From: a virus
Taxonomy: Duplodnaviria > Caudoviricetes
Strand: one strand, 5' to 3'
Length of the DNA stretch: 64,000 bases
IMG/VR virus record: IMGVR_UViG_3300024229_000651
How positions within the stretch are numbered: position 1 is the first letter of the stretch; each line of letters starts with the position of its first letter. The translations under genes were made by a program, and so were the position numbers. The notes below the pieces were generated by a model. The model was not told where the DNA came from. It was given only the letters and a program-made list of their open reading frames with translations, and ran no database searches. Of the stretch, positions 1-64,000 are shown piece after piece.

Positions 1-2
1 AA

Positions 3-1922
3 TCCGTCAGTAGGATCATCGAAAAGTAAGTACTGACGTCTGTCGTCGCTTTGTAAATAAATCTCATCGTTAACATCCGGTTTCAAACTTGCCTTTAGCC
101 AAATGTTCTTACCGTTAATAGTAGATAACACTCCGTTAAGTGTACTTGATGCAATATTTAAATGGTATGCTTCACTTACAGTGAGCCGATCATCTGCAGA
201 TATGTTGCTAAGAACAGGATACCAATTGCCCGTAATCTCACTAGTGACATCAGAAGATGTAGGAATATAAAATGCATTTGTGCTTTCGTTGAACGGTTGT
301 GGAGTAATTTGTGAGCCTGCTGTGTGGCTTCCAATAGCCTGATCTGAAACTATAGCAATATTTGCTACGGGCAACGAATGACTGTTTGAAACCAATTGCA
401 CAACCTCTCCGTTAGAAGTTCCATAGTTAACAAACGAAATTGTGGAATTTGTTTCTGCTGTAGAAAATATTTGTTGGCCTAGCCCGCTTAGTGTGGTGCC
501 GTCAGCTGGAAGACAAATAATATTACCGCCTACTAGCCTATCTACAGTAAATACTTCGTTGTGAAGTGTTTGATTATTTGCATCAGCATCAATAACAAAC
601 AGTTTATCACCTTCTTCAATACCTGATAAATTTGCTCCAACAAATGTAACTAAGTTTGCTGTTTCTGAAACGTTTGCATTACTGACAGCTCTAACAGTCG
701 TAAATGCATTTCCAGGAATACTAGTAGTAAACGATGTACCTGAAGAGTTTGCTAACACCGGTAATAGTCTACGGTGCAAGTAATTTCTTTCTGCAAATCC
801 GCCTGCTCCGCCAGCGACTATGCCGCCGTTCTCGCCTTCTAAGTAAACATACCCGTTACTGCCAGTATCAGAACTTTCTGATTGTGTTAGTATTAAGTTT
901 TGACTGATTGTTGAAAAAGATACAAAGTTTATATCCGTGTTACTAGGATCAGTAAAATCTTGTGTGGCTACTGCCGTAACATTACCTACACCAGAATATA
1001 CACCATCTGCATCAAACAGCGCAGGATCAATAGGATCTTTTGACAATATAATATTACCAGTTGTCAAACTAGATGTATCAAGTACACCTGTTCCTTCTGC
1101 AACAATATCGATATGCTTGGCTTCTAGCCCAATGTAACCGGTGCCAGTTTCTGCATTTATTAATACTAAGTCGTTATCAATCTCTCTGTATTTTGGTATA
1201 CTCGCATTGGCATAAAATCCTGTAAGCTGGGCGCCTGAAGCAATTACAGCATTACTTAAAATATTATGTACGTGGGTATTACTATAATACGTAACTGCTA
1301 CATCTGATGAGTTCACCGGTGATGCTTTTAAATTTAGAACATGGTCATCTGTTCCAGTGGAACCTGAAATAAAGTTATAGTCAAATGCTGCATTAACGAC
1401 CACACTAGAACTTGTTTTGTCACCTTCTTGTTTGATACCGTCAACTACGACAGTGATATCTTCTGCGTTAAAAGGTCTACCTGTTTGTGCACTAGTAATA
1501 AAACTATTACTCGAGACAACATCATCGAATACAGCTCTAGAAACGGCATTACCTGTGCCGTCTATAACGCCTGCATTAGCAGTAATATCTGTGTTTGCAT
1601 ACCAGGATTTAGTTTTGCTGACACCGTCAAAAGAATTAGATCCCCTTGGCCATCTGATATGCGGTACAGTGAATTTGATTATTTGTGTATTTGCTATGCT
1701 AAGAGCTCTAGCAGATGCACCGAGTGTATTTTCTAAATATACAGTTTTGTTATTTACACTAGCTCGTGTATTTTCTGTGTCTGCGCCTATATATACTTGC
1801 TGACTATCTACTGCAAAACCAATTTCTCCAGGACGTAACGGCTGAGGAAGGTCCTGTTTTAGGCCTCGCCGTTGCTGGATTCTACTGATTATAACTTTTA
1901 AATTTCCGTCGTCTTGCGCCAC
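3..1922 (-). CDS. Large virion/tail-associated protein, partial (runs off the window start; absent from the ORF track)
   Basis: GTG start at 1922 with GGAG SD. Begins MAQDDGNLKVIISRIQQRRGLKQDLPQPLRPGEIGFAVDSQQVYIG, a RIQxRRG..LP.L..GE.G N-terminal motif typical of phage tail-fibre/structural proteins. Frame is open at both ends where I translated it. Late promoter at 1957-1964. Confidence 0.75.
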   Translation of the reverse strand, partial: MAQDDGNLKVIISRIQQRRGLKQDLPQPLRPGEIGFAVDSQQVYIGADTENTRASVNNKTVYLENTLGASARALSIANTQIIKFTVPHIRWPRGSNSFDGVSKTKSWYANTDITANAGVIDGTGNAVSRAVFDDVVSSNSFITSAQTGRPFNAEDITVVVDGIKQEGDKTSSSVVVNAAFDYNFISGSTGTDDHVLNLKASPVNSSDVAVTYYSNTHVHNILSNAVIASGAQLTGFYANASIPKYREIDNDLVLINAETGTGYIGLEAKHIDIVAEGTGVLDTSSLTTGNIILSKDPIDPALFDADGVYSGVGNVTAVATQDFTDPSNTDINFVSFSTISQNLILTQSESSDTGSNGYVYLEGENGGIVAGGAGGFAERNYLHRRLLPVLANSSGTSFTTSIPGNAFTTVRAVSNANVSETANLVTFVGANLSGIEEGDKLFVIDADANNQTLHNEVFTVDRLVGGNIICLPADGTTLSGLGQQIFSTAETNSTISFVNYGTSNGEVVQLVSNSHSLPVANIAIVSDQAIGSHTAGSQITPQPFNESTNAFYIPTSSDVTSEITGNWYPVLSNISADDRLTVSEAYHLNIASSTLNGVLSTINGKNIWLKASLKPDVNDEIYLQSDDRRQYLLFDDPTDG

Positions 1923-1956
1923 TGTGTAAACTCCAAAGATGATATTGTTCTATATG

Positions 1957-1964
1957 TATTTATC
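1957..1964 (-). promoter_or_regulatory. T4-type late promoter GATAAATA
   Basis: Matches the recurring xATAAATA motif upstream of structural genes. Confidence 0.65.
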
Positions 1965-1983
1965 ACTTTGCACAGTATTGTGT

Positions 1984-3036
1984 TTAGAGTTTACATAGAG
2001 ATTTGCCAGATCTGGCTCCTTCTGTGTCTGTGAAATGTTCCACAAACTGCCTAGGTATCTTATCTAACCCCTCATATATAGTTTCCAGTTGTACTATTTG
2101 ATCTCCGTACTCATTGTAAAACTCGTACATTTTATCAACACTATCTAAGACTTTTAGCGCACCATTAATAACAATGTCTTTATAAATCAGTGCTTGAATA
2201 TTTGGACCTGGTTGCGGAAGCGTTGCATTGTAGTGCTTCATACAACCACAATAGCACATAATACTATCCATAGACATGTGTCCTATTGCAGACACAAAGT
2301 AGTCATTTCCGACATTTTCAAGGTACTTATCTATCGATATGTGATTAATAACGTTAGAAACTTCTTCCCGCATTTTATCTAAACTAGAATTCCTTTCTAC
2401 AACAATTGGTGTTACACCTACTGTTCTAAGCCACTCTGCTTTTTCCTCTGTGGAAGTAATACCGTATACTGTTGCCCCTAACAACTTTGCAATCTGTACA
2501 GCAATGTGGCCTACGCCGCCTGTAGCGCCGCTGACTAGTACAGTGTCGCCTGGTTGTACAGCTAATTGAGTCGCTATTGCATGGAATGCTGTTCTGCCTA
2601 CTAGCCCTTCTCTGACCATTGCCCGTGTGTACATGTCGTCAGTAGTTTCGCCGTCCCTGAGCTCAATTCCGTAAACTGCTCCTGGGACTGACAAATTTTC
2701 TTCGGTGATGCAACTTACTGTTTTCCATCCCGACATATGTACTACATAGTCTCCTACAGCGTAATCCGGGTTGTTGGATGCTATTACCTGGCCTGAAGCA
2801 AACACGCCTTTAACAGGTTTTTTAGGTTCTATATTTGGAAAATTAGCAGGTGTGTATCTTTTCGACAGCATCCTAGGGCGCATATAAGGATCGGTACTAA
2901 TATATGCATTCCTTACAAGAAATTCATTTTCTTGCAGATCATCTAGGTCAATCGATAAATTTTCTACTTTTAAAACATCGTCGGTGATCATACCGGAAGG
3001 GTAATAATCCATTACTACTTCGTACTCTTCTAACAT
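1984..3036 (-). CDS. NADP-dependent oxidoreductase, MDR family (prostaglandin reductase/CurA-like)
   Basis: YISTDPYMRPRM N-terminal motif, GATGGVG nucleotide-binding loop, DKYLENVG, C-terminal GKxLxKL. Confidence 0.85.
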   Translation of the reverse strand: MLEEYEVVMDYYPSGMITDDVLKVENLSIDLDDLQENEFLVRNAYISTDPYMRPRMLSKRYTPANFPNIEPKKPVKGVFASGQVIASNNPDYAVGDYVVHMSGWKTVSCITEENLSVPGAVYGIELRDGETTDDMYTRAMVREGLVGRTAFHAIATQLAVQPGDTVLVSGATGGVGHIAVQIAKLLGATVYGITSTEEKAEWLRTVGVTPIVVERNSSLDKMREEVSNVINHISIDKYLENVGNDYFVSAIGHMSMDSIMCYCGCMKHYNATLPQPGPNIQALIYKDIVINGALKVLDSVDKMYEFYNEYGDQIVQLETIYEGLDKIPRQFVEHFTDTEGARSGKSLCKL

Positions 3037-3698
3037 TTTCTGTAATACTCCTCAATTCTGTTAGCCCATAACTGACAATACATGTCAAACCTTGCTCCTT
3101 CAATTACAAATTCTTTAAATTTGAAGTCCCTACTCACCATGAGAATGACACCTTTTTTAATGTTTGTTCCGTACATTTCATTGTGTGCAAGAGCATAAGC
3201 ACAACACTGTATAAAATAGTCTTCGATCCATTCTTCTTTTTTAATCTTTTTAGATGTTTTGAAATCTATGATTGCTTCATCACCGTTATGGAGTCCAACA
3301 CAATCAGTTGTTCCTGCGTACAATTGAGGAGCTATCAATCCAATCTCTGTGCCCCAAACTTCGTCGACGTTTTTAAATCCTTCGTTAATAACTAGATCAG
3401 TCATTTGTTTTGCCATCACACTGACGTGGTTATTACCAAAAGAAACATCCTCTCCTAAGATATGTTTCTCTAATGCATTATGCACTTTAGTGCCGAGTCC
3501 AGCAGATTCTTTACTAACTCTATTAGCTTCGACATCACCTACACGTTTGCGCCAGGCAATAAGAGCAGTTTTATCTGATGTCTTATCCAGTATAGTAGTT
3601 ACACTTGGTACTGGTATGTTATCGTCACCGATATATCGTCTACCTTCTGCTGTAGTAACTCTTTCTAACTTTTTATACTGTATCTTTTCGTTTAACAT
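3030..3698 (-). CDS. PD-(D/E)XK family exonuclease
   Basis: VPSVTTIL, GTKVHNALE, YAGTTDCVG...IIDFKTS and YFIQCCAYA motifs. Start placed at MLNEK (ORF track extends it to 3749). Confidence 0.85.
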   Translation of the reverse strand: MLNEKIQYKKLERVTTAEGRRYIGDDNIPVPSVTTILDKTSDKTALIAWRKRVGDVEANRVSKESAGLGTKVHNALEKHILGEDVSFGNNHVSVMAKQMTDLVINEGFKNVDEVWGTEIGLIAPQLYAGTTDCVGLHNGDEAIIDFKTSKKIKKEEWIEDYFIQCCAYALAHNEMYGTNIKKGVILMVSRDFKFKEFVIEGARFDMYCQLWANRIEEYYRKC

Positions 3699-4329
3699 TA
3701 AATAATCCTGCAAAATTTTTGTGTGTGTTTTCGCCGTAATGGACGCCATCTGCGCCTTTGTCTACTATTAAGTCTTTGTGCTCTTTTAAAAATCCGATAC
3801 TGCTGTAATTAAGAATTTGCAGTTCGATGCTATTGTTTTTACAAAAGTCCGATAAATGGCTAATTGACCTACTATTATAATACATTTTTGTTGCTGTGTC
3901 AATGTTTTTATAATCGTTAAAATGTTCGCTATATGGCATAAGTGCGTGTGACTTGCCGTCCTTGAAAATTACCAGTCGTTCACCGTGTGGGGCAAAAAAC
4001 ATTAATCTGCTGTATTGTTTTTCTTTATATATTGCAAAGGCAATATCTATCATATCAAAAACAGTTGCGCCTGGTACTCCGGCATTATAGGTGTTTTCAA
4101 AATATGTTGGCCATGGATTACTAACGCCTATTCCGAATGTATGACTACAACCAACTGCTAAATTAAAGCCGTCCGAAAACTCACTTAATTCTCGTTCTCT
4201 GTGCCAGTGTGTATTTAGAACGTACTCTATTTTTCCACTTGTGTCTGTAAAGAACTCGGTGTGGGGAGTATGTCGTTCGTATACAGTTGCACGAGCAACA
4301 ATGTTTTCCATTGTGTCGCTTATGTTCAT
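3673..4329 (-). CDS. SGNH-hydrolase-like protein
   Basis: GCSHTFG (block I), NAGVPG (block II), DGVHY (block V). Confidence 0.6.
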   Translation of the reverse strand: MNISDTMENIVARATVYERHTPHTEFFTDTSGKIEYVLNTHWHRERELSEFSDGFNLAVGCSHTFGIGVSNPWPTYFENTYNAGVPGATVFDMIDIAFAIYKEKQYSRLMFFAPHGERLVIFKDGKSHALMPYSEHFNDYKNIDTATKMYYNSRSISHLSDFCKNNSIELQILNYSSIGFLKEHKDLIVDKGADGVHYGENTHKNFAGLFNVKRKDTV

Positions 4330-4347
4330 AATTTTATTTAGTAAGGA

Positions 4348-4695
4348 TTATTGTGGTAATTGGTCTTTTACGGAACTGAGTGCTTGGTCCCCGGCTAAGC
4401 CAGGAACATCAACTTCAGGCTCTTCAGGCTCTTCGCCGTCGAGCATATCGTTATCAATTTTACCTTTGGGAGTAATGGAATCTGCTGTAATACCGCTAAC
4501 AACATCCAATTTGTTCATAGCTGCAATAAGTTCTTCTACACTTAATAAAAACCCATCATCTGCTAAATCGTTTTTGAATTCTTGCGTAGGTATATCACTG
4601 ACATCTTCTCCAGCATACTTTGCAAGCCTGTCGCGGATTGCAACTTCTAGTTCGTCAAAAAATGACTCTAGTAAAAATACTTCCGCGATTCGCAT
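4348..4695 (-). CDS. Acidic hypothetical protein, probable head/internal protein
   Basis: Leader MRIAEVFLLE; directly downstream of 4697..6010. Confidence 0.6.
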   Translation of the reverse strand: MRIAEVFLLESFFDELEVAIRDRLAKYAGEDVSDIPTQEFKNDLADDGFLLSVEELIAAMNKLDVVSGITADSITPKGKIDNDMLDGEEPEEPEVDVPGLAGDQALSSVKDQLPQ

Positions 4696-4696
4696 T

Positions 4697-6010
4697 TTAA
4701 ATCTCTTCTACAGCGTCTACGTCAACTGGTGCTCTACCCATTGGCTCTTCTTCTGGACCTGCAGCTGCAGGAACATTGTCAACTGGTGCATCTAACTCAG
4801 GTTCAGCTAATCCAGCTTGCTGATCCATTCCAGCGCCTGCCATACTGCCTACGCCTGTTAGTGAACCTACCGTAGCATCAATTCCTTCCTTGCCCATTTT
4901 GTTAGCATCAAGTAATGCACCAAGTGATGCTTCCATACTAGACTTCATTTGTGCTGCTTGCTCTGCACCAAATTCAGCTGACATTTGATCTGCGATTGCA
5001 GGAATATCTTCGTTCATCATTCTGCCAATACGCTCGATGTGATCTTGTACGTCATCGGCTAACGCTCGTAGTGCCATTACAACTTCTGCTTGCTCAACTT
5101 CAACTTCTTCACTCAACATACTGCCTATAATGTCGTCGAACATGTTTTCGCTTTCTTCAACAGATTCTGTTTTGCTCATAGCATCTTTAACAGCATCTAC
5201 CGACATGTCAAGTTCTTGTGCAATTTCTTCAACGCTCTTACCATCATTCTTTAGCTTATGCATATATTGAATGCTGTCCAGCAAGTTTCTTTCTGCAATC
5301 TTTTTGCCAAACATCTGGATGCCGTTAACTAATGCTTCTTCGTCTAATCCATTTAAGAAACCAACTACAGCATCTCTGCTCTTGCCAGTTACTTCTGCAA
5401 ATGTATTAACTTTTTCTTCTATAGCGTTATAGCTTTCCATGCTGTTTAACTCTACACCACATTCTTTAGCAAGTTCGCTCAACAGATATTCTGTTAAATC
5501 AGTTTCGGGACTGACAAACTCTGCTAATGCTTCATCCATTACACTATCTTCAGACATGCTGCAAGATTCCATATAATCCTTAGTAGCTTTAAGCACTAGT
5601 GGCATAATAACTTGATCGTCGTATGCATATCTAGAATCTTTTCTAAATCTATTCATACATTCGGAACATGCTTCTTCATCAGTGTAGCCTCCGTCCATAA
5701 GCTCTTGAACAGTTTGCTTGACTTCATTGCACATGCTTTCGTATGCTGGGCTTTCTGCATACATGCCCTCACCTAGCATTACATCAATAACGTCTTTGAC
5801 TCCCAAGTACTTTGCATACTCTGGATCCAATTGGAAACGCTTATTAGTGTTTTTAATGCTAATTATTTTATTTTGTGCCTGCTCTCGCACTTTTTCTAGC
5901 TTGGCTTTTGGATGAAAGCCTTTTACAGAGATACCAAAATTTTCTTTTAGGTATTTGTTTAAATCGCTGACACGTTGTGCGGCAGGTTTGTTGAATGTAG
6001 TTAATTTCAT
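4697..6010 (-). CDS. Acidic helical protein, candidate prohead core/scaffold
   Basis: 437 aa, very E/D-rich with many (I/L)xE sites; late promoter at 6041-6048. Function is inferred. Confidence 0.5.
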   Translation of the reverse strand: MKLTTFNKPAAQRVSDLNKYLKENFGISVKGFHPKAKLEKVREQAQNKIISIKNTNKRFQLDPEYAKYLGVKDVIDVMLGEGMYAESPAYESMCNEVKQTVQELMDGGYTDEEACSECMNRFRKDSRYAYDDQVIMPLVLKATKDYMESCSMSEDSVMDEALAEFVSPETDLTEYLLSELAKECGVELNSMESYNAIEEKVNTFAEVTGKSRDAVVGFLNGLDEEALVNGIQMFGKKIAERNLLDSIQYMHKLKNDGKSVEEIAQELDMSVDAVKDAMSKTESVEESENMFDDIIGSMLSEEVEVEQAEVVMALRALADDVQDHIERIGRMMNEDIPAIADQMSAEFGAEQAAQMKSSMEASLGALLDANKMGKEGIDATVGSLTGVGSMAGAGMDQQAGLAEPELDAPVDNVPAAAGPEEEPMGRAPVDVDAVEEI

Positions 6011-6040
6011 ATCTAGTCCCGAAGTAGATTATATTACAAC

Positions 6041-6048
6041 TATTTATC
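6041..6048 (-). promoter_or_regulatory. Late promoter GATAAATA
   Basis: TATTTATC on the + strand in the intergenic gap. Confidence 0.65.
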
Positions 6049-6066
6049 AAAAAGATTAATTTTTTA

Positions 6067-6516
6067 TCAAGAAAAAATGTGCTTTAATTTTTTAACAAGA
6101 TGTCCCAGACGATGCGTAGAGAGATCGAGCCTAGTTTCTACAATAAAATAGCGCATTTCATCAGATGTTGTAGACATAGTATTTTTATAGAAAAATATAT
6201 CGTTATAATGCTTTTCTAATTCTGATCTATGTTTATGCAAATGTTTTTGTATGTGTGCAATTTTATTAATTACACGGTTTTTATCTGTTCTGTTTAAGCT
6301 GTTTGCACAAGTTTGTGCAAGCTCATGGATAATTATGTTCTTAATAATAGGCTTTTGAGTTTTAGCATCAACAATATCATACATGTCATACATGTTCTTT
6401 GCTGAAAAGAACATAGCCTTTCGAGCAACGTTATTCGATATTAACTCAAGTTGCTTAGATAACTTTTTCTTATCAATATTACGAGAATACTTTGTATTTG
6501 ACTTTGCCATTATCAT
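6067..6516 (-). CDS. Hypothetical protein
   Basis: Co-oriented ORF, 149 aa, basic. Confidence 0.6.
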   Translation of the reverse strand: MIMAKSNTKYSRNIDKKKLSKQLELISNNVARKAMFFSAKNMYDMYDIVDAKTQKPIIKNIIIHELAQTCANSLNRTDKNRVINKIAHIQKHLHKHRSELEKHYNDIFFYKNTMSTTSDEMRYFIVETRLDLSTHRLGHLVKKLKHIFS

Positions 6517-6682
6517 TTACCCTTATTAATACACCACTCATATATAAGTGATTTGCTTGATTATTGTCGCTCGGTGAAAGGTCACACAAATATATACCGC
6601 CTTCGTTCCGTATCTTGTCATATATCTGGAACCCTTTGCTGGACATTACAGTTTGTCCGTGTTTACCTGGTACTACTTTCAT
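6479..6682 (-). CDS. Hypothetical protein
   Basis: 67-aa co-oriented ORF. Confidence 0.55.
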   Translation of the reverse strand: MKVVPGKHGQTVMSSKGFQIYDKIRNEGGIYLCDLSPSDNNQANHLYMSGVLIRVNDNGKVKYKVFS

Positions 6683-6692
6683 ATCTACACCA

Positions 6693-6860
6693 CTACTTAA
6701 TAGATGATTGTACTTTTGGTCCAGGCTTTTTCTTAGGGCCGATCTTTTTAGGCTTCTTAGGTCGTTGCACTACTCTCTGTACATCGTTAGCAATGGACGG
6801 AATTGACGTTGCTACAGCGCCAGCTGTTATTGTTTCACCAATTATATCATGTATTTTCAT
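6693..6860 (-). CDS. Small basic protein with CTS-like leader (not in the ORF track)
   Basis: Translated by hand: MKIHDIIGETITAGAVATSIPSIANDVQRVVQRPKKPKKIGPKKKPGPKVQSSIK*. Late promoter 6 nt upstream of the ATG. Confidence 0.75.
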   Translation of the reverse strand: MKIHDIIGETITAGAVATSIPSIANDVQRVVQRPKKPKKIGPKKKPGPKVQSSIK

Positions 6861-6869
6861 ATGTACTAT

Positions 6870-8189
6870 TTATCTATTGTAGCAACTAAACACGTCTGTG
6901 AACCCGGGGTATATTTCTAACCATGATGAAACATCCTTAATTAGCATAGAATCAATGTGCTCTCGTTTACTAATAAAATTGTTGAAATTATGCTCAGTGA
7001 TTTCAATGTTTTTACTCTGTATATCTTGCCATAATACAGGAGAATCTTTTTTCATCTGTAAAGTTTCTAACTCTGCTAATATCATGTTAATTTTGTCCAT
7101 CACATTGTTTTGCTTGTCAAACATATTTGGATCATTATATAAATGGTCAAACGTTTTATACCCGTTTTTTCTTAAAAATTCAAATGTTCTACATGAACCT
7201 AAAATCATAAACGGTTGTTTCATTATGATAGGTTTATAAATTTTTTCTGTAACGTACACAGTATAGTCTACGAAGGTTTCTGTTATTATGTCGATCTCGC
7301 AGGATTTAAGTTGTTTTATAAAATCTTTATCTTGTGAGATCGACTTCATATGCACTTCTTCTTGTGATCGCCGATCAAGCACTAACGGATAATGATCTTC
7401 TAATGCTTCCAAATAAGATATGCCTTGCAACAACTCCGTTTGTGTTATACGATTTTCTAAATGTTGTTTGCCTAAGTATAGCACAGATTCTGCAAACAGT
7501 TTATTAAAAGGGACTGTAGGTGAACTAATCATACCATCTACATGCAGACCTCGCTGAATTAATCCTCCTAAAAGAAGTGCTCTGTGCGGTCTAGGAGCAT
7601 TATTAAGGCAACTAAACAACAGAGTTTTCTCTACACCATATGGATCAGCATCTTGTACTTTCTGAAACAAGTCTGCCATTGTGTCTTCTTTGTAGTTGTT
7701 AAGAAAAAACACTCTAAAATCATTTTTATATACACTGTTGTTATGTATATCAACAATGTTTTCAGCAGAATTACAATAAAATGTTTTACTTGGGTCTAAT
7801 CCAAAGGTTGTTGTTACCTGTGATATAAAATTAAATATAGAATTATCACAGTGGCCTTCTGCACTATTGTCAAACAATACGATTGGATTATTGCAATCTA
7901 GTATGTATTCGGGTATTATCTGTTTTGCTGCATCAAGTAATCTATTTTCCTCCCACAGTTTATAAATATTATCCGAGCCGATACCATCTAGACTAATAAT
8001 AAACAATACCGGCCTTTTGGACAACTTAGATATTTTATTATAGTGTATCCAGTTATCCGACATAAACTCGCACATACCTAACGCACAGTCTTTGCTAGTT
8101 GCTGGGACATTTTGGAGATCTATAATTTCAGATTTTCCACAGGAGGAAAGGAATGCTCGGAATGGGTTATCGATATCAGCAATAAACAT
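6870..8189 (-). CDS. Glycosyltransferase-like protein
   Basis: FSCLNNAPRPHR and IITET..YVTEKIYKPI..QPF..LG motifs, similar to the GT10-type TEK motif; paralog of 36648..37640. Confidence 0.5.
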   Translation of the reverse strand: MFIADIDNPFRAFLSSCGKSEIIDLQNVPATSKDCALGMCEFMSDNWIHYNKISKLSKRPVLFIISLDGIGSDNIYKLWEENRLLDAAKQIIPEYILDCNNPIVLFDNSAEGHCDNSIFNFISQVTTTFGLDPSKTFYCNSAENIVDIHNNSVYKNDFRVFFLNNYKEDTMADLFQKVQDADPYGVEKTLLFSCLNNAPRPHRALLLGGLIQRGLHVDGMISSPTVPFNKLFAESVLYLGKQHLENRITQTELLQGISYLEALEDHYPLVLDRRSQEEVHMKSISQDKDFIKQLKSCEIDIITETFVDYTVYVTEKIYKPIIMKQPFMILGSCRTFEFLRKNGYKTFDHLYNDPNMFDKQNNVMDKINMILAELETLQMKKDSPVLWQDIQSKNIEITEHNFNNFISKREHIDSMLIKDVSSWLEIYPGFTDVFSCYNR

Positions 8190-8219
8190 GTTTGTTATTT
8201 ACCGGTATAGTAAGTAGTT

Positions 8220-8615
8220 CTATTTAATCTTTGGATTTCGGTAATTTTTTAAAGAATCGACTGCTGTATCAAGCATTTGTAGATAGAAAGGGTGCATTAT
8301 ATTTTCGCCACCAGTTGTGTTCATGGTCTGCAATTTAGACTTCAATCGGCGCCATTGGCCTTTTCTGCCGTCCGGGAAGGTTTGATGAACATGTGCAAGT
8401 ATATCTTGTAATATGATTCCTTTGTATGTATCTTTTGATTGATCTAACTTAGGAAAAAAATCTCTTACAAGCTGTCTATCACTTTCGTTTGTTTTCTTTT
8501 TCCTTTTAGGAAACACACTTGGGTTAGGTCTACGCAACATTTTACTAGCTGTTGCCGTGGAAGTAGCGATGGCGCCGCTGGTAGTAGTTTCTGTAATAAT
8601 ATCCGAAATCTTCAT
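8220..8615 (-). CDS. Hypothetical protein with CTS-like leader
   Basis: True start is probably MKISDIITETTTSGAIAT, 5 nt after the GATAAATA at 8621-8628. N-terminus resembles 6693..6860. Confidence 0.7.
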   Translation of the reverse strand: MKISDIITETTTSGAIATSTATASKMLRRPNPSVFPKRKKKTNESDRQLVRDFFPKLDQSKDTYKGIILQDILAHVHQTFPDGRKGQWRRLKSKLQTMNTTGGENIMHPFYLQMLDTAVDSLKNYRNPKIK

Positions 8616-8616
8616 A

Positions 8617-9204
8617 CTAGTATTTATCTGCAAACTGGTGATTAGCAGCTGCATGCCTGGCTTCGTCATCTCTAACTGCTTTCACCATATCAAAAAGTTT
8701 AGCATCTTTATCAAGTCCATAATAATCGATAGCTAGTTGAGGTGCATCTACATTCCTAACTTGTCTATTTTCTATCATAGTTAAATATGTCGTATAGCTA
8801 AGTACTGCTTCTTCTTCAAAAAATGCAATCATTTTGTGTGCTGTTCGAGGGAAAAGTACAAACATTACAAAATAAAAATTCCAAAATATAAATTGTGCTA
8901 ATAAAATTAGAAATCTTTCAAATATATTAGGTTTTGCAATTTCTATGAAGAACATTAGATGCATGCGTTCATTCTCTGCTTCTGCAAGCAGTTCGCGAAT
9001 CATTGGGCCGTATCCGGTTTGCAGCTGGCGTAAACTTTTTAAATGTATCCACATGCCTGCAACCATCCCCGGTACGCCAGCAATAGTTTCCAATACTACT
9101 GCCCTATGTCCATAGCGTTTTGCAAAAAAGAGATCAGCAAAAAAACGGAAAAATTTTGTCATAAACATAGCCGTCATGTCCGACAGCTTGTGCTGAAATG
9201 TCAT
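8617..9204 (-). CDS. aox: Alternative oxidase (ubiquinol oxidase)
   Basis: LETIAGVPGMV, EAENERMHL, FEEEAVxSY and VRDDEARH di-iron motifs. Confidence 0.95.
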   Translation of the reverse strand: MTFQHKLSDMTAMFMTKFFRFFADLFFAKRYGHRAVVLETIAGVPGMVAGMWIHLKSLRQLQTGYGPMIRELLAEAENERMHLMFFIEIAKPNIFERFLILLAQFIFWNFYFVMFVLFPRTAHKMIAFFEEEAVLSYTTYLTMIENRQVRNVDAPQLAIDYYGLDKDAKLFDMVKAVRDDEARHAAANHQFADKY

Positions 9205-9216
9205 GGGTTGAAGCCT

Positions 9217-9756
9217 CTAGTTGTTTATTCTGATATTCACGACGTCCCAATCAATGATACGCCATATATTACTAAGGTATTTAGCTTTGTCGTGCTGATA
9301 GTCTAATGCCCACGCATGCTCCCACCAATCAATGAGCATTGCTATGTCATTTTTAATTTGGTGGTTAACTATTGTTTTGATATCACCGGATAAACTCATG
9401 TACACCCATCCGCTGCCTTGAATCTTCATTGCTACTTCTTCAAACTGCTCTTTGAAAGTCGCAAAGTCGCCGTATTTGCTATCTATAAGCTCTTTACTTG
9501 CCCCTGCAGGGTTATTACTACTACTTGGTGTTTTTAGCTGTGGGAAGAATACGTTGTGTAAGAATGCACCTGCTTCCATGAACTGTGCATCTCCTTTGCC
9601 TTCATTATATTTTGTAACGTATGCTTTAGCAAGTTTGCCGTAGTGAAAATTGATTGTGTCTTCACTCATTACAGGATCCAAGTCACTCTTGCTGTAAGGT
9701 AACTTTTCTTGCACTAACACTTTTTTATCTTCTGTTAAAAAATCGTGTAGTTTCAT
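9217..9756 (-). CDS. sod: Fe/Mn superoxide dismutase with an N-terminal leader
   Basis: LPY...FHYGK...LHNVFF...GSGW...DWWEHA..LDY; four metal ligands present. Confidence 0.92.
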   Translation of the reverse strand: MKLHDFLTEDKKVLVQEKLPYSKSDLDPVMSEDTINFHYGKLAKAYVTKYNEGKGDAQFMEAGAFLHNVFFPQLKTPSSSNNPAGASKELIDSKYGDFATFKEQFEEVAMKIQGSGWVYMSLSGDIKTIVNHQIKNDIAMLIDWWEHAWALDYQHDKAKYLSNIWRIIDWDVVNIRINN

Positions 9757-9950
9757 TTTTTCTTACCGCCTTTCATATTAGCACACCAGTGATACATTTT
9801 ACCCTTTTCACCACTGTATTTTTTAGCTTTTGCCCGTAAACTACTTACCGAACCTTTGCAACTTGCGCCTGCTTTTTTGACTCTACCTGGTCTGCTCTTG
9901 CCTTTCTTCTTACCGTCAGCAAAGTTTTCTGTAATTTCAACTATTTTCAT
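9753..9950 (-). CDS. Small Lys/Gly-rich basic protein with CTS-like leader
   Basis: MKIVEITENFADGKKKGK...HWCANMKGGKKK; translationally coupled to its neighbours. Confidence 0.75.
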   Translation of the reverse strand: MKIVEITENFADGKKKGKSRPGRVKKAGASCKGSVSSLRAKAKKYSGEKGKMYHWCANMKGGKKK

Positions 9951-12900
9951 GCGTCTGGCTTGAATTCAAACGCAAACTTTCCGCCAATGCGTGAACTGTA
10001 ATAATTCTTGGCGCCGTCTAAGCGAATTTTACCCCGGAAATTAGGTGGATACAACGCTTCCCATCCTGTTACTCTAGCATTGTCGCCTTGTTTACCCATC
10101 TTGCAGTATAACTGAACAATACTGGACTGGTTAAGGAATGCAATAGCACCTGCACTAAATTGAGGTTCTTCGTTAATCATTGCTGCTACTTTTTTAGCCA
10201 GTAACGCAATTAACGCATATCCTACATTGAATCCAGGTATGTCCTGTTTAGGTGTTCCATAGTTAAATAGTTCTTTCGCCGATTTGCTTAATCCATCGTA
10301 ATCAGTTTTTCCTGCTTTAACGTACTCCATGATTTCTAGTTCTAACTTTTTAGGTAATACACCCAACAGTTCTGCTAATCTAAATGGTCCGTCGATTGCA
10401 GTAGATTCTTGTACAATCTTAATTATTTTAACTGTGTATGCATGTGCTTTGACTAATTCTGGTGGTGCTTTATCGATAGCATCTGCAATGTTCTTAGCAC
10501 TTGCTTTTGCACCCTTGCCGCCTTTACTACTGATGCCAACTTCGGTTCCGTCTGGGCCAATGAAAACACTATCAACCAGTGCATAGTTCATTGCTTGCGG
10601 CCAGAATACTCCAAACGTAGACCACTCGGCTCCGCCCATTAAATCTTGTCTAGCATCTTCAGCTTGTCCGCCCACCATGCCGCTCATCAATGCAACTGGT
10701 CCCATGATTTCACCAAAGTAATCTCTTAGTGCCGGTAAGTTCTGTATTTGGCCTTCAAATTCAGGATGTTGCTGTGCTTGGATACTGTGCAAAGCATCTA
10801 ATAGCTGTTGCTGTATTGCGTGTCCCTGGCTGTTATTCGAGACAGTGTTTATTATGTCATCTACGCTTGTATGCTGATTTTCGTTTTTGATTAAGTGCTG
10901 TGGGTCGATACCAAGGTCTAATTTTAATGCGCCAGCTTTTTGTAATTTCCAACCAGTTGGAACTTGATTATTAGCCCATGCTCCCATCATATCTACACGC
11001 TTCTGCTTAAAATATCGACCCCAGTACACTGGCTTATCATTATTACTAGGATCTGTAAGTGTTGCAATACCGAAAGCTAGACTACCGCTGTTTGGAGTGT
11101 TAGTCCACTCAATTTGTGCATTGAGCTGTTGTTCTATATCTGATGCAAAACTTTCACGCTCTGGTGCATCATCGAACTGTGCACGATCCTGTGGGTAAAC
11201 TTCTACACTGCTGAACTCAAGCGTACTGTCCCCTTTCTTAAATTGGTCGCCCACCACTCGTCCCATTAAACCTTTTGCTTCCGCAAGTATGCTCTTAACG
11301 TGAGAGGAACTCCACTCGTTTAATTTTATTTGACTTTGAACTTCTTCAGGTAGTGCTTGAGAGAAATATTTAACTATACCTCTAGCACATGCATCGTCGC
11401 CAGCTTGCGCTCTAAGATCATGAAATGCATCTAGCATTTCAGGTATAGGCATTACTTGGTATGCAAGCATTTGCTTCTTTAAATCACATACTGGAAAATG
11501 GTCTGCCATTAACCCATTAATAATTTCTGCTCTATTAAAATCGTGCACACTCTCAAAATTCAATGCTCGCATCTCACGCTCGAATTCCAAATCGTCTAAT
11601 TTTTTACGAGTGGCTGCTTTTTTAGCATCAAATTTTGCTGGACCATACTTATCCTGGTCTTTATAAGTTTTCCTATTAGCCGATCTCTTAACTGTTTTCT
11701 TTTTACCAGGTAAACCTTTTGTCCATGCTGTGTCTGGTCTACGATTAGGCAATGAAACTTTTTCTACCCGTTGAATACCCAGTTCTTTACTTGTGGGATT
11801 GGCAGGATCTTTGTATTTTCCATCAGCTGATGCTACTTTCCTTTTGGCACCTAGTCTTGTTTGAGCAACAACTTTTTTATTTGTGCCATCCCTATATACG
11901 ACATTATACAGATATTCACCAGTGCGCAATTCTACTTTTTCATCTTCAGGTGAGGCTTTAGAAGTATCTCTGCGAGCTTGTTTTGCAATTGCTTCATCAA
12001 TTTTATTTTTATCAATTTTTTCTAAAATGGCTAGTTGTTCCAATATTGGCAACTTATCAAATTTGTCAAACGGTGTCATTTTACTTTCCTGTACATCAAA
12101 TTTTATATTAAATCTCTGGCTTAGTAATTTACGATGGTCAGTTTTTAAAAAGCTGTGCGGAACGCCGATTGGTTCGCTCTGATATGTAGTACCAGCTGGA
12201 GCAAAGCCATACTTCTTGACAAACGCATCAACAACAGGTTTATATTCCATCTTTTTGGCTTCAAATTCTGCAATATCCTGTTGTCTTTGTCTAATAGAGC
12301 CTTTGAGTCTTTCTACTTTTTCTGGTTCAGCAACTTTAAGACCTTGCTTTATACCGTCGATCAGTCCTTGTTCATGTTCGATATAACGAGTAGCCTCGTC
12401 CACTTCAAAGCGAGCACGTTTAACTTTGTCTAACTCGTCATCGCTAATCACTTTAAAATCTTGTTGACTGATTGTTGCATTACTATCGGGCTTGTTATCG
12501 CCGAATAGGTCACCGAACAGTGCACGATGCTTATCTGTGGGTATTGCTATAACGTGTCCTTTAGGTGCAGTAATAGTGTATGATGCTTCCGGTGCGTTAG
12601 CATCCTGCTTTTTCAACAAGCTGTTTACAGCCGAAGCCATCTTTTCTAGTTTGTTGTGATGATCTCCCGGGAAGTTTTTCACAAACTCTGACTGTTGTAG
12701 TTCAGTCCACAATGCTTTAGGCGTTAAGCTGAAGTCTTTTAACGCTTGTCTAAATGCTGCAATAGCCGCCGATTTAGGTTCAGCCCTATTAGCACCGCTT
12801 GCAACGTCACTGGCTAACATAGCAAAAGCTCGCACAAAGTATTTCTGTGCTTTAATCATTGTTCTACGCCAGTCTTCGTCATCGCCTTCGGCTTCGAACG

Positions 12901-15028
12901 GCATCTCTTGTTGTGGATTAGCGTTCTTTGCACTTTGTGCATCTGCTAATTCCATGTATGCATTGCTCAATGATTCAATAGCATCTGTATAATGTTTTTC
13001 ACTTGCAATACTTTGGAAAGCAGCTAACACTTTATCGTTAATGCTTTCTGGGTCAACCATTGTTTGAGCTCTTTTAACAACATCGCCGCTTACTTCGTCT
13101 TTGCCTGCAATCATTTTAAACAGTGCTTTGATGTAGTCCTTGCGATATGCTTCTTCATCATGCCCGGCTTGCATCACTGCGGCATAACGGATAACTGCTT
13201 TCATCACTTTGTCGCTCATAGTGTGATAATCGTCGCCACCTGCAACACGGAATTCAATAAGTTTATTTTGCTCTACGTTTTTAGCATCTTTAAAGTTGAT
13301 ACTGCTGAACTTGCCATTACTGATGCCGCCTAACAGTATGTCTTCGAGACCAGCAAGGCTCTTTTCATCCTTGATATCGTTTTGTAGATTTTTGATATAC
13401 TTTCGTACTGTTTCTTGTTGACTCTGTGTATAAGTGTTATGCTCTCTGCCAAACTGCTTTAACACATACTTGTCGCCTAACAGCACAGCCATTTTTAGCT
13501 TGTTAGTTTTAGCGTAGTCCGAATCCATCCAACTCATTGTGACATGCAAACCAGTTGAACTGTTTGTTTCCACATTGTTGTTGTTCATGTACTCAAACAA
13601 ACTCTTCATCTCTTTGAGCATTTCTGCTGGGTTGTCATATACAGGTGAAATAATCTCTGCTTTTGCACCTTCGCCTTCGATTGAGGTGTCATCTTCCACA
13701 CGCCAATGGTCATTGTCTACGCCTTGGCCACTGTGATATACGCCCGGACGTACATCGTTGCTCTTACTGTTGTTGCTGGCCCAATCCTCTAGCATACTAG
13801 CTACAGCATCAACACCGCCGCCTTCGCCGCCTTCGTTGTACAAGTAAATGTCCATTTCGCCTAATAGGCTCCACCAACTGCCGCCGTGTTCTCTGCGAAC
13901 CCAATCGTCCATGTCGTATTGATCCATTGCACGTTGCCAGGATTCGTCCCATGCTTCGCCATTGTCGCGGATCTGTTCCTCTAGCCACTCAATAAATTCG
14001 TCTTCTTTGTACATTTCAACATATTCACGAGGCCATGCTTCATCGTCCCAATTGCTGTACTCTTCCAGCTCGTCCTGCATGTCGTCGATTTCTAATCGCT
14101 CCAGTTTGTCTGCCTTGTACTCTTCCACTTCGTCCATGTCAACATGATCGTTTACAAACTCATCTATGTACGCTTCATCTTCTTTGCGTTCGTTGACTAG
14201 CTCTAGGACAACGTCACTCTCTATTTCGTATACAACTTCTTCTTGTAGCCATTCGCGGTATGCTTCTTCCACACTCTCCACTGCACGTGATCCTTCTTGA
14301 TCGTAAATCAAATCACCGACACGGTTCCAATACAGGTCGTCTAGCCAACTGGTGTCGTCCTCGTCACTGCCTTCGCCTAGGTTAGGCCACACAGTTTCCG
14401 CTTCAAAGCCGCACTGTATGTTCGCATTCAGTGCACCTTGTGCAAGCTCTTTGCTGTTGAAGTTGATTTCAAAAATAGGCTCACCTTGTTCGGTCATTTT
14501 AATTTTACGGGTGAGCTTTTTGATCTTTTTTTGCAAACGATCCCGCTTAAAATGAAAATTACTTGTGCTACTTTTAGATAATTTGTCTAACTTGCCTTCA
14601 GTAAACTCTGGATTAGCCACAAACACTTCTTCGTCGGGGTCGTCTATAACTGAATATTCTTTTGTTTTAGGGTTCTGCACTACTACTGCTTCAGGCTTTG
14701 TGCCTTTTCCGATAGGAGATTTTACTACACCTGCTGATTTTCCATCTTTATCAAAGTATTCCATATCTGTTTTTAGTTCGCCTGCTTTAGCATTAATAAA
14801 TTTTGGAGTCTCTTGATCATTTGCTTTAGGAACTTCTAGACCAGGCGTGGTAGTAGGGCTTCCTAAATCAGGTTTGGCTGCTGTTTTACTTGTAGTAGGT
14901 GATTTTGTAGATGCATTTGCTTTTGCACTTGATCCCATGGATTGTTGGGAAGTAGGTGTACTTGCCCCTGGCTTCATACCATACTCCATAAGTAAATGAT
15001 CTATAGTCCTAATATCTGTGAATTTCAT
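9947..15028 (-). CDS. 1693-aa multidomain protein: COOH-NH2 ligase type 2 (amidoligase) domain plus C-terminal PD-(D/E)XK-like domain
   Basis: GFEAE, WRVEDDTSI..AEIISP, TGLHV, KFSSINF and IEFR amidoligase motifs; YFGE..GP / LVDS / ISSK near the C-terminus. Confidence 0.7.
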   Translation of the reverse strand: MKFTDIRTIDHLLMEYGMKPGASTPTSQQSMGSSAKANASTKSPTTSKTAAKPDLGSPTTTPGLEVPKANDQETPKFINAKAGELKTDMEYFDKDGKSAGVVKSPIGKGTKPEAVVVQNPKTKEYSVIDDPDEEVFVANPEFTEGKLDKLSKSSTSNFHFKRDRLQKKIKKLTRKIKMTEQGEPIFEINFNSKELAQGALNANIQCGFEAETVWPNLGEGSDEDDTSWLDDLYWNRVGDLIYDQEGSRAVESVEEAYREWLQEEVVYEIESDVVLELVNERKEDEAYIDEFVNDHVDMDEVEEYKADKLERLEIDDMQDELEEYSNWDDEAWPREYVEMYKEDEFIEWLEEQIRDNGEAWDESWQRAMDQYDMDDWVRREHGGSWWSLLGEMDIYLYNEGGEGGGVDAVASMLEDWASNNSKSNDVRPGVYHSGQGVDNDHWRVEDDTSIEGEGAKAEIISPVYDNPAEMLKEMKSLFEYMNNNNVETNSSTGLHVTMSWMDSDYAKTNKLKMAVLLGDKYVLKQFGREHNTYTQSQQETVRKYIKNLQNDIKDEKSLAGLEDILLGGISNGKFSSINFKDAKNVEQNKLIEFRVAGGDDYHTMSDKVMKAVIRYAAVMQAGHDEEAYRKDYIKALFKMIAGKDEVSGDVVKRAQTMVDPESINDKVLAAFQSIASEKHYTDAIESLSNAYMELADAQSAKNANPQQEMPFEAEGDDEDWRRTMIKAQKYFVRAFAMLASDVASGANRAEPKSAAIAAFRQALKDFSLTPKALWTELQQSEFVKNFPGDHHNKLEKMASAVNSLLKKQDANAPEASYTITAPKGHVIAIPTDKHRALFGDLFGDNKPDSNATISQQDFKVISDDELDKVKRARFEVDEATRYIEHEQGLIDGIKQGLKVAEPEKVERLKGSIRQRQQDIAEFEAKKMEYKPVVDAFVKKYGFAPAGTTYQSEPIGVPHSFLKTDHRKLLSQRFNIKFDVQESKMTPFDKFDKLPILEQLAILEKIDKNKIDEAIAKQARRDTSKASPEDEKVELRTGEYLYNVVYRDGTNKKVVAQTRLGAKRKVASADGKYKDPANPTSKELGIQRVEKVSLPNRRPDTAWTKGLPGKKKTVKRSANRKTYKDQDKYGPAKFDAKKAATRKKLDDLEFEREMRALNFESVHDFNRAEIINGLMADHFPVCDLKKQMLAYQVMPIPEMLDAFHDLRAQAGDDACARGIVKYFSQALPEEVQSQIKLNEWSSSHVKSILAEAKGLMGRVVGDQFKKGDSTLEFSSVEVYPQDRAQFDDAPERESFASDIEQQLNAQIEWTNTPNSGSLAFGIATLTDPSNNDKPVYWGRYFKQKRVDMMGAWANNQVPTGWKLQKAGALKLDLGIDPQHLIKNENQHTSVDDIINTVSNNSQGHAIQQQLLDALHSIQAQQHPEFEGQIQNLPALRDYFGEIMGPVALMSGMVGGQAEDARQDLMGGAEWSTFGVFWPQAMNYALVDSVFIGPDGTEVGISSKGGKGAKASAKNIADAIDKAPPELVKAHAYTVKIIKIVQESTAIDGPFRLAELLGVLPKKLELEIMEYVKAGKTDYDGLSKSAKELFNYGTPKQDIPGFNVGYALIALLAKKVAAMINEEPQFSAGAIAFLNQSSIVQLYCKMGKQGDNARVTGWEALYPPNFRGKIRLDGAKNYYSSRIGGKFAFEFKPDA

Positions 15029-15029
15029 C

Positions 15030-15314
15030 TTATCGCCTATTTAAAGATTGTACTCTTCTGCTCTGAGGATTCAATCGTTTTGTTCGTCTAGCCTTTCTAG
15101 CCATTCTACCACCCATCTTTGCTTTTGTACGCTTGAGTGTTAGACGCTTTTTCATATTAATAGGCTTAGAGCATTGGCTAGGATTACTAACTACTCGGCC
15201 TTTTCGTCTACCAGATGTGCAACGAACTGCACGTTTTACAGTTTTCCCGGATCGACGCCATACCATACGGGTCTCCAGTAAACTATCTTCCTGTAACAGT
15301 TCGTCTAAACGCAA
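15030..15314 (-). CDS. Highly basic Arg/Lys-rich protein
   Basis: TTG start immediately after the upstream stop gives MRLDELLQEDSLLETRMVWRRSGK...; the remainder is strongly basic. Confidence 0.7.
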   Translation of the reverse strand: MRLDELLQEDSLLETRMVWRRSGKTVKRAVRCTSGRRKGRVVSNPSQCSKPINMKKRLTLKRTKAKMGGRMARKARRTKRLNPQSRRVQSLNRR

Positions 15315-15315
15315 T

Positions 15316-15564
15316 TTATATACCGCCAAACATATTAAGTAATAAACCAACTAATATTGCTACCATAGTAGTAAACGTAGTGCCTACTATAGCCACAAGC
15401 CAGTTCTCAATTTTATTTAGGCGCACTTTTGTATCTTGCTTGAACTCTCTAACTTCTGTTGTGATACTTTCAATACGCAACATATCTGCAATAATGTGTG
15501 CTTCTAAATTATTACTCTCAGAATACTGAGTTTGTTGCTTTCGTTGTTGGTCGTAATCGTTCAT
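15316..15564 (-). CDS. Small membrane protein (coiled coil plus C-terminal TM helix; holin/XhlA-like architecture)
   Basis: C-terminal hydrophobic run WLVAIVGTTFTTMVAILVGLLL. Confidence 0.55.
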   Translation of the reverse strand: MNDYDQQRKQQTQYSESNNLEAHIIADMLRIESITTEVREFKQDTKVRLNKIENWLVAIVGTTFTTMVAILVGLLLNMFGGI

Positions 15565-15963
15565 TTATAATAAGTCCTGTTTTGTAAATTCCATATTAAT
15601 AGAATTCTTAGTGTCGATGACACCCGAGTTTAAAACAATATCGTGCAACTCATCTATCAAGGTTTGTACAGTGTGTGCACCAGGCATTTCTGTAGCAAAT
15701 TTAAAGATGAATCCCGAACCAGTTATAGAAGAAGCACCATAGTTCTCTAGTAAATTTTGTCCTGTGCCGTTTAAATAAACTGGGTTGTTCATAACCGTAG
15801 GCATAGCCCGTAATCCAATCACTTGAACAACACTTTCAAAATCTTTTTGACTACTATCAGTGTAACTACCGGTAACACGAATATTCAAATTAGTATACAA
15901 TGTGAAAAATTCAATATTGCCTGTTAGCACTTCCAGCGAGCCCATTGCTCCGCGTCTAATCAT
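15565..15963 (-). CDS. Hypothetical protein (probable virion protein)
   Basis: SD GGAG; late promoter at 15982-15989. Confidence 0.65.
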   Translation of the reverse strand: MIRRGAMGSLEVLTGNIEFFTLYTNLNIRVTGSYTDSSQKDFESVVQVIGLRAMPTVMNNPVYLNGTGQNLLENYGASSITGSGFIFKFATEMPGAHTVQTLIDELHDIVLNSGVIDTKNSINMEFTKQDLL

Positions 15964-16009
15964 GTTTATCTCCTGTACGTGTATTTATCACGATACCGAT
16001 TATACAGCC

Positions 16010-16038
16010 AAAAAAAATCCCCAACTAAGTTGAGGATC
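16010..16038 (-). terminator. Intrinsic terminator
   Basis: Minus strand AUCCUCAAC-UUA-GUUGGGGAU followed by a U7+ tract. Confidence 0.75.
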
Positions 16039-16060
16039 TTTAATTTATAAATTTTTAAAT

Positions 16061-16303
16061 TTATACGTTGTCGAAAGTTGCTACTACAGTTACACCTGTT
16101 ACTGCTGGTGTTGGGCCGCCTTGTACAACAAGGTGACTGCCGTCTGTTGTGCCTTCAACTGCTGCGATTGTGCCGCCTTCAACCATAATTTCTGCGCATG
16201 CAGCTTCTACGGATACTGTTGCTGTTGCTACAGATACGATAAAAGTCTTAGGGCCTAAACCGTTGGACTGACGTACTGCTGCATTTGGATTAGCTTGTGC
16301 CAT
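16061..16303 (-). CDS. Small Ala/Val/Thr-rich protein (candidate decoration/structural protein)
   Basis: Strong SD AGGAG, own late promoter CATAAATA at 16357-16364 and own terminator, i.e. a monocistronic high-expression layout. Confidence 0.65.
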   Translation of the reverse strand: MAQANPNAAVRQSNGLGPKTFIVSVATATVSVEAACAEIMVEGGTIAAVEGTTDGSHLVVQGGPTPAVTGVTVVATFDNV

Positions 16304-16396
16304 TTTATATCTCCTAAACTATTTTCATGCTTAATTAAATAAGCTCTGGTTACTGTTATTTATGCAAAAGAAAAGATTTAGTGTTGTTATAGATTT

Positions 16397-16900
16397 TTAC
16401 TTTCTAGGCTTACGAATATTGCTTTTCATAAGTTTATCTGCAACATTAACAAAATCTTTGCTAATATCTGCGCCTAATTCAGCTGAATCAACGTTGAATA
16501 CATCCCTAGCAACTTGTTTAATCTTGTCTTTTGCTGCTTTGTACTTGGCGCCGGGTGTTGTTTTCTTATCCTGATAATACTGATTACCCCATTTCTTTCC
16601 TGATTTATCGCTAACTCTGTCAACTGTAGTGCTCGTAGTTGGCTCTGGTCTGGTCATAGGAGTTCGTTTTATTTTTTGGGCAGGTTCTTCCTTTGTATCA
16701 GGGGATTGCTTTTGTTTTCTGCGTTCGATGTCCTGAGCCATGCCAATAGCGTCTAATGCACTTATACCTTTATTAGACACTATACGTTTAGCTCTGGATA
16801 TAACATTATTACTTAACGAAGATCCGTGCTGTGCTTGTATTTGAGCTATCTGGTCAACGGTTAAATTTTCGTCTTCTAGAATTATATCGCTGATTTTCAT
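16397..16900 (-). CDS. Hypothetical protein with CTS-like leader
   Basis: Begins MKISDIILED. Confidence 0.7.
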   Translation of the reverse strand: MKISDIILEDENLTVDQIAQIQAQHGSSLSNNVISRAKRIVSNKGISALDAIGMAQDIERRKQKQSPDTKEEPAQKIKRTPMTRPEPTTSTTVDRVSDKSGKKWGNQYYQDKKTTPGAKYKAAKDKIKQVARDVFNVDSAELGADISKDFVNVADKLMKSNIRKPRK

Positions 16901-17679
16901 TACTGCTTTTTCCTTCCGCTAGCCCAGTATCCGGCAATTGCCCCTATACCTGCGCCAGTAGTGCTAGATATTTTGTTTTTAGACACTTTAGGTACAACTT
17001 TACTGCCTACGTATGCTCCAGCTGCTGTTGCTGCAGCTCTTTTTAACTTACTTGGCTCATTGCTAACGGGCGTATCTTTGTAGGCTCGTTCTCTTTTCAT
17101 AGAAATCAAATGATTGAATATTTCTGTAGTTTGTGCTTTTACTGAACGCAAAGACTGTAGAATTTTTGCAACCACATATTGCTTCTGGCTGTATTTTAAA
17201 TTATCCCAGTCTACAACTAAGCGTCTTAGTTGTTTGTATAATGCGTTCTTGATACTTAACTGAGATTCAAGTCTAATTAGAAATGCAGACATTTCACTTT
17301 TTGTAATATCTGTGGTTGCTACTGTACGCATCATTCTGTAATGTCTGCGATTATCAAAACTTAAACTAGCAAGCGACTTTTCAACACTGCCTTTAAACCT
17401 TAAACTTTTGTAGTCTGGGTTCTTAATTGCAAACCCCAACATATATAAATCTGTTGCTGCTGTTCTATAAGCAGCATAAGGTCCGTATTGTGATGTTTTT
17501 TGTGCATAGGCTTTTGCATAATCTCGTTGATCGCCATCTTGCGAGAACATTAATACTGCTAGTGTTTCTAGAAAAAATACGTCTGCAATATTTTGCGCAG
17601 ACATACGGCGAAATCCATCTGTGTTTCTATACAGTCTGCTTTCGCATAAATCCTCAGAATTAACCAGTAAGAGATCCAT
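16900..17679 (-). CDS. Hypothetical protein (probable internal head protein)
   Basis: LCE^SRLYR near the N-terminus; C-terminal Gly/Ala hydrophobic segment. Confidence 0.6.
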   Translation of the reverse strand: MDLLLVNSEDLCESRLYRNTDGFRRMSAQNIADVFFLETLAVLMFSQDGDQRDYAKAYAQKTSQYGPYAAYRTAATDLYMLGFAIKNPDYKSLRFKGSVEKSLASLSFDNRRHYRMMRTVATTDITKSEMSAFLIRLESQLSIKNALYKQLRRLVVDWDNLKYSQKQYVVAKILQSLRSVKAQTTEIFNHLISMKRERAYKDTPVSNEPSKLKRAAATAAGAYVGSKVVPKVSKNKISSTTGAGIGAIAGYWASGRKKQ

Positions 17680-18974
17680 TATGCTCCAGGCTTCCCGGAG
17701 CCGAAATTCAATCTGCTAAATTCTAATCTATCAACTAACTTTAACGCATTGCCAATCCTGTCAACTGCTACGAAACCTTCCTCGCCAGTAACTTCAAATC
17801 CGTCACCTGTTTCTACAAAAGTTCCTATTTGCCTGATTTGTTCTAACTTTTTAACTATACGAATTTTTGCTTCGATCAACTTTAAATATAAATCGTATAC
17901 TGCAACAATTCCAGGAATGTGCTCTTTGATAAACTTAACACCGCCTACCATTTTTTCAGTTTTAGCATCTTTAGTTTTTTGCATAGAAACTTTGTCTATT
18001 TCTTTCTTCATAAAGTTAACATATTTTTCAACAAAGCCTTGCGCAAATTTAGTAGGCTCATCGAAGTGGCCTTGACGCACTTGATTATTTGCATGAGCTT
18101 TTAGCTGTTGCAAAAAGTCTTTACCGATCAAGTCGTTGCCCTTCTCTAGCCAAGAAAATGTTTCAGAATCAACACTCTTTAGATATGATGCTGCATCTTG
18201 TATTGCTTGCATTGTAGCAGAGCTTTCCTGTGCAGTCATTGTAACAGTGCCGCTAAGATCTTTAATTATCGCATCTCTGTGCCAAACACCATTGGTCTGT
18301 CCTAACACACTGCTGTCGAAGCCAAATTTTGCAGTTGTATCAGCTAGTGTTGGGCCGCCTACGTATTCTGTATGCCAAACTATACCAAAGCCTGCTGAAA
18401 GAATTTGTTTTCCTAAATCACTATCAGCTGGAACAGCATATGTGATAGTGTTGGGCTTGAATACAATATGTTCTGTATTGTCTATAACAACTTTACGTAA
18501 ATCTTCTTGTCCTGCGAATAGCATGTCGCCTTGCGCTACAGTGTCCCAATTTAATCCTTGCAAATATTTTAATGCTAATTTTAATTTAGTACGCAATCCG
18601 CTCGAATCTTTACCCTTGGGATCTGCATGATTAACATCAATATCTTTGTTTGTAAAATTTATTTTAGGTGTTTGCGCAAAAACGCCCTTAGTTCCTACAA
18701 AAAACTTACCTGTTGCAGGATCTTTACCTGCTATAATAGCAGGAGCACCATCCCATTTTGTTGTCATACTGATCGGTGCTTTTGAATTACCTTCCAGCAT
18801 ATCGTGTAAACTGTACAAATATTCTACTGCTTCTTTAGCGCCGGCATACCCTTTATTAAATATGTTGTCTTCTAGGTGCTCAAGGTGCGTGTTTTTACCA
18901 TCCTTGCTTTCTGTAATTACAGATTCAGATAATATGTTAACAACTTTAGGCTTTGATATTTCTATAAACTTCAT
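17679..18974 (-). CDS. Covalent nucleotidyltransferase-fold (RNA/DNA ligase-like) protein
   Basis: TTKWDGAP (motif I KxDG), QGDMLF (III), EEGFV (IV), LKLV (V). Confidence 0.6.
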   Translation of the reverse strand: MKFIEISKPKVVNILSESVITESKDGKNTHLEHLEDNIFNKGYAGAKEAVEYLYSLHDMLEGNSKAPISMTTKWDGAPAIIAGKDPATGKFFVGTKGVFAQTPKINFTNKDIDVNHADPKGKDSSGLRTKLKLALKYLQGLNWDTVAQGDMLFAGQEDLRKVVIDNTEHIVFKPNTITYAVPADSDLGKQILSAGFGIVWHTEYVGGPTLADTTAKFGFDSSVLGQTNGVWHRDAIIKDLSGTVTMTAQESSATMQAIQDAASYLKSVDSETFSWLEKGNDLIGKDFLQQLKAHANNQVRQGHFDEPTKFAQGFVEKYVNFMKKEIDKVSMQKTKDAKTEKMVGGVKFIKEHIPGIVAVYDLYLKLIEAKIRIVKKLEQIRQIGTFVETGDGFEVTGEEGFVAVDRIGNALKLVDRLEFSRLNFGSGKPGA

Positions 18975-20332
18975 TATATTCCCGCAAGTAACTTCATTTC
19001 ATAAATCTTAATTTCTTTTACTGGTATAAGCATTACATGACTAGTCACGCTCTCTGATACAAGAATTTCAAACCCTACATCTTCCCACGTAAACCCTGCG
19101 GCCTCTAATACTTTGCACATATGCTGATATGCTTCTTGTCGCATACTTCTTGCAAGTTTAGTGAAATGCGTATATGCCTGGGGGTCACTTTTGGCTAAGC
19201 CGCCTTTCTTCATTACTGGAGCAGCTGCTTGTATAAATTTATCTGCATCGTATCCTTTGGTTTTTAAATTACTTAATTTACCAACAAGTGCTTTTGCAGC
19301 TGCTAAATCACCTTGCAATGTCTTGGATTGTAGCATTTTAATTTCTGATGCAGTGGGACCTGGAACTGGCTTAGGGCCTTTAGGCTGTGCTGGTGCATCC
19401 GCAGCTGGTTGGTCAGTTGCTGGTTGGTCAGTTGCTGGTGCATCTGCGGCAGGTTGTTCTCCACCTTTACCTAACGCAGACATAGCTCGGCCGATACCAG
19501 CTCCCACTGTTGCGCCAGCTTTCTTTATAGTGCCAGCATCTGGATCTGATCTTGTTGCTGTAGCAAGTGGTCCGCCGATAGCATCTGCGCCTGCTTTTTT
19601 AATTTTGTCAATACCTTGTCTAATTTTTCCGCCTAGACTATCATCCGGTGCTTGTATAACACCTGTTTTAGGATCAGGTGTTCCAGCGGCTTTATCCAAC
19701 GATTTAGACATTCTACTGTTAGGATTTTCAGCACTCGCATTTGGATCAACAACACCCTTTTGATCTGACGGCATCCAACCTTGATCATTTCGTACAAAAT
19801 GCTTACCTTGAGGCGTCTTAACAATAGCGCCAGGTATCTTACTTGGGTCTTTAGACGCTGGAGCGGCTTGTGCAGGTGCTGCTTGTGGAGCGGCTTGTGC
19901 TGGTGCTGCTTGTGCTGGTGCTGCTTGTGCAGGTGCTGCTTGTGCAGGTGCTGCTTGTGCAGGTGCTGCTTGTGCAGGTGCTGCTTGTGCAGGTGCTGCT
20001 TGCCCTGCCTTCTTAGCGGCTATTGCTGCCTTCTTTGCCTGTATGGCTGCTGATCCGCCGGCTAGTGCATCCTGTGGTTGGGCTGTACTGTTTCCTTTTA
20101 CTTGGGATCTTAAGGCCGGGTCTGTTAAAATATTGCCTTTCTTGCCGGCGGCTGTTTGTTTTACAGGAGCAACTTTAGGTTGCTTAGGCTGTGCCGGTGC
20201 TGCTTTTTTCTTTTTATTAAAAATAGCATCGTAATTGCTACTAAAGTTTTTCTGTGCTTTTGCAGACTGATCTCCACGTAATGCGCCTGGTTTTCCGGGG
20301 ACGGGTGCTTCTTCTATTTGTTCAAGTCTCAT
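18974..20332 (-). CDS. Low-complexity Ala/Pro/Gln/Lys-rich protein with QAAPA repeats
   Basis: Leader MRLEQIEEA; tandem pentapeptide repeats. Confidence 0.75.
   Translation of the reverse strand: MRLEQIEEAPVPGKPGALRGDQSAKAQKNFSSNYDAIFNKKKKAAPAQPKQPKVAPVKQTAAGKKGNILTDPALRSQVKGNSTAQPQDALAGGSAAIQAKKAAIAAKKAGQAAPAQAAPAQAAPAQAAPAQAAPAQAAPAQAAPAQAAPQAAPAQAAPASKDPSKIPGAIVKTPQGKHFVRNDQGWMPSDQKGVVDPNASAENPNSRMSKSLDKAAGTPDPKTGVIQAPDDSLGGKIRQGIDKIKKAGADAIGGPLATATRSDPDAGTIKKAGATVGAGIGRAMSALGKGGEQPAADAPATDQPATDQPAADAPAQPKGPKPVPGPTASEIKMLQSKTLQGDLAAAKALVGKLSNLKTKGYDADKFIQAAAPVMKKGGLAKSDPQAYTHFTKLARSMRQEAYQHMCKVLEAAGFTWEDVGFEILVSESVTSHVMLIPVKEIKIYEMKLLAGI
19856..20002. repeat. Coding tandem repeat, 10 units of a 15-bp unit (one unit of 12 bp), consensus TGCAGGTGCTGCTTG, encoding QAAPA
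   Basis: Counted directly; five identical consecutive units at 19928-20002. Confidence 0.95.
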
Positions 20333-20594
20333 CTTTATTACTCTCCAACGTAACTTTTTTTAGTCCTCGAGAAAATTTAGCAGAATCACCTGATTTTAAA
20401 CTATTCATCAGTCGCTTTTCCAAATCTGCGGCTGTATCATCTTCATACAAATCGGATAACATTGATCTTATATTGTTCACTGTACTCACTAGATGCTGAA
20501 CTCTATTTTCTAAAATGTGGTTTTTATCTCTATCCACACTAATAGAGTTAAGCTCTTCAAGTATACTACGTGATCGTTTATCAGTCATTCTCAA
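20322..20594 (-). CDS. Hypothetical protein
   Basis: 90-aa helical ORF; late promoter at 20613-20620. Confidence 0.65.
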   Translation of the reverse strand: MRMTDKRSRSILEELNSISVDRDKNHILENRVQHLVSTVNNIRSMLSDLYEDDTAADLEKRLMNSLKSGDSAKFSRGLKKVTLESNKDET

Positions 20595-20651
20595 AAGTCC
20601 TAATCTTTCTTATATTTATCAAAATATTTAAAATTTATTTAAGTAAGAATG

Positions 20652-22025
20652 CTAGAAATCATTCTTCTTCATAAACTCACGCATGTTAAGTGCTGTACTC
20701 ACTGTATCCTGCGCTTCAGGTTCTTGCGCAGAAATACTACTATTTCGTTTTAATTGATCTACTAGGCTACTTGTGGTAACAGTCATTGCATCGTCGTCGT
20801 CGTCATCTAAATCTTCAATACGTAATGTGTCAGGATTAAATTTTAAATCCACTTTACTACCGACACCACTACTGCTACGTGTTTTCATAAACTGTATTTG
20901 ATATCTACCACGTTCTCTCATAGCATTACTTGTAAATATACCTACAACATTATCTGCTGTTTGTATTTTACTAATGCCGCCTGCAATATGACTATGATCG
21001 AACTCAATCTCTTCTACAGCACTCCTGCCTAACTGCGATGCTGTTACTAATAATATATCTCGTTCAGAAGCCAAATTGCGTAATTCTTCGGATACATACT
21101 TGTCTTTCACGTATAGATTTTCAGGTGATATCTTAGCACTGATAGGCATCATCAAATCTAAGTAATCCACTAACACTGCATCCACTTTTATATCACTGTT
21201 AATCTCGTATTCTCGAATAAATGCTCTAATATCATTTGTATTAATTCCACTAGGCATTTGTTTTACTCTAAACTTTCCTGCGCCTTTGCCTTTCATTCGG
21301 ACTTTTAAGTCTACATCATCCATATTTTTCATAATTTCTCTGGCGCCGTAACCACTAACCATACTGTCCAGTCTCATACTAATAAGTGGCTCACTAAGTT
21401 CTAAACTTATGTATACAACATTAAGTCCAGCTAAACTCCAATTAACACCAAAGTTCTGTAAAAACAAACTTTTGCCTGCGCCCGATCCTCCTGCGAATAT
21501 TGTTATTTCGCCTCTGTTCAGGCCACCGTATAATTTTCGATCAATGCCTTGCCAACCTGTGCTAACTGCACCTGATTGACTTTTGATATACTGCAATCTT
21601 TCCTTAGGATTTTCAAAATACTCTAAACCTAAATCTTTGACTAGTCCAACTTGTACAGCCTCTTTAATTTTAGTTTCTACTGTACCGTAATCTTGGTTCT
21701 CTAAGAGATCTGTACTTTCAAGAATTGCTTTTTCTAGTGCTTTATGTCTACAAAACTGTTCGAAGTTATCTAGGAACCATTCTATATGATTTTCATTGAT
21801 TCCTTCAATACGTTCTAGTTCCACTCCGGTCTTTGCAGTTATTTGATCAATGGTAGGAATACTATTGTATTCGTTAGCATGATCTTGTAAAAATCCAACA
21901 GTTTCCCTAAAGCGTCTATTAAACATCTCCGGTTGCACTATATTACTTACACGTATAAACAACTCAGGATCTGTTACTAAAAACTTTAAATATAACTCTT
22001 GTATTTCTTCTGTGTATTCCTGCAT
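20652..22025 (-). CDS. Replicative DnaB-like helicase (T4 gp41-like)
   Basis: Walker A GGSGAGKS, YISLEL, VLVDYLDL, TASQLGR, KTRSS. Confidence 0.95.
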   Translation of the reverse strand: MQEYTEEIQELYLKFLVTDPELFIRVSNIVQPEMFNRRFRETVGFLQDHANEYNSIPTIDQITAKTGVELERIEGINENHIEWFLDNFEQFCRHKALEKAILESTDLLENQDYGTVETKIKEAVQVGLVKDLGLEYFENPKERLQYIKSQSGAVSTGWQGIDRKLYGGLNRGEITIFAGGSGAGKSLFLQNFGVNWSLAGLNVVYISLELSEPLISMRLDSMVSGYGAREIMKNMDDVDLKVRMKGKGAGKFRVKQMPSGINTNDIRAFIREYEINSDIKVDAVLVDYLDLMMPISAKISPENLYVKDKYVSEELRNLASERDILLVTASQLGRSAVEEIEFDHSHIAGGISKIQTADNVVGIFTSNAMRERGRYQIQFMKTRSSSGVGSKVDLKFNPDTLRIEDLDDDDDDAMTVTTSSLVDQLKRNSSISAQEPEAQDTVSTALNMREFMKKNDF

Positions 22026-22031
22026 TTTAAA

Positions 22032-22838
22032 CTACTGCCTCTTAGAAAGTATTCTAGTCAATTCTTCTTTAATGTATGATGCTATCAGTTGATTGCCTTC
22101 TTGGTTTGGATGACCGTCTTCAAACCTGTGGTCTACAGATGCCGATGTTAGAGGTTGCGCCCAATTATCTAAATCGACTAACCCCATTAGTATTCTCATA
22201 TAATCCACACTGATCCCAGCAACGTCATTCATCATTTGTAATACATTTGACCCTATTGACATTGACGTAAACAGATAGGGGACTCCTGCATCTTTTAAAT
22301 AATTTTGCAAAAATAGCACTTTTTGTAAATACTCGATCTGCAAATTATTCTTATTCCACGTATATTTTAACATATCGCTTACTGCTAGTAAAGACTTTTG
22401 ATGCATCTTATTATCTTCTATCTTGTTTTGTAAATAAGCGTTGTCTACATGGCTGTCATACAAAAAATTATTGTTTAAAAAACGGGCACCCTCCCTAGTT
22501 TCAAACACGCATTCGCCTGTACAATAATTTATATAGTCTGCCACCAAATCACTATAAAATTCGTGGCGGAATATACTAGAAAATTGTATTACAGCTATCG
22601 TATCGTCAGTACCGTTTTTTTCTAACCATTCCACTGTCTGTCTAATTATTTTATCGTTGCTGTTTCCAGGTAGAGAAATATTATGCAATTCATAATCACT
22701 GGAATCGCTAATAAGGTTGGGCCACAAAAACCCCTCATCCTTAGAAGGACAATGCAAATCTTCTGCTGTTTCGCCGTCTACAATATGCACTAAATCTGCT
22801 CCGGCACTAAAACTGCATCCACTAACTAATAATCTCAT
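22032..22838 (-). CDS. SGNH-hydrolase-like protein
   Basis: GCSFSAG, NISLPGNSN, EDGHPN. Confidence 0.65.
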   Translation of the reverse strand: MRLLVSGCSFSAGADLVHIVDGETAEDLHCPSKDEGFLWPNLISDSSDYELHNISLPGNSNDKIIRQTVEWLEKNGTDDTIAVIQFSSIFRHEFYSDLVADYINYCTGECVFETREGARFLNNNFLYDSHVDNAYLQNKIEDNKMHQKSLLAVSDMLKYTWNKNNLQIEYLQKVLFLQNYLKDAGVPYLFTSMSIGSNVLQMMNDVAGISVDYMRILMGLVDLDNWAQPLTSASVDHRFEDGHPNQEGNQLIASYIKEELTRILSKRQ

Positions 22839-23824
22839 AACATCTTTGCCTGTACTTGTGCCTTAATCTTGTTATCTACTGCATACTTAATTATGCTGGA
22901 TAAGGTTAACAACCTACCATATTTTTGTACAGCGTCGGCAGCGTCTTTGATGTCTTTTTCCCATGGAGGAAAACTTACTTCCCATCCTAATTCCAGTGCT
23001 TGCTCTATTAATTGCTTACCTGGTTGATCTCTGTCAGGACACAGTATAACACGCTTACCCAGTTTATCTATTAAATGTGCTTGCTCTGCTGTAACACTGT
23101 TACCTAATACACTTATACTGTCTATTAATACTGCATCTAGCACACCTTCTGTGACTACTACAATTTCACGCTGGGTATCAACGAACTTGTCAATATTAAA
23201 CACATACCCAGGTGGCATATTACTAAGATATTTAGGAGTCTTCTTGTCTAAAGGATTCACATGCCTGGACGTCCAACCAATCAAATTACCGTTATACATG
23301 AACGGCACTACTAATCGCTTGCTGTACTGTAATTTTAATTCAGTATTGTAGCCAAAATACAGTAGCGTTTTACCGAGCAAACCTCTTTCTCTAGCATACT
23401 GCTTAACATCATGGTCATCGGGTAGTAAATCAATTGTAGTTGCATTCTCGGGTAATTCTATAGTTTCAAACTTAGAAGCACTATACACATATTCGCCTGT
23501 GTCCTCTACATCCAATTCCTCACCGTACTTCATCAAATTCATAATTGTATCATGTATTTGTTTGTCCGGGACAGCTAATGCTGATAGTAATTTTTTGTAC
23601 TTTATACCTAATCTAGGACTCGGTGACCATCCTGTAGTGTAATCACAATTGAAGCAATGGTAACTAATCTTAGGTCCTGTTTGTCTGATGCCACCTCGTT
23701 TGCGCTTATCATCGCATATAGGACAATTAAGCGTAATCCAGCCGCTTGGAGTTTTACCGGATTTAATAGGTAAATTATCCAATAACAGTCGATGTACTTG
23801 TTCTACTAAGTCATGGTGTTGCAT
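22835..23824 (-). CDS. DNA primase (T4 gp61-like)
   Basis: Zn finger CPIC..HCFNC; TOPRIM motifs VTEGVLDA, DRD and DAAD. Confidence 0.93.
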   Translation of the reverse strand: MQHHDLVEQVHRLLLDNLPIKSGKTPSGWITLNCPICDDKRKRGGIRQTGPKISYHCFNCDYTTGWSPSPRLGIKYKKLLSALAVPDKQIHDTIMNLMKYGEELDVEDTGEYVYSASKFETIELPENATTIDLLPDDHDVKQYARERGLLGKTLLYFGYNTELKLQYSKRLVVPFMYNGNLIGWTSRHVNPLDKKTPKYLSNMPPGYVFNIDKFVDTQREIVVVTEGVLDAVLIDSISVLGNSVTAEQAHLIDKLGKRVILCPDRDQPGKQLIEQALELGWEVSFPPWEKDIKDAADAVQKYGRLLTLSSIIKYAVDNKIKAQVQAKML

Positions 23825-23830
23825 AAAACA

Positions 23831-23858
23831 ATTATAACACCTTAAGGGAGAAAGTCAA
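23831..23858 (-). promoter_or_regulatory. Sigma70-type promoter TTGACT-N16-TATAAT
   Basis: Directly upstream of the primase gene. Confidence 0.6.
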
Positions 23859-24689
23859 CTAATTTCTAAGAAGTATTTTATCAACGGAGCCTGATGTTTT
23901 CACAAACTCTACACGTATCCAGTTAGTATTAATTGTAAAATTAAAAGGATCGACTCCTGAAAAAGCAGTTGTGTAAGGAATAACACTCTGGCCGAAATCA
24001 CCTTGCGGATTAATGTTATACCAATCGCTTTCCTGTGTAGGTGTAGACTCTAACGCACTGCCCTGAATTTGTATTTTACCAACAAACTCGTTAAGATAGA
24101 ACCCAATCGTGTGTCGACTATGTCTGTAATTCTTAGCCTGGTTTCCATACATAGCACTAGTGACAAATTTGTCTTCGGCATCACCTAATGTAACATTACC
24201 TGTTTGTATAAAAGATACACTTGATTGGCTAGGTAACGGATGATATTCTAACGGACTTTTTATTTCAAACTGTGTAATTACACCTTCATTTTGATTAGCA
24301 TAAAGTGCATACTGTGATTGTCCCGAATCTGCGCTTTTTGATATAGCCATTTTGTAAAAGCCCGGTCTTAGATCAGTTAGATCACCTGTGCTTAAATCTA
24401 AACGTACTTCCCCCACAGAATCAGCTACGTGCGTTAATTGTTTGAACATAACTCGAGTATTTGTATTCGGATCTATGACTGTGATATACAATGTTTCAGA
24501 TGAAACGTCTTGTAATACCCTATCTCTATTCCTAATAAAGAAATTCACTGTGTTAGTAAATCCTTTTTGCACGACTATTGATGTTTGATTCATTGGTTTG
24601 TTATCCACCTTGATTGTATCGCTAGAAAGAACCAAGTCAATTGACTGATTTTCCAACAAATATAAAATTTTGGCATTATTATTTGACAT
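23859..24689 (-). CDS. Hypothetical beta-rich protein (candidate baseplate/structural)
   Basis: Late promoter at 24720-24727; Ig-like beta pattern (inference). Confidence 0.55.
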   Translation of the reverse strand: MSNNNAKILYLLENQSIDLVLSSDTIKVDNKPMNQTSIVVQKGFTNTVNFFIRNRDRVLQDVSSETLYITVIDPNTNTRVMFKQLTHVADSVGEVRLDLSTGDLTDLRPGFYKMAISKSADSGQSQYALYANQNEGVITQFEIKSPLEYHPLPSQSSVSFIQTGNVTLGDAEDKFVTSAMYGNQAKNYRHSRHTIGFYLNEFVGKIQIQGSALESTPTQESDWYNINPQGDFGQSVIPYTTAFSGVDPFNFTINTNWIRVEFVKTSGSVDKILLRN

Positions 24690-24748
24690 ATCATGTTCTC
24701 TGTACCATTCTTTGTATAGTATTTATCTCCTGCATATAAATATTACTG

Positions 24749-25120
24749 ATGACAAGTAATGATGATTTACAAAAAAAATTCCCTTTCTTAACGTGCATTA
24801 TCTTCAATAACGCAGAATATGTTGGTATAGTTCAGAACAAAGACAATCATATAATAAGTTTTTATGATATAGAGAAGTGTGCAAACAATAAAGAAAAACG
24901 ACTCATGTTAGACCATGGCGACCTATGGTGGTGGGAGAGCAACCGGCTCTTACCGATAGATGTATTTTTATACACTGAGATGAAGTCATTCAAACATACC
25001 TTAAGATCATTTATGGTGAAAGAAGTTGAAGTTGTCTTTGGCCCTGTAACCAGTATGCAGAATATTTTAAAGAAAAGAATCAAGCGCCGCACTGTGCAGC
25101 TAGTTAAAAAAGTAGACTAA
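24749..25120 (+). CDS. Hypothetical protein
   Basis: Divergent gene with TATAAATA (24735-24742) 6 nt before the ATG. Confidence 0.7.
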   Translation: MTSNDDLQKKFPFLTCIIFNNAEYVGIVQNKDNHIISFYDIEKCANNKEKRLMLDHGDLWWWESNRLLPIDVFLYTEMKSFKHTLRSFMVKEVEVVFGPVTSMQNILKKRIKRRTVQLVKKVD

Positions 25121-25692
25121 GTTAACCCCTCGCAAATCAAGTTTAATTGCACAATAATTGCTGTTGCAAACGCAATTGCATGCGCCTTCTTAAAATAATA
25201 CTCACCACTTACGGGTTTATCCCACACTGTTTTGACAATTTCTTCAAACGACTCGCCTATTAAATGCTTTTTAGCAGGACGTATAATAGCCAATATCATC
25301 GCCAATTGTTCTACATTTACAGGTTTATAGTCTTTAACTATGTGGGCATAGTTGTTAATGTGATATAACTGACTGACAACCTCTGCATGCAGTAGTAGGT
25401 CCCACATAGGCTCAGTATTTAATAGCTTATCTAAATGTGTTTCATCACGAACGGTTTGATAGATAGTGTTATTTAAAAAATCTACTTTGAAATATCCAGC
25501 TTTTTCAGCTTCTTTATGATCTATGGTACTGTAGCCCTTTAAAGGAAAAGTTGGTATAGGCTGGAAATAAACGCCAGTCTTATGCTTCTCAAATTCTGAG
25601 TCACGCTTTATAGCAGCAGGTATATGGTTGATCAAGTTCAAGAACTTGTCTCTATCAGCCATATCGATATCTACATCAAAATTAATCTGCAT
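25117..25692 (-). CDS. Miniature DNA polymerase III alpha (DnaE)-like protein
   Basis: FDVDIDMAD (DxD), KHKTGVYF, YFKVDFLN, LAIIRP and FKKAHAIAFA parallel DnaE PDxDxD / HAAG / KxDFL / ALxRP / FNKSH motifs. Confidence 0.75.
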   Translation of the reverse strand: MQINFDVDIDMADRDKFLNLINHIPAAIKRDSEFEKHKTGVYFQPIPTFPLKGYSTIDHKEAEKAGYFKVDFLNNTIYQTVRDETHLDKLLNTEPMWDLLLHAEVVSQLYHINNYAHIVKDYKPVNVEQLAMILAIIRPAKKHLIGESFEEIVKTVWDKPVSGEYYFKKAHAIAFATAIIVQLNLICEGLT

Positions 25693-26023
25693 TTTTCATC
25701 TTATTAAGCATTTGAACATTTTCAAACAGTGAGCGTAATTCATTGTCTTCGGGTAAGTTATTAATTGTTTCAATTAGTGCATCAAGTAACTTAATTTTTT
25801 GCTCGTCGATTTTTGCACTTCCTACGTATAAAGAGTTATCTAGTTCTATAGTGTCACTAGAAGTGGGACCGGTTAGGATAATATCATCTAGATTCAATGT
25901 ATTCAAATCAAAGGATGTAATAGTATCAGTATACATTGAATCGTGTGTAGAAATACTTAAAGGTGAGTCTACTGTAACAACGTTAAAATCTAACGGGTAA
26001 TATGGGTCATTGGGGTCATGCAT
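25682..26023 (-). CDS. Acidic hypothetical protein
   Basis: Co-oriented ORF overlapping its neighbours. Confidence 0.55.
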   Translation of the reverse strand: MHDPNDPYYPLDFNVVTVDSPLSISTHDSMYTDTITSFDLNTLNLDDIILTGPTSSDTIELDNSLYVGSAKIDEQKIKLLDALIETINNLPEDNELRSLFENVQMLNKMKNAD

Positions 26024-26264
26024 ATAAATTACTCCATTTTATTAATTTCTTTTGCTTCGCTATTTTACGTTCTTCTATATGGTCGTCGGTGACATAGCCG
26101 TGCTGTTTTAGTAATTCTATCATTAGTATAACATCACCGATCTCATCCTGCAAGTTATTTAAGTATTTTGTTTTTCCGTTACTGCGGATAACTTTACTAC
26201 AGGCTTGTATTAATTCGCCGCATTCTTCCATAGTGTTAACTAATAATTCAACTTGTCTTTCCAT
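26016..26264 (-). CDS. MazG-like nucleotide pyrophosphohydrolase
   Basis: MEECGELIQA...LQDEIGDV (EExxE...EIxD). Start set at MERQV, after the GAGGAG SD. Confidence 0.8.
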   Translation of the reverse strand: MERQVELLVNTMEECGELIQACSKVIRSNGKTKYLNNLQDEIGDVILMIELLKQHGYVTDDHIEERKIAKQKKLIKWSNLYA

Positions 26265-26309
26265 ATTATAACTCCTCATATAAAAGGGCGTCCATGCCCT
26301 AGTAATCAA

Positions 26310-26750
26310 TTAAGATTCGCCATCCCAAGGATCGCCGTTATTACATAAGTCTTGCCATGCTGTTTCCTCAAAGGAAGCTACACCAGTAGGTTCATACCAA
26401 TCACATTGATTGTATTGACCATCGCCTGTGACATCACAATCACGGTACCAAATTTGATCATCGAACGTGTAACCATTTTCATGCAACTCATGCGCTTCAC
26501 ACCATTCCTGTGTTCCCTTCGGATTTGGATTTGGTGTGTATGGTGGTGCATCGACCTTTGTAGAAGGCCACAACTTTTTAAATTGTACGGTCTTCTGGTA
26601 AGGATGATAACTGTACAAGTTATCTTGTTGGGTGATAAAGACCTTCTCATCCTCACCAACAGTGTACACTTCACCATTACCATATTCGATAACGGTTTGT
26701 GCACTAGCACTCAAACTAACGAGTGTCAAACATAGTAGTAAATACTTCAT
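26310..26750 (-). CDS. Exported protein with Sec signal peptide
   Basis: MKYLLLCLTLVSLSASA-QTVI, with an AxA cleavage site; four Cys in the mature region. Confidence 0.7.
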   Translation of the reverse strand: MKYLLLCLTLVSLSASAQTVIEYGNGEVYTVGEDEKVFITQQDNLYSYHPYQKTVQFKKLWPSTKVDAPPYTPNPNPKGTQEWCEAHELHENGYTFDDQIWYRDCDVTGDGQYNQCDWYEPTGVASFEETAWQDLCNNGDPWDGES

Positions 26751-26830
26751 ATATTGTCTCCTGTGTGTTAATTACCACGACATGCATTCACGTGAACGCA
26801 TGTATCGTAACCCCTACACAGTACTGCAAA

Positions 26831-27490
26831 TTAAATTTCCTTATTTTTAAACTCTTCTGCAAGTGGGAATATCTTTGCAATAACATCTGCTACAACATGG
26901 GCAATATCCATATGCTCTTGTTGTGTACCATTGGCCCCACGTAACTCAATGTAATGAATCCAACTACGCAACGTACCGTTAACGTACAGCCTGCTTAACG
27001 TGTTTCCTTCCGGTAGTACTGCTCTTGCCTGCTCTTTAGCAATACCGTTGCTTACAGCCCACGTATAAGCGTCTGTGGCGGCTTTTATCACTTCCCGTTG
27101 GCGTTTATGCCATTCGATTTCTAAGCCGTCATTGTCTGATTTAATGCTGTTCTGTCTATTCTTAGGATCTTGTAATCGTGCTTCACGAGTCATAAAGTCT
27201 AAGTCCTGTGTTGGGTCAGCATAACGTTGACTAAACTCCTGGAAACTAAAACTTCTATGACGTAGCAATTGTCTTGCTATGTCTCTGGTTGTTTCTACTT
27301 CCAAACAAACGCTCACCATTTCAAGTGGGGACCAGTGCTTGTGTTTCATCAAATACTTTACAAGTTTTTCATTTGTTAGTTTATTGTTTTGATTATCTGG
27401 ATTACTTACTCTTGCACAGTATGCAACTAAATCTAATGCTGAATCACTGTGATCCGGCGCTTGACTATGACTGATTAATTTTACTTTCAT
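26831..27490 (-). CDS. thyX: Flavin-dependent thymidylate synthase
   Basis: HWSPLE, RQLLRHRSFSFQEFSQRY (ThyX motif), LRSWIHY. Confidence 0.96.
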   Translation of the reverse strand: MKVKLISHSQAPDHSDSALDLVAYCARVSNPDNQNNKLTNEKLVKYLMKHKHWSPLEMVSVCLEVETTRDIARQLLRHRSFSFQEFSQRYADPTQDLDFMTREARLQDPKNRQNSIKSDNDGLEIEWHKRQREVIKAATDAYTWAVSNGIAKEQARAVLPEGNTLSRLYVNGTLRSWIHYIELRGANGTQQEHMDIAHVVADVIAKIFPLAEEFKNKEI

Positions 27491-28155
27491 ATATTTGCAT
27501 CCTTGCATGCTTGTTTAATTGTTTCGACTTCCGCCTTGTTGGTTTTAAAGACTTTCATCCAAAAAGGAGGATCGATCAGTTCTTTAATCATTTCAACTTG
27601 CTCCGAAGACAGTCTTGTTAAAAGTTGATCTCCTGTGTTACACAGGTATAATACCCAAGGGCTAATTTTTGCAGCTCGGATATCATATACAGCTCTAGGC
27701 GAGGAAACTGTAGCAAAATAATCTTGCCAACTGTAGTCGCTTTCCTTGCTCCATTCTGCAAGATATATAATTGTGCGTTCTAGTGCTTTTAGTCCGGGTT
27801 CTTTTTTTAAGAACTCCCTCAAATATGTTTCATATTGTTTGTCGCTGGGCCAATCTTTTAATTTAATGCCGTTCTTTATAAGCCACTCTGTGTAAAGTTC
27901 TGGACTCATCCATTCATTTAATTTGCAAGCTCTTCCGAATTTGACAAACGCCTCATAGTACTGACTTTGTATAAAGTCTTCCATACTTTTAGGCTTAGTT
28001 GCAGATGTATTCATCTCATAAAACATTTGAAAGGCCCTATGGCCCAAGCGTACATGGCTCAAATCTTTATCGGACCAGCGTCTTTTTTTAACACACATAT
28101 GTGCACTTAGAGTACGCTCGGTAGTAAAGGACTTTTTACACCACTTGCATTCCAT
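27487..28155 (-). CDS. Hypothetical protein with N-terminal C2H2-like zinc finger
   Basis: CKWC...HMC. Confidence 0.65.
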   Translation of the reverse strand: MECKWCKKSFTTERTLSAHMCVKKRRWSDKDLSHVRLGHRAFQMFYEMNTSATKPKSMEDFIQSQYYEAFVKFGRACKLNEWMSPELYTEWLIKNGIKLKDWPSDKQYETYLREFLKKEPGLKALERTIIYLAEWSKESDYSWQDYFATVSSPRAVYDIRAAKISPWVLYLCNTGDQLLTRLSSEQVEMIKELIDPPFWMKVFKTNKAEVETIKQACKDANI

Positions 28156-28619
28156 TACTTGAACACTTCCTTTATTTCTTTATTAGACATACCTGCAGAC
28201 ATAGCAAGGTCTTTTAGTTCTTCGTCTGTATTAATCGACAGTAACAAATCGACTTCGTCCTGTTTGAGGTGCGGTAGCAGATCTGCTATAAATTGAGAAC
28301 GCTTGTTCTTTTTACGCTTGCTATTGGGAGGCTTAATATAAGGATGATTCTGCACTTTACCGATTCCGGCGGCTGTAAATAATAGCCACTGTAATTCGGG
28401 ATGTTTGCTAACATCACTAAACTTGTGATTTACAAGCTCGTTAACCATCCACAAATAGTCAGGTGCACATGCACCTTGTACACTACTTGCATACCTCATC
28501 ATCATCCATGCGCTGAATGCTTTTTTCTTTTCATCAGTTAACTTATTATACCATCCTCTGTCTTTTTTGTCAATTGCTTTCATGACTTCTGATAAAGGTA
28601 TTTGGGGTGCTTTAGCCAT
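28155..28619 (-). CDS. Probable clamp-loader small subunit (T4 gp62-like)
   Basis: AIDKKD..Y...KAFSAWMMMRYAS..VNELVN pattern resembling gp62-family proteins. Confidence 0.6.
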   Translation of the reverse strand: MAKAPQIPLSEVMKAIDKKDRGWYNKLTDEKKKAFSAWMMMRYASSVQGACAPDYLWMVNELVNHKFSDVSKHPELQWLLFTAAGIGKVQNHPYIKPPNSKRKKNKRSQFIADLLPHLKQDEVDLLLSINTDEELKDLAMSAGMSNKEIKEVFK

Positions 28620-29133
28620 TAATAATGCCTATGTAATGTGATTCGCCGTTGCTTACAGACTCTACCCAATCAACATCACTGTTCTCATTAGCAGAGTCGC
28701 TAACATACTTATAACAACGGAACTCGACACCTGCTGATTTACAGGCTTTTGCAATTGCGTATGCTTCCATTTCTACTACATCTGCTGGAAGTTCTAAGTT
28801 AGAATCCATTACAAAATCATCTCCGGTGCTACAAGTATACCCTTCACCCAAACTGATCAGATTAGGCTCTGGGGCAACTACAGCATCTAGTGTTTCAGGA
28901 CATCGATCCCTGTCACGCTCTACAAAGTTTTTTATTTCATATAATCCAGTACCCAAAGTAATACCTCCGCAAGTACCAAAATTCCAAACACGTTTCGGCT
29001 TATACCGCTCAATTAGTGTTGCCGCGGTGATAGCGGCATTAACTTTGCCTACTCCAGTAAAAAATACACTGGGCCATGTTGCCATCTCTGGCGCTTCTGC
29101 TTCTAATGCAATTAAAATTATATCATTCATCAT
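28612..29133 (-). CDS. mtnN: MTA/SAH nucleosidase-like (PNP_UDP family)
   Basis: GVGKVNAA, NFGTCGG, STGDDFV, VEMEAYA, YVSD. Confidence 0.85.
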   Translation of the reverse strand: MMNDIILIALEAEAPEMATWPSVFFTGVGKVNAAITAATLIERYKPKRVWNFGTCGGITLGTGLYEIKNFVERDRDRCPETLDAVVAPEPNLISLGEGYTCSTGDDFVMDSNLELPADVVEMEAYAIAKACKSAGVEFRCYKYVSDSANENSDVDWVESVSNGESHYIGIING

Positions 29134-29683
29134 CGTACTCCAGTAGCGAAACACACTTGTATCCGCTATCTACAATTTTAGTAGAGCCGCCTAATACAGG
29201 AAGATCAATAACAGACAAAATCATTATATCCTGCTTAGGTATGCGCCACTCTTCGTGTATTAAACTTGCACATGCTATAGCTGTGCCGCCGGTGGCAATT
29301 AAGTCATCAACAACAAGTACTTTGCCGTGTATAGGAGACATTTCCTGTATGTGTAACTCTGCAGAACCGTATTCCAACTCGTACGATTTGTTAACGGTAT
29401 TATTTGGCAGCTTGCCCGGCTTTCGTGCCATTACAAAAGGAATAGTCAGTTTATTTGCTAACGGTGCACCGAATACAAACCCTCTGCTTTCAATACCCAC
29501 AACACAGTTAGCAGAAAACTGTCTTGCAACTTCTTCTAACGCATGTAATGTTAAAGAAAATCCAGTTGGGTGTTCTAACAGACTAGTTATATCTTTAAAT
29601 TGTATACCGGGTATCGGGAAATCTGGTACTGTTCGAATATATTGATCGAGATAATTATGGTTATAGGTCATCAAAATATCCAT
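29123..29683 (-). CDS. apt: Adenine phosphoribosyltransferase
   Basis: PDFPIPGIQFKDIT, GIESRGF, RKPGKLP, YELEYG, VVDDLIATGGT. Confidence 0.95.
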   Translation of the reverse strand: MDILMTYNHNYLDQYIRTVPDFPIPGIQFKDITSLLEHPTGFSLTLHALEEVARQFSANCVVGIESRGFVFGAPLANKLTIPFVMARKPGKLPNNTVNKSYELEYGSAELHIQEMSPIHGKVLVVDDLIATGGTAIACASLIHEEWRIPKQDIMILSVIDLPVLGGSTKIVDSGYKCVSLLEYDDE

Positions 29684-30407
29684 TCTCTTCTAAATATTCT
29701 TCAGAGTACAGATCATATTTGTCGTGCCATTTTTTATTCATATAGCCGACAGATGCGTAGTAGCCTTTACCAGTTGTGTCTGCGTAATCGAACTCAGCTT
29801 CTAATTCCTCTTTGTTATACCATACACGTTCTACGATGTCTGCAATAGTTGTTTCAACAGAACTAAAACACACCTTATCTGCATCAAAATCTTCACCTTC
29901 GGTTTCTACAAACCAGCAACCGAAGTTCCCCTTCTCTCCACTATGAAACGCTAAGACAGGAATTAAATCATCGTCATCTGTGTCTGGAATTTCAACATTG
30001 TGGTATGCTTCTCTGCTGAAAAGATGATTAGCTTCGAAATTTTGATCATTGTCGTAATCATAATCATCGGATCCGTCTGCAGGAACTTCATACGCTACCC
30101 ACTGACCGTCTGAGTATGCGCCGTTGACGTGTTCAACATCGTCAGTATCGAACCAAGCATTAAAATCCTCATCTATCTCTGGAGCGGCAGTATCTCTGCC
30201 ATCTTCTGTATCCCATTCGTAGCTATTGATATGGTCGATTAAATCGCCCTCGTCAGCCTCTTGGTCTAACCAATAATCCACAAAGTCCGAATTAATTTGA
30301 CCTATGGTTAACTCGCCGCCATATCTTCCTGCTTCGATACGAAAGCGTCTTTTACGACCTCTCAACTTTTCAGTCATTTTATCAATGTCTTCATCTAATG
30401 TGCTCAT
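29661..30407 (-). CDS. Very acidic hypothetical protein
   Basis: 248 aa, D/E-rich. Confidence 0.65.
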   Translation of the reverse strand: MSTLDEDIDKMTEKLRGRKRRFRIEAGRYGGELTIGQINSDFVDYWLDQEADEGDLIDHINSYEWDTEDGRDTAAPEIDEDFNAWFDTDDVEHVNGAYSDGQWVAYEVPADGSDDYDYDNDQNFEANHLFSREAYHNVEIPDTDDDDLIPVLAFHSGEKGNFGCWFVETEGEDFDADKVCFSSVETTIADIVERVWYNKEELEAEFDYADTTGKGYYASVGYMNKKWHDKYDLYSEEYLEENGYFDDL

Positions 30408-30437
30408 TTGTCTGTCCTCTGTCTCAAGTTTTAAAAG

Positions 30438-30941
30438 TTAATCTAATAAATTAGCAATGTCTAATGTGTTAGGTATCTTGTTAAGTTCTTTAACGAACAA
30501 TGCACAAGGTGGGTTAGGTCCATCACTTAAAGGAACTACTAGCATATGTCCGTTTTTTAATTTAGGAAAAAACCATTTCACATCTTGATAGATATTAGTT
30601 ATCGAAATATCCTTGCACTCTAATCTACGATTGGATAACGGATTGATTGTAGCAGTTAAAAATCCTCTGTTGTTCAAACTAGTAAGAGGAATAACTTCTA
30701 GAGCTGTTAAATCCTCGTCAGTAATTGCTATACTCCAATCCATAGGCATCTGTATATCATGGTCTCCGATACGCAAGCAAACAGCTGGTGCATAGAAACT
30801 TTCTAAAAATATCAATGGTAGGAAGTAGTAGTCCATCCATTCCTTGTCGGACGTATCAAACACACTAAATCGTATGTCGTCTATCTGATCTGGTACTGTG
30901 TCTAGTTCGTAGACTGTGTTTTCAACAGTTAATATCTTCAT
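30438..30941 (-). CDS. Hypothetical protein
   Basis: Coupled to uvsW (1-nt overlap). Confidence 0.7.
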   Translation of the reverse strand: MKILTVENTVYELDTVPDQIDDIRFSVFDTSDKEWMDYYFLPLIFLESFYAPAVCLRIGDHDIQMPMDWSIAITDEDLTALEVIPLTSLNNRGFLTATINPLSNRRLECKDISITNIYQDVKWFFPKLKNGHMLVVPLSDGPNPPCALFVKELNKIPNTLDIANLLD

Positions 30942-32395
30942 TAATACTCCAGTTTTGTTATTTTAAACGGAAAGCCCTGTTCTCTATAAAACACTTTACG
31001 TTTTGTTAAATGCCTTTTACTATACTTTAAATTGCTAGTAATGTCAACCACACGCAAGTATTCTTTGTCTTCAGCTTTACGTATGCCCCTACCTATGCTT
31101 TGTATTACCCTTACAAAACTTTTGCCTGGCTCTAAAAGAACTAGATTAAAGATTCTGGGTATGTTAATACCTACTGCCGCTACGCCATATGTAGCAACAA
31201 TTACCTTATTATCCGCTTCACTAATTTCTGCATACTCGTCTTGCCGGTCAGTTGTTTTCATCCTGCCGCTAATAAATGCCCAGTCTGGATTCCTTTCCGC
31301 TAACATTTCTCCCGTTGCAATTCGATCAATCAGCACAAGTGTATTACCAGCGTCAGCTAACTTTGATATAATTCCGGTGAGCACATCTATTCGTGTAGGA
31401 TCTGTGACCAACCACTTCAGCTCCTGTGCATAGTTACCAAAGCCCATAACACCATCTTGTAGCTGGAATATATCAATATCTAACTCTGCTAATACACCTT
31501 TGTCCTGGAGTTCCTTACTACTCAAGTTACCAACTACAGGACCTATAGAGCACACACATCCTATTGCTTCATGCTCATCTTTAGGTATAGTGCCTGTTAG
31601 TCCCCACCTAATAGGAACATTAGCAAATGCGCCGCCTAATAAATTGCGCAATACATCAGCTTTTGCTTTGTGCACCTCATCGACCATAATACATACTACG
31701 CCGGTGAGAAATTGATCTATTGGAAAGTCTGCTTCAAATTTCTTACTTTTCTTATCCATGATACTGAGACTTTGCCACGTACAAATAGTATGCGTTTTGT
31801 CGTATTCCTTTCTGTCCCCGAAAAGTACGCCTACATCGAGCCCCAAGTTCTTGTAATCTTTTTCTGTTTGAACTACAAGATCCTTGTTGGGCACAATAAC
31901 TACACTGCGCCCGTAAGGCTCGCACAAGTTACTTAATGCGGCTGTAATCAATGTCTTGCCTGCGCCAGTAGCAATTTCCTGTATAGATTGCGGGTTTGCT
32001 AAAAATTCATTAATGACATCTACTTGGTAATCTCTGAGTATGACTGGGGTTCCTTCAGCAGGATGTCCCTTAGGCCATAATGTATCCTTAAACCTATCAA
32101 GTTCAATCTTATCAAAGTTAAAGGACCATTGCTGGCGCTGATCATCTAGCTCTATTTCATAGCCTTCCTTTTGCACAATAGGCAGAAGTCTATCAAGTAA
32201 ATTTAAATATGTTCTGCCGCCGACATCACAGAACCTGACACACCCATCCCATCTACCTAACTTATAAGCTGGCATGTGGTATGCATACGGCAACATGTAC
32301 TTAACAGCATCAGATAGCTTTCGTCTAGTCTTAGGTTCCACACCTACAAACTTAACGTTTACTTCATCTCTGATTTCAAGTGTGCATTTAGCCAT
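30941..32395 (-). CDS. uvsW: UvsW-like SF2 helicase
   Basis: LRDYQ, ATGAGKT, DEVH, GLTGT, QSIGRGIR. Confidence 0.93.
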   Translation of the reverse strand: MAKCTLEIRDEVNVKFVGVEPKTRRKLSDAVKYMLPYAYHMPAYKLGRWDGCVRFCDVGGRTYLNLLDRLLPIVQKEGYEIELDDQRQQWSFNFDKIELDRFKDTLWPKGHPAEGTPVILRDYQVDVINEFLANPQSIQEIATGAGKTLITAALSNLCEPYGRSVVIVPNKDLVVQTEKDYKNLGLDVGVLFGDRKEYDKTHTICTWQSLSIMDKKSKKFEADFPIDQFLTGVVCIMVDEVHKAKADVLRNLLGGAFANVPIRWGLTGTIPKDEHEAIGCVCSIGPVVGNLSSKELQDKGVLAELDIDIFQLQDGVMGFGNYAQELKWLVTDPTRIDVLTGIISKLADAGNTLVLIDRIATGEMLAERNPDWAFISGRMKTTDRQDEYAEISEADNKVIVATYGVAAVGINIPRIFNLVLLEPGKSFVRVIQSIGRGIRKAEDKEYLRVVDITSNLKYSKRHLTKRKVFYREQGFPFKITKLEY

Positions 32396-32427
32396 TAATA
32401 AGATTCTCTTCTATAGGAACAGCGTAC

Positions 32428-32457
32428 ATTATACTACCAATCATATGCCAATGTCAA
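32428..32457 (-). promoter_or_regulatory. Sigma70-type promoter TTGACA-N18-TATAAT
   Basis: Upstream of uvsW. Confidence 0.55.
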
Positions 32458-34044
32458 GGAAAATTGTCTACCAATATTACTATAAAACGGAACTACCTCA
32501 ATCTCATCATTTAACAAGTTTTCTATTTGCAAGGTCAGTATAATATCATTAAAATCTTTTGTAGCAAATACATTAATTTTGTGTAGATCTTCTAGCACAG
32601 TACCGTCATATGGCCCGGGCTTTCTATCCAAATTAAACGCATACGTTGCTGTGAAGGTAGTATTCCATAAATCTTTAGTCGCTTCTATTGTGCCTGCGTA
32701 CTTAGGTGTACGAGGTTGCGTTGTATCTGTGTATCTTGCTGTCACAGACACTGGGCCAAATGCCTGACTGTATGTTACACCTTTTGAGTTGTACTTGCCA
32801 GCGTTATAATAAATATTATCAGAATAGTTATAATCAATGGTTTCATGAAATCTATATTTGAAAAAACCGATCGGCCCATAACCAAATTCAACGCCACGAC
32901 CTTCTTCAGGTTCTAATTCTGGATTTGATTGTACCCACGAGTCTCCATGTAGTTCGTAAAGATTAGGACGTCTAAAACTTGTGCCTATACTGGCATATAA
33001 TTTGCCTTGCTCGAAACCAAATCTGTGCGAGTTTTGTCCATCGTTGCCTCTGCGAATACCAATGCTGTATTTTGTATGCACTAAATCTATCTTAGTGCTG
33101 AAGAAACCCGCAATATTTTGTTGGCTGTGTTCGTTATATTCCTCGTTACTGTAATCTACACCGTAGTCAAAAGTAAAATTAGCAAACAGCCAACCATAGT
33201 CATCGAGCGAATTTGGTCCGTATGTAGTAGATCGAGTATCCATTAATTTTACATAGTCTCTACTACTAGTATTACTAAATGTAGAGTCTTGTTCAGTGAA
33301 GAATTCTGCCTTGTTCTCGCTACGGCCCAATACAAAATGATCATTAGAAGCAGTTAAAACATACCGATCTCCTATTTGACGACAATCGTTTGATTGAGAA
33401 AAACTAGCAGTATAGCAATTATCGTAGTCGTATTCATAATCTGTATACTTGCCTGTCACAGTAAATCTGTCAAAATCGTAGTTAAACTTTCCAGACACGT
33501 TACTGTATCGATCTTTTTCTGTATTATCATTCCTAACACTAGGATGTTCCGAATTGAATTTTAAAAGCTGTACACTGTCCGATGCAACCGATGCATACGA
33601 ATGGTCTGTCCCGTGCCTAATTATTACACCAGAATCTATTGTGTCTTCGATTAATACTGTGCCAGCAATGCTTCCTGAACCATATAGTACTCCATTAGGA
33701 CCAGATATGTATCTAACTGTCTGCCCCGATGCTATATCATGTCCAAAGTCATACAGCCCTGTTCCGGGCTCGTTAGCGGGTATGCCGTTAACAAATACTG
33801 TTGTGTGCACCGATTGTGCGCCTGTTTGGTTGAACCCAATAACGCCGCCGTAGCCGCCTGGATTATAAGTAAACGCAGGCAGAACAGCACTTGCTAATCG
33901 TGACGTATGAACTGGGTCTACTGCTGTGGTTGTTATTCGTTGTCCGACTACAACGGTTTCTTCTATATCAATGTCTTGTGCATTCACAGAAGATACGGAA
34001 GTAACTAGTGCGATACAAGTCAAAAAGTTAATTTTATTACTCAT
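32434..34044 (-). CDS. TonB-dependent outer-membrane receptor (BtuB-like architecture)
   Basis: Signal peptide MSNKINFLTCIALVTSVSSVNA; IEETVVVG TonB box; plug motifs VFVNGIP and GPNGVLYGSGSIAG; FRRPNLYEL; ENLLN; C-terminal GRQFSLTLAYDW. Confidence 0.88.
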   Translation of the reverse strand: MSNKINFLTCIALVTSVSSVNAQDIDIEETVVVGQRITTTAVDPVHTSRLASAVLPAFTYNPGGYGGVIGFNQTGAQSVHTTVFVNGIPANEPGTGLYDFGHDIASGQTVRYISGPNGVLYGSGSIAGTVLIEDTIDSGVIIRHGTDHSYASVASDSVQLLKFNSEHPSVRNDNTEKDRYSNVSGKFNYDFDRFTVTGKYTDYEYDYDNCYTASFSQSNDCRQIGDRYVLTASNDHFVLGRSENKAEFFTEQDSTFSNTSSRDYVKLMDTRSTTYGPNSLDDYGWLFANFTFDYGVDYSNEEYNEHSQQNIAGFFSTKIDLVHTKYSIGIRRGNDGQNSHRFGFEQGKLYASIGTSFRRPNLYELHGDSWVQSNPELEPEEGRGVEFGYGPIGFFKYRFHETIDYNYSDNIYYNAGKYNSKGVTYSQAFGPVSVTARYTDTTQPRTPKYAGTIEATKDLWNTTFTATYAFNLDRKPGPYDGTVLEDLHKINVFATKDFNDIILTLQIENLLNDEIEVVPFYSNIGRQFSLTLAYDW

Positions 34045-34072
34045 TATTATCCTTATGTTAATTAACCCAGTA

Positions 34073-34100
34073 ATTATACATGTAATCAAGAATAAGTCAA
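34073..34100 (-). promoter_or_regulatory. Sigma70-type promoter TTGACT-N16-TATAAT
   Basis: Between the terminator and the TonB receptor gene. Confidence 0.6.
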
Positions 34101-34102
34101 GT

Positions 34103-34134
34103 AAAAAGTGAAGCCCGGAGGGGTTCCGGGCTTC
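34103..34134 (-). terminator. Intrinsic terminator
   Basis: 10-bp stem GAAGCCCGGA/UCCGGGCUUC followed by ACUUUUU on the minus strand. Confidence 0.85.
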
Positions 34135-34136
34135 GT

Positions 34137-34186
34137 GGTGCTCTTGGGGGGATGACTAACGGTTGAGCACCGGGGGAATCGTTAGT
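34137..34186 (-). ncRNA. Putative H-type RNA pseudoknot
   Basis: Two perfect interdigitated 7-bp helices, ACUAACG/CGUUAGU and GGUGCUC/GAGCACC. Confidence 0.5.
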
Positions 34187-34199
34187 ATGTATACTTATA

Positions 34200-35234
34200 T
34201 TAGATACCACCCTTCATGCACGTAGTCTGGGCAAGTCTGACCCAATTGTCGTTGTCCATTTGCTTGAGGTCTGCAATCTTCAACACCATACGCAAACTAA
34301 TCTCACGAAGTTTTTGTGCATTATCGACCATGAAGTTAATTACTTCACTCTTACCTTCTTCACCGAAGTTGTAATCGTCTAGCATGCCGTCTCGCACAAT
34401 TTGCTTGATGCGGATGAATTTATCCTTGACACTGTTCATAGTCAAATCCAAGTAGTGACAACGACTCATCAACGCACTAAGGTGATCTTGAATCTTCTTA
34501 GAACGGACATTTTCAAAGTTCACGTTAGTAATGAATACTACGCCGCCTGCAAAGTCAAACCGATCTGGGATTCCTTCCCTACGCAATGCTGAACTCTCAG
34601 ACTTCCAACTAATTGTACGCTTCTTGCCTGAGTCAAGTACTGCCTTCAGCATGTTCAAACAAACTTCATCAAACAGGATACTATCACAGTCATCAAAAAC
34701 AAGAACATTGCCTTTGTCACTGTTCATGTACAGTGTCTGGTATAGACCAATTGGGGTCATAGAACCTTTTACAATTTCAGTGCGGGCTGGCTTGCCAGCA
34801 ACTTGAGTTAACATGTCATAATCTTCTAATACAGTTTCAACACCAAATGACTTACCAACACCTGGAGGACCACTTACTATCATACCACGCACTGTGCCTT
34901 CTGCTACAGCATGAGTCATACGATCAAGGATATCGAAACGCTCTTTGATCCGCTCAATAGCATCATCTTCGGACTCCTCTTCGGTTGTGTCCTCTACTGA
35001 TGCAACTTTTGGTTGCTCTGCAAACACACCTGGTGTTACATACTCTACATCGTCCGATGGGTTAGTAATAAGTACACGAATTTTTGCAAACTGATCGCCT
35101 AATGCATCAGTACCATCTACAGTGATAAATGCACCTTTCTTACCAATATTAAGAGGCTTAATAACTGGGAAAACTAAGTTCTCAATAACCTTAGAACGGT
35201 AAGTGCCTTGCTTGATCTTTACAAACTGTTTCAT
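34200..35234 (-). CDS. AAA+ ATPase
   Basis: Walker A GPPGVGKS, Walker B LVFDDCD, FITN, SRC. Confidence 0.85.
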   Translation of the reverse strand: MKQFVKIKQGTYRSKVIENLVFPVIKPLNIGKKGAFITVDGTDALGDQFAKIRVLITNPSDDVEYVTPGVFAEQPKVASVEDTTEEESEDDAIERIKERFDILDRMTHAVAEGTVRGMIVSGPPGVGKSFGVETVLEDYDMLTQVAGKPARTEIVKGSMTPIGLYQTLYMNSDKGNVLVFDDCDSILFDEVCLNMLKAVLDSGKKRTISWKSESSALRREGIPDRFDFAGGVVFITNVNFENVRSKKIQDHLSALMSRCHYLDLTMNSVKDKFIRIKQIVRDGMLDDYNFGEEGKSEVINFMVDNAQKLREISLRMVLKIADLKQMDNDNWVRLAQTTCMKGGI

Positions 35235-35268
35235 AAAATGTCATCCGTTTATTTAATTTACAAGTACT

Positions 35269-35296
35269 ATTATACGGATTTTGAAGGGAAAGTCAA
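35269..35296 (-). promoter_or_regulatory. Sigma70-type promoter TTGACT-N16-TATAAT, with an adjacent inverted repeat (TTGCCAG-N5-CTGGCAA, 35302-35320)
   Basis: Read directly, upstream of the AAA gene. Confidence 0.6.
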
Positions 35297-35339
35297 CCTT
35301 TTTGCCAGTTTTTCTGGCAACTTTTTTAAGGAAGGTAAG

Positions 35340-35543
35340 TTATTGATTTATAAGGCTTTTTAATATTCGATAACTTATGTATGTGCATACGAAGTTATAT
35401 AAACCTAAGTAAATCAAGTAGTTAACGCTGAAATAGACACCTGAAAAAACTGCCAAACACCCAAGTATTCCATTGCCATGCATCATGAATTTATGATATT
35501 TTTTCCCCAATGCCAAGTACTCTGTAAGATTTTTGCACTGCAA
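35340..35543 (-). CDS. Small hydrophobic hypothetical protein (true start may be downstream)
   Basis: Two hydrophobic stretches; 5' end overlaps the exonuclease gene. Confidence 0.4.
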   Translation of the reverse strand: MQCKNLTEYLALGKKYHKFMMHGNGILGCLAVFSGVYFSVNYLIYLGLYNFVCTYISYRILKSLINQ

Positions 35544-36045
35544 TAGCCTGGTTATATGCGTCTGCCAGGGCCGAATGATGGTCTATTTGGTTTCCGGCAA
35601 CGTCTTTTCTAGGATCACCAGGGACTAATTCAAACAAGGTCCTGCTATCTGCTTCTTCCCAATAAAACCAGTTTTTATGTATACCGTACTGCTCATAAAG
35701 ATGTTCTAGAATACCATAGTCAAATCTGGGGCCTTGTGCCCACTTCTTATCACAACCAACAAACCACTTGTTTAGTTCGTTGCAAAAATGCTCCACTGAT
35801 ACTCGACCGTCAACCTTAAACGCATCTTCTTGGATATCCTTATCTTGCTTAGACCACCACTCAACTGTGTTGGGATCAACAATACGGCCTTTCTCCGATT
35901 GTTCGTCAATATCTAATCGCATCATTAGCGGAGAATGTGGTACTGCATCGGATGTGGGGTCAAACTTTACTCCGCCAACACTTAGCACAACTGCATCGCT
36001 TTTTGTAGCTAGAGTCTCAATATCTATCATTGCATGAGTTGGCAT
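35491..36045 (-). CDS. DEDDh 3'-5' exonuclease (RNase AS/Rv2179c-like)
   Basis: MIDIET, WAQGPRFD, H.AL.DA..QA. Confidence 0.85.
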   Translation of the reverse strand: MPTHAMIDIETLATKSDAVVLSVGGVKFDPTSDAVPHSPLMMRLDIDEQSEKGRIVDPNTVEWWSKQDKDIQEDAFKVDGRVSVEHFCNELNKWFVGCDKKWAQGPRFDYGILEHLYEQYGIHKNWFYWEEADSRTLFELVPGDPRKDVAGNQIDHHSALADAYNQAIAVQKSYRVLGIGEKIS

Positions 36046-36197
36046 TACTTAAAATTTCCGTAAAGTTGATCGAATATCTTCTTCGCTTCATCAGCACTAA
36101 GTGCTTCTTCTTTATACAACGAGCGTTCTTCTGTGTTTAACCACAGCCACTCATTAAAATTTATACTGTATGACTTTGTTTTATCGTATTCAAACAT
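36045..36197 (-). CDS. Small hypothetical protein (not in the ORF track)
   Basis: MFEYDKTKSYSINFNEWLWLNTEERSLYKEEALSADEAKKIFDQLYGNFK*; GGAG SD; promoter TTGACT-N17-TAATAT at 36233-36261. Confidence 0.65.
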   Translation of the reverse strand: MFEYDKTKSYSINFNEWLWLNTEERSLYKEEALSADEAKKIFDQLYGNFK

Positions 36198-36249
36198 CCG
36201 GTTACTCCTACATAACGTTAACATTAATCAATATATTAGCACCACTCCA

Positions 36250-36651
36250 TCAGGAAGTCAAGAACTTTTTGAAATATTTTTCACATAAAGCGTCTTCGTT
36301 GCGGTATGCTTCAATCTCCCAGGGCTGGTCTTCGTAGCGCCTTTTCATCAAACCGTGGTCGATTTCGTGCAATATCAACTGTTTAGCATGTATGAGTTCA
36401 TGCATAAGGTTGCGAAGTACTTCATTTCTTGTAAAGTAGCCCCCATGGCTCTTCCTGCCCAAGCCTATCACAATATGTTCATTATCACCATAACAAAAGC
36501 CGCCCAACTGATCTTCTAGCTCAGTTATTAAATCAATTGTTATATCTACATCGTGTGTTATGTCCTTGCACTGATCATACAAATACTGTTCGCACTCTTG
36601 TACTACTAGGCTCTTTTTAGCAAATCGTCCTGCCCAAAAAATATGTATCAT
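36250..36651 (-). CDS. Zincin-like metallopeptidase
   Basis: MHELIHAKQ (HExxH) and PWEIEAY. Confidence 0.7.
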   Translation of the reverse strand: MIHIFWAGRFAKKSLVVQECEQYLYDQCKDITHDVDITIDLITELEDQLGGFCYGDNEHIVIGLGRKSHGGYFTRNEVLRNLMHELIHAKQLILHEIDHGLMKRRYEDQPWEIEAYRNEDALCEKYFKKFLTS

Positions 36652-37640
36652 ACACGTATCTCAACAAGTTGTTTAAATTCATTGCTCTGCAAATGCAAAG
36701 AGTTTTTCTGGCGGCGGTTTGCTGTATAATGGTATATGTCCAATATATCATTGTTTAAGCGATCTATCTCTTTGGCGCAAGAATCTACACGTTTTACCAA
36801 ATTAGTTTCTTCGTCATAAGAATGGTCTATTAGGTCTTTAAAGGTATCAAATCCAAACTGCTCTAATTTTTTGATAGATCCAGGAGCATTTATTGATAAG
36901 AACAACTGTCCTGCATATATAGGCTTCCAAGTTTTTTCTGTAAAGAACATACGTTTGCACGAACTCTCTGTTATAATATTCAGTGCTGTTTGATTATATG
37001 CTGGGCTACTTACTGTATGATCGTTAACATAAGGATCAGTATCTGAAAGATCATCGATTGTGATCGGACAAATATGCTTGAGCATGCTTAAAAAATATTC
37101 ATACTCGTCCGAGTAATCCAGTATGTCTTGTTGCCAGTAGTCTTGTTGTAAATGAGTCTTAGCATGCTGTTGCTTATCCCAAAGAAAACTGTGCAACACA
37201 GACTCTTGTAAATTGTGCGAGTAAATCTTATTCAGCATGATAAGCCTGTGTATCTTAGGAACAGAATTCAAACAAGAGAATTTGTGTTCGATTGATTTTT
37301 CTTCTATTGGATATTCGGCTTGGCTGTACGGTAAATGAAAGTAAGATGTATAGTTATCCTCAGTAGCATCGTCACTAAGAACCACTACTTTCTTATTTTT
37401 GTGTGTATCTACAAATGACCGAACTTGCTGTTGACTGAGTGCGTCCATTGGGTTGTGACTCACGTCCAATACAATAGTGTTAAACCAAGCGAGCTCAGGT
37501 AATTCGTAATTTAGTAAATTATCGTTAACTATGACATAATTGTCATGTATACCCAATTTACTAGATAGCCATGGTATAAGGTATCTTCTACTGACTGTGC
37601 CAGTGTTGTAAACCTCAGACAAATCAATAATTTGTTTCAT
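36648..37640 (-). CDS. Glycosyltransferase-like protein
   Basis: FSCLNSVPKIHR, IITES..FFTEKTWKPI; paralog of 6870..8189. Confidence 0.5.
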   Translation of the reverse strand: MKQIIDLSEVYNTGTVSRRYLIPWLSSKLGIHDNYVIVNDNLLNYELPELAWFNTIVLDVSHNPMDALSQQQVRSFVDTHKNKKVVVLSDDATEDNYTSYFHLPYSQAEYPIEEKSIEHKFSCLNSVPKIHRLIMLNKIYSHNLQESVLHSFLWDKQQHAKTHLQQDYWQQDILDYSDEYEYFLSMLKHICPITIDDLSDTDPYVNDHTVSSPAYNQTALNIITESSCKRMFFTEKTWKPIYAGQLFLSINAPGSIKKLEQFGFDTFKDLIDHSYDEETNLVKRVDSCAKEIDRLNNDILDIYHYTANRRQKNSLHLQSNEFKQLVEIRV

Positions 37641-37641
37641 C

Positions 37642-38100
37642 TTAACTAATAACTATATCTTCCATACCAGCAGTTCGTAACCGAGTGATATGCCCTATTT
37701 GCCATTGCTTAGTATCCAGGCCTTTCATTATTCCTAAATACTTATTCCTAATTAATGCATACTGATTACACAGGTGTGTTAAGTTTATTACGCTATCGTC
37801 GCTGTCAACAAACTTTTCGGCGTCTCTGCTACTTAACTGCCTATTGTATGTTTCCAGATACTTTCGAAAAACCTTACTGCGTTCTTTACGCAATTCTATA
37901 TTCAGGTGCTCCAGTATTGCTTCAATTTCCTGTAACTGGTTAAAACGATGCTCAGTAATGCCAGGCAGAGCAGCACTAGATTTCTCTAGGCTGCCCTTAA
38001 TGTGGCATTCGTATTTGGATTCCTCAAGTTCGTTCTCATAGAAGTCAATTGAGTCAACTAGGGTACTGAGATCGTCTACTACGCTTCGATACCATCCCAT
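37642..38100 (-). CDS. uvsY: Recombination mediator UvsY
   Basis: YLETYNRQLSSRDAEKFVD, KGLDTKQWQIGHITRLR; located next to uvsX. Confidence 0.85.
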   Translation of the reverse strand: MGWYRSVVDDLSTLVDSIDFYENELEESKYECHIKGSLEKSSAALPGITEHRFNQLQEIEAILEHLNIELRKERSKVFRKYLETYNRQLSSRDAEKFVDSDDSVINLTHLCNQYALIRNKYLGIMKGLDTKQWQIGHITRLRTAGMEDIVIS

Positions 38101-38105
38101 TTACT

Positions 38106-38339
38106 TTACTCCCAGTCAAACCCTTCATCATCGTTTTCTTCCTCTACATCAAAATGAGATTTTGCTGCAGCTTTCAGAACAGAATCAAAGGAACTAAATT
38201 CTTCCTCAATGCCCACGAAGTCAAGTTCTTCGTCAAGTACACGGATAAGTTGCTCCGAGGCCTCGATTCTATCCTTCTTTGGAATAAAAGTTTTGATAGT
38301 GTCCCAAACACTAATAAGTACTTGTATGTCAGGATTCAT
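38106..38339 (-). CDS. Small acidic hypothetical protein
   Basis: Co-oriented ORF between uvsX and uvsY. Confidence 0.65.
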   Translation of the reverse strand: MNPDIQVLISVWDTIKTFIPKKDRIEASEQLIRVLDEELDFVGIEEEFSSFDSVLKAAAKSHFDVEEENDDEGFDWE

Positions 38340-39438
38340 CGATCAGTTCTCCAGTGTCATTATTTTCAAATGCGCTATCATCTACATCACCTACATCAAT
38401 ATCATCTTTCTGTGGGTTCTGTCCCCATTCATCAATAATCAATTGGAGTTTTTCGCCTGTCCACTGCTTCCTAAACTCTTTGATAACTTCGCCTGTGATA
38501 GGGCTAGTGTACTCGAGTTTATTACCAGTTTTTTGCACAATGCCCTTTGCTTCAAACATCTCTAACAACCCACTATACGGGTTCATGCCTGATTCATAAG
38601 GAATCTTAATTTGTACACCCTCAAACGGTTTGCTGTAACGACTCTTCATTACTTTACATGCGGCACGAATACCTTGTACAGTTGAAGTTTTATTGCCGTC
38701 CTCGTCTTCCTTGAGTTTCAGTTTACGCATAGCAACAACAATACTACTTGCATAGATAAAGCCTTGACCGCCGCTGATTTTATCATCTGGGTCAAACATA
38801 TCTTGCGATGCGTATGTGTGGTTAGTTGCAACAATACCTACTGGGAATGGTGCAATTTGGTTAACCATGTTACGCACTAGGGCAGTCAGAGCCTTTGGCT
38901 TTCTACCCATATCGCCTTTCATGTCGCCTTTTTCAAATTGTGCTACATCAGTTGGTGTAAGTAACATACCTAGACTATCAATAACAAATAACAATTTAGG
39001 CATATCTTCATAATCTAAATCGCCATAGTTACTTTTATAGTCTTTCATAAAATCACTCAAGGTCTTAGCAACATCGTCAATCATGCTAACACCAATTTTG
39101 AGTAATTTATCAGGTGTAGTATCTACTCCTAACGCTTGTAGCCAATCCTCATCAAGTGCGTTTTCGCTATCAAATAATACCACTTGGCATCCTTGATCTT
39201 GCGCTGCTTTAGTGATATTGCCGGAGCAGATAAAACTTTTACCTGATCCGGATTCACCTGCAAAAACACTAACCTTACCCAGTGGAATTCCTTTATTAAA
39301 GTCACTACTGATTAAGTAATTAAGTGTTTTGTTTCCTGTGCTGATCCAGTCTTTAGGATCATGGAAGCCAGCACTAATGCCTGCAATAGACTTAGTGACT
39401 GACGTCCTGAACTTAGTCAAGTCGAATGGTTTTTGCAT
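38329..39438 (-). CDS. uvsX: RecA-like recombinase UvsX
   Basis: GESGSGKS, FDSENA, IDSLG, TNHTY, SGGQG. Confidence 0.95.
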   Translation of the reverse strand: MQKPFDLTKFRTSVTKSIAGISAGFHDPKDWISTGNKTLNYLISSDFNKGIPLGKVSVFAGESGSGKSFICSGNITKAAQDQGCQVVLFDSENALDEDWLQALGVDTTPDKLLKIGVSMIDDVAKTLSDFMKDYKSNYGDLDYEDMPKLLFVIDSLGMLLTPTDVAQFEKGDMKGDMGRKPKALTALVRNMVNQIAPFPVGIVATNHTYASQDMFDPDDKISGGQGFIYASSIVVAMRKLKLKEDEDGNKTSTVQGIRAACKVMKSRYSKPFEGVQIKIPYESGMNPYSGLLEMFEAKGIVQKTGNKLEYTSPITGEVIKEFRKQWTGEKLQLIIDEWGQNPQKDDIDVGDVDDSAFENNDTGELIDES

Positions 39439-39449
39439 AATTTAACTCC

Positions 39450-40478
39450 TTAACTACGAGAGCGAATCATATTTAAAATATCATCCGCGCTAGGCTTTTC
39501 GCCAGTTTGCTCTGCAGATGCTACTTCAGCTGTAGGCGTTGGCTCAACAACCGGTGTAGTATCTGCTACTGTTTCTACTACTGGAGCAGGTGCTACTGGA
39601 GCAGGTGCTGCTACTGGAGCAGGAGCAGGAGCTGCCGCTTGTGCTGGCGCTGCTTGTGCTGGAGCACTAGATGCCTGTACAGCAGTGCTTGGAACTTCTA
39701 CGCCATACGGCTTGTAAAAGTTGCCCCACTGTTCTGGATCATACAAATCACCGTTTACACTTGCTTCAAACATCTGTGCAATTGCTTGGAGATGTGCTTG
39801 ATCTGGTCGCTTAGGTAAAAACTCCTTCAGTGTATGCAAGCCGTTTGCATCAATTGCCGCAAGTTCAACTGCGTCTAATGCACGTTCTTTCCTAGAGTAC
39901 TTTGATGTACTATAGTCAGCATACTGTCCTTTAGTAGTTTTAGTAACACGGAAGTCTGTACCGTTAACATAGTCAACTGGCAAGTTTTCCATATCAGGAT
40001 CCATTAATGCAGCCTTGATAATGTTAAAAATTTGAGGTGAAATAACAAATCTGCGAACAGGGTTGTCAGGTGCTGTTTCGTTTAAAGGATTATCTGTAAC
40101 GAAACCTTGGAAAATATAGGAACGCTTCTTCCAATACTTGCGGCCCATGTCTTCTAAACTTGGGTCTTTAAACCAAGGACGAACCTCAGTTAGTACTGGA
40201 CAAGTGTCTCCGTACATTTCTGCACAAGGTACTTGTACAGTTACTGGCTTCATGTCGCCACCTTTTACTCCTGGGAAGGTCAAACGAATCATTTGTCGTT
40301 CTACCCAAAAGAAGTCATTGGTAGTGTCAGCATCAGGCAAGAAACGTAGTGTTGCACTTGTTCCTTCGTCGATGTTCCAGTGTGGATAAATTGCGTTGTC
40401 ACTTTGCTGTGACGGTGAGTTGGAACCTTTTGATTCCATAGATTGTAGCTTTGCTCGAATTTCTGCTAAAGATGCCAT
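39450..40478 (-). CDS. Single-stranded DNA-binding protein (T4 gp32-like)
   Basis: LRFLP, CPV, YWKKRSY, GTDFRVTK, YADYSTS; Ala/Pro-rich C-terminal linker. Confidence 0.9.
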   Translation of the reverse strand: MASLAEIRAKLQSMESKGSNSPSQQSDNAIYPHWNIDEGTSATLRFLPDADTTNDFFWVERQMIRLTFPGVKGGDMKPVTVQVPCAEMYGDTCPVLTEVRPWFKDPSLEDMGRKYWKKRSYIFQGFVTDNPLNETAPDNPVRRFVISPQIFNIIKAALMDPDMENLPVDYVNGTDFRVTKTTKGQYADYSTSKYSRKERALDAVELAAIDANGLHTLKEFLPKRPDQAHLQAIAQMFEASVNGDLYDPEQWGNFYKPYGVEVPSTAVQASSAPAQAAPAQAAAPAPAPVAAPAPVAPAPVVETVADTTPVVEPTPTAEVASAEQTGEKPSADDILNMIRSRS

Positions 40479-40542
40479 AATGTTTTCTCCTAATATGTGC
40501 CATGTGTGTCGCTGCGTCTGGGTTTATGCAGTAACTTGGGTT

Positions 40543-40571
40543 ATAATATATTCTTTTAGCCATGTTGTCAA
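40543..40571 (-). promoter_or_regulatory. Sigma70-type promoter TTGACA-N17-TATTAT
   Basis: Upstream of the gp32-like gene. Confidence 0.6.
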
Positions 40572-40658
40572 CCTTTTTTTGTCTTACGACAATAACCGCT
40601 GTCTTTGTTATGATACTATTTATTCTATGTTAAAAAATTATCAGTTTTTTTTGGATTA

Positions 40659-41927
40659 TCAATCACTTGTAACAAAAGTGTTCAAAAATGCTTCGTATTC
40701 CTTTGTTCTGCCTTCTGCTAAATCTTCTGCTATTGGTGAAGATGCAGGGTTTTGTGCTGAGAGTAACGATGCTTTTACAGCCCTATACTCCATTGCATCT
40801 AGTGTGCCTCCATTAGATAGTTTGCTACCAATACTACCTAAGTACCTTGACAACTGCTGATCTTTTACAACTGAACTCATCTGGCCTACTTGATAGCCTA
40901 ATCTAGATCGCGGGTTTTCAAACTCTACACCGCTTTCTGCAATCATATCTTTTAGGTCGCCAAACGACTCATTAGATATAGCAGACATAATATAACTTTC
41001 AAATGCATTTCTTCTATTAACCAAATGCTTAATAGTGTCTACTGCATTAGCAACCTTGTCGTCAAAGTGAGTTTGAGTAAAATGCTGTTCTAAGTCAACT
41101 TCTTGTATGAGCTCAACGCTACTGTGATCTGTAACACTTTCAACTGCTGACGCATATGTTTTAACACCGCTTAATTTTTTAAATGTTTTTCTAATTTCTT
41201 CAATATTTTCAAAAGCAAGAGTAACATATTCTTGATTGCTTTCTGTTACTAAATTATTGGTCTGGACATAACGTACAAACTCTCGTAATGTTTTTAGATC
41301 GCCGCACATAGCAACAATGCTTTCACCGATATTATCGTGCATTGCTCCGCCATTATGAATATGTCGTGCCATTGCCCTTGCGCCAGCTAAATTTTTACTT
41401 GGGAAGGCAAATCGCTCTTCTCCTCGTTGTATAAAAATTTTACTAATATTCCTACTTCTTGCTCCGCGCACTTCTTCATTTACTGGCTTTGCATGTCGAA
41501 CAATTATCTTAACATTATCCAGTGGCTGGTAGCTTGTTTTTACGCTTCCGGTCATTGTGCCGAAACCTTCCATTACGCCTGATTCTTCCATTTTACTCTC
41601 TTTTTTAATATTTGTGGATTCACTACTTGGTTTAAGTGTTTTTCCAAATACTCTAAAATCTGTTGTCATTAAGTATGTTTTTGCAAGATTTGTTAGTTGC
41701 TCTCGAAGTTTATCTGTTTGCTCTGTGTTTTCTGACACACTGAGTCTTATCTCATTATCTTCGACATTTAGTGTTACAAGCAAATTGGGGTCTTCTACAA
41801 AAAATCTAAGTGCTTCTGCTGGATCGCCGGTTACTTCACCTGCACTATCGAAAATATCGACAGAGAATCCAAAACCTTTTAAAAGCCCGTATACTTTATC
41901 TGCGACTGTTTTTACACTAATAGCCAT
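40659..41927 (-). CDS. Hypothetical late protein (probable head/structural)
   Basis: Late promoter at 41949-41956; SD GGAG; follows the terminase gene. Confidence 0.65.
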   Translation of the reverse strand: MAISVKTVADKVYGLLKGFGFSVDIFDSAGEVTGDPAEALRFFVEDPNLLVTLNVEDNEIRLSVSENTEQTDKLREQLTNLAKTYLMTTDFRVFGKTLKPSSESTNIKKESKMEESGVMEGFGTMTGSVKTSYQPLDNVKIIVRHAKPVNEEVRGARSRNISKIFIQRGEERFAFPSKNLAGARAMARHIHNGGAMHDNIGESIVAMCGDLKTLREFVRYVQTNNLVTESNQEYVTLAFENIEEIRKTFKKLSGVKTYASAVESVTDHSSVELIQEVDLEQHFTQTHFDDKVANAVDTIKHLVNRRNAFESYIMSAISNESFGDLKDMIAESGVEFENPRSRLGYQVGQMSSVVKDQQLSRYLGSIGSKLSNGGTLDAMEYRAVKASLLSAQNPASSPIAEDLAEGRTKEYEAFLNTFVTSD

Positions 41928-41982
41928 AAACTAAAAATCTCCTAATAGTATTTATCATTTCAGACTATTAATATAGTCGTTA

Positions 41983-43581
41983 TCACAGGACACCGATTGG
42001 CATTGGCCCTTCATCGGATCCGTCATCGTATTCATTATAATTGTATGTTGTTCCGTCACCGATATTGCTGTGGATGACATCGTACACTTGGTCTTCAAAT
42101 GTTCCGATAAATGATATCATTCGACATGCTATTAACATGCTCATGACTAAGTCATCTTTTGCACCTGATTGTGCTGCAAATGATGTGCCATTTGACACAA
42201 AGTTTTTTAGCTCAGACAATAAAGGCTTGCTTGCTATCGTTAATTTATCTGACTCTATTAATCTTTTTAAAAGTATACACCCTTCCATTTTAGTTTTACT
42301 ACTAGTATGGAATCCTTTTCTTCCACGATGTCCTTGTACTTTAACAGGATCATGCAACATTTGGCCTGGAAAACTTTCTTCGCCTGTTTCCCTAATTACT
42401 AAAAGGGCCGCTTCGCCGATGGTGTTATTTTCTACAGTCCAATACAAATCTGCAGGATCGTACTGTTGTATCTCTTGTAGTATGCGTCTGAACAAAATTA
42501 ATTGTTTTTCTACAGGAGTTTTATTATGGCACCATTCTGCAACCTGCGTCATACTGGGTAGTTCAACTACTTGTATAGCTGCATTATCTCTACCTGTGCC
42601 CGACGAAGGATCTAATGTAACGGCATATATGTTACCGGGAGTTGGGCGTTTGTACCACCGAATATTTTCAGCTGAGTACAAAGGGTCTGCTCCTTCTAAT
42701 GCATTAATCTTTAACGGGTCGATGAGTGTTTCGTTATATATAACAAACTCACACTCGTGTTCTCTCCTAAAACGTTCTTCGCCTAAACTGGCTCTTTCCT
42801 GTCTAGCCCAATTATCATCCCGTTCCGGGTGCTGGTCCCAAGTTGCAAGATAACCTCTAAAGCCGTTAACGCCAACTGGAGTTTCGAATCCAGACTCGTC
42901 AAACGTACTATTCGCACCGTACCATATATTAGCAAAAGTATCTTCGTCACTGTTAGGCGTACTAGTAACAATACACTTACCGCCCGTAGCAAGTGTAGGA
43001 CTCAGAGACGTCCAAAATTCCGCAGCAATTCTAGGTGGAACAAACGCAAACTCGTCCAAGTACACAAGTGTCAAAGACATACCACGACCAGTTGTTTCTG
43101 TTGTGGTACTTGCAACTATTCTACTACTGTTATCAAAAGTAATGCTGCCTTTGTTGTATTCTGTCACTCCAGCTCTAATGTGGTCTGGGCAACTCTCGTA
43201 TGCATATCTAATACGTTGCATAATTTCGCTGGCGCCAGTTGCTTTGTGTGCTGCAACAAGTATTGTACTGTCAGGCTTAAACATAGCATACCACAGCAAG
43301 TATCCTGCGGCTACAGTGGTTTTACCCATCTGTCTGCCCAGCATATTAATACTGTAACGATATTCATTATAGTTTTTAATAAGATCGAGCTGATATTCGT
43401 AAGGGTCAAAATCTATGCCGCCCCTAGTTGGGTGTTGTATTTTAACAAAATTTTCCATAAAATACAACGGGCCGCTATCGTCATCTGCGCATTTCTTAAA
43501 TTCTATGAGCATATCCCCATCGTAATCAATTTTGAGATAGGGCGGTTTGACAAGTTCTGTGTTTGCTGTTCCTTTTGGCAT
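41983..43581 (-). CDS. terL: Terminase large subunit (T4 gp17-like)
   Basis: PYEYQ, RQMGKTT, VYLDEFAF, TSTPN, LDPSSG.GRD, KDDLVM. Confidence 0.96.
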   Translation of the reverse strand: MPKGTANTELVKPPYLKIDYDGDMLIEFKKCADDDSGPLYFMENFVKIQHPTRGGIDFDPYEYQLDLIKNYNEYRYSINMLGRQMGKTTVAAGYLLWYAMFKPDSTILVAAHKATGASEIMQRIRYAYESCPDHIRAGVTEYNKGSITFDNSSRIVASTTTETTGRGMSLTLVYLDEFAFVPPRIAAEFWTSLSPTLATGGKCIVTSTPNSDEDTFANIWYGANSTFDESGFETPVGVNGFRGYLATWDQHPERDDNWARQERASLGEERFRREHECEFVIYNETLIDPLKINALEGADPLYSAENIRWYKRPTPGNIYAVTLDPSSGTGRDNAAIQVVELPSMTQVAEWCHNKTPVEKQLILFRRILQEIQQYDPADLYWTVENNTIGEAALLVIRETGEESFPGQMLHDPVKVQGHRGRKGFHTSSKTKMEGCILLKRLIESDKLTIASKPLLSELKNFVSNGTSFAAQSGAKDDLVMSMLIACRMISFIGTFEDQVYDVIHSNIGDGTTYNYNEYDDGSDEGPMPIGVL

Positions 43582-43589
43582 ATTGCTAT

Positions 43590-44462
43590 TTATGTACTGA
43601 CTGCTTCCAAACTCGTGAAAACTAAGCTCTCCTCGAAAAGATCATACATATGCTTTTGAATATCGACTTCATGCTCTACAAACAGTTGGTGCATAGAATT
43701 TTGCGAAGAGGTTTTGTCAAAATAATCATAGACAATTTTTTTGTAATAATTATCAGCACTAATTACTTTTTCCCATACATCGTCTGGCAATTTTATATCA
43801 AACACACTGGTAATAAAATTAGCATGCTCTAAAATAGAGGGGTGGAAGTCTGAATAGTCTGGGTGGAACTCAGTGATCACTGAATCTCGTTTGTTGTCTA
43901 TATTATTAGACCAAAGAACTTGGTAAAAGCTATCTGTTAAAAAAGGAGTTATGTGCGGTTTATAAAAGTCTACTATAGAGGCAAATCTAGAGGATTTAGT
44001 TATTTCTGTTTCCCATTGGTCGAGAGATTCAAACATGTCGACCATTTGTAAAAATTTAAAATTAGTTTTATACTGCAATAACTGCGAAGATGCATACACA
44101 ACTGTATAATCTCTTAATGCAGAATTACAATCGTTAACGTAATTTTCTACATAGTTGTCATTATATAAACTCTGAGTGTATACGTTGCCGGGCGTGATCC
44201 ATTTGTCTGTTTTGTCAAAGAAACGATCTTCGCGACGAATATTTGTCCACTGCACAATTACAAGGTCACGTTTAGTAAATTTATAGTGTATATCAGCTTG
44301 TTGTAATTTTGTAAAAATAAACTGATTGCCGGCGCCGCCTGTGGCGTAATTATAATATTCTATGTTGGGGTTAGCTGTAGCGAGTATATCGGCCCAAGTA
44401 GGATAACACCATTGAGTGAAACTACAGCCGAATACAAACAGCCGATCAATTTCGGAAAACAT
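43590..44462 (-). CDS. SGNH-hydrolase-like protein
   Basis: GCSFTQW, NYATGGAGN, SDFHPS. Confidence 0.65.
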   Translation of the reverse strand: MFSEIDRLFVFGCSFTQWCYPTWADILATANPNIEYYNYATGGAGNQFIFTKLQQADIHYKFTKRDLVIVQWTNIRREDRFFDKTDKWITPGNVYTQSLYNDNYVENYVNDCNSALRDYTVVYASSQLLQYKTNFKFLQMVDMFESLDQWETEITKSSRFASIVDFYKPHITPFLTDSFYQVLWSNNIDNKRDSVITEFHPDYSDFHPSILEHANFITSVFDIKLPDDVWEKVISADNYYKKIVYDYFDKTSSQNSMHQLFVEHEVDIQKHMYDLFEESLVFTSLEAVST

Positions 44463-44941
44463 TAGCGGCTGTTTCGTAAATAGTCTCTAAGACGGTCTCT
44501 CAAGACACCTGTGATTACTGATTTATCTGTAGTTGTAGGCATAGAACTATGTGCGTCTGGGTCCATTTCTGTAGGTGGTTCACACGGCATTTCTTCTTGC
44601 TCTGGTTCTACTTCTTGCGCTGGTTCTTCTTGCTTAGGTAATGTAATGCCTGCTAGTTTAAGTACATCATGCAGTTCTTGCATACTTTCTGCTCTTGCAC
44701 TCACTGTAACACTAGCTGATCCTTTGCTCTTCGTTTTGGTATAATTAACACTTTCTGTTTCTTTCGGTTCTGTTTCGGATTGTTGATCTGTTGGCATTAC
44801 CATCGGTAATCCTTCTTCTACTGGGTCACAATCACATTCACCTGGAGGACATGTGCAGTCTGCAGATCCGCATTGTGGGCATTTTTCGCCCTCATTGAAC
44901 TCTTGTTCAAAAATATCTAATAAATCACGCATGCTTGCCAT
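44462..44941 (-). CDS. Acidic hypothetical protein with a Cys cluster
   Basis: CPQCGSADCTCPPGECDC; E/P-rich. Confidence 0.65.
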   Translation of the reverse strand: MASMRDLLDIFEQEFNEGEKCPQCGSADCTCPPGECDCDPVEEGLPMVMPTDQQSETEPKETESVNYTKTKSKGSASVTVSARAESMQELHDVLKLAGITLPKQEEPAQEVEPEQEEMPCEPPTEMDPDAHSSMPTTTDKSVITGVLRDRLRDYLRNSR

Positions 44942-44942
44942 C

Positions 44943-45638
44943 TTAGTGCCTCAGTCCTTGATCATGTAAACTGACCATTTTATCGTCTGGGCCGCCTGCT
45001 CCGCCATGTGCAAGTCCAGTAATTGAATCGTGCATTGCGCTCAAATCGTCACCCATTAATTGATCTTTTGTAGGGTATGATTTGAAGTAATCCTCGCCCT
45101 TTTCATCTCTAATTCTTTTTAGCTCTGCAACAAATTTGTCGCTGTAGCCTTCGCCGAATGTACTCAAGTCGTCATCAACGGAATCCTGTTCATCGACATA
45201 ATGTGCCATATCGTCCTTAAGGAGTTCTGCTTCATCCGCATTAACAACACGGTCCTTGTCTCTGCTAACTCGATCTTCTGCCATTTCAGACTCAATACGC
45301 CTAGGATCATTTACACCATAACATAATACACGATCATGTGGTACGTCTAAATTAACAGATAACCATACTTCTAATATACGCTGGTTTACAGGATATTTTA
45401 GGATAACATCTGTACTACATACTTCGCTTGTGAATGTGGAGCCTTTCAGTCTTTGAAATTCCATAGGATTTTCTTGAATAGGTAATCTTTTCCATGGGGT
45501 GGTACTTACCAAATTATATTTTTGTAAGCACGACTCTAGCTTGGACATGTCGTCTGCTGTGCAGTCCTTAGCAAGTTTGATCCGATAACCGTATTCTTTA
45601 CTAAAGGATTCGTTTATAATATCTTTTAGTTCTCTCAT
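44943..45638 (-). CDS. Hypothetical late protein with CTS-like leader
   Basis: MRELKDIINES; late promoter at 45663-45670; GAGGAG SD. Confidence 0.7.
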   Translation of the reverse strand: MRELKDIINESFSKEYGYRIKLAKDCTADDMSKLESCLQKYNLVSTTPWKRLPIQENPMEFQRLKGSTFTSEVCSTDVILKYPVNQRILEVWLSVNLDVPHDRVLCYGVNDPRRIESEMAEDRVSRDKDRVVNADEAELLKDDMAHYVDEQDSVDDDLSTFGEGYSDKFVAELKRIRDEKGEDYFKSYPTKDQLMGDDLSAMHDSITGLAHGGAGGPDDKMVSLHDQGLRH

Positions 45639-45685
45639 AAGTGTAAAACTCCTCGTTACACTTATTTATCATAAATAGTAAAAGT

Positions 45686-46321
45686 ATGTACATTAAGATT
45701 AGACCAGACCAATTCAACCGTATGAGATCGTGGACTGTTCCACTAGAAAATCAGTGTTGCCCTAATATCAAATTGTTAAACAAATTTGATCAGACTGGTT
45801 ACGACTTATGTGAGCTAGAGCAACAATATGCCGCAATAAACACAGACATTGTTACTAAAATGAGATACAAAAACTCTATACGCAAAGATTGGTTAGAGTT
45901 TGACATTTTAGATCGAGGTGCGCACATAAACCATGCAGACTTATACGAGAGAAAAGGATTCGGTGGATACGCATTAGAACAAATAAATCATTGGGCTCCG
46001 TGCTGTCCTATTTTGTACAAACTTTCCAAATTAAAAGGAAAATGGGGGATAGATCTCAGCATAGATTATGTTGATAATCAGGGTAATGTATTTGAATTGT
46101 TTCACTACGAATGGGACGACTTTGAGTTATCGTCTGTACAAGATAAAAAAGAACAGATTGAAGAGATTTTGCTCAACACCGATTGGGATGATGTTGCATT
46201 AAAAAAATTAGCTAGAAAAGACGAATGGAAGAACTTAAATTTCTTTGAGCAAAGTGCTTGGACTACAAAATTTTTGGGTTTGCCGGAAGAGAGATATAAA
46301 CTTAATCCTTGGAATTTATAA
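45686..46321 (+). CDS. Hypothetical protein
   Basis: Single + strand gene; CATAAATA at 45670-45677. Confidence 0.7.
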   Translation: MYIKIRPDQFNRMRSWTVPLENQCCPNIKLLNKFDQTGYDLCELEQQYAAINTDIVTKMRYKNSIRKDWLEFDILDRGAHINHADLYERKGFGGYALEQINHWAPCCPILYKLSKLKGKWGIDLSIDYVDNQGNVFELFHYEWDDFELSSVQDKKEQIEEILLNTDWDDVALKKLARKDEWKNLNFFEQSAWTTKFLGLPEERYKLNPWNL

Positions 46322-46796
46322 TTTTTAGCAATTCGTTCCTGTCTAACGAACCACCAGACCCTGCATCACTAGATTTACCAACATTATTCCTGTCTAACCG
46401 CTCTTTCTTAATCATAAGATCAATTTGTCGCAACTTTGCAGTAATTTTACTATCCCTTGCTTGCAGTGCGGTAGTCAACATCTTACTTGCGCTATCAAAA
46501 ATGCTTCCAGCTTCTCTGTCACCTACATTCATACCTAGATTCATTAGCTGCTGATAACTGTCGACTGCTTGTTGAGCAATATCATCCATCTCATCACTGT
46601 GGTCTTCTAACCCTTTTACACTAGACAGAGCTTTATCTATTTTTTCAGCGTTAGTAAGTGCACGTTGCACTTCTTCGACACTGATAATTTCTGTAGATTC
46701 GACTTCGTCGGGCATATCAAACAATTCGTCATCTGATTCTATAGATGTTTGAGACATTGGCGGTAAATTAAATTCTTCTTCGAGTTTCTTAGTCAT
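46302..46796 (-). CDS. Probable terminase small subunit (T4 gp16-like)
   Basis: Helical 164-aa protein ending LDRNELLKII; near terL; start MTKKLEE lies 5 nt after CATAAATA. Confidence 0.5.
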   Translation of the reverse strand: MTKKLEEEFNLPPMSQTSIESDDELFDMPDEVESTEIISVEEVQRALTNAEKIDKALSSVKGLEDHSDEMDDIAQQAVDSYQQLMNLGMNVGDREAGSIFDSASKMLTTALQARDSKITAKLRQIDLMIKKERLDRNNVGKSSDAGSGGSLDRNELLKIINSKD

Positions 46797-46821
46797 AACA
46801 GTATTTATGATAAGTATTATC

Positions 46822-47496
46822 ATGATAGGGATAATTGCAGGCTACAGGACGGGGTCTACTACACTCATTCACGAGTTAAGTATAACACAGAATCTAACTT
46901 ACGAACGTGAACATACTGGTGAGCTAGACTTTTATACAAACCTATTCAGTTACCCAACGTCTATAAATCAGATATATAAAATAATGCCAACTGATAATAA
47001 TCTTAGTGGGGAGACTAGAGAGTTATTTTATAAACACTGGCTAGACAATAGTTCTAACTTATTTTACACTGTAAGACATGATCTCACTGCTCAGATAAAA
47101 AGTTGGGCATTAGCTAGTATAACACATCGCTTTCACCCGTTTGAATTATCTGAGGTTCCTGAGATTCATATTAGACATCTTGATACTGATTCAATTCATG
47201 TTAGTAGGTATAACAATGCAAACAATACTGAATTTGAGACTATTCAAGAATGTCAATCTCATATAGACAACACATTTACTGAATCATTATTACTTTCTTT
47301 TGGGGGTCAAATTATAAGCACCATTAAGAATCAATACGAAATATATCGAAAGTATAAAGGCACAGTTTGTTGGTTAGAAACTAGAGAAAAAACTAATATT
47401 AAGAATAATAAGAAATATTCAATGGTTTTTTCGTTGCCAGCAGAGTTCGAGTCGTGGCATTGTGGTTCTGTTGGTGAACAACATTTTAAACAGTAA
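46822..47496 (+). CDS. Sulfotransferase-like P-loop protein
   Basis: N-terminal IIAGYRTGSTTL resembles the PAPS-binding RxGST loop; YTVRHD..AQIKSW resembles the 3'-phosphate-binding helix motif. Confidence 0.45.
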   Translation: MIGIIAGYRTGSTTLIHELSITQNLTYEREHTGELDFYTNLFSYPTSINQIYKIMPTDNNLSGETRELFYKHWLDNSSNLFYTVRHDLTAQIKSWALASITHRFHPFELSEVPEIHIRHLDTDSIHVSRYNNANNTEFETIQECQSHIDNTFTESLLLSFGGQIISTIKNQYEIYRKYKGTVCWLETREKTNIKNNKKYSMVFSLPAEFESWHCGSVGEQHFKQ

Positions 47497-47510
47497 ATTT
47501 ACCTGCTGTA

Positions 47511-47978
47511 TTACTTTCTGCGTTTGCGTTTTGGAGTGGTTCGTTTCTTAGGATTATTTCTAAAGATTTGGTCTTCCGTAATTACCTTAAAGTGTATGCC
47601 TTTATTTTTAGCCCACTCCATTGCAGCGGTCCACTTAACTGCATTAACTTGAGTAGCCATTTTGTCACCGGGGCCTTTAGCATTTTCGATTACTGTTTGG
47701 CTTTTGGGCTTAATTTCAATTAGCTCTACTCGAGTTTTGCCATTTTTATCTTCGTATTGTACCATAAAGTCGGGTACGTAATTAGTTATTTTACCTGTAA
47801 ACGGATGTCTATAAGGTATTTTAACATTCTCGCTTGCCCATTTCTTTATGTTAGGATGTTGATCGCAAAAACGCATAAAGGTTGTTTCCCAGCTACTCCG
47901 TGCAAAGGGAGGTTTTGTGCCGGCGTACTTTTCTGGGTTTTGTATTGTATAAATACCTTGCGAATATTTAGAAGCCAT
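47511..47978 (-). CDS. Head completion nuclease (T4 gp4, TnsA-like)
   Basis: RSSWE..FM.FCD, WASE...IPY, YVPDF, LIEIKP, NAVKW.AA. Confidence 0.9.
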   Translation of the reverse strand: MASKYSQGIYTIQNPEKYAGTKPPFARSSWETTFMRFCDQHPNIKKWASENVKIPYRHPFTGKITNYVPDFMVQYEDKNGKTRVELIEIKPKSQTVIENAKGPGDKMATQVNAVKWTAAMEWAKNKGIHFKVITEDQIFRNNPKKRTTPKRKRRK

Positions 47979-47983
47979 TCGTA

Positions 47984-48415
47984 TTATGGCCTTATGATTT
48001 TAGCAACTCTGCTTTTAGAATTATCTTTTAACAATGATAAGCCTACTAAATTGCCTTTAGGCCGAACAGTGTTCAACGCAGAATATGTGTCTGCTGCTAA
48101 TCTGATAGCATCGTCATTTAAGTCAAAATAACTCATAGGATGTACTCCTTGCATCTTTGCGATCTTTATTAATGCTATAGCTAGAGCGTTTGTAGTCAAC
48201 TCACCGAAACCAATATTAGTTAGCCGGGCTTTAACAGCATCTACACGAGTTGCTTCGATGCCTTCCTGGTCTGGATCAAGCATAGATGTTAATATGTCTA
48301 CACTAGCTTCAGGAATAGGAAACGCTACAGTACTGTTTTGTAAAAACTTTACCAGCTTTCCTCGTCGAACAGTGTAACTTACTTCATTTCCAAATGTTTC
48401 GTATAAACTTTGCAT
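47984..48415 (-). CDS. Hypothetical protein (tail/baseplate region)
   Basis: Co-oriented ORF in the structural block. Confidence 0.65.
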   Translation of the reverse strand: MQSLYETFGNEVSYTVRRGKLVKFLQNSTVAFPIPEASVDILTSMLDPDQEGIEATRVDAVKARLTNIGFGELTTNALAIALIKIAKMQGVHPMSYFDLNDDAIRLAADTYSALNTVRPKGNLVGLSLLKDNSKSRVAKIIRP

Positions 48416-48421
48416 AAATTA

Positions 48422-49471
48422 TTAACCCGGATTAAAATTATTCCAAAAATCTTGATTTTGCTCGGCTCTCAACGAGGATGTTTCTTTACCTGTTTCACTT
48501 GGAGCGAGGAAACCAGCAGAATAATTGATTAAGTGTTTATTTTCAGCGGTCGTCTTGCCTGCAACTGATCCTCCTGGAATATCTTCACCTAGATCTTCGT
48601 CGGTGCCAGCTGATGTACGCAGTCTTTCCCAAATTCCCTGACTAAAATTACCCCATCGCTTCATATCATCTTCGGGTATAAAGCTGTTAATGTTTGGATC
48701 AATGCTGAAACTTTCGTAACTGATTTCCATCTGTATTGTTATAGGCTGAGAAGAAGAATAATCTAAACTGTCTACTTTAAAACTTGTAACTATAGGATTA
48801 AACATTGTATACCGCACATAGCGTTGAGCATGATAAACTAGTAAGTCTATATGAGTTAAGAAATTACGTTCTGCGCCTGGTCTAATATTTAACCCGTTAT
48901 TATTTTCGTTCCAAATTTGAGTGAAGCCACTCATTGTATCAGCTGTTGCACTACCTGTAGTTAATTTCTCAGGAACAACATCATATGGACGTATCTTAGG
49001 TATCGATGTTCCGTCAGACTGAGTTTCAAACTTATTCATAGGATTCAAAAACATGTGTTGATACATTCTCATTAGTGTGATAACCCATGCACTGTCTATT
49101 GTGTCATAAACTGTGATACTAATAGGCTTATATTCGATACCGCTTACTGTAATACGTTTTTTATTATACTGATTATGGGTATCTGTTTGCATTTCGAACG
49201 ACGGGAACTCTGCTGTTTTAACTAAACTGCTTAATCCATTTAGAAAATCTTTCGTTGCAGAACCACTCGGTATTGCATCATTAAAATAAAAATTAACAAG
49301 GCCTTGAAACTGCTGTCTTACTAAATTTTGATCAGGATTTAAATGTTTAGCGTTGTTTGCTGTACTTAAATAAGCACCTTGATCGCCGCCAATACCATCT
49401 TCTATCTCAACCGATGTTCCGTTGAACGTTTCAAGTTGCGATTCGTATATTTGTTTTAATAATTTGCGCAT
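48422..49471 (-). CDS. Tail-tube-fold baseplate/tube initiator protein (gp19/gp54-like)
   Basis: VKTAEFPSFE...QYNKKRI..SGIEYKPISITVYD; NPIVTSF..DSLDYSSSQPITIQMEISYE. Confidence 0.7.
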   Translation of the reverse strand: MRKLLKQIYESQLETFNGTSVEIEDGIGGDQGAYLSTANNAKHLNPDQNLVRQQFQGLVNFYFNDAIPSGSATKDFLNGLSSLVKTAEFPSFEMQTDTHNQYNKKRITVSGIEYKPISITVYDTIDSAWVITLMRMYQHMFLNPMNKFETQSDGTSIPKIRPYDVVPEKLTTGSATADTMSGFTQIWNENNNGLNIRPGAERNFLTHIDLLVYHAQRYVRYTMFNPIVTSFKVDSLDYSSSQPITIQMEISYESFSIDPNINSFIPEDDMKRWGNFSQGIWERLRTSAGTDEDLGEDIPGGSVAGKTTAENKHLINYSAGFLAPSETGKETSSLRAEQNQDFWNNFNPG

Positions 49472-49490
49472 ACTATTATTTATCCTTTAT

Positions 49491-49520
49491 AAAAACGAAT
49501 AACCGCCTGGCGGCGGTTAT
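49491..49520 (-). terminator. Intrinsic terminator after the tail tube gene
   Basis: UAACCGCC-GCCA-GGCGGUUA then UUCGUUUUU. Confidence 0.75.
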
Positions 49521-49564
49521 AAGTTATATAGGTGTTCCTAAAAAATACTATAAAATAAAGTATT

Positions 49565-50191
49565 TTATACGCCGTCTGCGCTTGGACCTTCGAATGCGTT
49601 ATCACCAGTACCGGACATATCTAATCCGCCACCTGAGCCAATTGCGCCTGCGCCTGCCTTGTGAATAGCATTGTCGTAACGTATGCTCAATGTAATTTGA
49701 ACTGGTTCGTTAGTTGCGTAATCACTGTCACTGTAATCAACGTTAGTCAAGAAGCAACCTTCTAATTCCCAAAATTCTAATTCATTTGCAGTTGAACCGT
49801 CTAGGATTTCAATTCGCATATCAAACTTGTAGTCTTCGCCCGCTAATGGAGCTGTTTGCTCTAAGTGGTTTAACTGACGCTGCTGTTGTGCACCAACAAT
49901 TCTAGAAACGCTGTTGGTAACATCGTCACGTAGAACAATTTGAATCGCTTCCCAGGCATGCTTGCCTTGTACATATACACGTGAGTTGTAGCTGTGAATT
50001 TCTACTTCTTCATAACTAACTTTAGGTCGTGATACGTTTACAACATTTTGTGTAAATCTTCGCTGCCCTGCTTCGTCATCGCCGCCGAATCCGCTTAACA
50101 TTGTTACACGGAATCTAAACTTTAGTTTAGGCATTAAAATGCCAGCTTCGCCTGCTACTACAGGAACACCAAATTTATCTTTAGTAGCCAT
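49565..50191 (-). CDS. Tail tube protein (T4 gp19-like)
   Basis: RFRV, VSRPKVSYEEVEI, GKHAWEAIQI, WELEGCF, YSDSDY..PVQITLSIRYD. Confidence 0.9.
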   Translation of the reverse strand: MATKDKFGVPVVAGEAGILMPKLKFRFRVTMLSGFGGDDEAGQRRFTQNVVNVSRPKVSYEEVEIHSYNSRVYVQGKHAWEAIQIVLRDDVTNSVSRIVGAQQQRQLNHLEQTAPLAGEDYKFDMRIEILDGSTANELEFWELEGCFLTNVDYSDSDYATNEPVQITLSIRYDNAIHKAGAGAIGSGGGLDMSGTGDNAFEGPSADGV

Positions 50192-50292
50192 TTATGTTAT
50201 CTCCTAATTACTTTTTAAGTCTATAAGACTGTCGTTACTTTTATTTATCAAAACTGGCAGAAATTTGTTAAAAGGCACTTTAATTTGCCAAT

Positions 50293-50316
50293 AAAAAAGG
50301 GCGTTTCCGCCCTTTT
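50293..50316 (-). terminator. Intrinsic terminator after the sheath gene
   Basis: AAAAGGGCG-GAAA-CGCCCUUUUUU. Confidence 0.85.
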
Positions 50317-50333
50317 CTATAGTTCTTATATAA

Positions 50334-53120
50334 TTAAGAACCTGATGAACCCAATGTGTTCTGGACTCTGATTGGAATGTAGATAAACTCAACTGCCTTG
50401 ACTGGCTGAATAGCAATGTCAATGTACAATTCGTTTCTATCGATTCTTGCTGGAGTGTTGTTTGTCGTATCACATACTGTGACAAAGTCAAACAAACCAC
50501 GTTGAATAACAAGATTAGATAACAACCCGTCTACTACGTTCTTAGCTTTTGCTCTAGTCAATGCATCGTTTGGCTCAAACAAGAAAGGCTTAACAACATC
50601 GTCTAGTCTTTCTCTGAGGTATACAATTAAACGTGCAACGTTAACTCTGTCCAACGCACTTGCTGTTGGGTTAAGAGTCTTTTGACCAAATACTGCAAGG
50701 CCTCTTCCTGGGAACTGTGCGATTGGGTTTACTTTATTCAAGTAAAGCGTGTCACGTTGCCCTTCGTTGAGTGTAACTGGAACATATTCGCCGCTATCTG
50801 CGTCAACATATCCTACACTTGTTGCATTTTGTACGATACCACGCTGGAAGCCAGCTGGTGCAAACCAAGGGAATGCAACCTGATCGTTGAATGCAAATGT
50901 GCGTAATGCAACATGACTAGGTGGTACTACAACATTTGTACCGTCTAAGTTAGTTGTCATTGCACTTGGGTAGTAAACAGCCGCATATGGAGAACTTGAT
51001 AGTAAGCCGTCTTCGCCGTTTTCACTAGCATTGTTAGCATTAGTTGCCCACGCTTGAACAGTAGTTGCAGAAGCATCTAGTCTCATTGGCGTATCTGCAA
51101 TAACAAATGCAGTATTACGTCTGTCGCCACTTAATGCAATCATCTCGTCAAGCAATTCTGGATAACCAGGTGCTGTGATCAAGTTAAACGCATTAATTTC
51201 ACTTCTGATTGCATCGTTTTGAGTTATGATTGCTTGCATCTTAGTTTTAACTAAGTTGTGTACAGCCTTTCTCATGCCATGCATCTTACCATCTACTTGG
51301 TTGCCGCTTGCGTCAACCCAAACGTTACCAACAGCTACACCGTTAGCAACATAATCAACTTGCCATTCTTTAACGTTGCCGCCGCTTGCTCGCTTGTTCC
51401 AGCCTAAAATACCTACTGGATACTTCTCTTTAGCAGGAGCATCTGCAGACAAGCTGCCGCCTTTAACTGCACGGAAGTCTTGGTATATAATACCGTCTGC
51501 TGTTACCTGGTCAGTACCGTCTACACCTACCCATGCGCTTGCGCTTGCAGAGTATCTGTAAATTTTAGGGAAGTTGTCCAAGTCGTCGCTGTCAAGCCAT
51601 AACTCTCCACCAGCAAGTGGTGTAGTACCGTCACTTTGCTTACTAGGCTTAGTTGCAGTAACATTTAAATCAGCTGAAACACTCTGCCAACCATTTGTTA
51701 CATGGTTTTCCAACAAGTCAACATTAGCAAGAGCAACACTTGCATCATACCAGTACGTACCGGATGCTAATGTGCCAGCTGGCTTTGTTTTGCTTGCTTT
51801 GTAAGTTAAATCTGCCCAGTTAGTGAACAACACATCATCTGATGCGCCGCCGCTGCCTAAGCCAATACTACTTGGTCCAAATGCAGGGTCTGTGCTTAAA
51901 AGTTTAATATCATAACCTGAACTTGATGTCATAACAATGTTATCACTGTCGCCTTCAGATGCAACAACTTCTGTTACGCCTGCGCCTGATAGTGCACTGT
52001 TAATGTCAAAGATACTGTCGTCTACTGTAGATGCTGCAATTGTGCCGCTTACAGAAGCAGTAAAGTTAACTGGTGTTGTAACGCCTTTGTATACAATAGA
52101 CAACGTCTTAGCTGTAACATCTACTGTACCGTGTGCGCTACCAGTAGCAACTAAACTTGTGCTACCGTCATGCTTTCTAAATTCAATTGTTGCAGTGTCT
52201 TCACCGTGTATAGCGATTACATCGCCGGCAACAACATTTGTAATACCCATGTCGTCATATGCTGCATCACCGCTTGCGTATACTGGGCTTGCTATGTTAG
52301 CGTATGCCTTAGTACTGCTGCTGAATGCTTTAACACGTAAATCCATGCCACTGTTTGGTGTAGTTGTTTGAATAAACACATCACCGTCTACTAGTGAGCT
52401 TGCGCCATCGCTTTGAAGAGTTGGTACTCTCAAGTGAGTTGCAAACTGGAAGTCGCCGCTTGTTGCAGCTGTCCAACTTGTAGAGCCAATTTCGTACCAG
52501 TCATCACTGAACTTTTCGAAGTACTTAATTTGCTCTGATGCATCGCCAGCGGATGTTTGTGCAACGATTGCGTAGTCGCCGTTTAAACCAAAGGACTGCT
52601 TTGGTTCGCCTGTTACTCGAATATCGTTCTTTTCACAAACTTTTGCTGTTTTCTTAACCCATGCGCCAGACGCATACTCTCTAACACCATATCTAGAATC
52701 GTCAATGTCTACCCAATGTGCGCCATCTGCTGTTGCGCCGCTTGGTGATGTAGCTGATGCTTCTAGTTCACCTAAATCGATGTCTGCTCTTAAAATCCAC
52801 GCTCTGTTAGACAAACCCAAGAAACTATGAGCTGCTAATAGACCGTATTCGTTAAGGTCGTAACCGTTAAGTTGAGTGCTTCCGCTTGAATAAAATAATG
52901 GATTACCATAATTTTGTAATAACTCGCGTTGGCTTGTTATTAATTTTACTTGTCCTGTTTCAGCACTAGTAGTAAATGCAGCAGTTCCTACGCCGTCAGG
53001 ACTTGCTTTGTCCTGAGCCGTTGCAATAATGATTAAAGGAACTGTACCTGCACCAGCAGAGGCGTAAAACGACTCGTCTGTTACACTAATACTTACGCCA
53101 GGTGATACTAATTCTGCCAT
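50334..53120 (-). CDS. Tail sheath protein (T4 gp18-like, with large insertions)
   Basis: LVSPGVSI, VVPPS, FPWFAPAG.RG, LYLNKVNPI, FGQKT, RVNVARL, FLFEPND, PVKAVEFIYI. Confidence 0.96.
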   Translation of the reverse strand: MAELVSPGVSISVTDESFYASAGAGTVPLIIIATAQDKASPDGVGTAAFTTSAETGQVKLITSQRELLQNYGNPLFYSSGSTQLNGYDLNEYGLLAAHSFLGLSNRAWILRADIDLGELEASATSPSGATADGAHWVDIDDSRYGVREYASGAWVKKTAKVCEKNDIRVTGEPKQSFGLNGDYAIVAQTSAGDASEQIKYFEKFSDDWYEIGSTSWTAATSGDFQFATHLRVPTLQSDGASSLVDGDVFIQTTTPNSGMDLRVKAFSSSTKAYANIASPVYASGDAAYDDMGITNVVAGDVIAIHGEDTATIEFRKHDGSTSLVATGSAHGTVDVTAKTLSIVYKGVTTPVNFTASVSGTIAASTVDDSIFDINSALSGAGVTEVVASEGDSDNIVMTSSSGYDIKLLSTDPAFGPSSIGLGSGGASDDVLFTNWADLTYKASKTKPAGTLASGTYWYDASVALANVDLLENHVTNGWQSVSADLNVTATKPSKQSDGTTPLAGGELWLDSDDLDNFPKIYRYSASASAWVGVDGTDQVTADGIIYQDFRAVKGGSLSADAPAKEKYPVGILGWNKRASGGNVKEWQVDYVANGVAVGNVWVDASGNQVDGKMHGMRKAVHNLVKTKMQAIITQNDAIRSEINAFNLITAPGYPELLDEMIALSGDRRNTAFVIADTPMRLDASATTVQAWATNANNASENGEDGLLSSSPYAAVYYPSAMTTNLDGTNVVVPPSHVALRTFAFNDQVAFPWFAPAGFQRGIVQNATSVGYVDADSGEYVPVTLNEGQRDTLYLNKVNPIAQFPGRGLAVFGQKTLNPTASALDRVNVARLIVYLRERLDDVVKPFLFEPNDALTRAKAKNVVDGLLSNLVIQRGLFDFVTVCDTTNNTPARIDRNELYIDIAIQPVKAVEFIYIPIRVQNTLGSSGS

Positions 53121-53177
53121 GTTATATCTCCTATCTAAATACTTTGTACCCTTGTTAACAATAGTATAGTATGTAGA

Positions 53178-53185
53178 TATTTATC
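53178..53185 (-). promoter_or_regulatory. Late promoter GATAAATA for the sheath gene
   Basis: Motif match upstream of the sheath SD. Confidence 0.7.
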
Positions 53186-53260
53186 TAAAGTAGCGCAAAA
53201 CCGTATTATTTAGAAAGGGGGTACAAGGTTTTTAGAAGTTTTTGATAAATAAACGATTTT

Positions 53261-53923
53261 TTAAATTGCCCGGAGCGATTTTTGAAATATCTCTGACTGT
53301 ATCTTAGAAACTACATCAGAAAGATGCTCAATTGTAGTATTATTTTCAATTTCATAATCAAAATCGAATCCTATCCAATTCCATTCACTTGAGTGTACGT
53401 TACTAAACCTTGTATTCATGATATGTTTTGAAGGAACGTGGCCGTCGACATTAGCTTTATATGCATATTCGTACCATTCAGGTAACTCATTACGCTTGAC
53501 ATTAATCACTATGCCTCCTAAATCCTTGATAAGAGACAATTCATTTACAAATCTTGCATCACTAACTACAACACATTTCGATGTGTTCAATGCTTTTCTC
53601 ATTCGATATTCCAAACTGCTTAACCAAATGTTCTCATTGAAATGTGTGCGCATGATGTCTGTGCCTATCAACTGCAAAGCAAGCCTGGGTGTAAAACTAT
53701 CAATGCCTAGCTTCTTAGTCCAATATAAATCAGGTGTTTCTCGGAAGTCTCTGCTGTCAATAGTATCGCCTTCAAGCATTGCTCTATCCCAACCAAAAAT
53801 GCTTGCACACATATCTTTCAAAGGTGCCGCAAAACTGTCCTGGGCGCAACCATGGGACTTTACAAACAGTTTTGCTACTGTGTCTTTACCCGAGCCAATT
53901 AATCCTGTAATTCCAATTATCAT
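53261..53923 (-). CDS. Deoxynucleoside monophosphate kinase (T4 gp1-like)
   Basis: GLIGSGKDT, SFAAPLKD, TPRLALQLIGTD, SDARFVNE, HSSE. Confidence 0.93.
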   Translation of the reverse strand: MIIGITGLIGSGKDTVAKLFVKSHGCAQDSFAAPLKDMCASIFGWDRAMLEGDTIDSRDFRETPDLYWTKKLGIDSFTPRLALQLIGTDIMRTHFNENIWLSSLEYRMRKALNTSKCVVVSDARFVNELSLIKDLGGIVINVKRNELPEWYEYAYKANVDGHVPSKHIMNTRFSNVHSSEWNWIGFDFDYEIENNTTIEHLSDVVSKIQSEIFQKSLRAI

Positions 53924-53967
53924 TGTGTATAGTCTCTGTATTAGGTGTATATTATTATTAGATGTAT

Positions 53968-53995
53968 ATTATATAGTATTGCTATAGTATGTCAA
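53968..53995 (-). promoter_or_regulatory. Sigma70-type promoter TTGACA-N16-TATAAT
   Basis: Upstream of the dNMP kinase gene. Confidence 0.6.
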
Positions 53996-53997
53996 GT

Positions 53998-54834
53998 TTA
54001 TTTTAACAACTTACCTTCATTATGTAGTTGCTGTATATGATCGAACGAATATTTCTCCCAGTTACCATGTATTCTCATTGCTACCCTGGGCTGAGGTATA
54101 GGCGTCATATCTACTCTATGGAATTTCGATAGATTAATAATGTATGGTTTTTCAAAGCCTTCTTTTTTCGCCACTGTTGTAATATAATCGTGTTGATTTA
54201 GATCACTATGGCGCCAAAAACCCGATCGTCTATGCCTATACTGATATGCGGGTTTATCGTTAACCATGTGTACATAGTAAGGATCTGTGTCATATGTTTT
54301 GTGTGTACGATAATACGCTTCGCCATTATCCCCTCCGATTTTATCCCATTGTAACACAGTATCAGACGGCTCTCCGAAAAAGGTTCCGGCGTTTTCTGTA
54401 GGGCCAAGCATTTTAAAATTTAATGAATAATTTATTCTACCGTAATGTGCGTTTACTCTGTCAGAATTTGTACGCATGTCGTCAGTAAAGCCTTCCTTAT
54501 GAAACCAATTATCGTCACTGAAACATAGTAGCGTAGCAGGAAATGCATATCTTCCTGTCATACCTATAGGAACACTTCTAGGTAAAAATGGTATAGCAAA
54601 CGTATCGAGCATGTACTCTTGTAATCGCCGCTGTATAACTTTACTGTGTATCCAAGCCGCATTACCTATTTCACGCTCTGCAAAAATCCAGTATAAATTA
54701 GCTGTACGTACAGCGCCGGTAGTGCGTTCTACTTGAGATATTACATCATAGTCCTGATCCGTGAAAAGATCATCTACAGTGAAAGGTAGTTCTATGTCTA
54801 ATTCTTGAAAGTAACCTGGGTGCGATTGTATCAT
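53998..54834 (-). CDS. 2OG-Fe(II) dioxygenase-like (DSBH) protein
   Basis: FHKEG ... SLNF ... INLSKFHRV ... RVAMR; paralog of 58684..59502. Confidence 0.55.
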   Translation of the reverse strand: MIQSHPGYFQELDIELPFTVDDLFTDQDYDVISQVERTTGAVRTANLYWIFAEREIGNAAWIHSKVIQRRLQEYMLDTFAIPFLPRSVPIGMTGRYAFPATLLCFSDDNWFHKEGFTDDMRTNSDRVNAHYGRINYSLNFKMLGPTENAGTFFGEPSDTVLQWDKIGGDNGEAYYRTHKTYDTDPYYVHMVNDKPAYQYRHRRSGFWRHSDLNQHDYITTVAKKEGFEKPYIINLSKFHRVDMTPIPQPRVAMRIHGNWEKYSFDHIQQLHNEGKLLK

Positions 54835-55502
54835 GATATCGCCGTACTTTTTATTAGTCGATTGTTGCTATGCATTTTTTGTATCTGCTTTACTGTTATA
54901 TTATCAGCTACACATACAGATAACAAAATTCTAGATTTATCAGAATTTACATTGTACGACCTATGCAGACATGCAGTGTTGTAAAAAAACGGAGTATACA
55001 ATGAATTGTGCAATTGTCCTATTACGTCAACATCGGTGTCTGGCACTATACCCGAAAAATGTTTTTCTATTTCGTCTGGTGGTACATCAATGTGCTTGTG
55101 TTCCCCCCATTGTGCTGATGTCACACCTTCTTGCCCTTGTATCATAAAATTCAATGCACATTGTCGGCCCTTAAGGAGTGGGCCTTCACTATGCCACGGG
55201 CCTATGCTATCAGGCTTTGTTCTAATATAAAATACGCCTGAAAACTTTAAATTAAATGTGTTGCGGCACCATGCAGTAAGTTCTTTCGCTGTATCGGGAT
55301 GAACCGTACTTGTTTCCCACGATGACTCGCGAGATGTTGTAATAAAATTTGTTCCTTGGGAGCTATCGAATCCAACACCAGACATCAAATCTATTGCCTG
55401 CTGTTGTTGCTTTGTTACGTGGGGTTCTGTTTTGTTTCTTAAGGATACAGGCATTGCTAATTCCGGTGATTGCAAGAAGAGGTTTTCTGCCGAGTATCCC
55501 AT
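54831..55502 (-). CDS. 2OG-Fe(II) dioxygenase-like (DSBH) protein
   Basis: WHSEG ... ALNF ... YNTACLHRS ... RILLS. Confidence 0.6.
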   Translation of the reverse strand: MGYSAENLFLQSPELAMPVSLRNKTEPHVTKQQQQAIDLMSGVGFDSSQGTNFITTSRESSWETSTVHPDTAKELTAWCRNTFNLKFSGVFYIRTKPDSIGPWHSEGPLLKGRQCALNFMIQGQEGVTSAQWGEHKHIDVPPDEIEKHFSGIVPDTDVDVIGQLHNSLYTPFFYNTACLHRSYNVNSDKSRILLSVCVADNITVKQIQKMHSNNRLIKSTAIS

Positions 55503-55511
55503 AAGTACCTC

Positions 55512-56279
55512 TTATCCTATAACAAATCCTAATGGAGAATTGCCTTCTTCCATGTTGTGTATTTCTGCAATCAGCGTTTCCATTTCAGACATTGCTTCTG
55601 TTTTTAATGCATCGCCGTTTAAAGTTACTGCGCCGCCGGGGCCAGGTAGGCCACTAGTAAACTTACTTCTAGCTTCTCCTAGCATAAACTTAGCTTGGGC
55701 TAAAGCAAAATTGGACAACCAAGGACTTGCATACACATCCGTTAATAATACTGATTCCGGAATGAAGTTATATGTGCCTACAGCAACATCCTCGCCGTGT
55801 CTAACATTACGTAATATTGTTAGCTCTTTGGTATTTCGATTATAAGTGAAATTATATTCGCTACCGAATATTCTACCTAATGTTTCTTTATACTGTGCAA
55901 AAGCATCAAATGTTGCTAGTCCACCTAACTGTCCGGCTTGTAGCATATACATGTTATTAAATGCCACATCAAACGGATCAAAGTTTGTGCCGCCGCCGCT
56001 GTTAGTACCTACACCACGTCGGTACAGTCGTTTAACGTCTATCACTTCGCTAGGTAACGTGTACTTAGTTACATCAGGTTGCGTCTGGATCCAGACAATG
56101 CTTTCTTCTACAGACCCCGAACTAAGTTGTCTATACTTAGCCATTGCTTTGTTAATAGCAATGTCATAATGGTCTCTGTCTAATTCAACGTCAACCATGC
56201 CGTCTCCTAATCGGAGTTTCAATTCTCTAATTAAGTCGTCCCGCGATCCGTAACCGCTACTATCTATTCTAGTGTTCAT
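55512..56279 (-). CDS. Neck protein (T4 gp13-like)
   Basis: LRLGDGMVDVELD, ALAQAKFMLGEARSKF..LPGPGG.VTLNG..LK.EA. Confidence 0.9.
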   Translation of the reverse strand: MNTRIDSSGYGSRDDLIRELKLRLGDGMVDVELDRDHYDIAINKAMAKYRQLSSGSVEESIVWIQTQPDVTKYTLPSEVIDVKRLYRRGVGTNSGGGTNFDPFDVAFNNMYMLQAGQLGGLATFDAFAQYKETLGRIFGSEYNFTYNRNTKELTILRNVRHGEDVAVGTYNFIPESVLLTDVYASPWLSNFALAQAKFMLGEARSKFTSGLPGPGGAVTLNGDALKTEAMSEMETLIAEIHNMEEGNSPLGFVIG

Positions 56280-56315
56280 AACACTATTTATCTTATTCTG
56301 CTGTACTTGAAGGGA

Positions 56316-57449
56316 TTAAAAGGCTTTCAAAATTATAGTAGTATCGTTTAACCTGCCATTTAATTTAGTGTCTGTTGTTTTGATGTCGTCAAACGCTTTT
56401 TGAAACTTTGTCCTGGCGTTGCCTTTAAAGGCTTTAATTTGATCTTGTGGTTTCCTTAACGTTTTTTGTATACTCTTAGTCTCATCAAAATCCTTAATTG
56501 TAGTGCCTTTTACAGTAAGTCCTGTTGCGAGGCCAGCTACACGATATACTCCTAGCTTTCGATTTTTAGTATTGTAAACCCAAACTTCGGCGGCATCTAC
56601 AACGTCTGTAGGATTAATACTTGCTATGCCTAGCTCGCTGTCGTTAATTTGGAACTTTAACTTTGATACTAACTTATCTCTACTAACTGCTTTAGGCTTC
56701 CTAGTCTTACGTTGTGCTTTTCCGGTGCTTATCATTGTGTCACAAGCAGTATTAATCTTTTCATAGAACGACAAATACTGTTTACGAAGTTTCGCACCCA
56801 TGTACGAAAACGCTTCTTTAATCTCTTCATCTTGCCATTGTACTATTTCTAATGCTTCTTTGTGCTGACCTTCATACATGTCTTTTATAATTTTTGCATG
56901 TGCTGGTTTAATCACTCCACCATCATATGATCTCATATCTTTATACGGGTCGAATTTATCGACATCGTATTCGGCCCATAGAAGCTCGTCTATAAGACTT
57001 TCCCAAACACCACATAGCTCTGCTACTTGTTCACGCATTCGCTGTTGTATGCTTATTTTGGGCTTTGTAGGGGCCTTCTCTTCTTTCTCTTTCTCTTCAA
57101 CAAGGTGTTCTGCTTTGGCTTTTAATTCTGGGATTGCTGATAATATGTACTGCCTAGCAGCATCTCTCATATAACCGCTTTTTTTCCAAATATAACAATG
57201 TTTAGATAGAGAGCCGAACCAGCCGTCAGGAACTTTTTTAAGTTGCTTAACAGTTTCCTTGTCTAAGCCACTGTCAGCAACCAACCACTCTCTCAGTGCT
57301 TCTGCTTGTTTTTTGTCGCTAACTTCGTAGTGGACAAAATACTCGAACCCTCGTAGAATAGTTTCTATCTTGTCTTCCGGAGCAGTCTGGATCTCTTTCC
57401 ACTTTGGCTCGGGCATCAAGTATATTTCTTTGCTTTTACGTTTTGGCAT
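56316..57449 (-). CDS. Hypothetical early protein
   Basis: 377 aa, Lys-rich; consensus sigma70 promoter upstream. Confidence 0.75.
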   Translation of the reverse strand: MPKRKSKEIYLMPEPKWKEIQTAPEDKIETILRGFEYFVHYEVSDKKQAEALREWLVADSGLDKETVKQLKKVPDGWFGSLSKHCYIWKKSGYMRDAARQYILSAIPELKAKAEHLVEEKEKEEKAPTKPKISIQQRMREQVAELCGVWESLIDELLWAEYDVDKFDPYKDMRSYDGGVIKPAHAKIIKDMYEGQHKEALEIVQWQDEEIKEAFSYMGAKLRKQYLSFYEKINTACDTMISTGKAQRKTRKPKAVSRDKLVSKLKFQINDSELGIASINPTDVVDAAEVWVYNTKNRKLGVYRVAGLATGLTVKGTTIKDFDETKSIQKTLRKPQDQIKAFKGNARTKFQKAFDDIKTTDTKLNGRLNDTTIILKAF

Positions 57450-57489
57450 TTCTCATTCCGTTTATAAAGACATTAATTATAAGGTAGTT

Positions 57490-57518
57490 ATTATAAGTTC
57501 AGAAAAAAGTAATGTCAA
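57490..57518 (-). promoter_or_regulatory. Perfect sigma70 promoter TTGACA-N17-TATAAT
   Basis: Exact consensus with 17-nt spacer. Confidence 0.8.
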
Positions 57519-57527
57519 CTGGTATTT

Positions 57528-57953
57528 TTACAGTCGTTTTGCTGTTAAACCAATCTTTGCCGACGATATGCGCTTGCTATCCTTATAAACTGCACACTCG
57601 TAAAATAAATGGCTTCCTTTTTCTTTAACTAATTCCGCAGTGTATTTGAGTTTGTCTCCAGGAAAACAAGGTTCCCTAAATTTAACTTTATCCACACTTG
57701 TCACGAATGTTATTATTTTAGTTAAATCGATGTCGCCACTAGGAAGATTTTTGGCTAAGTTTAAAGCATGCAGTCCAGCAGTTTGATTCATTCCTTCAAT
57801 AAGATGCACTCCGGGCCATACCGGAATGTGGGGGAAGTGTCCTTTTAGTACAGGATGATCATGCGGAATAGTGTATACTGCTGTCACCATACCGGTAGAG
57901 AGAATATTATGTGTGTCTATAAATTTTATCGGGTCTTGATGAGGTAGATCCAT
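57528..57953 (-). CDS. fabZ: 3-hydroxyacyl-ACP dehydratase, FabA/FabZ family
   Basis: LPHQDPIKFID, GHFP..PVWPGVHLIEGMNQ, KVKFREPCFPGD. Confidence 0.88.
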   Translation of the reverse strand: MDLPHQDPIKFIDTHNILSTGMVTAVYTIPHDHPVLKGHFPHIPVWPGVHLIEGMNQTAGLHALNLAKNLPSGDIDLTKIITFVTSVDKVKFREPCFPGDKLKYTAELVKEKGSHLFYECAVYKDSKRISSAKIGLTAKRL

Positions 57954-57965
57954 TATTTTTGCCTG

Positions 57966-58691
57966 TCAGTCAACAAATGCACGTTCTAACACAAAGTCGT
58001 TCGGTTCGCCTAAGTTACCTTCGATCCATCCAATGTCTTCGAAATAATCTCTACACTGATAATTCATTTCGGGGCCGCCGCATACCATAACTCTGTCAGT
58101 ATCTTTGTTAAACCCACCGTTAGTAAATGAATCTACATGTTCCCATAGCCTACCTTTTCGTATATAGTCTTCTTGGGTGCAAGTGTCGTAATATTTAAGT
58201 GGAAATGTGTCTGCTAGTTCTGCCATTAAGTCAGTATATGTGTGTTCGGTGTGCGTTCGAGTTGTATGAACTACAGTGACCGTTTTAAACTTTTCATATG
58301 TTTCAGGGTCTCTGATTATACTTAGGAACGGTGCAAGACCGGTTCCAGTTGACAACAGGTATAGATTATCTGCTTTGGTTAAATTATCAATCGTCAGTGT
58401 GCCCGTACACTTAGGCATGACTAATACATCGTCTCCGACTTTTAAATGCTGTAAACGACTTGTAAGAGGTCCGTCTGGTACCTTAATACTGAGGAACTCC
58501 AATTCATCTTCATAGTTTGCACTTGCAATACTGTATGCCCTAAGCACTGGGCGACTGCCTTCTTCTTCTGCCGGCAACCCAATCATGGCAAACTCGCCGT
58601 TTCGGAATCTAAAACTTTTATTTCTAGTAGTTTTAAAACTAAATGTTTTATCAGTCCAGTGGTGGACCCATGTAACTTTTTCATTAAGCAT
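57966..58691 (-). CDS. fpr: Ferredoxin-NADP(+) reductase
   Basis: HWTDKTFSF, GEFAMIGL, RAYSIAS, GPLTSRL, TGTGLAPF, VCGGPEM, ERAFVD. Confidence 0.95.
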   Translation of the reverse strand: MLNEKVTWVHHWTDKTFSFKTTRNKSFRFRNGEFAMIGLPAEEEGSRPVLRAYSIASANYEDELEFLSIKVPDGPLTSRLQHLKVGDDVLVMPKCTGTLTIDNLTKADNLYLLSTGTGLAPFLSIIRDPETYEKFKTVTVVHTTRTHTEHTYTDLMAELADTFPLKYYDTCTQEDYIRKGRLWEHVDSFTNGGFNKDTDRVMVCGGPEMNYQCRDYFEDIGWIEGNLGEPNDFVLERAFVD

Positions 58692-59502
58692 TTTTAAATA
58701 ATGTCCCAGTGTTATATAAATTTTCTATATCTGACCATTGATATTCAGTGGATGCCATATAGCGTAGACTTACTCTAGTTGCATCCGTCGTTGTAACTTT
58801 ATGATAGGACGATAAATTAATAATGTACGGACAGTCATACGCATATTTTGTACCAACAATTTCAAGGTCGTCTTTCCACAAGTCCTCATCCAGAACTTGA
58901 TCTAGTGACCTAGATACTCGTATACTTTGCTCTGTTTCAGAGTCTGTATCATTTTCCATCATTTGCATCATTAATTTTTCTTCTAAATCCTGTAACCGTT
59001 TTGATGTTTTAGCAAATTCTACTTTAGTATTTTCTGCATCTTTTATATACAACGGATAATTTACAGAATAGTTATACCGAGTTCTTGGACAAAAAGAATG
59101 GTAAGACTTTTCAAACTCTTTAGTAGACCATGCTTGAGGGAAGCCTTCTCTATGCCATGGAGTGTTACCCGAAAATGTAATCAGCGTAACAGGCATCATT
59201 GTCCTGCCATGAGCTATAGGATAAATATCGCCCATTATATCTGAATTATAGGTTTTGTCGAAATGTTCCTTCATCGCATACATTATGTCTTTATCTAAAA
59301 TAAAGCCTAAAACAGACACATCGCGATATTTCTGTTGTGTTTCTTTAGCACCAATCCCCCAACCAACTTTGCCGGTCATTGTACCGCCTGGTGGGGCTGT
59401 TCTGGTTTCTAATATTTCGTAGTCTTGATCCGTAAACAAATCTGCATGTGTAAATGGTAGCGAAATATTGGGTAAATCTATAAATGCATCTTTATGCAAC
59501 AT
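58684..59502 (-). CDS. 2OG-Fe(II) dioxygenase-like (DSBH) protein
   Basis: LPFT..DLFTDQDY shared with 53998..54834; WHREG ... SVNY ... INLSSYHKV ... RVSLR. Confidence 0.55.
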   Translation of the reverse strand: MLHKDAFIDLPNISLPFTHADLFTDQDYEILETRTAPPGGTMTGKVGWGIGAKETQQKYRDVSVLGFILDKDIMYAMKEHFDKTYNSDIMGDIYPIAHGRTMMPVTLITFSGNTPWHREGFPQAWSTKEFEKSYHSFCPRTRYNYSVNYPLYIKDAENTKVEFAKTSKRLQDLEEKLMMQMMENDTDSETEQSIRVSRSLDQVLDEDLWKDDLEIVGTKYAYDCPYIINLSSYHKVTTTDATRVSLRYMASTEYQWSDIENLYNTGTLFKNA

Positions 59503-59541
59503 ATGTAATTACATCCCGTGATTGTTATCCTCATATGAGGA

Positions 59542-59617
59542 TGGTGGAGCTGGAGGGGATCGAACCCACGACCTTCTGGATGCAAACCAGACGCTCTCCC
59601 TACTGAGCTACAGCCCC
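59542..59617 (-). tRNA. tRNA-Ala (UGC), CCA encoded
   Basis: GGGGCUG acceptor, anticodon arm UCUGG-UUUGCAU-CCAGA, GUUCGAUC T-loop; 76 nt. Confidence 0.95.
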
Positions 59618-59625
59618 ATACCTTA

Positions 59626-59838
59626 TTATTTATTCGGATCTCCCCACGGGGTGGACTCTTCGATGGCATCTTGAGCACACTGTATATAGTCTTTGTCTTC
59701 CTCTGTCAACACAGACCAAAACTTGCTGACAGTAAGTGTGTGTTCATAAACTTCTAGTGGGTTTTCTAGATGGTAATCGCTTTCCATCCAGGCTTGCAAT
59801 TGATCCATTCTATCATTAATCTTTTCTTTAAGATTCAA
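59626..59838 (-). CDS. Hypothetical protein
   Basis: TTG start with AAGGA SD immediately after tRNA-Gly. Confidence 0.65.
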   Translation of the reverse strand: MNLKEKINDRMDQLQAWMESDYHLENPLEVYEHTLTVSKFWSVLTEEDKDYIQCAQDAIEESTPWGDPNK

Positions 59839-59854
59839 AACAGTTCCTTAAAGT

Positions 59855-59930
59855 TGGAGCGGGTAACGAGGCTCGAACTCGTGACCTCAACCTTGGCAAG
59901 GTTGCGCTCTACCAACTGAGCTACACCCGC
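59855..59930 (-). tRNA. tRNA-Gly (GCC), CCA encoded
   Basis: GCGGGUG acceptor, CAACC-UUGCCAA-GGUUG anticodon arm; 76 nt. Confidence 0.95.
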
Positions 59931-59936
59931 ATGTCA

Positions 59937-60224
59937 CTATTTATTTCGCTTAACCCACAGATGCCCGTTCTTCTCGGCGTCATGGAATACTGTAGCTGTG
60001 ACAAAGAATGCCCCGACAACTAACAGGTGTCCTCCCACACTGTAGATTCCGTAGTAAATCGTATAGCCTGCCCATGCAGTAAATACTGCTGACCACATTA
60101 CAGACAAATAAAACATCAGAATAAATTGTGTATACGGACTAGGAATATGACGTAATGGGTTGTACTTTAGATTAAAAAAGTAATTATAAAGATCGTAAAT
60201 TGCAAATCCAAGTTTCTTAAACAT
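59937..60224 (-). CDS. Small membrane protein
   Basis: NPLRHIP motif followed by two hydrophobic helices; AGGAG SD. Confidence 0.7.
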   Translation of the reverse strand: MFKKLGFAIYDLYNYFFNLKYNPLRHIPSPYTQFILMFYLSVMWSAVFTAWAGYTIYYGIYSVGGHLLVVGAFFVTATVFHDAEKNGHLWVKRNK

Positions 60225-60245
60225 TGATGTTACTCCTATTATGTT

Positions 60246-60335
60246 TGGCCGAGAGGGAGGGATTCGAACCCTCGGTACGTTTTCACGTACGGTTCCTTAG
60301 CAGGGAACTGGTTTCAGCCACTCACCCACCTCTCG
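60246..60335 (-). tRNA. tRNA-Ser (GCU), long variable arm, CCA encoded
   Basis: CGAGAGG/CCUCUCG acceptor, GUUCC-CUGCUAA-GGAAC anticodon arm, long variable stem; 90 nt. Confidence 0.93.
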
Positions 60336-60348
60336 TATGTAAGATTAC

Positions 60349-60377
60349 ATTATACTAGTTATCAATGTTTGTGTCAA
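60349..60377 (-). promoter_or_regulatory. Perfect sigma70 promoter TTGACA-N17-TATAAT for the tRNA operon
   Basis: Exact consensus just upstream of tRNA-Ser. Confidence 0.8.
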
Positions 60378-60406
60378 GAACTATTTAAAGTGATAAATAT
60401 AACATT

Positions 60407-61435
60407 ATGCCAAGACTTAGCCTATGGAATCAACACAAGACAAACGATCACAACTTTATAGATAATTTAGTTGGTGAGAGTATTAATGCCGGTGGAACGG
60501 GTGTATTCGTACACAAGTACATAGGCACTTACAAGGACGACACTAGTAGTAGTATTGGGTCCGGTGATACGTATATACAAGATGTACTATTCTTAGAAAA
60601 TCGAGATAGAAAGTACGATCAAAATATATACGAGTTACGTGGTGCTTATAATATTGCTGATCCCGAGTTTGACCTTACACAATTCGGTTTATTTGTTGCA
60701 GACCAAGGGCTAAGTATGACTTTTCATATGAATACCATAGCAGAAGTATTAGGTCGAAGGTTAATGCCAGGAGATGTGCTTGAGTTACCTCATCTACGTG
60801 ATGATTTATTGTTGGATGGTGGGGAAGCAGTAAACAGATTTTTTGTAGTAGGCGATGCTGGAAGACCAGCTGAAGGATATGATGCTAGATGGTGGCCTCA
60901 TTTGTGGAAGGTTAAATTAGCAAACATTACAGATAGCCCAGAGTATCGAGATATATTAGGAACAGGCGCAGAGGCTGATGATTTAAGAAACATTCTCAGT
61001 ACTTATAGCACAGAAATTGCTATATCAGACAAAGTCTTAGAATTAGCAGCAGAAGAAGTGCCGTATGACGGCGGCTATTATGAAGGTGGTCACCTTTATG
61101 TAGATCCTGACAGCCGCGACAAACCTGGTGTATATTTCCCGGGTGATGGCGAGCCGCCAAACGGTGTAAGTATTGTAGGTAGCGGTGAAACTTTTCCGGT
61201 TGCTGCTAATAACGAAGACTATTTTTTAAGAACAGACTTTTCACCTCATCGACTTTTTCAAAAGTCTGGTAATACATGGAAACGTATTAGCGACGACAAC
61301 AAGAAAGTCTGGAATGCTGCAAACCGAGTACTCACATCGTTCATTAACAATGATACTATCACAATAAATACAGACGGCACACAGAAGCCTGAGAAAACAA
61401 ATTTAAGTAAGGCTGTTAAGCCAAAGGCGGACTAG
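60407..61435 (+). CDS. Neck protein (T4 gp14-like)
   Basis: MPRLSLW, QDVLFLENRDRKYD, FDLTQFGLF, GRRLMPGDVLELPH; GATAAATA at 60392-60399. Confidence 0.85.
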   Translation: MPRLSLWNQHKTNDHNFIDNLVGESINAGGTGVFVHKYIGTYKDDTSSSIGSGDTYIQDVLFLENRDRKYDQNIYELRGAYNIADPEFDLTQFGLFVADQGLSMTFHMNTIAEVLGRRLMPGDVLELPHLRDDLLLDGGEAVNRFFVVGDAGRPAEGYDARWWPHLWKVKLANITDSPEYRDILGTGAEADDLRNILSTYSTEIAISDKVLELAAEEVPYDGGYYEGGHLYVDPDSRDKPGVYFPGDGEPPNGVSIVGSGETFPVAANNEDYFLRTDFSPHRLFQKSGNTWKRISDDNKKVWNAANRVLTSFINNDTITINTDGTQKPEKTNLSKAVKPKAD

Positions 61436-61438
61436 CAC

Positions 61439-62848
61439 ATGGATTATTGGTACGACGAACAACTAAGAAGATATCTTTTGCAGTTTATGCGAATCTTCGG
61501 AGGCTTTCAGGTTAAGGAAGGCAAGCGAGACGGTGTCGAGTACTATAATAAAGTGCCTGTTAGATATGCCGATATGAATCGAATGGTTGCTCACATACTA
61601 AAGAAGGGCAGCGAGAACATGGTAAACAGTACACCGTTTATATCTTGTAGTATTTCGTCATTACTTATCGCCCGGGATCGAGCGGCTGATCCGTTACTAG
61701 TTGACAAAGTGCAAATTGCAGAAAGACAGTATGACGATGATGCTGGGGAATATGTGGGGCAAGACGGCGAAACTAAATTTCCAGGAAATCTTTATACTAC
61801 AGATAGATACATGCCTGTTCCGTATAATTTAACCATGAACATCGACATATGGAGTGGCAACACTGATCAAAAATTACAATTACTCGAGCAAATATTAATA
61901 CTGTTTAACCCAAGCCTAGTACTTCAATCAAGTACTAACCCGTTAGACTGGACTAGTTTGTTCGAAGTCGAGTTAACAGACATTCAGTGGAGTAATAGAA
62001 GTATGCCAGCTGGTGTCGATGAGACAATCGACATTGCGACTTTAACATTCACTCTACCTATTTGGCTTAATCCGCCTGCGAAAGTTAAACGACAAAAAAT
62101 TATTAACACAATCGTTACGAATATAACAGACACTAGCAGTATCAACGACTTGGGCTATGATGAGGACATTTATGACTTTTTCAGAACCTTAGACAAGCAA
62201 TTTCAATTACATACTATTAGCCCTAACAACTATCGTCTAGAGGTTGTAGGCTCAGAAGCAACATTATATAAAGATAACGGAACAATATTAGCAAATTGGA
62301 ATGATTTATTAGAAGTTTTAAGCCCGCAAGGAAGTTCGGGAACAGCAGATACGCAAAATGTTGACCTGGACGACATACCATTAACGCCTGGCAGCACCAT
62401 TCAATTGAATTTATCTAATAATGTATACGACACAGATCAACAAATAACAGGATCTGTGGTCCGAAACACTATTGACTCAACAAAATTAATATTTACACTT
62501 GACCAAGACACATTACCTGCTAATACACTGACTAATTTAACAAGAATTGTCGACCCAGTTGCTAGTTTTCCAGGTGACGGTAACTTAGCTGCTGTAGCAA
62601 CTGGACAAAGATACTTGTTAACTAACGAAATACAAGGAAATGTCTGGGGTATTACTGCATATACCAATGACATTATCGAATATAACGGTGCTGCATGGGA
62701 TGTAGTATTTGACTCTCGTATGCAATTAGATAATACGCACTATATAGAAAACACATACACAAACAAACAATACAAATGGGAAGATGCACAGTGGACGAGC
62801 TCGCACGAGGGAATTTACAACCCGGGATACTGGATCCTAAATGTATAA
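61439..62848 (+). CDS. Tail sheath stabiliser/terminator (T4 gp15-like) with C-terminal extension
   Basis: YWYDEQLRRYLLQF, VPVRY, MPVPYNL, LEQILILFNPS, IDIATLTF..PIWLNPPAKV. Confidence 0.88.
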   Translation: MDYWYDEQLRRYLLQFMRIFGGFQVKEGKRDGVEYYNKVPVRYADMNRMVAHILKKGSENMVNSTPFISCSISSLLIARDRAADPLLVDKVQIAERQYDDDAGEYVGQDGETKFPGNLYTTDRYMPVPYNLTMNIDIWSGNTDQKLQLLEQILILFNPSLVLQSSTNPLDWTSLFEVELTDIQWSNRSMPAGVDETIDIATLTFTLPIWLNPPAKVKRQKIINTIVTNITDTSSINDLGYDEDIYDFFRTLDKQFQLHTISPNNYRLEVVGSEATLYKDNGTILANWNDLLEVLSPQGSSGTADTQNVDLDDIPLTPGSTIQLNLSNNVYDTDQQITGSVVRNTIDSTKLIFTLDQDTLPANTLTNLTRIVDPVASFPGDGNLAAVATGQRYLLTNEIQGNVWGITAYTNDIIEYNGAAWDVVFDSRMQLDNTHYIENTYTNKQYKWEDAQWTSSHEGIYNPGYWILNV

Positions 62849-63267
62849 AAGCCTGCGGTGCAGTGTTTCTGTCGCTCGACACCGGGCGTTGCCTATTACA
62901 ACTACGCAATAGTAAAAAGAAACATAGACATACCTGGGGATTTTTTGGAGGTATCATCGATTCGGGTGAATCTCCATACGAGTGTCTCCAGCGTGAGTTA
63001 ACTGAAGAGATGGGTTTTGTCCCAGAATTGCATAAACTAAATCCACTCGATACATATCAAAGCAAAGACAAGAGATTTATGTACTATAGTTTTGCATACA
63101 TAGTAGATAAAGAGTTTATGCCAACATTAAACAACGAGAGTGCTGGGTATGCTTGGGTAAACATAGGTGTATGGCCCAAACCGTTACACGAAGGATGTAA
63201 AGCAACACTAGAAAGGAATTCTGGGACTACTAAACTACACACTATACTGTCTATTAATAACCAATAA
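62845..63267 (+). CDS. NUDIX hydrolase (start codon ambiguous)
   Basis: Nudix box GGIIDSGESPYECLQRELTEEMG; see the finding on the start anomaly. Confidence 0.88.
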   Translation: MKACGAVFLSLDTGRCLLQLRNSKKKHRHTWGFFGGIIDSGESPYECLQRELTEEMGFVPELHKLNPLDTYQSKDKRFMYYSFAYIVDKEFMPTLNNESAGYAWVNIGVWPKPLHEGCKATLERNSGTTKLHTILSINNQ

Positions 63268-63275
63268 ATAGTAGC

Positions 63276-63899
63276 ATGAAAGAAATAATTGATTTCACTG
63301 CTGCTCGTATAGAGGCAGAGTTAAACAAATTTCAAAAAAACAAGCGTATACCAACTGTATTTATAGATGGTACTTACACCATTGCTGATGTAGAAAGCGT
63401 ATTTGATAAATTATCAAAAAAACATCAGCGCATTGCAATAAAGTTCATAGACCATTTCAAAGAAAATATTGCAGAGAGTTCTGAGCAACTATCGGAGAAC
63501 TTTTTTAAAGATTACCAATCGTTTATACAAGATCAGCGGACTAGAGATGATGGTTGGGCATTTCCAGCAGTTATGTCTAGGTTTAGAGACAATATTAATC
63601 CGGTTAGGGCAGTAATATACGATGCTAGAGAAATAGTGAGATCGTATTCTAGTGAAAATCCGCGACACATTTGGATGCATGCTATACTTACAGAAAATGA
63701 ATTTCATAACAGGCTGTTAGATGCGATTATAACTGACCGAAAGCGAGTAGATAAGATTTTAAATGCATACTTACCGTTGTATAATGGAGCAGATTTGCCC
63801 GAGCCATTACAAATGATACATCTTCGAAGATTACGAACAGATTTATTAGAATATGCAAACACTATTATAGAATTAAAAAACTGGGAACCGGAAGAATAA
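63276..63899 (+). CDS. Hypothetical protein
   Basis: AATAAATA 5 nt before the ATG. Confidence 0.7.
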   Translation: MKEIIDFTAARIEAELNKFQKNKRIPTVFIDGTYTIADVESVFDKLSKKHQRIAIKFIDHFKENIAESSEQLSENFFKDYQSFIQDQRTRDDGWAFPAVMSRFRDNINPVRAVIYDAREIVRSYSSENPRHIWMHAILTENEFHNRLLDAIITDRKRVDKILNAYLPLYNGADLPEPLQMIHLRRLRTDLLEYANTIIELKNWEPEE

Positions 63900-63900
63900 T

Positions 63901-63999
63901 TTATTTTGTGGTTGCTATAAATATTCCGTCCCAGTCTGCAGGCAACTCTTGTGTTTTCATATACTCGCAACGCTCAATCCACATGTCGTAGTAACCTGC
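63901..63999 (-). CDS. C-terminal fragment of a probable class III adenylate/guanylate cyclase (gene extends beyond the window)
   Basis: AGYYDMWIERCEYMKTQELPADWDGIFIATTK* matches the ..ERC...P.DWDG.f.atsK tail of CHASE2-type cyclases. Only 32 aa are visible. Confidence 0.5.
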   Translation of the reverse strand, partial: AGYYDMWIERCEYMKTQELPADWDGIFIATTK

Positions 64000-64000
64000 C

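Follow-up and report, generated by a model that had tools for sequence, protein, structure and literature searches.

The closest described system is the capsid-targeting sequence (CTS) of bacteriophage T4, an N-terminal propeptide whose role and length (10 to 19 residues) are described in PMC9026906 (section 2.6). It is carried by IPI, IPII, IPIII, and Alt and removed by gp21, and among T-even phages the leader is conserved and the cargo variable (PMC9026906, PMC3012670). The T4 record encodes the CTS MKTYQEFIAE twice, and T4 Alt and gp24 begin with MELITELFDE and MAKINELLRE, respectively. A second described system is found in phiKZ-like giant phages (SPN3US, 201phi2-1, and phiKZ), in which the prohead protease removes N-terminal propeptides ending in x-x-Glu (PMC5694885). 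As in the reading proposed here, these are removed from head-packaged, ejected proteins, but they are mostly longer than 100 residues, end in A/S/G-x-E rather than L/I-x-E, and belong to another phage lineage.

We analyzed a 64,000-nucleotide stretch (the window) of an uncultivated IMG/VR record of 339,794 bp, the genome of a marine T4-type jumbo phage related to the Rak2/PA5oct jumbo phages. The original prediction was that many ORFs of a cluster at 4348 to 20332, the gene block directly after the gp41-type helicase gene, begin with one shared leader pattern. All of the listed N-termini were confirmed on the minus strand, to which every gene listed below with coordinates belongs, at the starts given here as the higher coordinate (a slash marks the putative cleavage site). 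A six-frame scan of the whole genome (7231 candidate starts) for M[KR][ILFVM]x[DE][ILFV] gave 14 matches, 9 of which are gene starts in 4348 to 20332, i.e., 4.7% of the genome (binomial P = 1.8e-9); all 9 lie on the coding strand, at most 22 codons from an upstream stop. Within the called proteins, 2 of 2313 internal Met residues matched, and one of the two is the 8615 start. Counted by gene, 10 of 21 cluster genes and 3 of 372 genes outside carry a leader (Fisher's P = 4e-12). Besides, a PSSM trained solely on 28 nine-residue leaders of one protein family from other genomes ranked five cluster genes as the five best N-termini of the genome, with a maximum of 15.1 bits for a superoxide dismutase (SOD) leader (genome mean, -17; SD, 6.2). 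Thus, the shared leader is real and far above chance.

By analogy with T4, we consider it likely that these N-termini are T4-type capsid-targeting propeptides that load varied proteins into the head. The leader, a short amphipathic segment of acidic and hydrophobic residues (M-K/R-h-x-D/E-h...), would bind the scaffolding core during prohead assembly, as it does in T4; a gp21-family (Peptidase S77) prohead protease would then cut after hydrophobic-x-Glu and remove the leader, and the mature cargo would stay in the head with the DNA and might be ejected into the host. The likeness to T4 extends to a propeptide of about 10 to 20 residues of the form M-K-x-x-acidic-hydrophobic-hydrophobic-x-Glu, the same protease (S77) and capsid-protein families, and a cargo made up of an enzyme and, for the most part, small basic proteins. 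The phage differs from T4 in host and clade, in being known from sequence alone, in having about 12 to 14 tagged genes instead of 4 to 5, in their grouping directly after the gp41 helicase gene, and in leaders of 8 to 22 residues, sometimes with two sites. These leaders always end in hydrophobic-x-Glu and are never part of a cargo family's conserved domain, with the P1 Glu and a hydrophobic P3 kept, which supports the predicted equivalence to the T4 CTS.

If the leaders are CTSs, the block after the helicase gene would encode the internal-protein set of the phage, comprising six very basic, IP-like proteins of small or medium size, a short Fe/Mn-SOD, a DUF6267 protein, and a modular protein of 1693 residues. 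The CTS principle is known; new is a cargo with the last three proteins. To our knowledge, no natural internal protein of T4 reaches the size of the 190-kDa modular protein, which speaks against the CTS reading. The block also holds genes with no leader, namely, those of an alternative oxidase (AOX), of 149-aa, 439-aa, 132-aa, and 80-aa proteins, and of an 82-aa membrane protein.

The genes had been placed under late promoters, which holds only in part. T4's TATAAATA was not found upstream of the cluster genes, and it is instead a (G)ATAAATA box that precedes the starts at 6010, 6860, 8615, 15963, 20588, and 45638, as well as portal, baseplate, and tail genes of the phage; the remaining cluster genes are tightly coupled and lie downstream of box-led genes. 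Since many genes are tightly coupled or directly behind such a promoter-like box, the shared N-terminus could be a nucleotide-level feature, either an AT-rich, structure-free start that aids translation or a gene-start cassette spread by recombination among neighboring genes. The AT-rich codons (ATG AAA ATH ... GAT ATH), a cassette exchange seen at the locus (the C-terminal module of L007, below), and promoter-linked shuffling in T4-like phages, described in PMC2839356 and PMC4122927, fit this explanation. We nevertheless think it very improbable, because the leader is missing from the majority of the phage's genes, highly expressed structural genes among them, because leader-bearing genes of PA5oct are enriched among those detected in virions (below), and because the constraint acts on amino acids and on the distal end of the leader, as seen for the C-terminal module of the largest cluster protein.

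This 1693-aa multidomain protein (9947 to 15028; leader MKFTDIRTIDHLLME/Y) contains an internal ILAE/AKG site near residue 1247, and the roughly 445 aa behind it form a C-terminal module. About 100 metagenomic proteins consist of this module alone, preceded by a leader of their own. All 75 distinct leaders among them have Glu at P1, and 74 of the 75 have L, I, V, or M at P3; apart from one 2-residue N-terminus, these leaders are 9 to 20 residues long, and all end directly before a conserved [AS]KG[ILV]FGR. At the fusion junction, L006 and L008 retain the hydrophobic-x-Glu site, and L007 carries a different module there. A site kept about 1247 codons from any start cannot be explained by pressure on the start codon. 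It is consistent with the CTS reading, under which the 1693-aa protein is probably cut at ILAE/AKG, freeing the nuclease-like module. Its designation as an amidoligase/nuclease polyprotein holds for the amidoligase, with an Amidoligase_2 (PF12224) match at about residues 438 to 585 (24.3 to 25.9 bits; cut-off, 22); the nuclease corresponds only to a weak restriction-endonuclease-like fold in the model of the C-terminal module (pLDDT, 86).

The SOD (179 aa; 9217 to 9756; Sod_Fe_C, E = 3e-22; Sod_Fe_N, E = 5e-9) is a short Fe/Mn enzyme with the leader MKLHDFLTE/D ahead of LPYxK, where the SOD fold starts; its alignment with solved Fe-SODs begins at its own residue 17. More than 100 short phage Fe/Mn-SOD homologues carry leaders ending in hydrophobic-x-Glu; the L008 orthologue begins MRLTQLNEE, and PA5oct gp261 begins MNDSIKKYISIAE/A. 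The latter is annotated as a hypothetical protein. Next to the SOD gene, inside the cluster, lies the gene of the AOX, a PTOX-type di-iron oxidase (195 aa; 8617 to 9204; PF01786, E = 3e-67), which begins MTFQHKLSDM.

The DUF6267 protein (431 aa; 17679 to 18974; PF19782, E = 6e-99) has the leader MKFIEISKPKVVNILSE/S, with the site VITE/S. Its conserved domain begins at GKNTHLEHLED, phage homologues align only from residues 20 to 30 on, and M[KR]FxEISKP is retained, along with one or two hydrophobic-x-Glu sites, in 51 distinct N-termini of homologues. It had been called ligase-like, an assignment that goes back only to a KWDG motif and is unsupported, as profile and fold comparisons gave nothing. 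Two observations on this family speak against the CTS reading: no DUF6267 homologue among cultured-phage records is annotated as structural, and gp228, the candidate counterpart in PA5oct, has no ESI-MS/MS flag.

Many of the cargo proteins resemble the T4 internal proteins in their small size and strong basicity, and the L006 to L008 orthologues of cargo genes keep the leader while its sequence drifts. The first gene after the gp41-type helicase gene encodes an 88-aa protein with no leader (20322 to 20588; GATAAATA box 31 nt upstream), which matches phrog_11854 "virion structural protein" (E = 6e-14) and has a homologue, gp225, at the same position after the helicase in PA5oct. A 452-aa basic protein (18974 to 20332; pI 9.7) follows with the leader MRLEQIEE/A; its L007 orthologue has a canonical MKINEFVTE/A and is alignable only in the C-terminal part (35% identity). 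A 259-aa basic protein (16900 to 17679; pI 9.9) has an atypical N-terminus, MDLLLVNSE, which is uncertain as a leader and corresponds to MELLLINSE, MELQLVNQE, and MDLQILNTLTE in orthologues. Next come a 167-aa basic protein (16397 to 16900; pI 9.8; MKISDIILE/D; PSSM, 7.5 bits), whose MKISDIILE is kept in the L006 orthologue, and the leaderless 132-aa protein (15565 to 15963), homologous to PA5oct gp234 (38% identity; tblastn E = 4e-23), which was flagged by ESI-MS/MS. The leader at 15314, (M)RLDELLQE/D (PSSM, 10.5 bits), was found as predicted, but the start codon is TTG, 1 base past the stop of the upstream gene; it belongs to a very basic 94-aa protein (15030 to 15314; pI 12.0), whose L008 orthologue begins MRLSDLTE/G.

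Beyond the 1693-aa protein, a 65-aa basic protein (9753 to 9950; pI 10.3; 31% Lys plus Arg) carries MKIVEITE/N, and a 131-aa basic protein (8220 to 8615; pI 10.2) carries MKISDIITE/T (PSSM, 11.2 bits). The leader of the latter is present at 8615, but this ATG is the second of a longer ORF, with a GATAAATA box 13 nt upstream. The TxTSGAIATS behind this leader resembles a stretch in a 55-aa basic protein (6693 to 6860; pI 10.6; MKIHDIIGE/T; PSSM, 6.7 bits; GATAAATA box at -13). The cluster ends with a 437-aa acidic protein (4697 to 6010; pI 4.3), whose N-terminus, MKLTTFNKP..., is only leader-like and which matches phrog_14154 "virion structural protein," and a 115-aa acidic protein (4348 to 4695; pI 4.1) with the leader MRIAEVFLLE/S, replaced by MRLTELFE/D in the L008 orthologue. 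Outside the cluster, a 231-aa protein (44943 to 45638; phrog_14802 "virion structural protein") begins MRELKDIINE/S; its homologues are PA5oct gp202, flagged by ESI-MS/MS, and a protein of Vibrio phage 2.275.O beginning MKDLNTILTE/S.

The predicted involvement of a gp21-type protease is supported by the head-maturation genes of the phage. The genome encodes a gp21-type prohead protease (Peptidase_S77, 85 bits) and a Gp23-type capsid protein, and capsid, scaffold-position, and protease proteins all carry (I/L)-x-E sites: the capsid propeptide ...RHLQE/SATAG aligns with LLRE/STTT of T4 gp24, the scaffold-position protein begins MAVNFKDLIE, and the protease begins MSPTASKIELLE, resembling MNEPQLLIE of T4 gp21. 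No recognizable sequence similarity was found between the scaffold protein and T4 gp22, so binding of the leader to the core is proposed by analogy only. The same machinery would serve if the leaders were cleaved propeptides of core or scaffold assembly factors that are degraded or expelled in maturation. T4 gp22, gp67, and gp68 have similar N-termini and are destroyed by gp21 (PMC5694885), the two acidic proteins at 4348 to 4695 and 4697 to 6010 are core-like, and a 66-aa leader-bearing protein adjoins the portal gene, in the gp67 position. We regard this alternative as unlikely, since an SOD enzyme and very basic, DNA-binding-like proteins would make no sense as disposable scaffold, and since the PA5oct homologues or analogues gp150, gp237, gp238, and gp261 were flagged in mature virion preparations.

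Judged by capsid protein (70% identity), PA5oct, a Pseudomonas jumbo phage, is the nearest relative in culture, and its virion proteome comprises 93 virion-associated proteins (PMC7318152); leaders, cleavage motifs, and superoxide dismutase are absent from the main text of that report. An unbiased regex scan of PA5oct gene starts found only about eight leader genes, fewer than in our phage. Six of these 8 were flagged by ESI-MS/MS, against 93 of 461 overall (Fisher's P = 0.0012), where a flag means presence in the virion preparation and neither cleavage nor location in the head; the 2 not detected in virions speak against the CTS reading. PA5oct has the same protease family and homologues of the SOD, 437-aa, 231-aa, 132-aa, and 88-aa proteins, and its block after the primase and helicase genes, syntenic with our cluster, encodes mostly MS-detected virion proteins. 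The SOD homologue gp261 is flagged, as is gp237, the homologue of the 437-aa protein (tblastn E = 1e-15), which begins MFLKDVKITE. The flagged gp238 begins (V)KIKDILVE and is the positional equivalent of the 115-aa protein, to which no sequence match was found, and gp150, a small leader-bearing protein by the portal gene, is placed like our 66-aa protein. The link between leader and virion detection, together with the internal-junction site, supports the predicted CTS-equivalent tag.

The leader could also be recognized by some other modification or sorting machinery, such as radical-SAM enzymes or an export system, which we consider extremely unlikely. PA5oct, Methylophilales phage Melnitz, and Vibrio phage 2.275.O have leader-bearing proteins, and no Radical_SAM match was found in them; neither our cluster nor its immediate surroundings contain a radical-SAM gene. 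Besides, the leader is acidic and has no hydrophobic core or Cys, Ser, or Thr targets, and so qualifies neither as a Sec/Tat signal nor as the usual kind of RiPP core. A further group, the Kyanoviridae (cyanomyoviruses, Pelagibacter phage HTVC008M, and Melnitz), shares the order helicase, unknown gene, DUF6267 with our phage; their genomes are half the size and have no SOD, 1693-aa protein, or nuclease-like module. We found no published description of a CTS in this group. Leader-like N-termini follow gp41 in Melnitz (MQGFKTFLSE, INFSKYITE, MKKFSEIIE, and MKNFKNHIAE) and in HTVC008M (MYNDLLVE and MKSFKDFQNVNE), and a cytidylyltransferase-like core protein of the group was found in S-SM1 virions (PMC3037559).

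We further examined the short N-terminal tag (the leader: M-K/R-h-x-D/E-h and onward, with h a hydrophobic residue, ending in hydrophobic-x-Glu) which the original prediction had described for the gene cluster at window 4348-20332. Every one of the quoted N-termini was present, and the whole cluster lies on the minus strand. Two of the starts stand with an amendment: that at 15314 is a TTG codon located one base past an upstream stop, and that at 8615 is the second ATG, immediately behind a GATAAATA box. The window represents bases 185,549-249,548 of one 339,794-bp IMG/VR virus record with a completeness estimate of 91%, and in a six-frame scan of this genome the pattern M[KR][ILFVM]x[DE][ILFV] matched only 14 of 7231 candidate starts. 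Nine of these 14 matches were gene starts within the cluster, i.e., within 4.7% of the genome (binomial p = 1.8e-9). Matches outside it belong to a 66-aa protein adjoining the portal gene (the gp67 position), a 231-aa protein starting at window 45638, and two genes at genome 158,952 and 160,646, in a second, detached piece of the post-gp41 block. Among internal methionines, 2 of 2313 matched, one of the two being the start at 8615. We also checked whether the motif is as frequent in replication genes, and none of them carries it. Besides, with a PSSM whose training set comprised only 28 nine-residue leaders, all from a single protein family in other genomes, the five best-scoring N-termini of this genome were those of five cluster genes (15.1 bits for a superoxide dismutase [SOD], followed by 11.2, 10.5, 7.5, and 6.7 bits; genome mean, -17; SD, 6.2). 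Two small basic proteins (window 6693-6860 and 8220-8615, minus strand) resemble each other in the leader plus the next ten residues (T-I/T-T-A/S-G-A-V/I-A-T-S), and look like paralogues that diverged past a conserved N-terminal part.

The genome encodes a Peptidase_S77 prohead protease of the gp21 family (PF03420; genome 272,084-272,692; 85.5 bits versus a cutoff of 27) and a Gp23-family major capsid protein (PF07068; genome 269,805-270,947; E 2e-81). The head module runs in the order portal, 66-aa protein, unrelated 271-aa protein, acidic protein, protease, coiled-coil 370-aa protein, and capsid protein; the gene between the protease and capsid genes is a putative scaffold gene by position alone, and profile comparison gave no gp22 match for its product. 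The capsid protein is 70% identical to that of Pseudomonas phage PA5oct, 65% to that of Sinorhizobium phage Phosso, 64% to that of Vibrio phage 2.275.O, and 62% to that of Cronobacter phage GAP32. Since these are its nearest cultured phages by this protein, we place the phage among the Rak2/PA5oct-like jumbo phages. At the DNA level, a megablast search against 50,697 phage records returned no relatives of the cluster. Three tRNA genes are present on the minus strand (Ala-TGC, Gly-GCC, and Ser-GCT at window 59542-59617, 59855-59930, and 60246-60335, respectively), and the ORFs that a simple caller placed over them are spurious.

Judged from sequence only, the phage's own head proteins bear a cleavage motif equivalent to that of the leaders. 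The capsid propeptide contains LLE-18, VLE-33, and LQE-41, and its segment RHLQE↓SATAG (↓ marks the predicted cut after Glu, the P1 residue) is aligned to the gp24 site of T4; sites also occur in the scaffold-position protein (LIE-10; N-terminus MAVNFKDLIE) and in the protease (LLE-12; N-terminus MSPTASKIELLE). In the T4 record, the corresponding sequences are MAKINELLRE↓S in gp24, MELITELFDE in Alt, MLKEQLIAE in gp22, MNEPQLLIE in gp21, and ...FLTE↓AEIGG in gp23, and the capsid-targeting sequence (CTS) MKTYQEFIAE is encoded twice. T4 propeptides have 10 to 19 residues, and the first 10 residues of IPIII suffice for its incorporation; targeting is ascribed to the N-terminal portion, and residues 8 and 10 are given as the processing positions (PMC9026906). 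The same review cites Mullaney and Black (1996) for the packaging of a foreign protein by the leader alone and for ejection of the cargo into the host. By the features that can be read from sequence, which were found here, the system is most likely, in kind, the CTS and internal-protein system of T4.

In eleven window proteins, the leader is a short N-terminal extension ending in (L/I)-x-Glu and lying outside the conserved domain, and in each cargo family the homologue alignments begin downstream of it. The alignment of the 179-aa Fe/Mn SOD (leader MKLHDFLTE) to solved Fe-SODs begins at SOD residue 17, and nearly all of its best 120 metagenomic homologues (approximately 178 aa) have a leader ahead of LPYxK, in the form MK[LVI]x[DE][FL]LxE or ...[IL]RxLIxLVE. 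Likewise, homologues of the 431-aa DUF6267 protein (window 17679-18974, minus strand) in 462 phage records align from residue 20 to 30 onward only, and 51 distinct metagenomic N-termini of this family show M[KR]FxEISKP...(I/L)(I/L)xE, often together with another h-x-E, and then an invariant KNTHLEHLED. Most telling is the C-terminal module (approximately 445 aa) of a 1693-aa cluster protein (window 9947-15028, minus strand), which in about 100 metagenomic clusters also occurs as a stand-alone protein of approximately 455 aa. Among 75 distinct leaders of the stand-alone form, P1 was Glu in all and P3 was L, I, V, or M in 74; their lengths are bimodal (9 and 16 residues), and they end immediately before a conserved [AS]KG[ILV]FGR.

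We compared these sequences with the virion proteome of PA5oct, whose GenBank record marks 93 of 461 proteins as detected in virions by ESI-MS/MS (PMC7318152). The PA5oct genome was rebuilt from the record and scanned in six frames with the regular expression plus an h-x-E requirement, and the annotation was looked up after the scan for the eight gene starts found; one further match lay deep inside an ORF. Six of the eight leader genes (gp150, gp175, gp205, gp238, gp380, and gp381) are ESI-MS/MS marked, and two (gp271 and gp382) lack the virion mark. Against the overall proportion, this enrichment, which concerns virion presence in a relative, gave a Fisher p of 0.0012 (0.0045 with a stricter regular expression). 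Besides, gp261, annotated as hypothetical and marked by ESI-MS/MS, is a homologue of the SOD (40% identity) with the N-terminus MNDSIKKYISIAE↓AASS. The PA5oct region gp225 to gp239, which follows the primase and helicase genes, encodes mostly virion proteins by mass spectrometry and holds homologues of the 88-aa, 132-aa, and 437-aa proteins of the window. For the 437-aa protein, LKE-22 was dropped as a cut site because it aligns with LKS within the conserved part of PA5oct gp237. The main text of the PA5oct paper (PMC7318152) makes no mention of leaders or superoxide dismutase. The PA5oct gene gp175 (record 105688-105900; 89-301 in our extract L039) encodes a virion-marked 70-aa protein with a GTG start and the leader KILEMAE, and lies next to the gene for dihydrofolate reductase, a long way from the structural genes.

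The same site is found inside the 1693-aa protein, where the C-terminal module stands behind about 1247 residues at the junction ...VKSILAE↓AKGLMGR. In IMG/VR relatives the junction reads VME↓AKG (locus L006) and LEE↓AKG (locus L008). Selection on translation starts cannot account for a predicted cleavage site retained at an internal position, and its retention points to processing of the large protein into separate pieces. The 1693-aa orthologue in a third relative (L007:10001-15277, plus strand) carries a different C-terminal module of approximately 450 aa past the same junction region, which suggests that effector modules are swapped at the presumed cut. A tblastn search of cultured phages gave no match to the C-terminal module, which is therefore known from metagenomes only. 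We consider it very unlikely that the shared N-terminus arose at the nucleotide level or as a recombination cassette, an origin contradicted by the amino acid pattern, by the internal junction, and by the enrichment in PA5oct virions.

Six of the tagged proteins are basic (pI 9.7 to 12.0), and four of these six are small (55 to 131 aa), as are the internal proteins of T4. The acidic members may well fit disposable scaffold components, although as an account of the leader proteins in general this explanation is unlikely in our judgment. Under the T4-like packaging that we prefer, the SOD would be among the cargo. It matched Sod_Fe_N (37.1 bits; cutoff, 27) and Sod_Fe_C (78.9 bits; cutoff, 20.9), and its predicted metal ligands His, His, Asp, and His are all in place, as read off the alignment to 8avm_A (His of FHYGK, His of LHN, and Asp and His of DWWEH); its hairpin is approximately 18 residues shorter than that of this solved Fe-SOD. 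An AOX/PTOX-type di-iron oxidase gene (window 8617-9204, minus strand; Pfam AOX, E 3e-67) adjoins the tagged SOD gene and lacks a leader. Two oxygen-stress enzymes are thus encoded next to each other, of which apparently only the SOD is packaged, and it follows from the untagged oxidase that not all genes of the block encode cargo.

The 1693-aa protein contains a marginal Amidoligase_2 match (PF12224) at residues about 438 to 585 (24.3 bits with the full-length protein and 25.9 bits with the segment taken by itself; cutoff, 22), and also matches phrog_7469, "amidoligase enzyme." The model of its C-terminal module (pLDDT 86) comprises a small beta-barrel and a second domain. Foldseek gave no match at an E value of 0.001 or lower (top, MspI, E 0.48), and VIA-align of residues 170 to 454 gave Z scores of 4.8 for MspI, 4.7 for HhaI, and 4.2 for HinP1I, which are below the level that carries weight; weak protein-language-model neighbors were found with the RE_HaeIII and MspI families. 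The modeled domain weakly resembles MspI-, HhaI-, and HinP1I-type endonucleases, which makes a nuclease a lead only, and the invariant D247, S261, and K263 could be an MspI/HinP1I-like variant of the PD-(D/E)xK motif. The DUF6267 protein had been described as ligase-like. Its invariant K73-W-D-G76 is indeed present, but comparison by hhalign with T4 Rnl2 and with T4 DNA ligase yielded a probability of 0.2%, the best ligase fold match of its model (pLDDT 68) in Foldseek was T4 Rnl1 at E 0.16, VIA-align returned helical bundles only, and a PDB sequence search gave one chance match only. We have not adopted that label.

The block is present in five IMG/VR loci (L006 to L010), whose orthologues keep the leader while its sequence drifts (MKINEFVTE in the orthologue of the 452-aa protein and MRLTQLNEE in that of the SOD), and these relatives carry further tagged genes (MKLTDIIQE and MKIYEILTE). 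The phage also has a gene block in common with marine Kyanoviridae. In the phages Melnitz and HTVC008M, the gene order past the helicase is as here, and the N-termini are leader-like. It is scarcely credible that the leader is recognized by another machine, such as the radical-SAM enzymes of this genome; we disfavor this, as leaders occur in PA5oct, Melnitz, and Vibrio phage 2.275.O, none of which has a radical-SAM gene. A cytidylyltransferase-like core protein of the Kyanoviridae-type group has been found in S-SM1 virions (Sullivan et al., PMC3037559), and its 539-aa counterpart here (genome 162,595-164,214) is without a leader. The second, detached piece of the Kyanoviridae-type block from behind gp41 occupies genome 157001-165000 (locus L037). 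It encodes a 171-aa Cys-rich basic protein with the leader MKIYEITE, homologous to genes of HTVC008M and Melnitz, and an 89-aa homologue of a Melnitz gene. A 257-aa protein of the same locus (L037:1952-2725, plus strand; genome 158952-159725) has the leader-like start MKLNDLGKKYLELE and contains VEKPKKGKGSYARSDKH, which scored 22.6 bits with Pfam ArfA (ribosome-rescue factor A), just below the cutoff of 25.5.

From these results we tentatively propose that the leader may be an address label common to Rak2/PA5oct-like jumbo phages and marine Kyanoviridae, by which capsid-loaded, DNA-delivered proteins could be listed from sequence. The set in this phage would include an active Fe/Mn SOD, a modular 190-kDa protein, and an ArfA-like ribosome-rescue peptide encoded elsewhere in the genome; cleavage of the 190-kDa protein by the head protease, at h-x-E sites within it, would separate an amidoligase part from a nuclease-like, exchangeable effector. 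New here are the clade, how many genes carry the tag, the predicted cargo (SOD, modular polyprotein, and DUF6267 protein), and the connection with a virion proteome already available. In literature searches of incomplete coverage, no CTS was found described for marine T4-like phages (cyanophages included) or PA5oct-like phages, and no virion SOD for phages, jumbo phages included. If the proposal is true, the SOD would be, as far as the literature searched goes, the first one described as delivered by bacteriophage virions. The more than 100 leader-bearing members of the SOD family point to protection from oxidative stress, in the particle or at entry. Proteins entering with the DNA are the first actors of infection and are usually found by virion proteomics only; if the tag works as in T4, they would be predictable from sequence for a large group of ocean and jumbo phages, most of them uncultivated. 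The predicted cargo extends past anti-restriction proteins, and from the conservation of the internal cut site it seems that polyproteins whose effector modules can be swapped are packaged by phages as well. For T4-style protein delivery, the leaders also enlarge the natural repertoire of packaging tags.

The cluster genes had further been placed under late promoters. The T4-type promoter TATAAATA is absent upstream of them, but a (G)ATAAATA box lies within 60 nt upstream of 54 of the 393 genes, including portal, baseplate, and tail genes and several cluster genes. Because the box precedes both structural and cluster genes, the cluster plausibly belongs to the late class, and the claim holds in part. 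The boxes fall into two classes. In one, the box starts at -12 or -13 and ends approximately 5 to 6 nt before the ATG, with no Shine-Dalgarno sequence between (e.g., at window 6861-6880 and 8616-8635, and at genome 94752, 103161, the 276473 side, and 297446), an arrangement that would yield leaderless or nearly leaderless late mRNAs. In the second class, the box is located at -28 to -37 and is accompanied by AGGAG.

Follow-up and report, generated by a model that had tools for sequence, protein, structure and literature searches.

ATAAATA boxes set against start codons suggest leaderless late mRNAs in an uncultured marine T4-like phage

Introduction

Why would a phage place what resembles a late promoter only 5 nt ahead of a start codon, at genes that lack a Shine-Dalgarno (SD) sequence? 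The question is raised by a 64,000-nt stretch of DNA (the window) that is part of the 339,794-bp genome of an uncultured marine T4-like phage. The same stretch was found as contigs in 24 seawater metatranscriptome runs. In T4, late promoters have the sequence TATAAATA, span positions -13 to -6, and are read by gp55 together with gp33 and the gp45 clamp (PMC2988020). Given a box in this position, a gap of 5 nt between its end and the gene start would put +1 on the A of the ATG, and the proposal to this effect in an initial annotation of the window fits the T4 geometry. Every site listed in that annotation is found in the sequence as described (Table 1).

We consider it likely that ATAAATA acts as a late promoter in this phage, that the genes it abuts are expressed from leaderless or near-leaderless mRNAs while others are SD-led, and that the mode is conserved by gene.

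Table 1. Boxes and candidate promoters in the window; gap is the number of nucleotides between the end of the box and the gene start
Feature	Position	Strand	Gap (nt)	Remarks
terL, ATAAATA	43587..43593	-	5	ATG 43581; ORF 41983-43581
46796, ATAAATA	46802..46808	-	5	164 aa, phrog_16202, function unassigned
46822, variant GATAAGTA	46809..46816	+	5	ATG 46822; in-frame ATG also at 46807
49471, ATAAATA	49477..49483	-	5	349-aa tail-tube-like paralogue
gp13-like, ATAAATA	56285..56291	-	5	ATG 56279; head-tail adaptor Ad2, 255 aa
63276, ATAAATA	63264..63270	+	5	207 aa, function unassigned
8615, ATAAATA	8621..8627	-	5	131 aa
6860, ATAAATA	6867..6873	-	6	55 aa
8189, variant GTAAATA (GGTAAATA)	8196..8202	-	6	439 aa
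24749, ATAAATA (TATAAATA)	24736..24742	+	6	123 aa
60407, ATAAATA	60393..60399	+	7	342-aa virion protein, initially annotated as gp14
45686, ATAAATA	45671..45677	+	8	211 aa; divergent from 45638
Tail sheath, candidate late promoter	53178..53184	-	57	ATG 53120; AGGAG before ATG
Tail tube, candidate late promoter	50242..50248	-	50	ATG 50191; AGGAG
16303, candidate late promoter	16357..16363	-	53	AGGAG; 80-aa gene
41927 (virion protein), candidate late promoter	41949..41955	-	21	AGGAG
45638 (virion protein), candidate late promoter	45663..45669	-	24	GAGGAG
15963, candidate late promoter	15982..15988	-	18	AGGAG; among the shortest SD-holding leaders
tRNA-Gly(GCC) 59855-59930, ATAAATA	59938..59944	-		7 nt before first base
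tRNA-Ala(UGC) 59542-59617, ATAAATA	59627..59633	-		9 nt before first base
Putative sigma70-type promoter (TTGACT, 17 nt, TATAAT)	23831..23859	-	6	-10 box ends 6 nt before ATG 23824

Box position is far from chance

As a word, ATAAATA is not enriched in the window (31 occurrences against 26.8 expected), and neither is TATAAATA (5 against 7.7). Unlike word frequency, the position of the box is far from chance. In the whole genome, an ATG lies at gap 5 after 19 of 121 ATAAATA boxes where 2.3 would be expected (Poisson P=5.7e-12), and at gap 6 after 8 of them, again with 2.3 expected per bin. Open reading frames of at least 100 aa begin at 17 of the 19 gap-5 ATGs. Five scrambled 7-mers used as controls gave flat spacing profiles, and the variant ATAAGTA shows a small gap-5 peak of its own across the genome.

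The initial annotation had looked to the genome-wide distribution of motif-to-start distances, and this is not flat but has a spike at gap 5 and resolves into two classes. Among 120 scored ATAAATA boxes, 72 lie within 100 nt upstream of a gene start on the same strand: 25 at gaps of 5-9 nt, a single one at 10-14 nt, and 46 at 15-100 nt. An SD sequence is present between box and ATG in all 46 of the latter. At the motif-linked starts the SD is absent, with an anti-SD duplex energy of about 0 kcal/mol compared with a genome median of -5.6, and most of these SD-less genes have no better alternative start. Box-driven genes are either predicted to be leaderless, without an SD, or provided with a leader of at least 12 nt that holds one. 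Two such classes would be expected if every message had to carry its AUG at the 5' end or else leave room for an SD. The sheath, tube and 16303 genes, which had been described from the outset as having longer leaders, indeed have their boxes 50-57 nt upstream; the gene for the major capsid protein of this phage is likewise SD-led.

A pattern of this kind could in principle arise from chance co-occurrence, or from mis-called starts whose true, SD-led counterparts lie farther downstream. In-frame downstream ATGs with moderate SD scores do exist for a few candidates, for example 27 codons into 56279 (dG -7.3) and 26 codons into 149608 (dG -5.4). Against this stand the size of the gap-5 excess, the recurrence of the layout in 80 related loci and three cultured phages, the alignment of TerL homologues from residue 1, and the fact that 12 of 13 gap-5 sites in the Pelagibacter phage HTVC008M are independently annotated starts. 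We regard an artifact as scarcely credible; the flat scrambled-word controls, the 80 relatives and HTVC008M effectively refute it.

The box as a candidate late promoter

In this genome the box usually takes the form GATAAATA, with G as its most common first base. Upstream of it nothing is conserved except this preceding G, and hence no conserved -35 element is seen. Genes downstream of boxes include those for sheath, tube, portal, TerL, adaptor and wedge. The phage also encodes a gp55-family sigma factor (G000:C1:289208-290023(-), a 293-aa frame) that matches phrog_12791 (E=2e-94) and phrog_234 (E=7.4e-24) and is found by tblastn with HTVC008M gp55 at 4e-13. The interpretation of ATAAATA as a T4-type late promoter, advanced in the initial annotation, is therefore supported by the sigma gene and by the 72 gene-proximal boxes, many of which precede structural genes. 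The full T4 mechanism cannot be assumed, because homologs of gp33 and gp45 were not detected: phrog_223 (gp45) had no match in this genome at E<=1, and tblastn searches with T4 and HTVC008M gp45 and with Syn9 and HTVC008M gp33 returned nothing below E=1. Both proteins are short and fast-evolving.

Leadered promoters provide an indication of where transcription may begin. Here T occupies position 5 after the box in 52% of cases and A occupies position 6 in 54%, compared with 37% and 33% at boxes that have no same-strand gene start within the following 100 nt. Position 6 is the likely transcription start, with the caveat that this preference is modest. Because the sigma is 293 aa long rather than 185 aa as in T4, the distance to the start site could differ by a base or two.

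It might be supposed that AUAAAUA at gap 5 is not a promoter but an SD-independent translation signal in the RNA, such as an A/U-rich S1 or standby site. The box does sit where an SD would be, 5-6 nt before the ATG, and A/U-rich translation enhancers have precedent in bacteria. The same word with its preceding G, however, lies 15-100 nt upstream of 46 SD-bearing genes and also precedes two tRNA genes, which means that it works without an ATG at a fixed distance. Moreover, the box has no complementarity to the anti-SD, a strict ATG requirement is unexpected under leadered initiation, and genes that are divergent or flanked by terminators would still need a promoter when no other is visible. For these reasons we judge a translation signal to be very unlikely.

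Box-driven promoters are not the only ones to be placed in this way. Candidate promoters of the form TTGAC-N16-18-TANNNT also peak at gaps of 5-6 nt ahead of ATGs, and the example in Table 1, ahead of the gene for a 329-aa Toprim-like protein, shows the leaderless layout with another promoter class. The restriction of this layout to late genes, as first envisaged, does not hold.

Conservation of the predicted mode of expression

Relatives (80 related IMG/VR loci, 1.12 Mb) contain 411 distinct boxes, of which 137 have gap 5, and the mode is conserved gene by gene. Ahead of terL, 62 of the 80 loci have the box with a gap of 5 or 6 nt and 7 more have CTAAATA at gap 5, and the layout is leaderless in 42 of 49 distinct upstream contexts despite diverged flanks. 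Orthologs of 46796 have the leaderless layout in 39 of 43 distinct contexts and those of the gp13-like gene in 6 of 6. For 45686 the ortholog contexts have gaps of 8 nt (three), 5 nt (two) and 6 nt (one). Sheath, tube, UvsX and SSB genes are always SD-led in these loci (26/26 contexts for sheath and 32/32 for tube), as is 45638 in 39/39.

Start codon usage is equally distinctive. In a pool of ORFs of at least 80 codons from this genome, the 80 relatives and HTVC008M, gap-5 starts comprise 159 ATG, one GTG and one TTG; SD-led genes begin with GTG or TTG in 37 of 213 cases, a frequency that depends on our own start calls. Dependence on AUG is a known hallmark of leaderless initiation, and the gap-5 genes display it strongly. 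Like leaderless genes, they also lack an SD and have a candidate -10 element that lies 5-7 nt ahead of the start codon. Their messages probably begin at the AUG without a ribosome-binding leader.

The initial annotation had further suggested that low-copy assembly factors are leaderless and high-copy proteins SD-led. This holds as a trend, with TerL, 46796 and the gp13-like protein on one side and sheath, tube and capsid on the other, but not as a rule: the low-copy portal gene is SD-led, and 41927 is mixed (leaderless in 29 relative contexts and SD-led in 19, of 48). Nor are leaderless-type genes confined to assembly, since they include a radical SAM protein here and, in HTVC008M, CsgF, a cyclase and a regulator.

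Gene context and a proposed mechanism

The surroundings of the abutting genes bear on how they might be translated. Eight of 27 leaderless-type genes are divergent from their upstream neighbor and three lie directly behind strong terminators, so that read-through transcripts cannot serve them. For example, 46796 diverges from the plus-strand gene starting at 46807/46822, and the 49471 box follows a strong intrinsic terminator (a -14.6 kcal/mol hairpin and a T-run, 7 nt before the box). The box of 24749 is paired back-to-back with another on the minus strand (24720-24726), which serves gene 24689 via a 30-nt gap, and 60407 adjoins the gene for a gp15-like sheath stabilizer. Many other leaderless-type genes are located inside co-directional strings, where read-through mRNAs also exist. 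The first 40 nt of leaderless-type genes are slightly less structured than the comparison set (-2.3 vs -3.6 kcal/mol, P=0.02).

Co-directional strings invite the proposal that the late promoter is real but that abutting genes are translated mainly from read-through mRNAs by termination-reinitiation coupling, the spacing simply reflecting gene packing. About 19 of the 27 genes have a co-directional upstream neighbor, often 1-36 nt away, and the TAA of the terL box doubles as the stop of the preceding gene (43590-44462), which ends 8 nt from terL. This overlap occurs in some cases only; the 8615 box lies within the 3' end of an upstream gene that uses a separate TAG at 8617-8619, and the TAA of a gap-5 box is not in the reading frame of the ATG. 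Coupling does not call for a distance from a 7-nt word that is fixed to the nucleotide, or for starts at ATG alone, it leaves the empty 10-14 nt zone without explanation, and it cannot account for the divergent and terminator-flanked genes. It is therefore an unlikely main route of translation.

In the explanation that we favor, host RNA polymerase carrying the phage gp55-family sigma would read ATAAATA as a -10-type late promoter. At about one third of promoters (roughly 25 of the 72 gene-proximal), a gap of 5 nt would make the A of the ATG the initiating nucleotide, and gaps of 6-8 nt would place initiation within 1-3 nt of that A. A start on or near this A implies leaderless or near-leaderless mRNAs without an SD, whose translation would have to begin from a 5'-terminal AUG. 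The other late promoters, 15-100 nt upstream, would produce leaders with a normal SD. The mode of each gene is conserved over a large clade of marine relatives, in which genes for packaging, neck and baseplate lean towards the leaderless layout and those for sheath, tube and replication are SD-led.

A broader proposal, which we offer tentatively and regard as possible but doubtful, is that these genes make up a conserved regulon whose translation is controlled by the choice of promoter. SD-less genes would be untranslatable as internal cistrons of read-through early or middle transcripts and would become translatable only once the gp55-polymerase starts an RNA on their AUG, which would lock both the timing and the dose of proteins such as the large terminase. 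Marine jumbo phages of a large clade would share the regulon with SAR11 and OM43 myophages, and the bS21 that the phage itself encodes might tune it.

Implications

If transcript mapping confirms these predictions, T4-type late promoters would turn out to be used in a second way by abundant ocean phages, joined to the start codon at a spacing exact to the nucleotide. The failure of late-promoter searches in pelagimyophages (PMC7029224) would then be explained, and the annotation of start codons and promoters would improve in hundreds of uncultured marine phage genomes. Hosts, including SAR11, would have to translate leaderless mRNAs well enough for virion building. It would also provide a simple, testable rule for the timing and dose of low-copy proteins such as terminase relative to sheath, tube and capsid. 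Cultured systems for such tests exist in HTVC008M or Mosig on Pelagibacter HTCC1062.

Comparison with known systems

The system resembles that of T4 in its 8-bp A/T box without a -35 element before late and structural genes, its gp55-family sigma, and a predicted +1 six bases past the box. Unlike this phage, T4 has no enrichment of box-N5-ATG (2 sites) and makes late mRNAs whose leaders carry an SD. The box of this phage mostly begins with G, and the sigma is longer than that of T4 and unaccompanied by a detectable gp33 or gp45. In T4 genes e, soc, 49 and I-TevI, translation depends on the promoter that made the mRNA: the late transcript is translatable and the longer early read-through is silent (PMC3014915). 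There, too, a late promoter is placed right at the translation start, but the long transcripts hide the SD in a hairpin, whereas the equivalent proposed here is to have no SD at all. For the SD-less genes, only transcripts starting on the AUG would then be readable.

Among cultured T4-like myophages, HTVC008M has 13 of its 64 [A/C]TAAATA boxes at gap 5, the 12 that coincide with annotated starts including those of tape measure, gp2-like, head closure, tube cap, wedge and tail completion genes, and it also encodes an annotated gp55 and bS21. The Pelagibacter phage Mosig has 9 [A/C]TAAATA-N5-ATG sites (0 in the control), and the layout is weak in the OM43 phage Melnitz (5 sites, 0 in the control). 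These three belong to a different family, Kyanoviridae, with genomes of 141-147 kb, and their TerL proteins are not the closest to that of this phage. Late-promoter prediction had failed in the pelagimyophage study (PMC7029224), and we found no published description of the box-to-start-codon layout, for HTVC008M, Mosig and Melnitz or otherwise.

By TerL, this phage falls in the same supergroup as the Rak2-like and other jumbo phages, including CBB, GAP32 and PA5oct, the last having the closest cultured TerL (55.6%). CBB and GAP32 have a predicted ATAAATA late motif before structural genes and a gp55-like sigma, likewise with no detectable gp33 or gp45 (PMC5259590). An ATAAATA-N5-ATG excess is absent from CBB (2 sites), PA5oct (8 vs 4 in the control), Atu_ph07 (5 vs 2) and Phosso (0), and the layout is also absent from T4 and three cyanophages.

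The nearest functional parallel is the Thermus phage phiYS40, a large myovirus that expresses most of its later genes from leaderless transcripts (Sevostyanova et al. 2007, as summarized in PMC3594737) and which is reported there to shift IF2 and IF3 levels. Both phages place promoters directly against start codons, as predicted from sequence for the phage described here. According to the same summary, phiYS40 promoters are of the host sigma-A type rather than gp55-type, and the host phylum is one in which leaderless mRNAs are the norm; the host here is a marine bacterium. In a phiYS40-type program most middle and late transcripts are leaderless, and here the leaderless type accounts for only some 25 of the 72 gene-proximal late promoters, the others having SD leaders. 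The two phages therefore work alike in part, but their systems are not identical. T4 late promoters and the leaderless late mRNAs of phiYS40 were known already; what appears to be new is the placement of probable gp55-type late promoters at start codons.

Positioning of the late-promoter motif

The initial annotation had proposed that ATAAATA (hereafter the box), a T4-type late-promoter motif, sits 5-8 nt before ATG start codons that lack a Shine-Dalgarno (SD) sequence, and a check of the sequence found all of the sites it named, with the spacing it gave. Window counts rule out the box as an over-represented word (31 copies, 26.8 expected; for the T4 box TATAAATA, 5 copies, 7.7 expected), and its special feature is position only. 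The distribution of box-to-start distances, which the annotation had singled out as informative, is not flat. Among the 121 boxes in the whole genome, the gap (the number of nucleotides between the end of the box and an ATG) is 5 in 19 cases and 6 in eight, where 2.3 are expected per bin (P=5.7e-12 for the gap-5 excess). The base preceding the box is mostly G and that preceding the ATG mostly T. Among words that differ from the box at one base, gap-5 peaks were seen only for ATAAGTA, ATAACTA, and ATATATA, and these are small.

That this pattern is an artefact seems hardly credible. Gene and start calls were home-made, with 369 genes called by a simple coding-potential model; five scrambled 7-mers used as controls gave a flat profile, and an ORF of 100 aa or longer begins at 17 of the 19 gap-5 ATGs.

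The genome and its nearest relatives

The window corresponds to bases 185549-249548 of a 339,794-bp IMG/VR virus record with 39% GC and a CheckV completeness of 91%. A 4-kb megablast query against 50,697 phage records returned no near-identical phage. By terminase large subunit (TerL), the closest cultured relative is the Pseudomonas jumbo phage PA5oct (55.6% amino-acid identity), followed by Phosso, Atu_ph07, XaC1, CBB, and Serratia BF. Replication genes in the window encode two helicases, UvsX, and SSB, and its structural block encodes TerL, sheath, tube, a tube-like paralogue, a gp13-like adaptor, and a gp15-like stabiliser; the genes for portal and major capsid are located elsewhere in the genome. 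Window positions 41000-50500 were found in 24 seawater metatranscriptome runs dated 2014-2025, at least half of the sampled words being present in 12. The phage, or a very close relative, is a common constituent of marine libraries made from RNA.

Two spacing classes of box-linked genes

SD use in the phage is normal, with AGGA and GGAG most frequent 6-8 nt 5' of starts, and the median best SD duplex energy in the genome, calculated as pairing with the anti-SD, is -5.6 kcal/mol. Seventy-two of 120 scored boxes lie no more than 100 nt upstream of a gene. Measured to the next gene start on the same strand, their distances fall into two groups, 25 sites at 5-9 nt and 46 at 15-100 nt, with a single site at 10-14 nt. 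An SD separates box from ATG at every one of the 46 far sites; the near sites lack one (duplex energy about 0). A leader of about 5-10 nt would provide neither a 5'-terminal AUG nor space for an SD, so the empty zone supports a transcription start about 6 nt past the box.

Two pairs of boxes on opposite strands and two tRNA genes preceded by boxes were also observed (see table). The primary transcripts of both tRNAs would carry a 5' leader of only about 2-4 nt. A small ORF lies between the two tRNA genes.

Positions of additional promoter features
Feature	Coordinates	Strand	Detail
Back-to-back boxes	window 24720-24742	opposite	9 nt apart; genes 24749 (+, gap 6) and 24689 (-, gap 30)
Divergent box pair	window 45663-45677		resembles the pair at 24720-24742
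tRNA-Gly-GCC	window 59855-59930	-	box 7 nt before first tRNA base
tRNA-Ala-UGC	window 59542-59617	-	box 9 nt before first tRNA base
Sigma70-type promoter, Toprim-like gene 23824	window 23831-23859	-	-10 box ends 5-6 nt before ATG
Further sigma70-type sites at ORF ATGs	genome 98406, 105658, 109254, 123080, 133292		-10 box ends 5-6 nt before ATG

The box as a probable promoter

The T4 box occupies -13 to -6 (PMC2988020), and with this geometry a 5-nt gap makes the A of ATG the +1 base. The phage encodes a 293-aa late sigma factor of the gp55 family (phrog_12791, E=2e-94; phrog_234, E=7e-24). Among leadered promoters, position 5 after the box is T in 52% and position 6 is A in 54%, compared with 37% and 33% for boxes whose next same-strand gene start is over 100 nt away. 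This modest preference amounts to a pyrimidine-purine signature of transcription initiation, located where the leaderless start is predicted. An A/U-rich translation signal acting at the RNA level is a very unlikely explanation of the layout.

Coupled translation on polycistronic mRNAs is likewise unlikely. Of 27 genes at gaps of 5-8, eight are transcribed divergently from the gene upstream and three, including the tube-like paralogue at 49471, lie directly behind strong terminators (a hairpin plus a T-run). Read-through is thereby excluded as the sole source of mRNA.

Start codon use was compared in ORFs of at least 80 codons pooled from the phage genome, 80 related loci, and the SAR11 phage HTVC008M. 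The gap-5 starts comprise 159 ATG, one GTG, and one TTG codon, and GTG or TTG opens 37 of 213 SD-led genes, as judged by home-made start calls. Dependence on AUG is a classical trait of leaderless initiation. Folding of the first 40 nt is also slightly less stable in the leaderless-class messages (P=0.02).

The most likely model, which we consider probable, is that the gp55-type polymerase would begin RNA on or beside the start-codon AUG and that ribosomes would initiate on the resulting 5'-terminal AUG. Cistrons of this kind, which lack an SD, would yield no protein from read-through transcripts; only RNA begun at their own late promoter would express them, and as a further step this might provide a lock on timing and dose.

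Conservation among relatives

A TerL scan of IMG/VR found 541 relatives, from which 80 loci (65-72% identity, 1.12 Mb) were kept. Their TerL alignments start at residue 1, and the DNA upstream of terL is diverged except for the box, which is at gap 5 in 47 loci and gap 6 in 15; seven further loci carry CTAAATA 5 nt before the ATG. Of the 411 boxes in the 80 loci, with each distinct context counted a single time, 137 are followed by an ATG at gap 5 and 20 by one at gap 6. Leaderless contexts predominate for TerL (42/49), the 164-aa gene at 46796 (39/43), and the gp13-like adaptor (6/6). SD-led contexts account for all those of tube (32/32), sheath (26/26), UvsX (35/35), SSB (35/35), and the virion protein gene 45638 (39/39). 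Virion gene 41927 changes mode among relatives (29 leaderless contexts, 19 SD-led). The choice of mode is gene-specific and conserved.

In nine relatives (L062, L064, L067, L070, L082, L084, L085, L090, and L091), the terL start reads as box, 5 nt, ATGGAGCAATTAC, then ATG. This arrangement can be read as a 13-nt leader with GGAG or as a leaderless six-codon mini-ORF (MEQLHA) ending 5 nt past the terL ATG, and resembles a naturally occurring halfway form between leaderless and SD-led starts. In PA5oct, the ATG annotated as the start of terL (locus position 3956; L009 3930-3990) falls within a hairpin that resembles a terminator and has a T-run. An ATG downstream at about 3984 appears more plausible, and the deposited start may be mis-called.

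Genes assigned to each class

The leaderless architecture proposed in the annotation is well supported by these sequence patterns. Its corollary, that low-copy products are leaderless and high-copy products SD-led, holds as a trend and fails as a clean rule. Sheath, tube, and major capsid are SD-led, and TerL, adaptor, wedge, and the tube-like paralogue are leaderless; against the rule, the portal gene is SD-led and the leaderless class contains non-structural genes. Nothing was found that relates the layout to stress ribosomes, another suggestion of the annotation. Pfam searches of unannotated leaderless-class proteins gave no useful match, and the gene at 46796 was not confirmed as the small terminase.

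Sigma70-type promoters (TTGAC-N16-18-TANNNT) likewise cluster 5-6 nt ahead of ATGs, in 12 of 96 cases. Promoters of this type abutting ATGs argue that leaderless expression is a general option in the phage and not purely a late device, and early or middle genes may also be leaderless.

Comparison with other phages

No clear excess of ATAAATA-N5-ATG was found in T4 (two sites), CBB (two), Phosso (none), Atu_ph07 (five versus two in the control), or PA5oct (eight versus four), nor of TAAATA-N5-ATG in the cyanophages Syn9, S-PM2, and P-SSM2. Two cyanophage-like single-cell viruses had no sites above control. In HTVC008M, 13 of 64 [A/C]TAAATA boxes are at gap 5, and 12 of the 13 match annotated starts. 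The genes include those for tape measure, DNA end protector, head closure, tube cap, wedge, and tail completion, as well as CsgF, a cyclase, and a regulator. Sites also exceed the control in Mosig (SAR11; nine versus none) and Melnitz (OM43; five versus none). According to a survey of pelagimyophages, attempts to predict late promoters in these genomes were unsuccessful (PMC7029224). Our search of the literature on leaderless mRNAs and late promoters, jumbo phages, cyanophages, SAR11 phages, and HTVC008M found no published description of the layout.

Outside the window, the phage encodes a bS21 protein (G000:C1:145680-146078, minus strand; Pfam PF01165, E=1.7e-12) of about twice normal length; its gene has a TTG start and follows closely on a ClpX-like gene. 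HTVC008M, PA5oct, Atu_ph07, and Phosso have bS21 as well. Because the last three are without the layout, bS21 presence does not track it and was rejected as an explanation on present data.

For CBB and GAP32, both related jumbo phages with a gp55-like sigma factor and no detectable gp33 or gp45, ATAAATA was earlier proposed as the late motif (PMC5259590). PHROG and BLAST searches of the present genome likewise detected no gp33 or gp45 homologue. The proposed lock on timing and dose would fit the promoter-choice control of T4 genes e, soc, 49, and I-TevI (PMC3014915). Among known phages, the Thermus phage phiYS40 comes closest in expressing later genes from leaderless mRNAs; its promoters are of the host type, and its host belongs to a phylum in which leaderless mRNA is usual (PMC3594737).

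Follow-up and report, generated by a model that had tools for sequence, protein, structure and literature searches.

Phage T4 relies on a 10-residue capsid-targeting sequence (CTS) in which residues 8 and 10 are determinants of processing, packages enzymes such as Alt, and can be made to package foreign nucleases by CTS fusion (PMC9026906). Features that the T4 internal proteins and Alt, an ADP-ribosyltransferase, have in common with the case analyzed here are a short leader of the form M-K-x-x-(D/E/Q)-(F/I)...(L/I)-x-E, a protease of the gp21 family (Peptidase_S77), clustering of the leader-bearing genes in a plastic locus, and enzyme-type cargo. Each T4 cargo has one module and a mass of 8-76 kDa. 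In the large polyvalent proteins (Iyer et al. 2017, PMC5512222), biochemically disparate enzyme domains are combined. They are expected to reach the host along with the DNA, and processing into separate units has been proposed. Typically they are cut by an embedded zincin-like metallopeptidase, with LPD, DarA, ART and helicase domains as hallmarks (PMC5512222). A word search of the same paper found no amidoligase domain among them. A related case is gp196 of Agrobacterium phage Atu_ph07 (AUZ94978.1; 500 aa, 57,931 Da; leader MRWQDISSKKLTE), listed as gene 196 in Table S5 of PMC6102473. The protein (57.94 kDa) was detected by MS/MS in purified virions with 14 peptides and 30% coverage (PMC6102473), and its gene lies two genes away from that of the portal.

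The window analyzed here is a stretch of 64,000 nucleotides from a 339,794-bp IMG/VR phage record encoding tail sheath, TerL, UvsX-like and gp32-like genes. The source phage is a marine T4-like jumbo myophage of 340 kb. As originally predicted, a single ORF spans 9947..15028. It lies on the minus strand, as do all features given below, and encodes a 1693-aa precursor of 190 kDa from an ATG start. By analogy with T4, we suggest at a probability of roughly 0.6 that the product is a capsid-targeted multi-cargo precursor, which would be cleaved and injected. A megablast search against 50,697 phage records returned no match for the ORF, and tblastn matched the amidoligase part only, in Atu_ph07 and RsoM2USA. 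The virion data for RsoM2USA, which cover the most abundant bands only, do not mention ORF26.

The N-terminal leader (aa 1-15, 14984..15028; MKFTDIRTIDHLLME) resembles the T4 CTS and ends in L-x-E, matching the (L/I)-x-E-ended leaders of about 10-20 residues of T4-type capsid-targeted proteins. Its terminal site, LME-15, had been overlooked in the original prediction. The family consensus reads MKFxD[IV]RT..[LI][LI]xE-YG, and 49 of 53 family members carry [LIVFM]xE at the leader-end column (E15). All six strict leader matches of the whole genome fall into one 15-kb cluster (4348..18974) with leader-bearing ORFs at 4348-4695, 8220-8615, 9217-9756 (SOD), 9947-15028, 16397-16900 and 17679-18974, and a related 289-kb contig shows the same arrangement. 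The genome also encodes the matching protease, a Peptidase_S77/T4 gp21-type prohead protease (PF03420, 85.5 bits at a cut-off of 27; G000:C1:272216-272659). The leader is followed by a segment (aa 16-187, 14468..14983; 18.7 kDa, pI 9.3) consisting of S/T/P/A/K-rich low-complexity sequence and a small uncharacterized part, with no family match in the Pfam search.

The amidoligase module extends from after PIFE-187 to DVQE-981 (aa 188-981, 12086..14467; 90.7 kDa, pI 4.6), with the catalytic region of Amidoligase_2 (COOH-NH2 ligase type 2) at aa 188-660 (13049..14467) supported by Pfam, PHROG and invariant residues. The motifs quoted in the original prediction are all in place, with GFEAE at aa 207-211 (nt ~14410), AEIISP at aa 457-462, TGLHV at aa 492-496 (nt ~13555) and IEFR at aa 591-594 (nt ~13258). 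The assignment exceeds chance: PF12224 reaches 24.3 bits against the whole protein and 26.9 bits against aa 188-660, above the Pfam cut-off of 22. PHROG 7469 'amidoligase' matches as well, PF12224 is matched by 31 of the 53 family members (best E 1.8e-10), and of the 100 nearest Atlas clusters that bear a name, 98 belong to PF12224. Fifteen residues are invariant across the 53 sequences (G207, E209, E211, Y431, D447, E458, S461, P462, G493, H495, S499, R528, E592, F593 and R594), including those of GxExE, E..SP, GLH and ExR. We take G207, E209, E211, E458, S461, P462, G493, H495, R528, E592 and R594 to be metal and ATP ligands of the glutamine-synthetase type. A profile search of the amidoligase alignment against PDB sequences gave chance matches only, and no solved relative was found.

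The domain differs from typical Amidoligase_2 in its surroundings and in being split, as had been proposed, by an acidic insert (aa 215-430, 13739..14386) of ~215 aa with 32% D+E, 12 Trp and a pI of 4.05. The PF12224 profile aligns at positions 45-204 of 245 only, rather than contiguously over its whole length. The insert, for which a possible DNA-mimic role had been suggested originally, falls between profile positions ~44 and 45, separating the GxExE strand from the aligned part. All 69 family members examined carry an insert of similar length. Further differences are the capsid-targeting-type leader with its site and the ~320 aa of helical sequence without family assignment that follow the domain. 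The Atu_ph07 gp196 amidoligase is homologous (29% identity over aa 413-646, E 7e-16) and likewise has an acidic insert, though a shorter one, and a CTS-like leader ending in LTE. In contrast to the protein here, gp196 stands alone without a fused nuclease-like module.

The C-terminal module (aa 1251-1693, 9950..11278; 443 aa, 48.4 kDa) starts with AKGLMGR. Its first part forms a small beta-barrel subdomain (aa ~1252-1365, 10934..11275) with weak resemblance to EF-P domain I and KOW-like barrels (VIA Z 3.8-4.2 against EF-P, EfpL, CarD and IF5A). A later part (aa 1405-1693, 9950..10816) is predicted by AF2 and fold matches to be a core of the PD-(D/E)xK fold that contains a helical insertion of ~120 aa. 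The AF2 model (pLDDT 94.9, pTM 0.86) contains the alpha-beta-beta-beta-alpha-beta core of the superfamily, with elements in model numbering at H24-44, E69-71, E83-86, E92-98 and H107-116 and more strands thereafter. The C-terminal motifs noted earlier map to aa 1437-1444 (YFGEIMGP), 1484-1487 (LVDS) and 1499-1502 (ISSK). Each contributes one of the sole invariant columns among 105 relatives with identities down to 21%: E1440 (10709..10711) on helix 1 (24-44), D1486 (10571..10573) at the start of strand 2 (83-86) and K1502 (10523..10525), within S-S-K, in strand 3 (92-98). The test of the original prediction that the domain models as PD-(D/E)xK was run and came out positive, with modest Z scores of at most 5.7.

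PD-(D/E)xK superfamily members make up about 30 of the best 50 VIA matches, including the top seven. They are led by MspI (Z 5.7, 162 residues aligned, rmsd 7.4) and I-Ssp6803I (Z 5.6, 95 residues, rmsd 4.3), with SwaI (4.7), EcoRV (4.6-5.1), NlaIV (4.6), HincII, HinP1I, Hjc, VRR-NUC, McrC, DpnI and lambda exonuclease also among the matches. Atlas rows beyond the family's own clusters name Endonuc-EcoRV, PDDEXK_5 and Mrr_cat. S-PM2p143 also appears as a remote structural match, and no tie of that protein to virion data was found. MspI, HinP1I and EcoRV are among the best structural matches, and as in these enzymes the Glu lies on helix 1, the Asp where strand 2 begins and the x-K in strand 3, the placing expected for the superfamily. 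The middle acidic position of the motif is Ser1500 here, kept in at least 90% of sequences, and a non-acidic residue at this position is shared with MspI (Asn) and HinP1I (Gln). Differences from these enzymes are the absence of sequence similarity, the helical insertion, the beta-barrel subdomain, and the family being phage-carried behind a capsid-type leader with no methyltransferase partner seen beside the ORF. The earlier assignment to the Cfr10I/NgoMIV type did not hold. VIA and Foldseek listed neither these enzymes nor Bse634I, and the invariant Glu is located on helix 1, 46 residues upstream of the Asp, instead of on a helix downstream of SxK. No solved PD-(D/E)xK member gives a statistically clear match. 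Foldseek runs of both models against the PDB gave no match at E <= 0.001, a profile search of the C-domain alignment against PDB sequences gave chance matches only, and Pfam and PHROGs had no match to the C-domain or nine stand-alone relatives. The modest Z scores and the Ser replacing the second acidic residue count against a nuclease reading. The module occurs in 352 representative clusters without annotation and is stand-alone at 430-560 aa in most of the matches listed.

Between the two enzyme-like modules lies a basic segment (aa 982-1159, 11552..12085; 25% K+R, pI 9.85), which begins after a conserved E-S junction where stand-alone amidoligase modules stop. A helical adaptor follows (aa 1160-1238, 11315..11551), with helices in the first of two AF2 models and ending in L-N-E-1238. 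A 12-aa spacer (aa 1239-1250, 11279..11314; WSSSHVKSILAE) then lies between two conserved L-x-E sites. The adaptor is common to relatives with other C-terminal cargo and always ends in [LIV]xE, and E1238 is invariant in the C-domain alignment. The C-terminal module is swapped among relatives, and when the variable middle and C-terminal parts of ten relatives were searched with Pfam, DUF5661 in one of them was the only match. Both segments also occur as separate genes, as the original prediction had proposed checking. The stand-alone modules carry a T4-CTS-like leader of the form M-R/K-x-x-D/E-F...L/I-x-E, also read as M-R-x-x-(D/E)-F-I-x-E, and these leaders end exactly where the modules start in the fusion (E187, E1250). 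Amidoligase relatives of 650-800 aa, covering residues 176-980 of the query, begin with leader, [LIV]FE and [IV]NFN, and the P3 residue at the module start is hydrophobic in 29 of 29 N-terminal and 143 of 143 internal copies. In stand-alone nuclease-like proteins, the leader ends in [LIV]xE just before [SA][KR]G, with the Glu at position 8-17, P3 as L/I/V in 76 of 80 and P1' as S/A/G in 72 of 80. The fused modules keep L/I/V at P3 in 72 of 78. The polyprotein idea is thus supported by comparison among relatives.

Of the protease-type borders proposed originally, E187, E1238 and E1250 stand at conserved hydrophobic-x-Glu positions. FTE-144, kept in 25 of 46 sequences, was rejected as a conserved site. 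VQE corresponds to E981 and NFE to E1159, of which the latter has a non-canonical P3 (Asn) here. A general enrichment of [LI]xE was likewise rejected (22 sites vs 16.8 expected from composition). What exceeds chance in the alignments is the conservation of particular [LI]xE-type sites at module boundaries. Highly conserved [LIVFM]xE words, E473 and E592, also lie inside the amidoligase catalytic core, therefore conservation alone is no marker of a cleavage site.

These observations bear on whether the precursor would be cut at all. The protein could be packaged as a single chain, losing only its leader and being ejected intact as a 190-kDa polyvalent protein, with the junction words acting as linker or fold elements. 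Full-length travel is documented for the polyvalent N4 vRNAP, ArdC and TraC1 (PMC5512222). The [LI]xE count, the Asn P3 at E1159, and the P1' residues Ile at E187 and Trp at E1238, unlike the S/A/G of the E1250-type junction, speak against cleavage. We nonetheless consider intact ejection rather unlikely. The Glu word that ends the leader of stand-alone proteins is kept internally (in the 72 of 78 and 143 of 143 fused copies given above), and the tandem sites persist ahead of unrelated cargo. The protein resembles polyvalent proteins in that several enzymatic domains of different kinds are united in a single phage protein with a link to virion delivery. It differs in that Pfam (E <= 1) finds no zincin-like peptidase, LPD, DarA, ART or helicase hallmark domain in the 1693 aa. 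An embedded peptidase is not required because a gp21-type protease is encoded, and processing would occur in trans by this prohead protease. A weak LPD3 match (E 0.003) was seen in one relative of the protein.

A second alternative is a cytoplasmic bifunctional enzyme outside the virion, for example a nucleobase- or cell-wall-modifying amidoligase with a nuclease, the conserved N-terminus serving another purpose. Amidoligases of phages have been associated with cassettes for peptidoglycan modification (PMC5498523) and are found together with genes for thymidine hypermodification (PMC8989533). Those stand-alone nuclease-like genes that were examined have auxiliary genes rather than head genes around them, which also counts against packaging. 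Such a role appears quite improbable, as the T4-CTS-like leader occurs in a single gene cluster only, virions of Atu_ph07 contain the homologous amidoligase, and no glutamine amidotransferase, ATP-grasp or hmU-kinase neighbors were seen around the gene. A core, scaffold or inner-body protein with enzyme-like domains as inactive relics, as the large size, the long low-complexity and charged stretches and the matches of nearby genes to 'virion structural protein' PHROGs might suggest, is very improbable, since every catalytic-type amidoligase residue is invariant in 53 sequences and the nuclease-fold E/D/K triad in 105, which argues for selection on activity.

The T4-type leader and the conserved protease-type junctions together suggest that the capsid-targeted precursor probably enters the head, is cut, and is injected along with the DNA. 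We infer packaging, internal cleavage, ejection, both enzymatic activities and their targets, with cleavage and ejection of the modules proposed by analogy. The precursor would be made late, enter the prohead via its leader and be cut by the gp21-type protease after Glu at the retained hydrophobic-x-Glu sites. The best supported candidate sites are E15, E187, E1238 and E1250, with E981 and E1159 likely, and the predicted mature N-termini are I188, S982, S1160, W1239 and A1251. The expected products are a ~91-kDa amidoligase, a basic piece of ~20 kDa, the small helical adaptor and a ~48-kDa PD-(D/E)xK-fold protein, which would stay in the head and then enter the host with the DNA. There, the amidoligase might use ATP to couple a carboxylate of a host or phage target to an amine or amino acid, and the nuclease-fold protein might cut host or competitor nucleic acid at its E-D-(S)xK site. 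A packaged DNase would, though, endanger the phage's own DNA. A profile search for ThyA/dCMP-hydroxymethylase (PF00303) found no gene that could mark the genome for self-protection, and the search for TET/JBP (PF12851) had no match but is uninformative, as the TET control likewise matched nowhere. More tentatively, leader, amidoligase and adaptor with tandem protease sites could form a plug-and-play cargo cassette in marine T4-like jumbo phages. Almost any enzyme might be appended, packed, freed by the prohead protease and delivered into the host. The amidoligase would then tag a host target covalently by ATP-dependent amide ligation, and the nuclease family would act as injected DNase or RNase in the first seconds of infection.

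If correct, the capsid-targeted precursor would extend the T4 capsid-targeting/gp21 paradigm from small single proteins to long multi-enzyme precursors. Unlike in T4, unrelated modules are chained here in a 190-kDa precursor with internal sites kept. Amidoligase, PD-(D/E)xK-fold and SOD cargo (the latter next door) are not known in T4. Several unrelated enzymes would be delivered in fixed stoichiometry. A large unannotated phage protein family would gain a probable role as injected effector and a probable fold, and the presence of an amidoligase in the Atu_ph07 virion would be explained. Foreign proteins might also be loaded into large phage heads with the conserved leader and junction as a natural design.

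The gene at window 9947-15028 (-) is one uninterrupted frame of 1693 aa, and several independent lines bear on whether its product, the putative precursor, is a polyprotein: the leader, a prohead protease, the gene cluster, stand-alone modules, an adaptor, a related contig and the Agrobacterium phage Atu_ph07. The IMG/VR record behind the window (339,794 bp; completeness 91%, CheckV) is a T4-core jumbo myophage with nearly all genes on the minus strand. Neighbour genes encode a tail sheath, large terminase, UvsX-like and gp32-like proteins, a DnaB-like helicase and a primase. The sheath is unusually long (928 aa; PHROG 10581, E 3e-234; window 50334-53120 (-)), and a second sheath-related gene lies at window 61439-62848 (+). 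Marine metagenomes (Tara, JGI, ENA) supplied the relatives of the precursor gene, which lie on contigs of up to 329 kb, and megablast of the gene against 50,697 phage records found no DNA-level similarity.

Both the amidoligase and the nuclease-like modules of the precursor exist as separate genes in relatives, a check that the original prediction had called for. Stand-alone amidoligase modules (650-800 aa) span residues 176-980 of the precursor, with starts such as MRLNEFRTPVFE-INFN, MRAKDFTPLFE-INFN and MRLSELLLE-LNFN. They end at YNIAFVPK, equivalent to aa ~978-981, where fused relatives go on with x-x-E-S (DVQE-S in the precursor). The word ahead of the module start, PIFE-187-INFN in the precursor, has L/I/V at P3 of the candidate cut site in all 29 N-terminal copies and I/L/V/M in all 143 internal ones. 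Stand-alone nuclease-like proteins carry leaders such as MRAKDFIVE, MRAREFITE or MKIRELLSE, directly followed by [SA]-[KR]-G-[LI]-x-x-R; in most, the leader has Glu at position 8-17, with L/I/V at P3 (76/80) and S/A/G at P1' (72/80). The same Glu word precedes the same module start in fused proteins (P3 L/I/V in 72 of 78) and reads SILAE-AKGLMGR at E1250 here. The two enzymes of the precursor are separated by a basic stretch (aa 982-1159, 25% K+R) and then the adaptor, a small helical domain (aa 1160-1238) that is common to many relatives and always ends in [LIV]-x-E. This end is LNE-1238 in the precursor, a Glu invariant in the alignment of C-domain relatives, and a second [LIV]-x-E occurs 5-12 residues further on. 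The tandem is retained before differing cargo (e.g., INLSE-WSKQHVTKLINE-YTDL, VNISE-SVLSE-YNDL) and is therefore part of the junction, not of the nuclease fold.

The protease sites first proposed for the precursor held up in part. IFE (E187), VQE (E981), LNE (E1238) and LAE (E1250) coincide with module or leader ends, but FTE-144 is conserved in only 25/46, and P3 of NFE-1159 is Asn in the clade of the precursor, in contrast to V/I/M in relatives. The P1' residues of E187 and E1238 are Ile and Trp, respectively. Words of the type [LI]xE are not enriched in the precursor (22 observed, 16.8 expected from composition). Two other highly conserved hydrophobic-x-Glu words, E473 and E592, are located within the amidoligase catalytic core, and a conserved word alone therefore does not mark a cleavage site. 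The case for the candidate sites rests on the coincidence of words with leader ends and module ends.

The precursor begins with MKFTDIRTIDHLLME-YG (family consensus MKFxD[IV]RT..[LI][LI]xE-YG), and 49 of 53 sequences have a hydrophobic-x-Glu word in the leader-end column. In sequence, this N-terminus is similar to the capsid-targeting sequence that T4 internal proteins carry (MKTYQEFIAE). The first ten residues of T4 IPIII are enough for packaging, residues 8 and 10 control processing, and Asp in place of residue 10 blocks the cut (PMC9026906). A gene for a T4 gp21-type prohead protease (PF03420, 85.5 bits; G000:C1:272216-272659 (-)) is present in the genome, outside the window and some 72 kb away from the putative cargo cluster. 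When all Met-initiated frames of 60 aa or more in the 340-kb genome were screened with a strict leader pattern, six ORFs matched, all on the same strand and within window 4348-18974. Six positions drawn at random would all land inside 15 kb of 340 kb with a probability of about 1e-6. Besides the precursor gene, the matches are 4348-4695 (-), 8220-8615 (-) with leader MKISDIITE, a superoxide-dismutase-like ORF at 9217-9756 (-) with leader MKLHDFLTE, 16397-16900 (-), and 17679-18974 (-), which encodes a 431-aa protein with leader MKFIEISKPKVVNILSE (PHROG 455, unknown function, E 1.8e-91). The superoxide-dismutase-like ORF is directly downstream of the precursor gene and adjoins a 195-aa ORF (8617-9204 (-)); neither matched a PHROG family at E <= 0.001. 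The true start of the 149-aa ORF at 8220-8669 (-) is probably the internal Met at 8615, directly behind a GATAAATA late-promoter-like word. Such words of the NATAAATA type (GATAAATA, CATAAATA) are found ahead of cluster genes 8220-8615, 4697-6010, 15565-15963 and 16061-16303. The precursor gene has only TTTAAATA, 10 nt upstream, an arrangement suggestive of transcription that may read through from the 15565-15963 promoter.

A related 289-kb contig encodes a stand-alone amidoligase among genes starting MRAHEFITE (two), MKIKDIILE and MRAKEFITE. As with superoxide dismutase in the window, its leader-bearing cluster includes a ferritin-family gene (L009 16744-17187 (+)), which starts MLADDLKVLL and is thus without a typical leader. 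The amidoligase homologue of Atu_ph07, AUZ94978.1 (500 aa, 57,931 Da), carries an acidic insert and the leader MRWQDISSKKLTE; its gene lies two genes away from that of the portal. Attai et al. 2018 (PMC6102473) list the corresponding entry, gene 196, among the virion proteins identified by MS/MS, at 57.94 kDa with 14 unique peptides and 30.2% coverage.

The original amidoligase observation, with the split by an acidic Trp-rich insert, is correct. PF12224 (Amidoligase_2) scores 24.3 bits on the whole protein and 26.9 bits on aa 188-660 (cut-off 22), with an alignment limited to profile positions 45-204 (aa 438-585), and PHROG 7469 'amidoligase enzyme' was also found. PF12224 matches 31/53 aligned family members (best E 1.8e-10), and 98 of the 100 nearest named clusters in the ESM Atlas are viral clusters of this family. 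Invariant across the 53 sequences, at identities down to 24%, are G207, E209, E211, Y431, D447, E458, S461, P462, G493, H495, S499, R528, E592, F593 and R594. The resulting GxExE, E..SP, GLH and ExR are the set expected for a glutamine-synthetase-type ligase, with putative ligand roles. The first strand, GFEAE (aa 207-211), is set apart from the remaining domain by this acidic insert, which spans aa 215-430 (32% D+E, 12 Trp, pI 4.05) and is of similar length in 69/69 relatives examined. The insert is a family feature inside the catalytic domain; it may just as well serve as a lid or contact the capsid core as act as the DNA mimic initially suggested. Phage amidoligases were proposed to remodel peptidoglycan peptides (PMC5498523) and co-occur with thymidine hypermodification genes (PMC8989533); the gene neighbourhood here backs neither role. 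Two relatives, P0036 (2028 aa) and P0046 (2235 aa), carry two amidoligase modules in tandem in a single chain, the first preceded by a 15-aa leader ending LFE; P0046 additionally has a DUF5661 domain.

The last ~530 aa are the best-conserved part in some relatives and are missing or swapped in others. An exhaustive HMMER search with aa 1240-1693 retrieved 352 representative clusters, and most of the 150 matches listed out of these are stand-alone proteins of ~430-560 aa. No Pfam or PHROG family was found on the C-domain or on nine stand-alone relatives. Only three columns, E1440, D1486 and K1502, are invariant across aa 1405-1693 in 105 sequences (21-81% identity to the query), with S1487 and S1500 kept in at least 90%. 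The AlphaFold2 model from this alignment (pLDDT 94.9, pTM 0.86) places E1440 mid-helix (24-44), D1486 immediately ahead of strand 83-86 and S1500-x-K1502 within strand 92-98, followed by a helix. The model thereby shows the alpha-beta-beta-beta-alpha order that is classical for PD-(D/E)xK nucleases. An all-against-representatives structural search ranked, in order, MspI (Z 5.7, 162 residues aligned, rmsd 7.4), I-Ssp6803I (5.6, 95, 4.3), SwaI (4.7, 138, 4.6), EcoRV (4.6, 133, 4.5), NlaIV (4.6, 136, 4.8), SEN15 (4.4, 98, 4.4) and HhaI (4.2, 148, 5.1). HinP1I, DrdV, Hjc, HsdR, HincII, FAN1/VRR-NUC, McrC, DpnI and lambda exonuclease appear lower. Re-examined Foldseek candidates gave the same nuclease families, Endonuc-EcoRV, PDDEXK_5 and Mrr_cat clusters rank directly behind the family's own viral clusters in the ESM Atlas, and AlphaFold DB clusters match 'Restriction endonuclease' and 'HaeIII family' entries weakly. 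All scores against known nucleases are modest, Foldseek against PDB with the C-domain models returned nothing significant (E <= 0.001), and the nuclease-like core is short and bears a ~120-aa helical insertion. Because four libraries agree and three residues are invariant, we consider a PD-(D/E)xK fold highly probable from the model, at four chances in five or slightly better, in line with the restriction-endonuclease-like domain predicted originally. The proposed Cfr10I/NgoMIV type is not supported: neither enzyme is in any list, and helix 1, which bears the invariant Glu, precedes SxK instead of following it. MspI/HinP1I, with Asn or Gln in place of the middle acidic residue, are presumably the nearer analogy.

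Residues ~1252-1365 form a small beta-barrel, whose likeness to the barrels of EF-P domain I, KOW and CarD is weak (Z 3.8-4.2). The 586-aa hypothetical protein S-PM2p143 of Synechococcus phage S-PM2 (L012:14801-16561 (+)) matches the nuclease-like core remotely in structure (BFVD Foldseek E 1.7e-4, TM 0.52) and has the words FFEIL, LIDY and ISVKSK in the same order; a 370-aa Atu_ph07 protein matches comparably (E 7e-5). On contigs L005/L006 and L007, the stand-alone nuclease-like gene directly follows heme oxygenase and ferredoxin-dependent bilin reductase genes, with HSP20, ClpS, HSP70/Cpn60 and ribosomal S21 genes nearby. This cyanophage-style auxiliary-gene neighbourhood recurs on contigs from three samples and in two sequence clusters of the nuclease-like protein.

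We propose that the precursor would be made late, brought into the prohead core by its leader and cut by the gp21-type protease at E15, E187, E1238 and E1250, and probably at E981 and E1159. Cutting there would release an acidic amidoligase (~91 kDa), a basic piece (~20 kDa) with a charge recalling basic T4 internal proteins, an adaptor (~9 kDa) and a nuclease-fold protein (~48 kDa), all of which would stay in the head and enter the host along with the DNA. Since the ligase would need ATP, it is predicted to stay silent within the capsid and to act once inside the host. A packaged DNase would have to spare the phage genome, in which no thymidylate-synthase-family hydroxymethylase (PF00303) was found and a TET/JBP search (PF12851) gave no match with an uninformative TET control; it could be spared through dependence of the enzyme on ATP and Mg, through specificity for sequence or structure, or because the substrate is RNA.

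The predicted delivery logic is the same as for T4 internal proteins and Alt. In its multi-enzyme design the precursor recalls the polyvalent proteins (Iyer et al. 2017), which depend on an embedded metallopeptidase and other hallmark domains; in the parts of that article covered by a word search, no amidoligase domain was found among them. Full-text literature searches on phage polyvalent proteins, amidoligases, capsid targeting and prohead-protease polyproteins yielded no description of such precursors. We rate the delivery route as known, and the precursor architecture and the cargo families as new.
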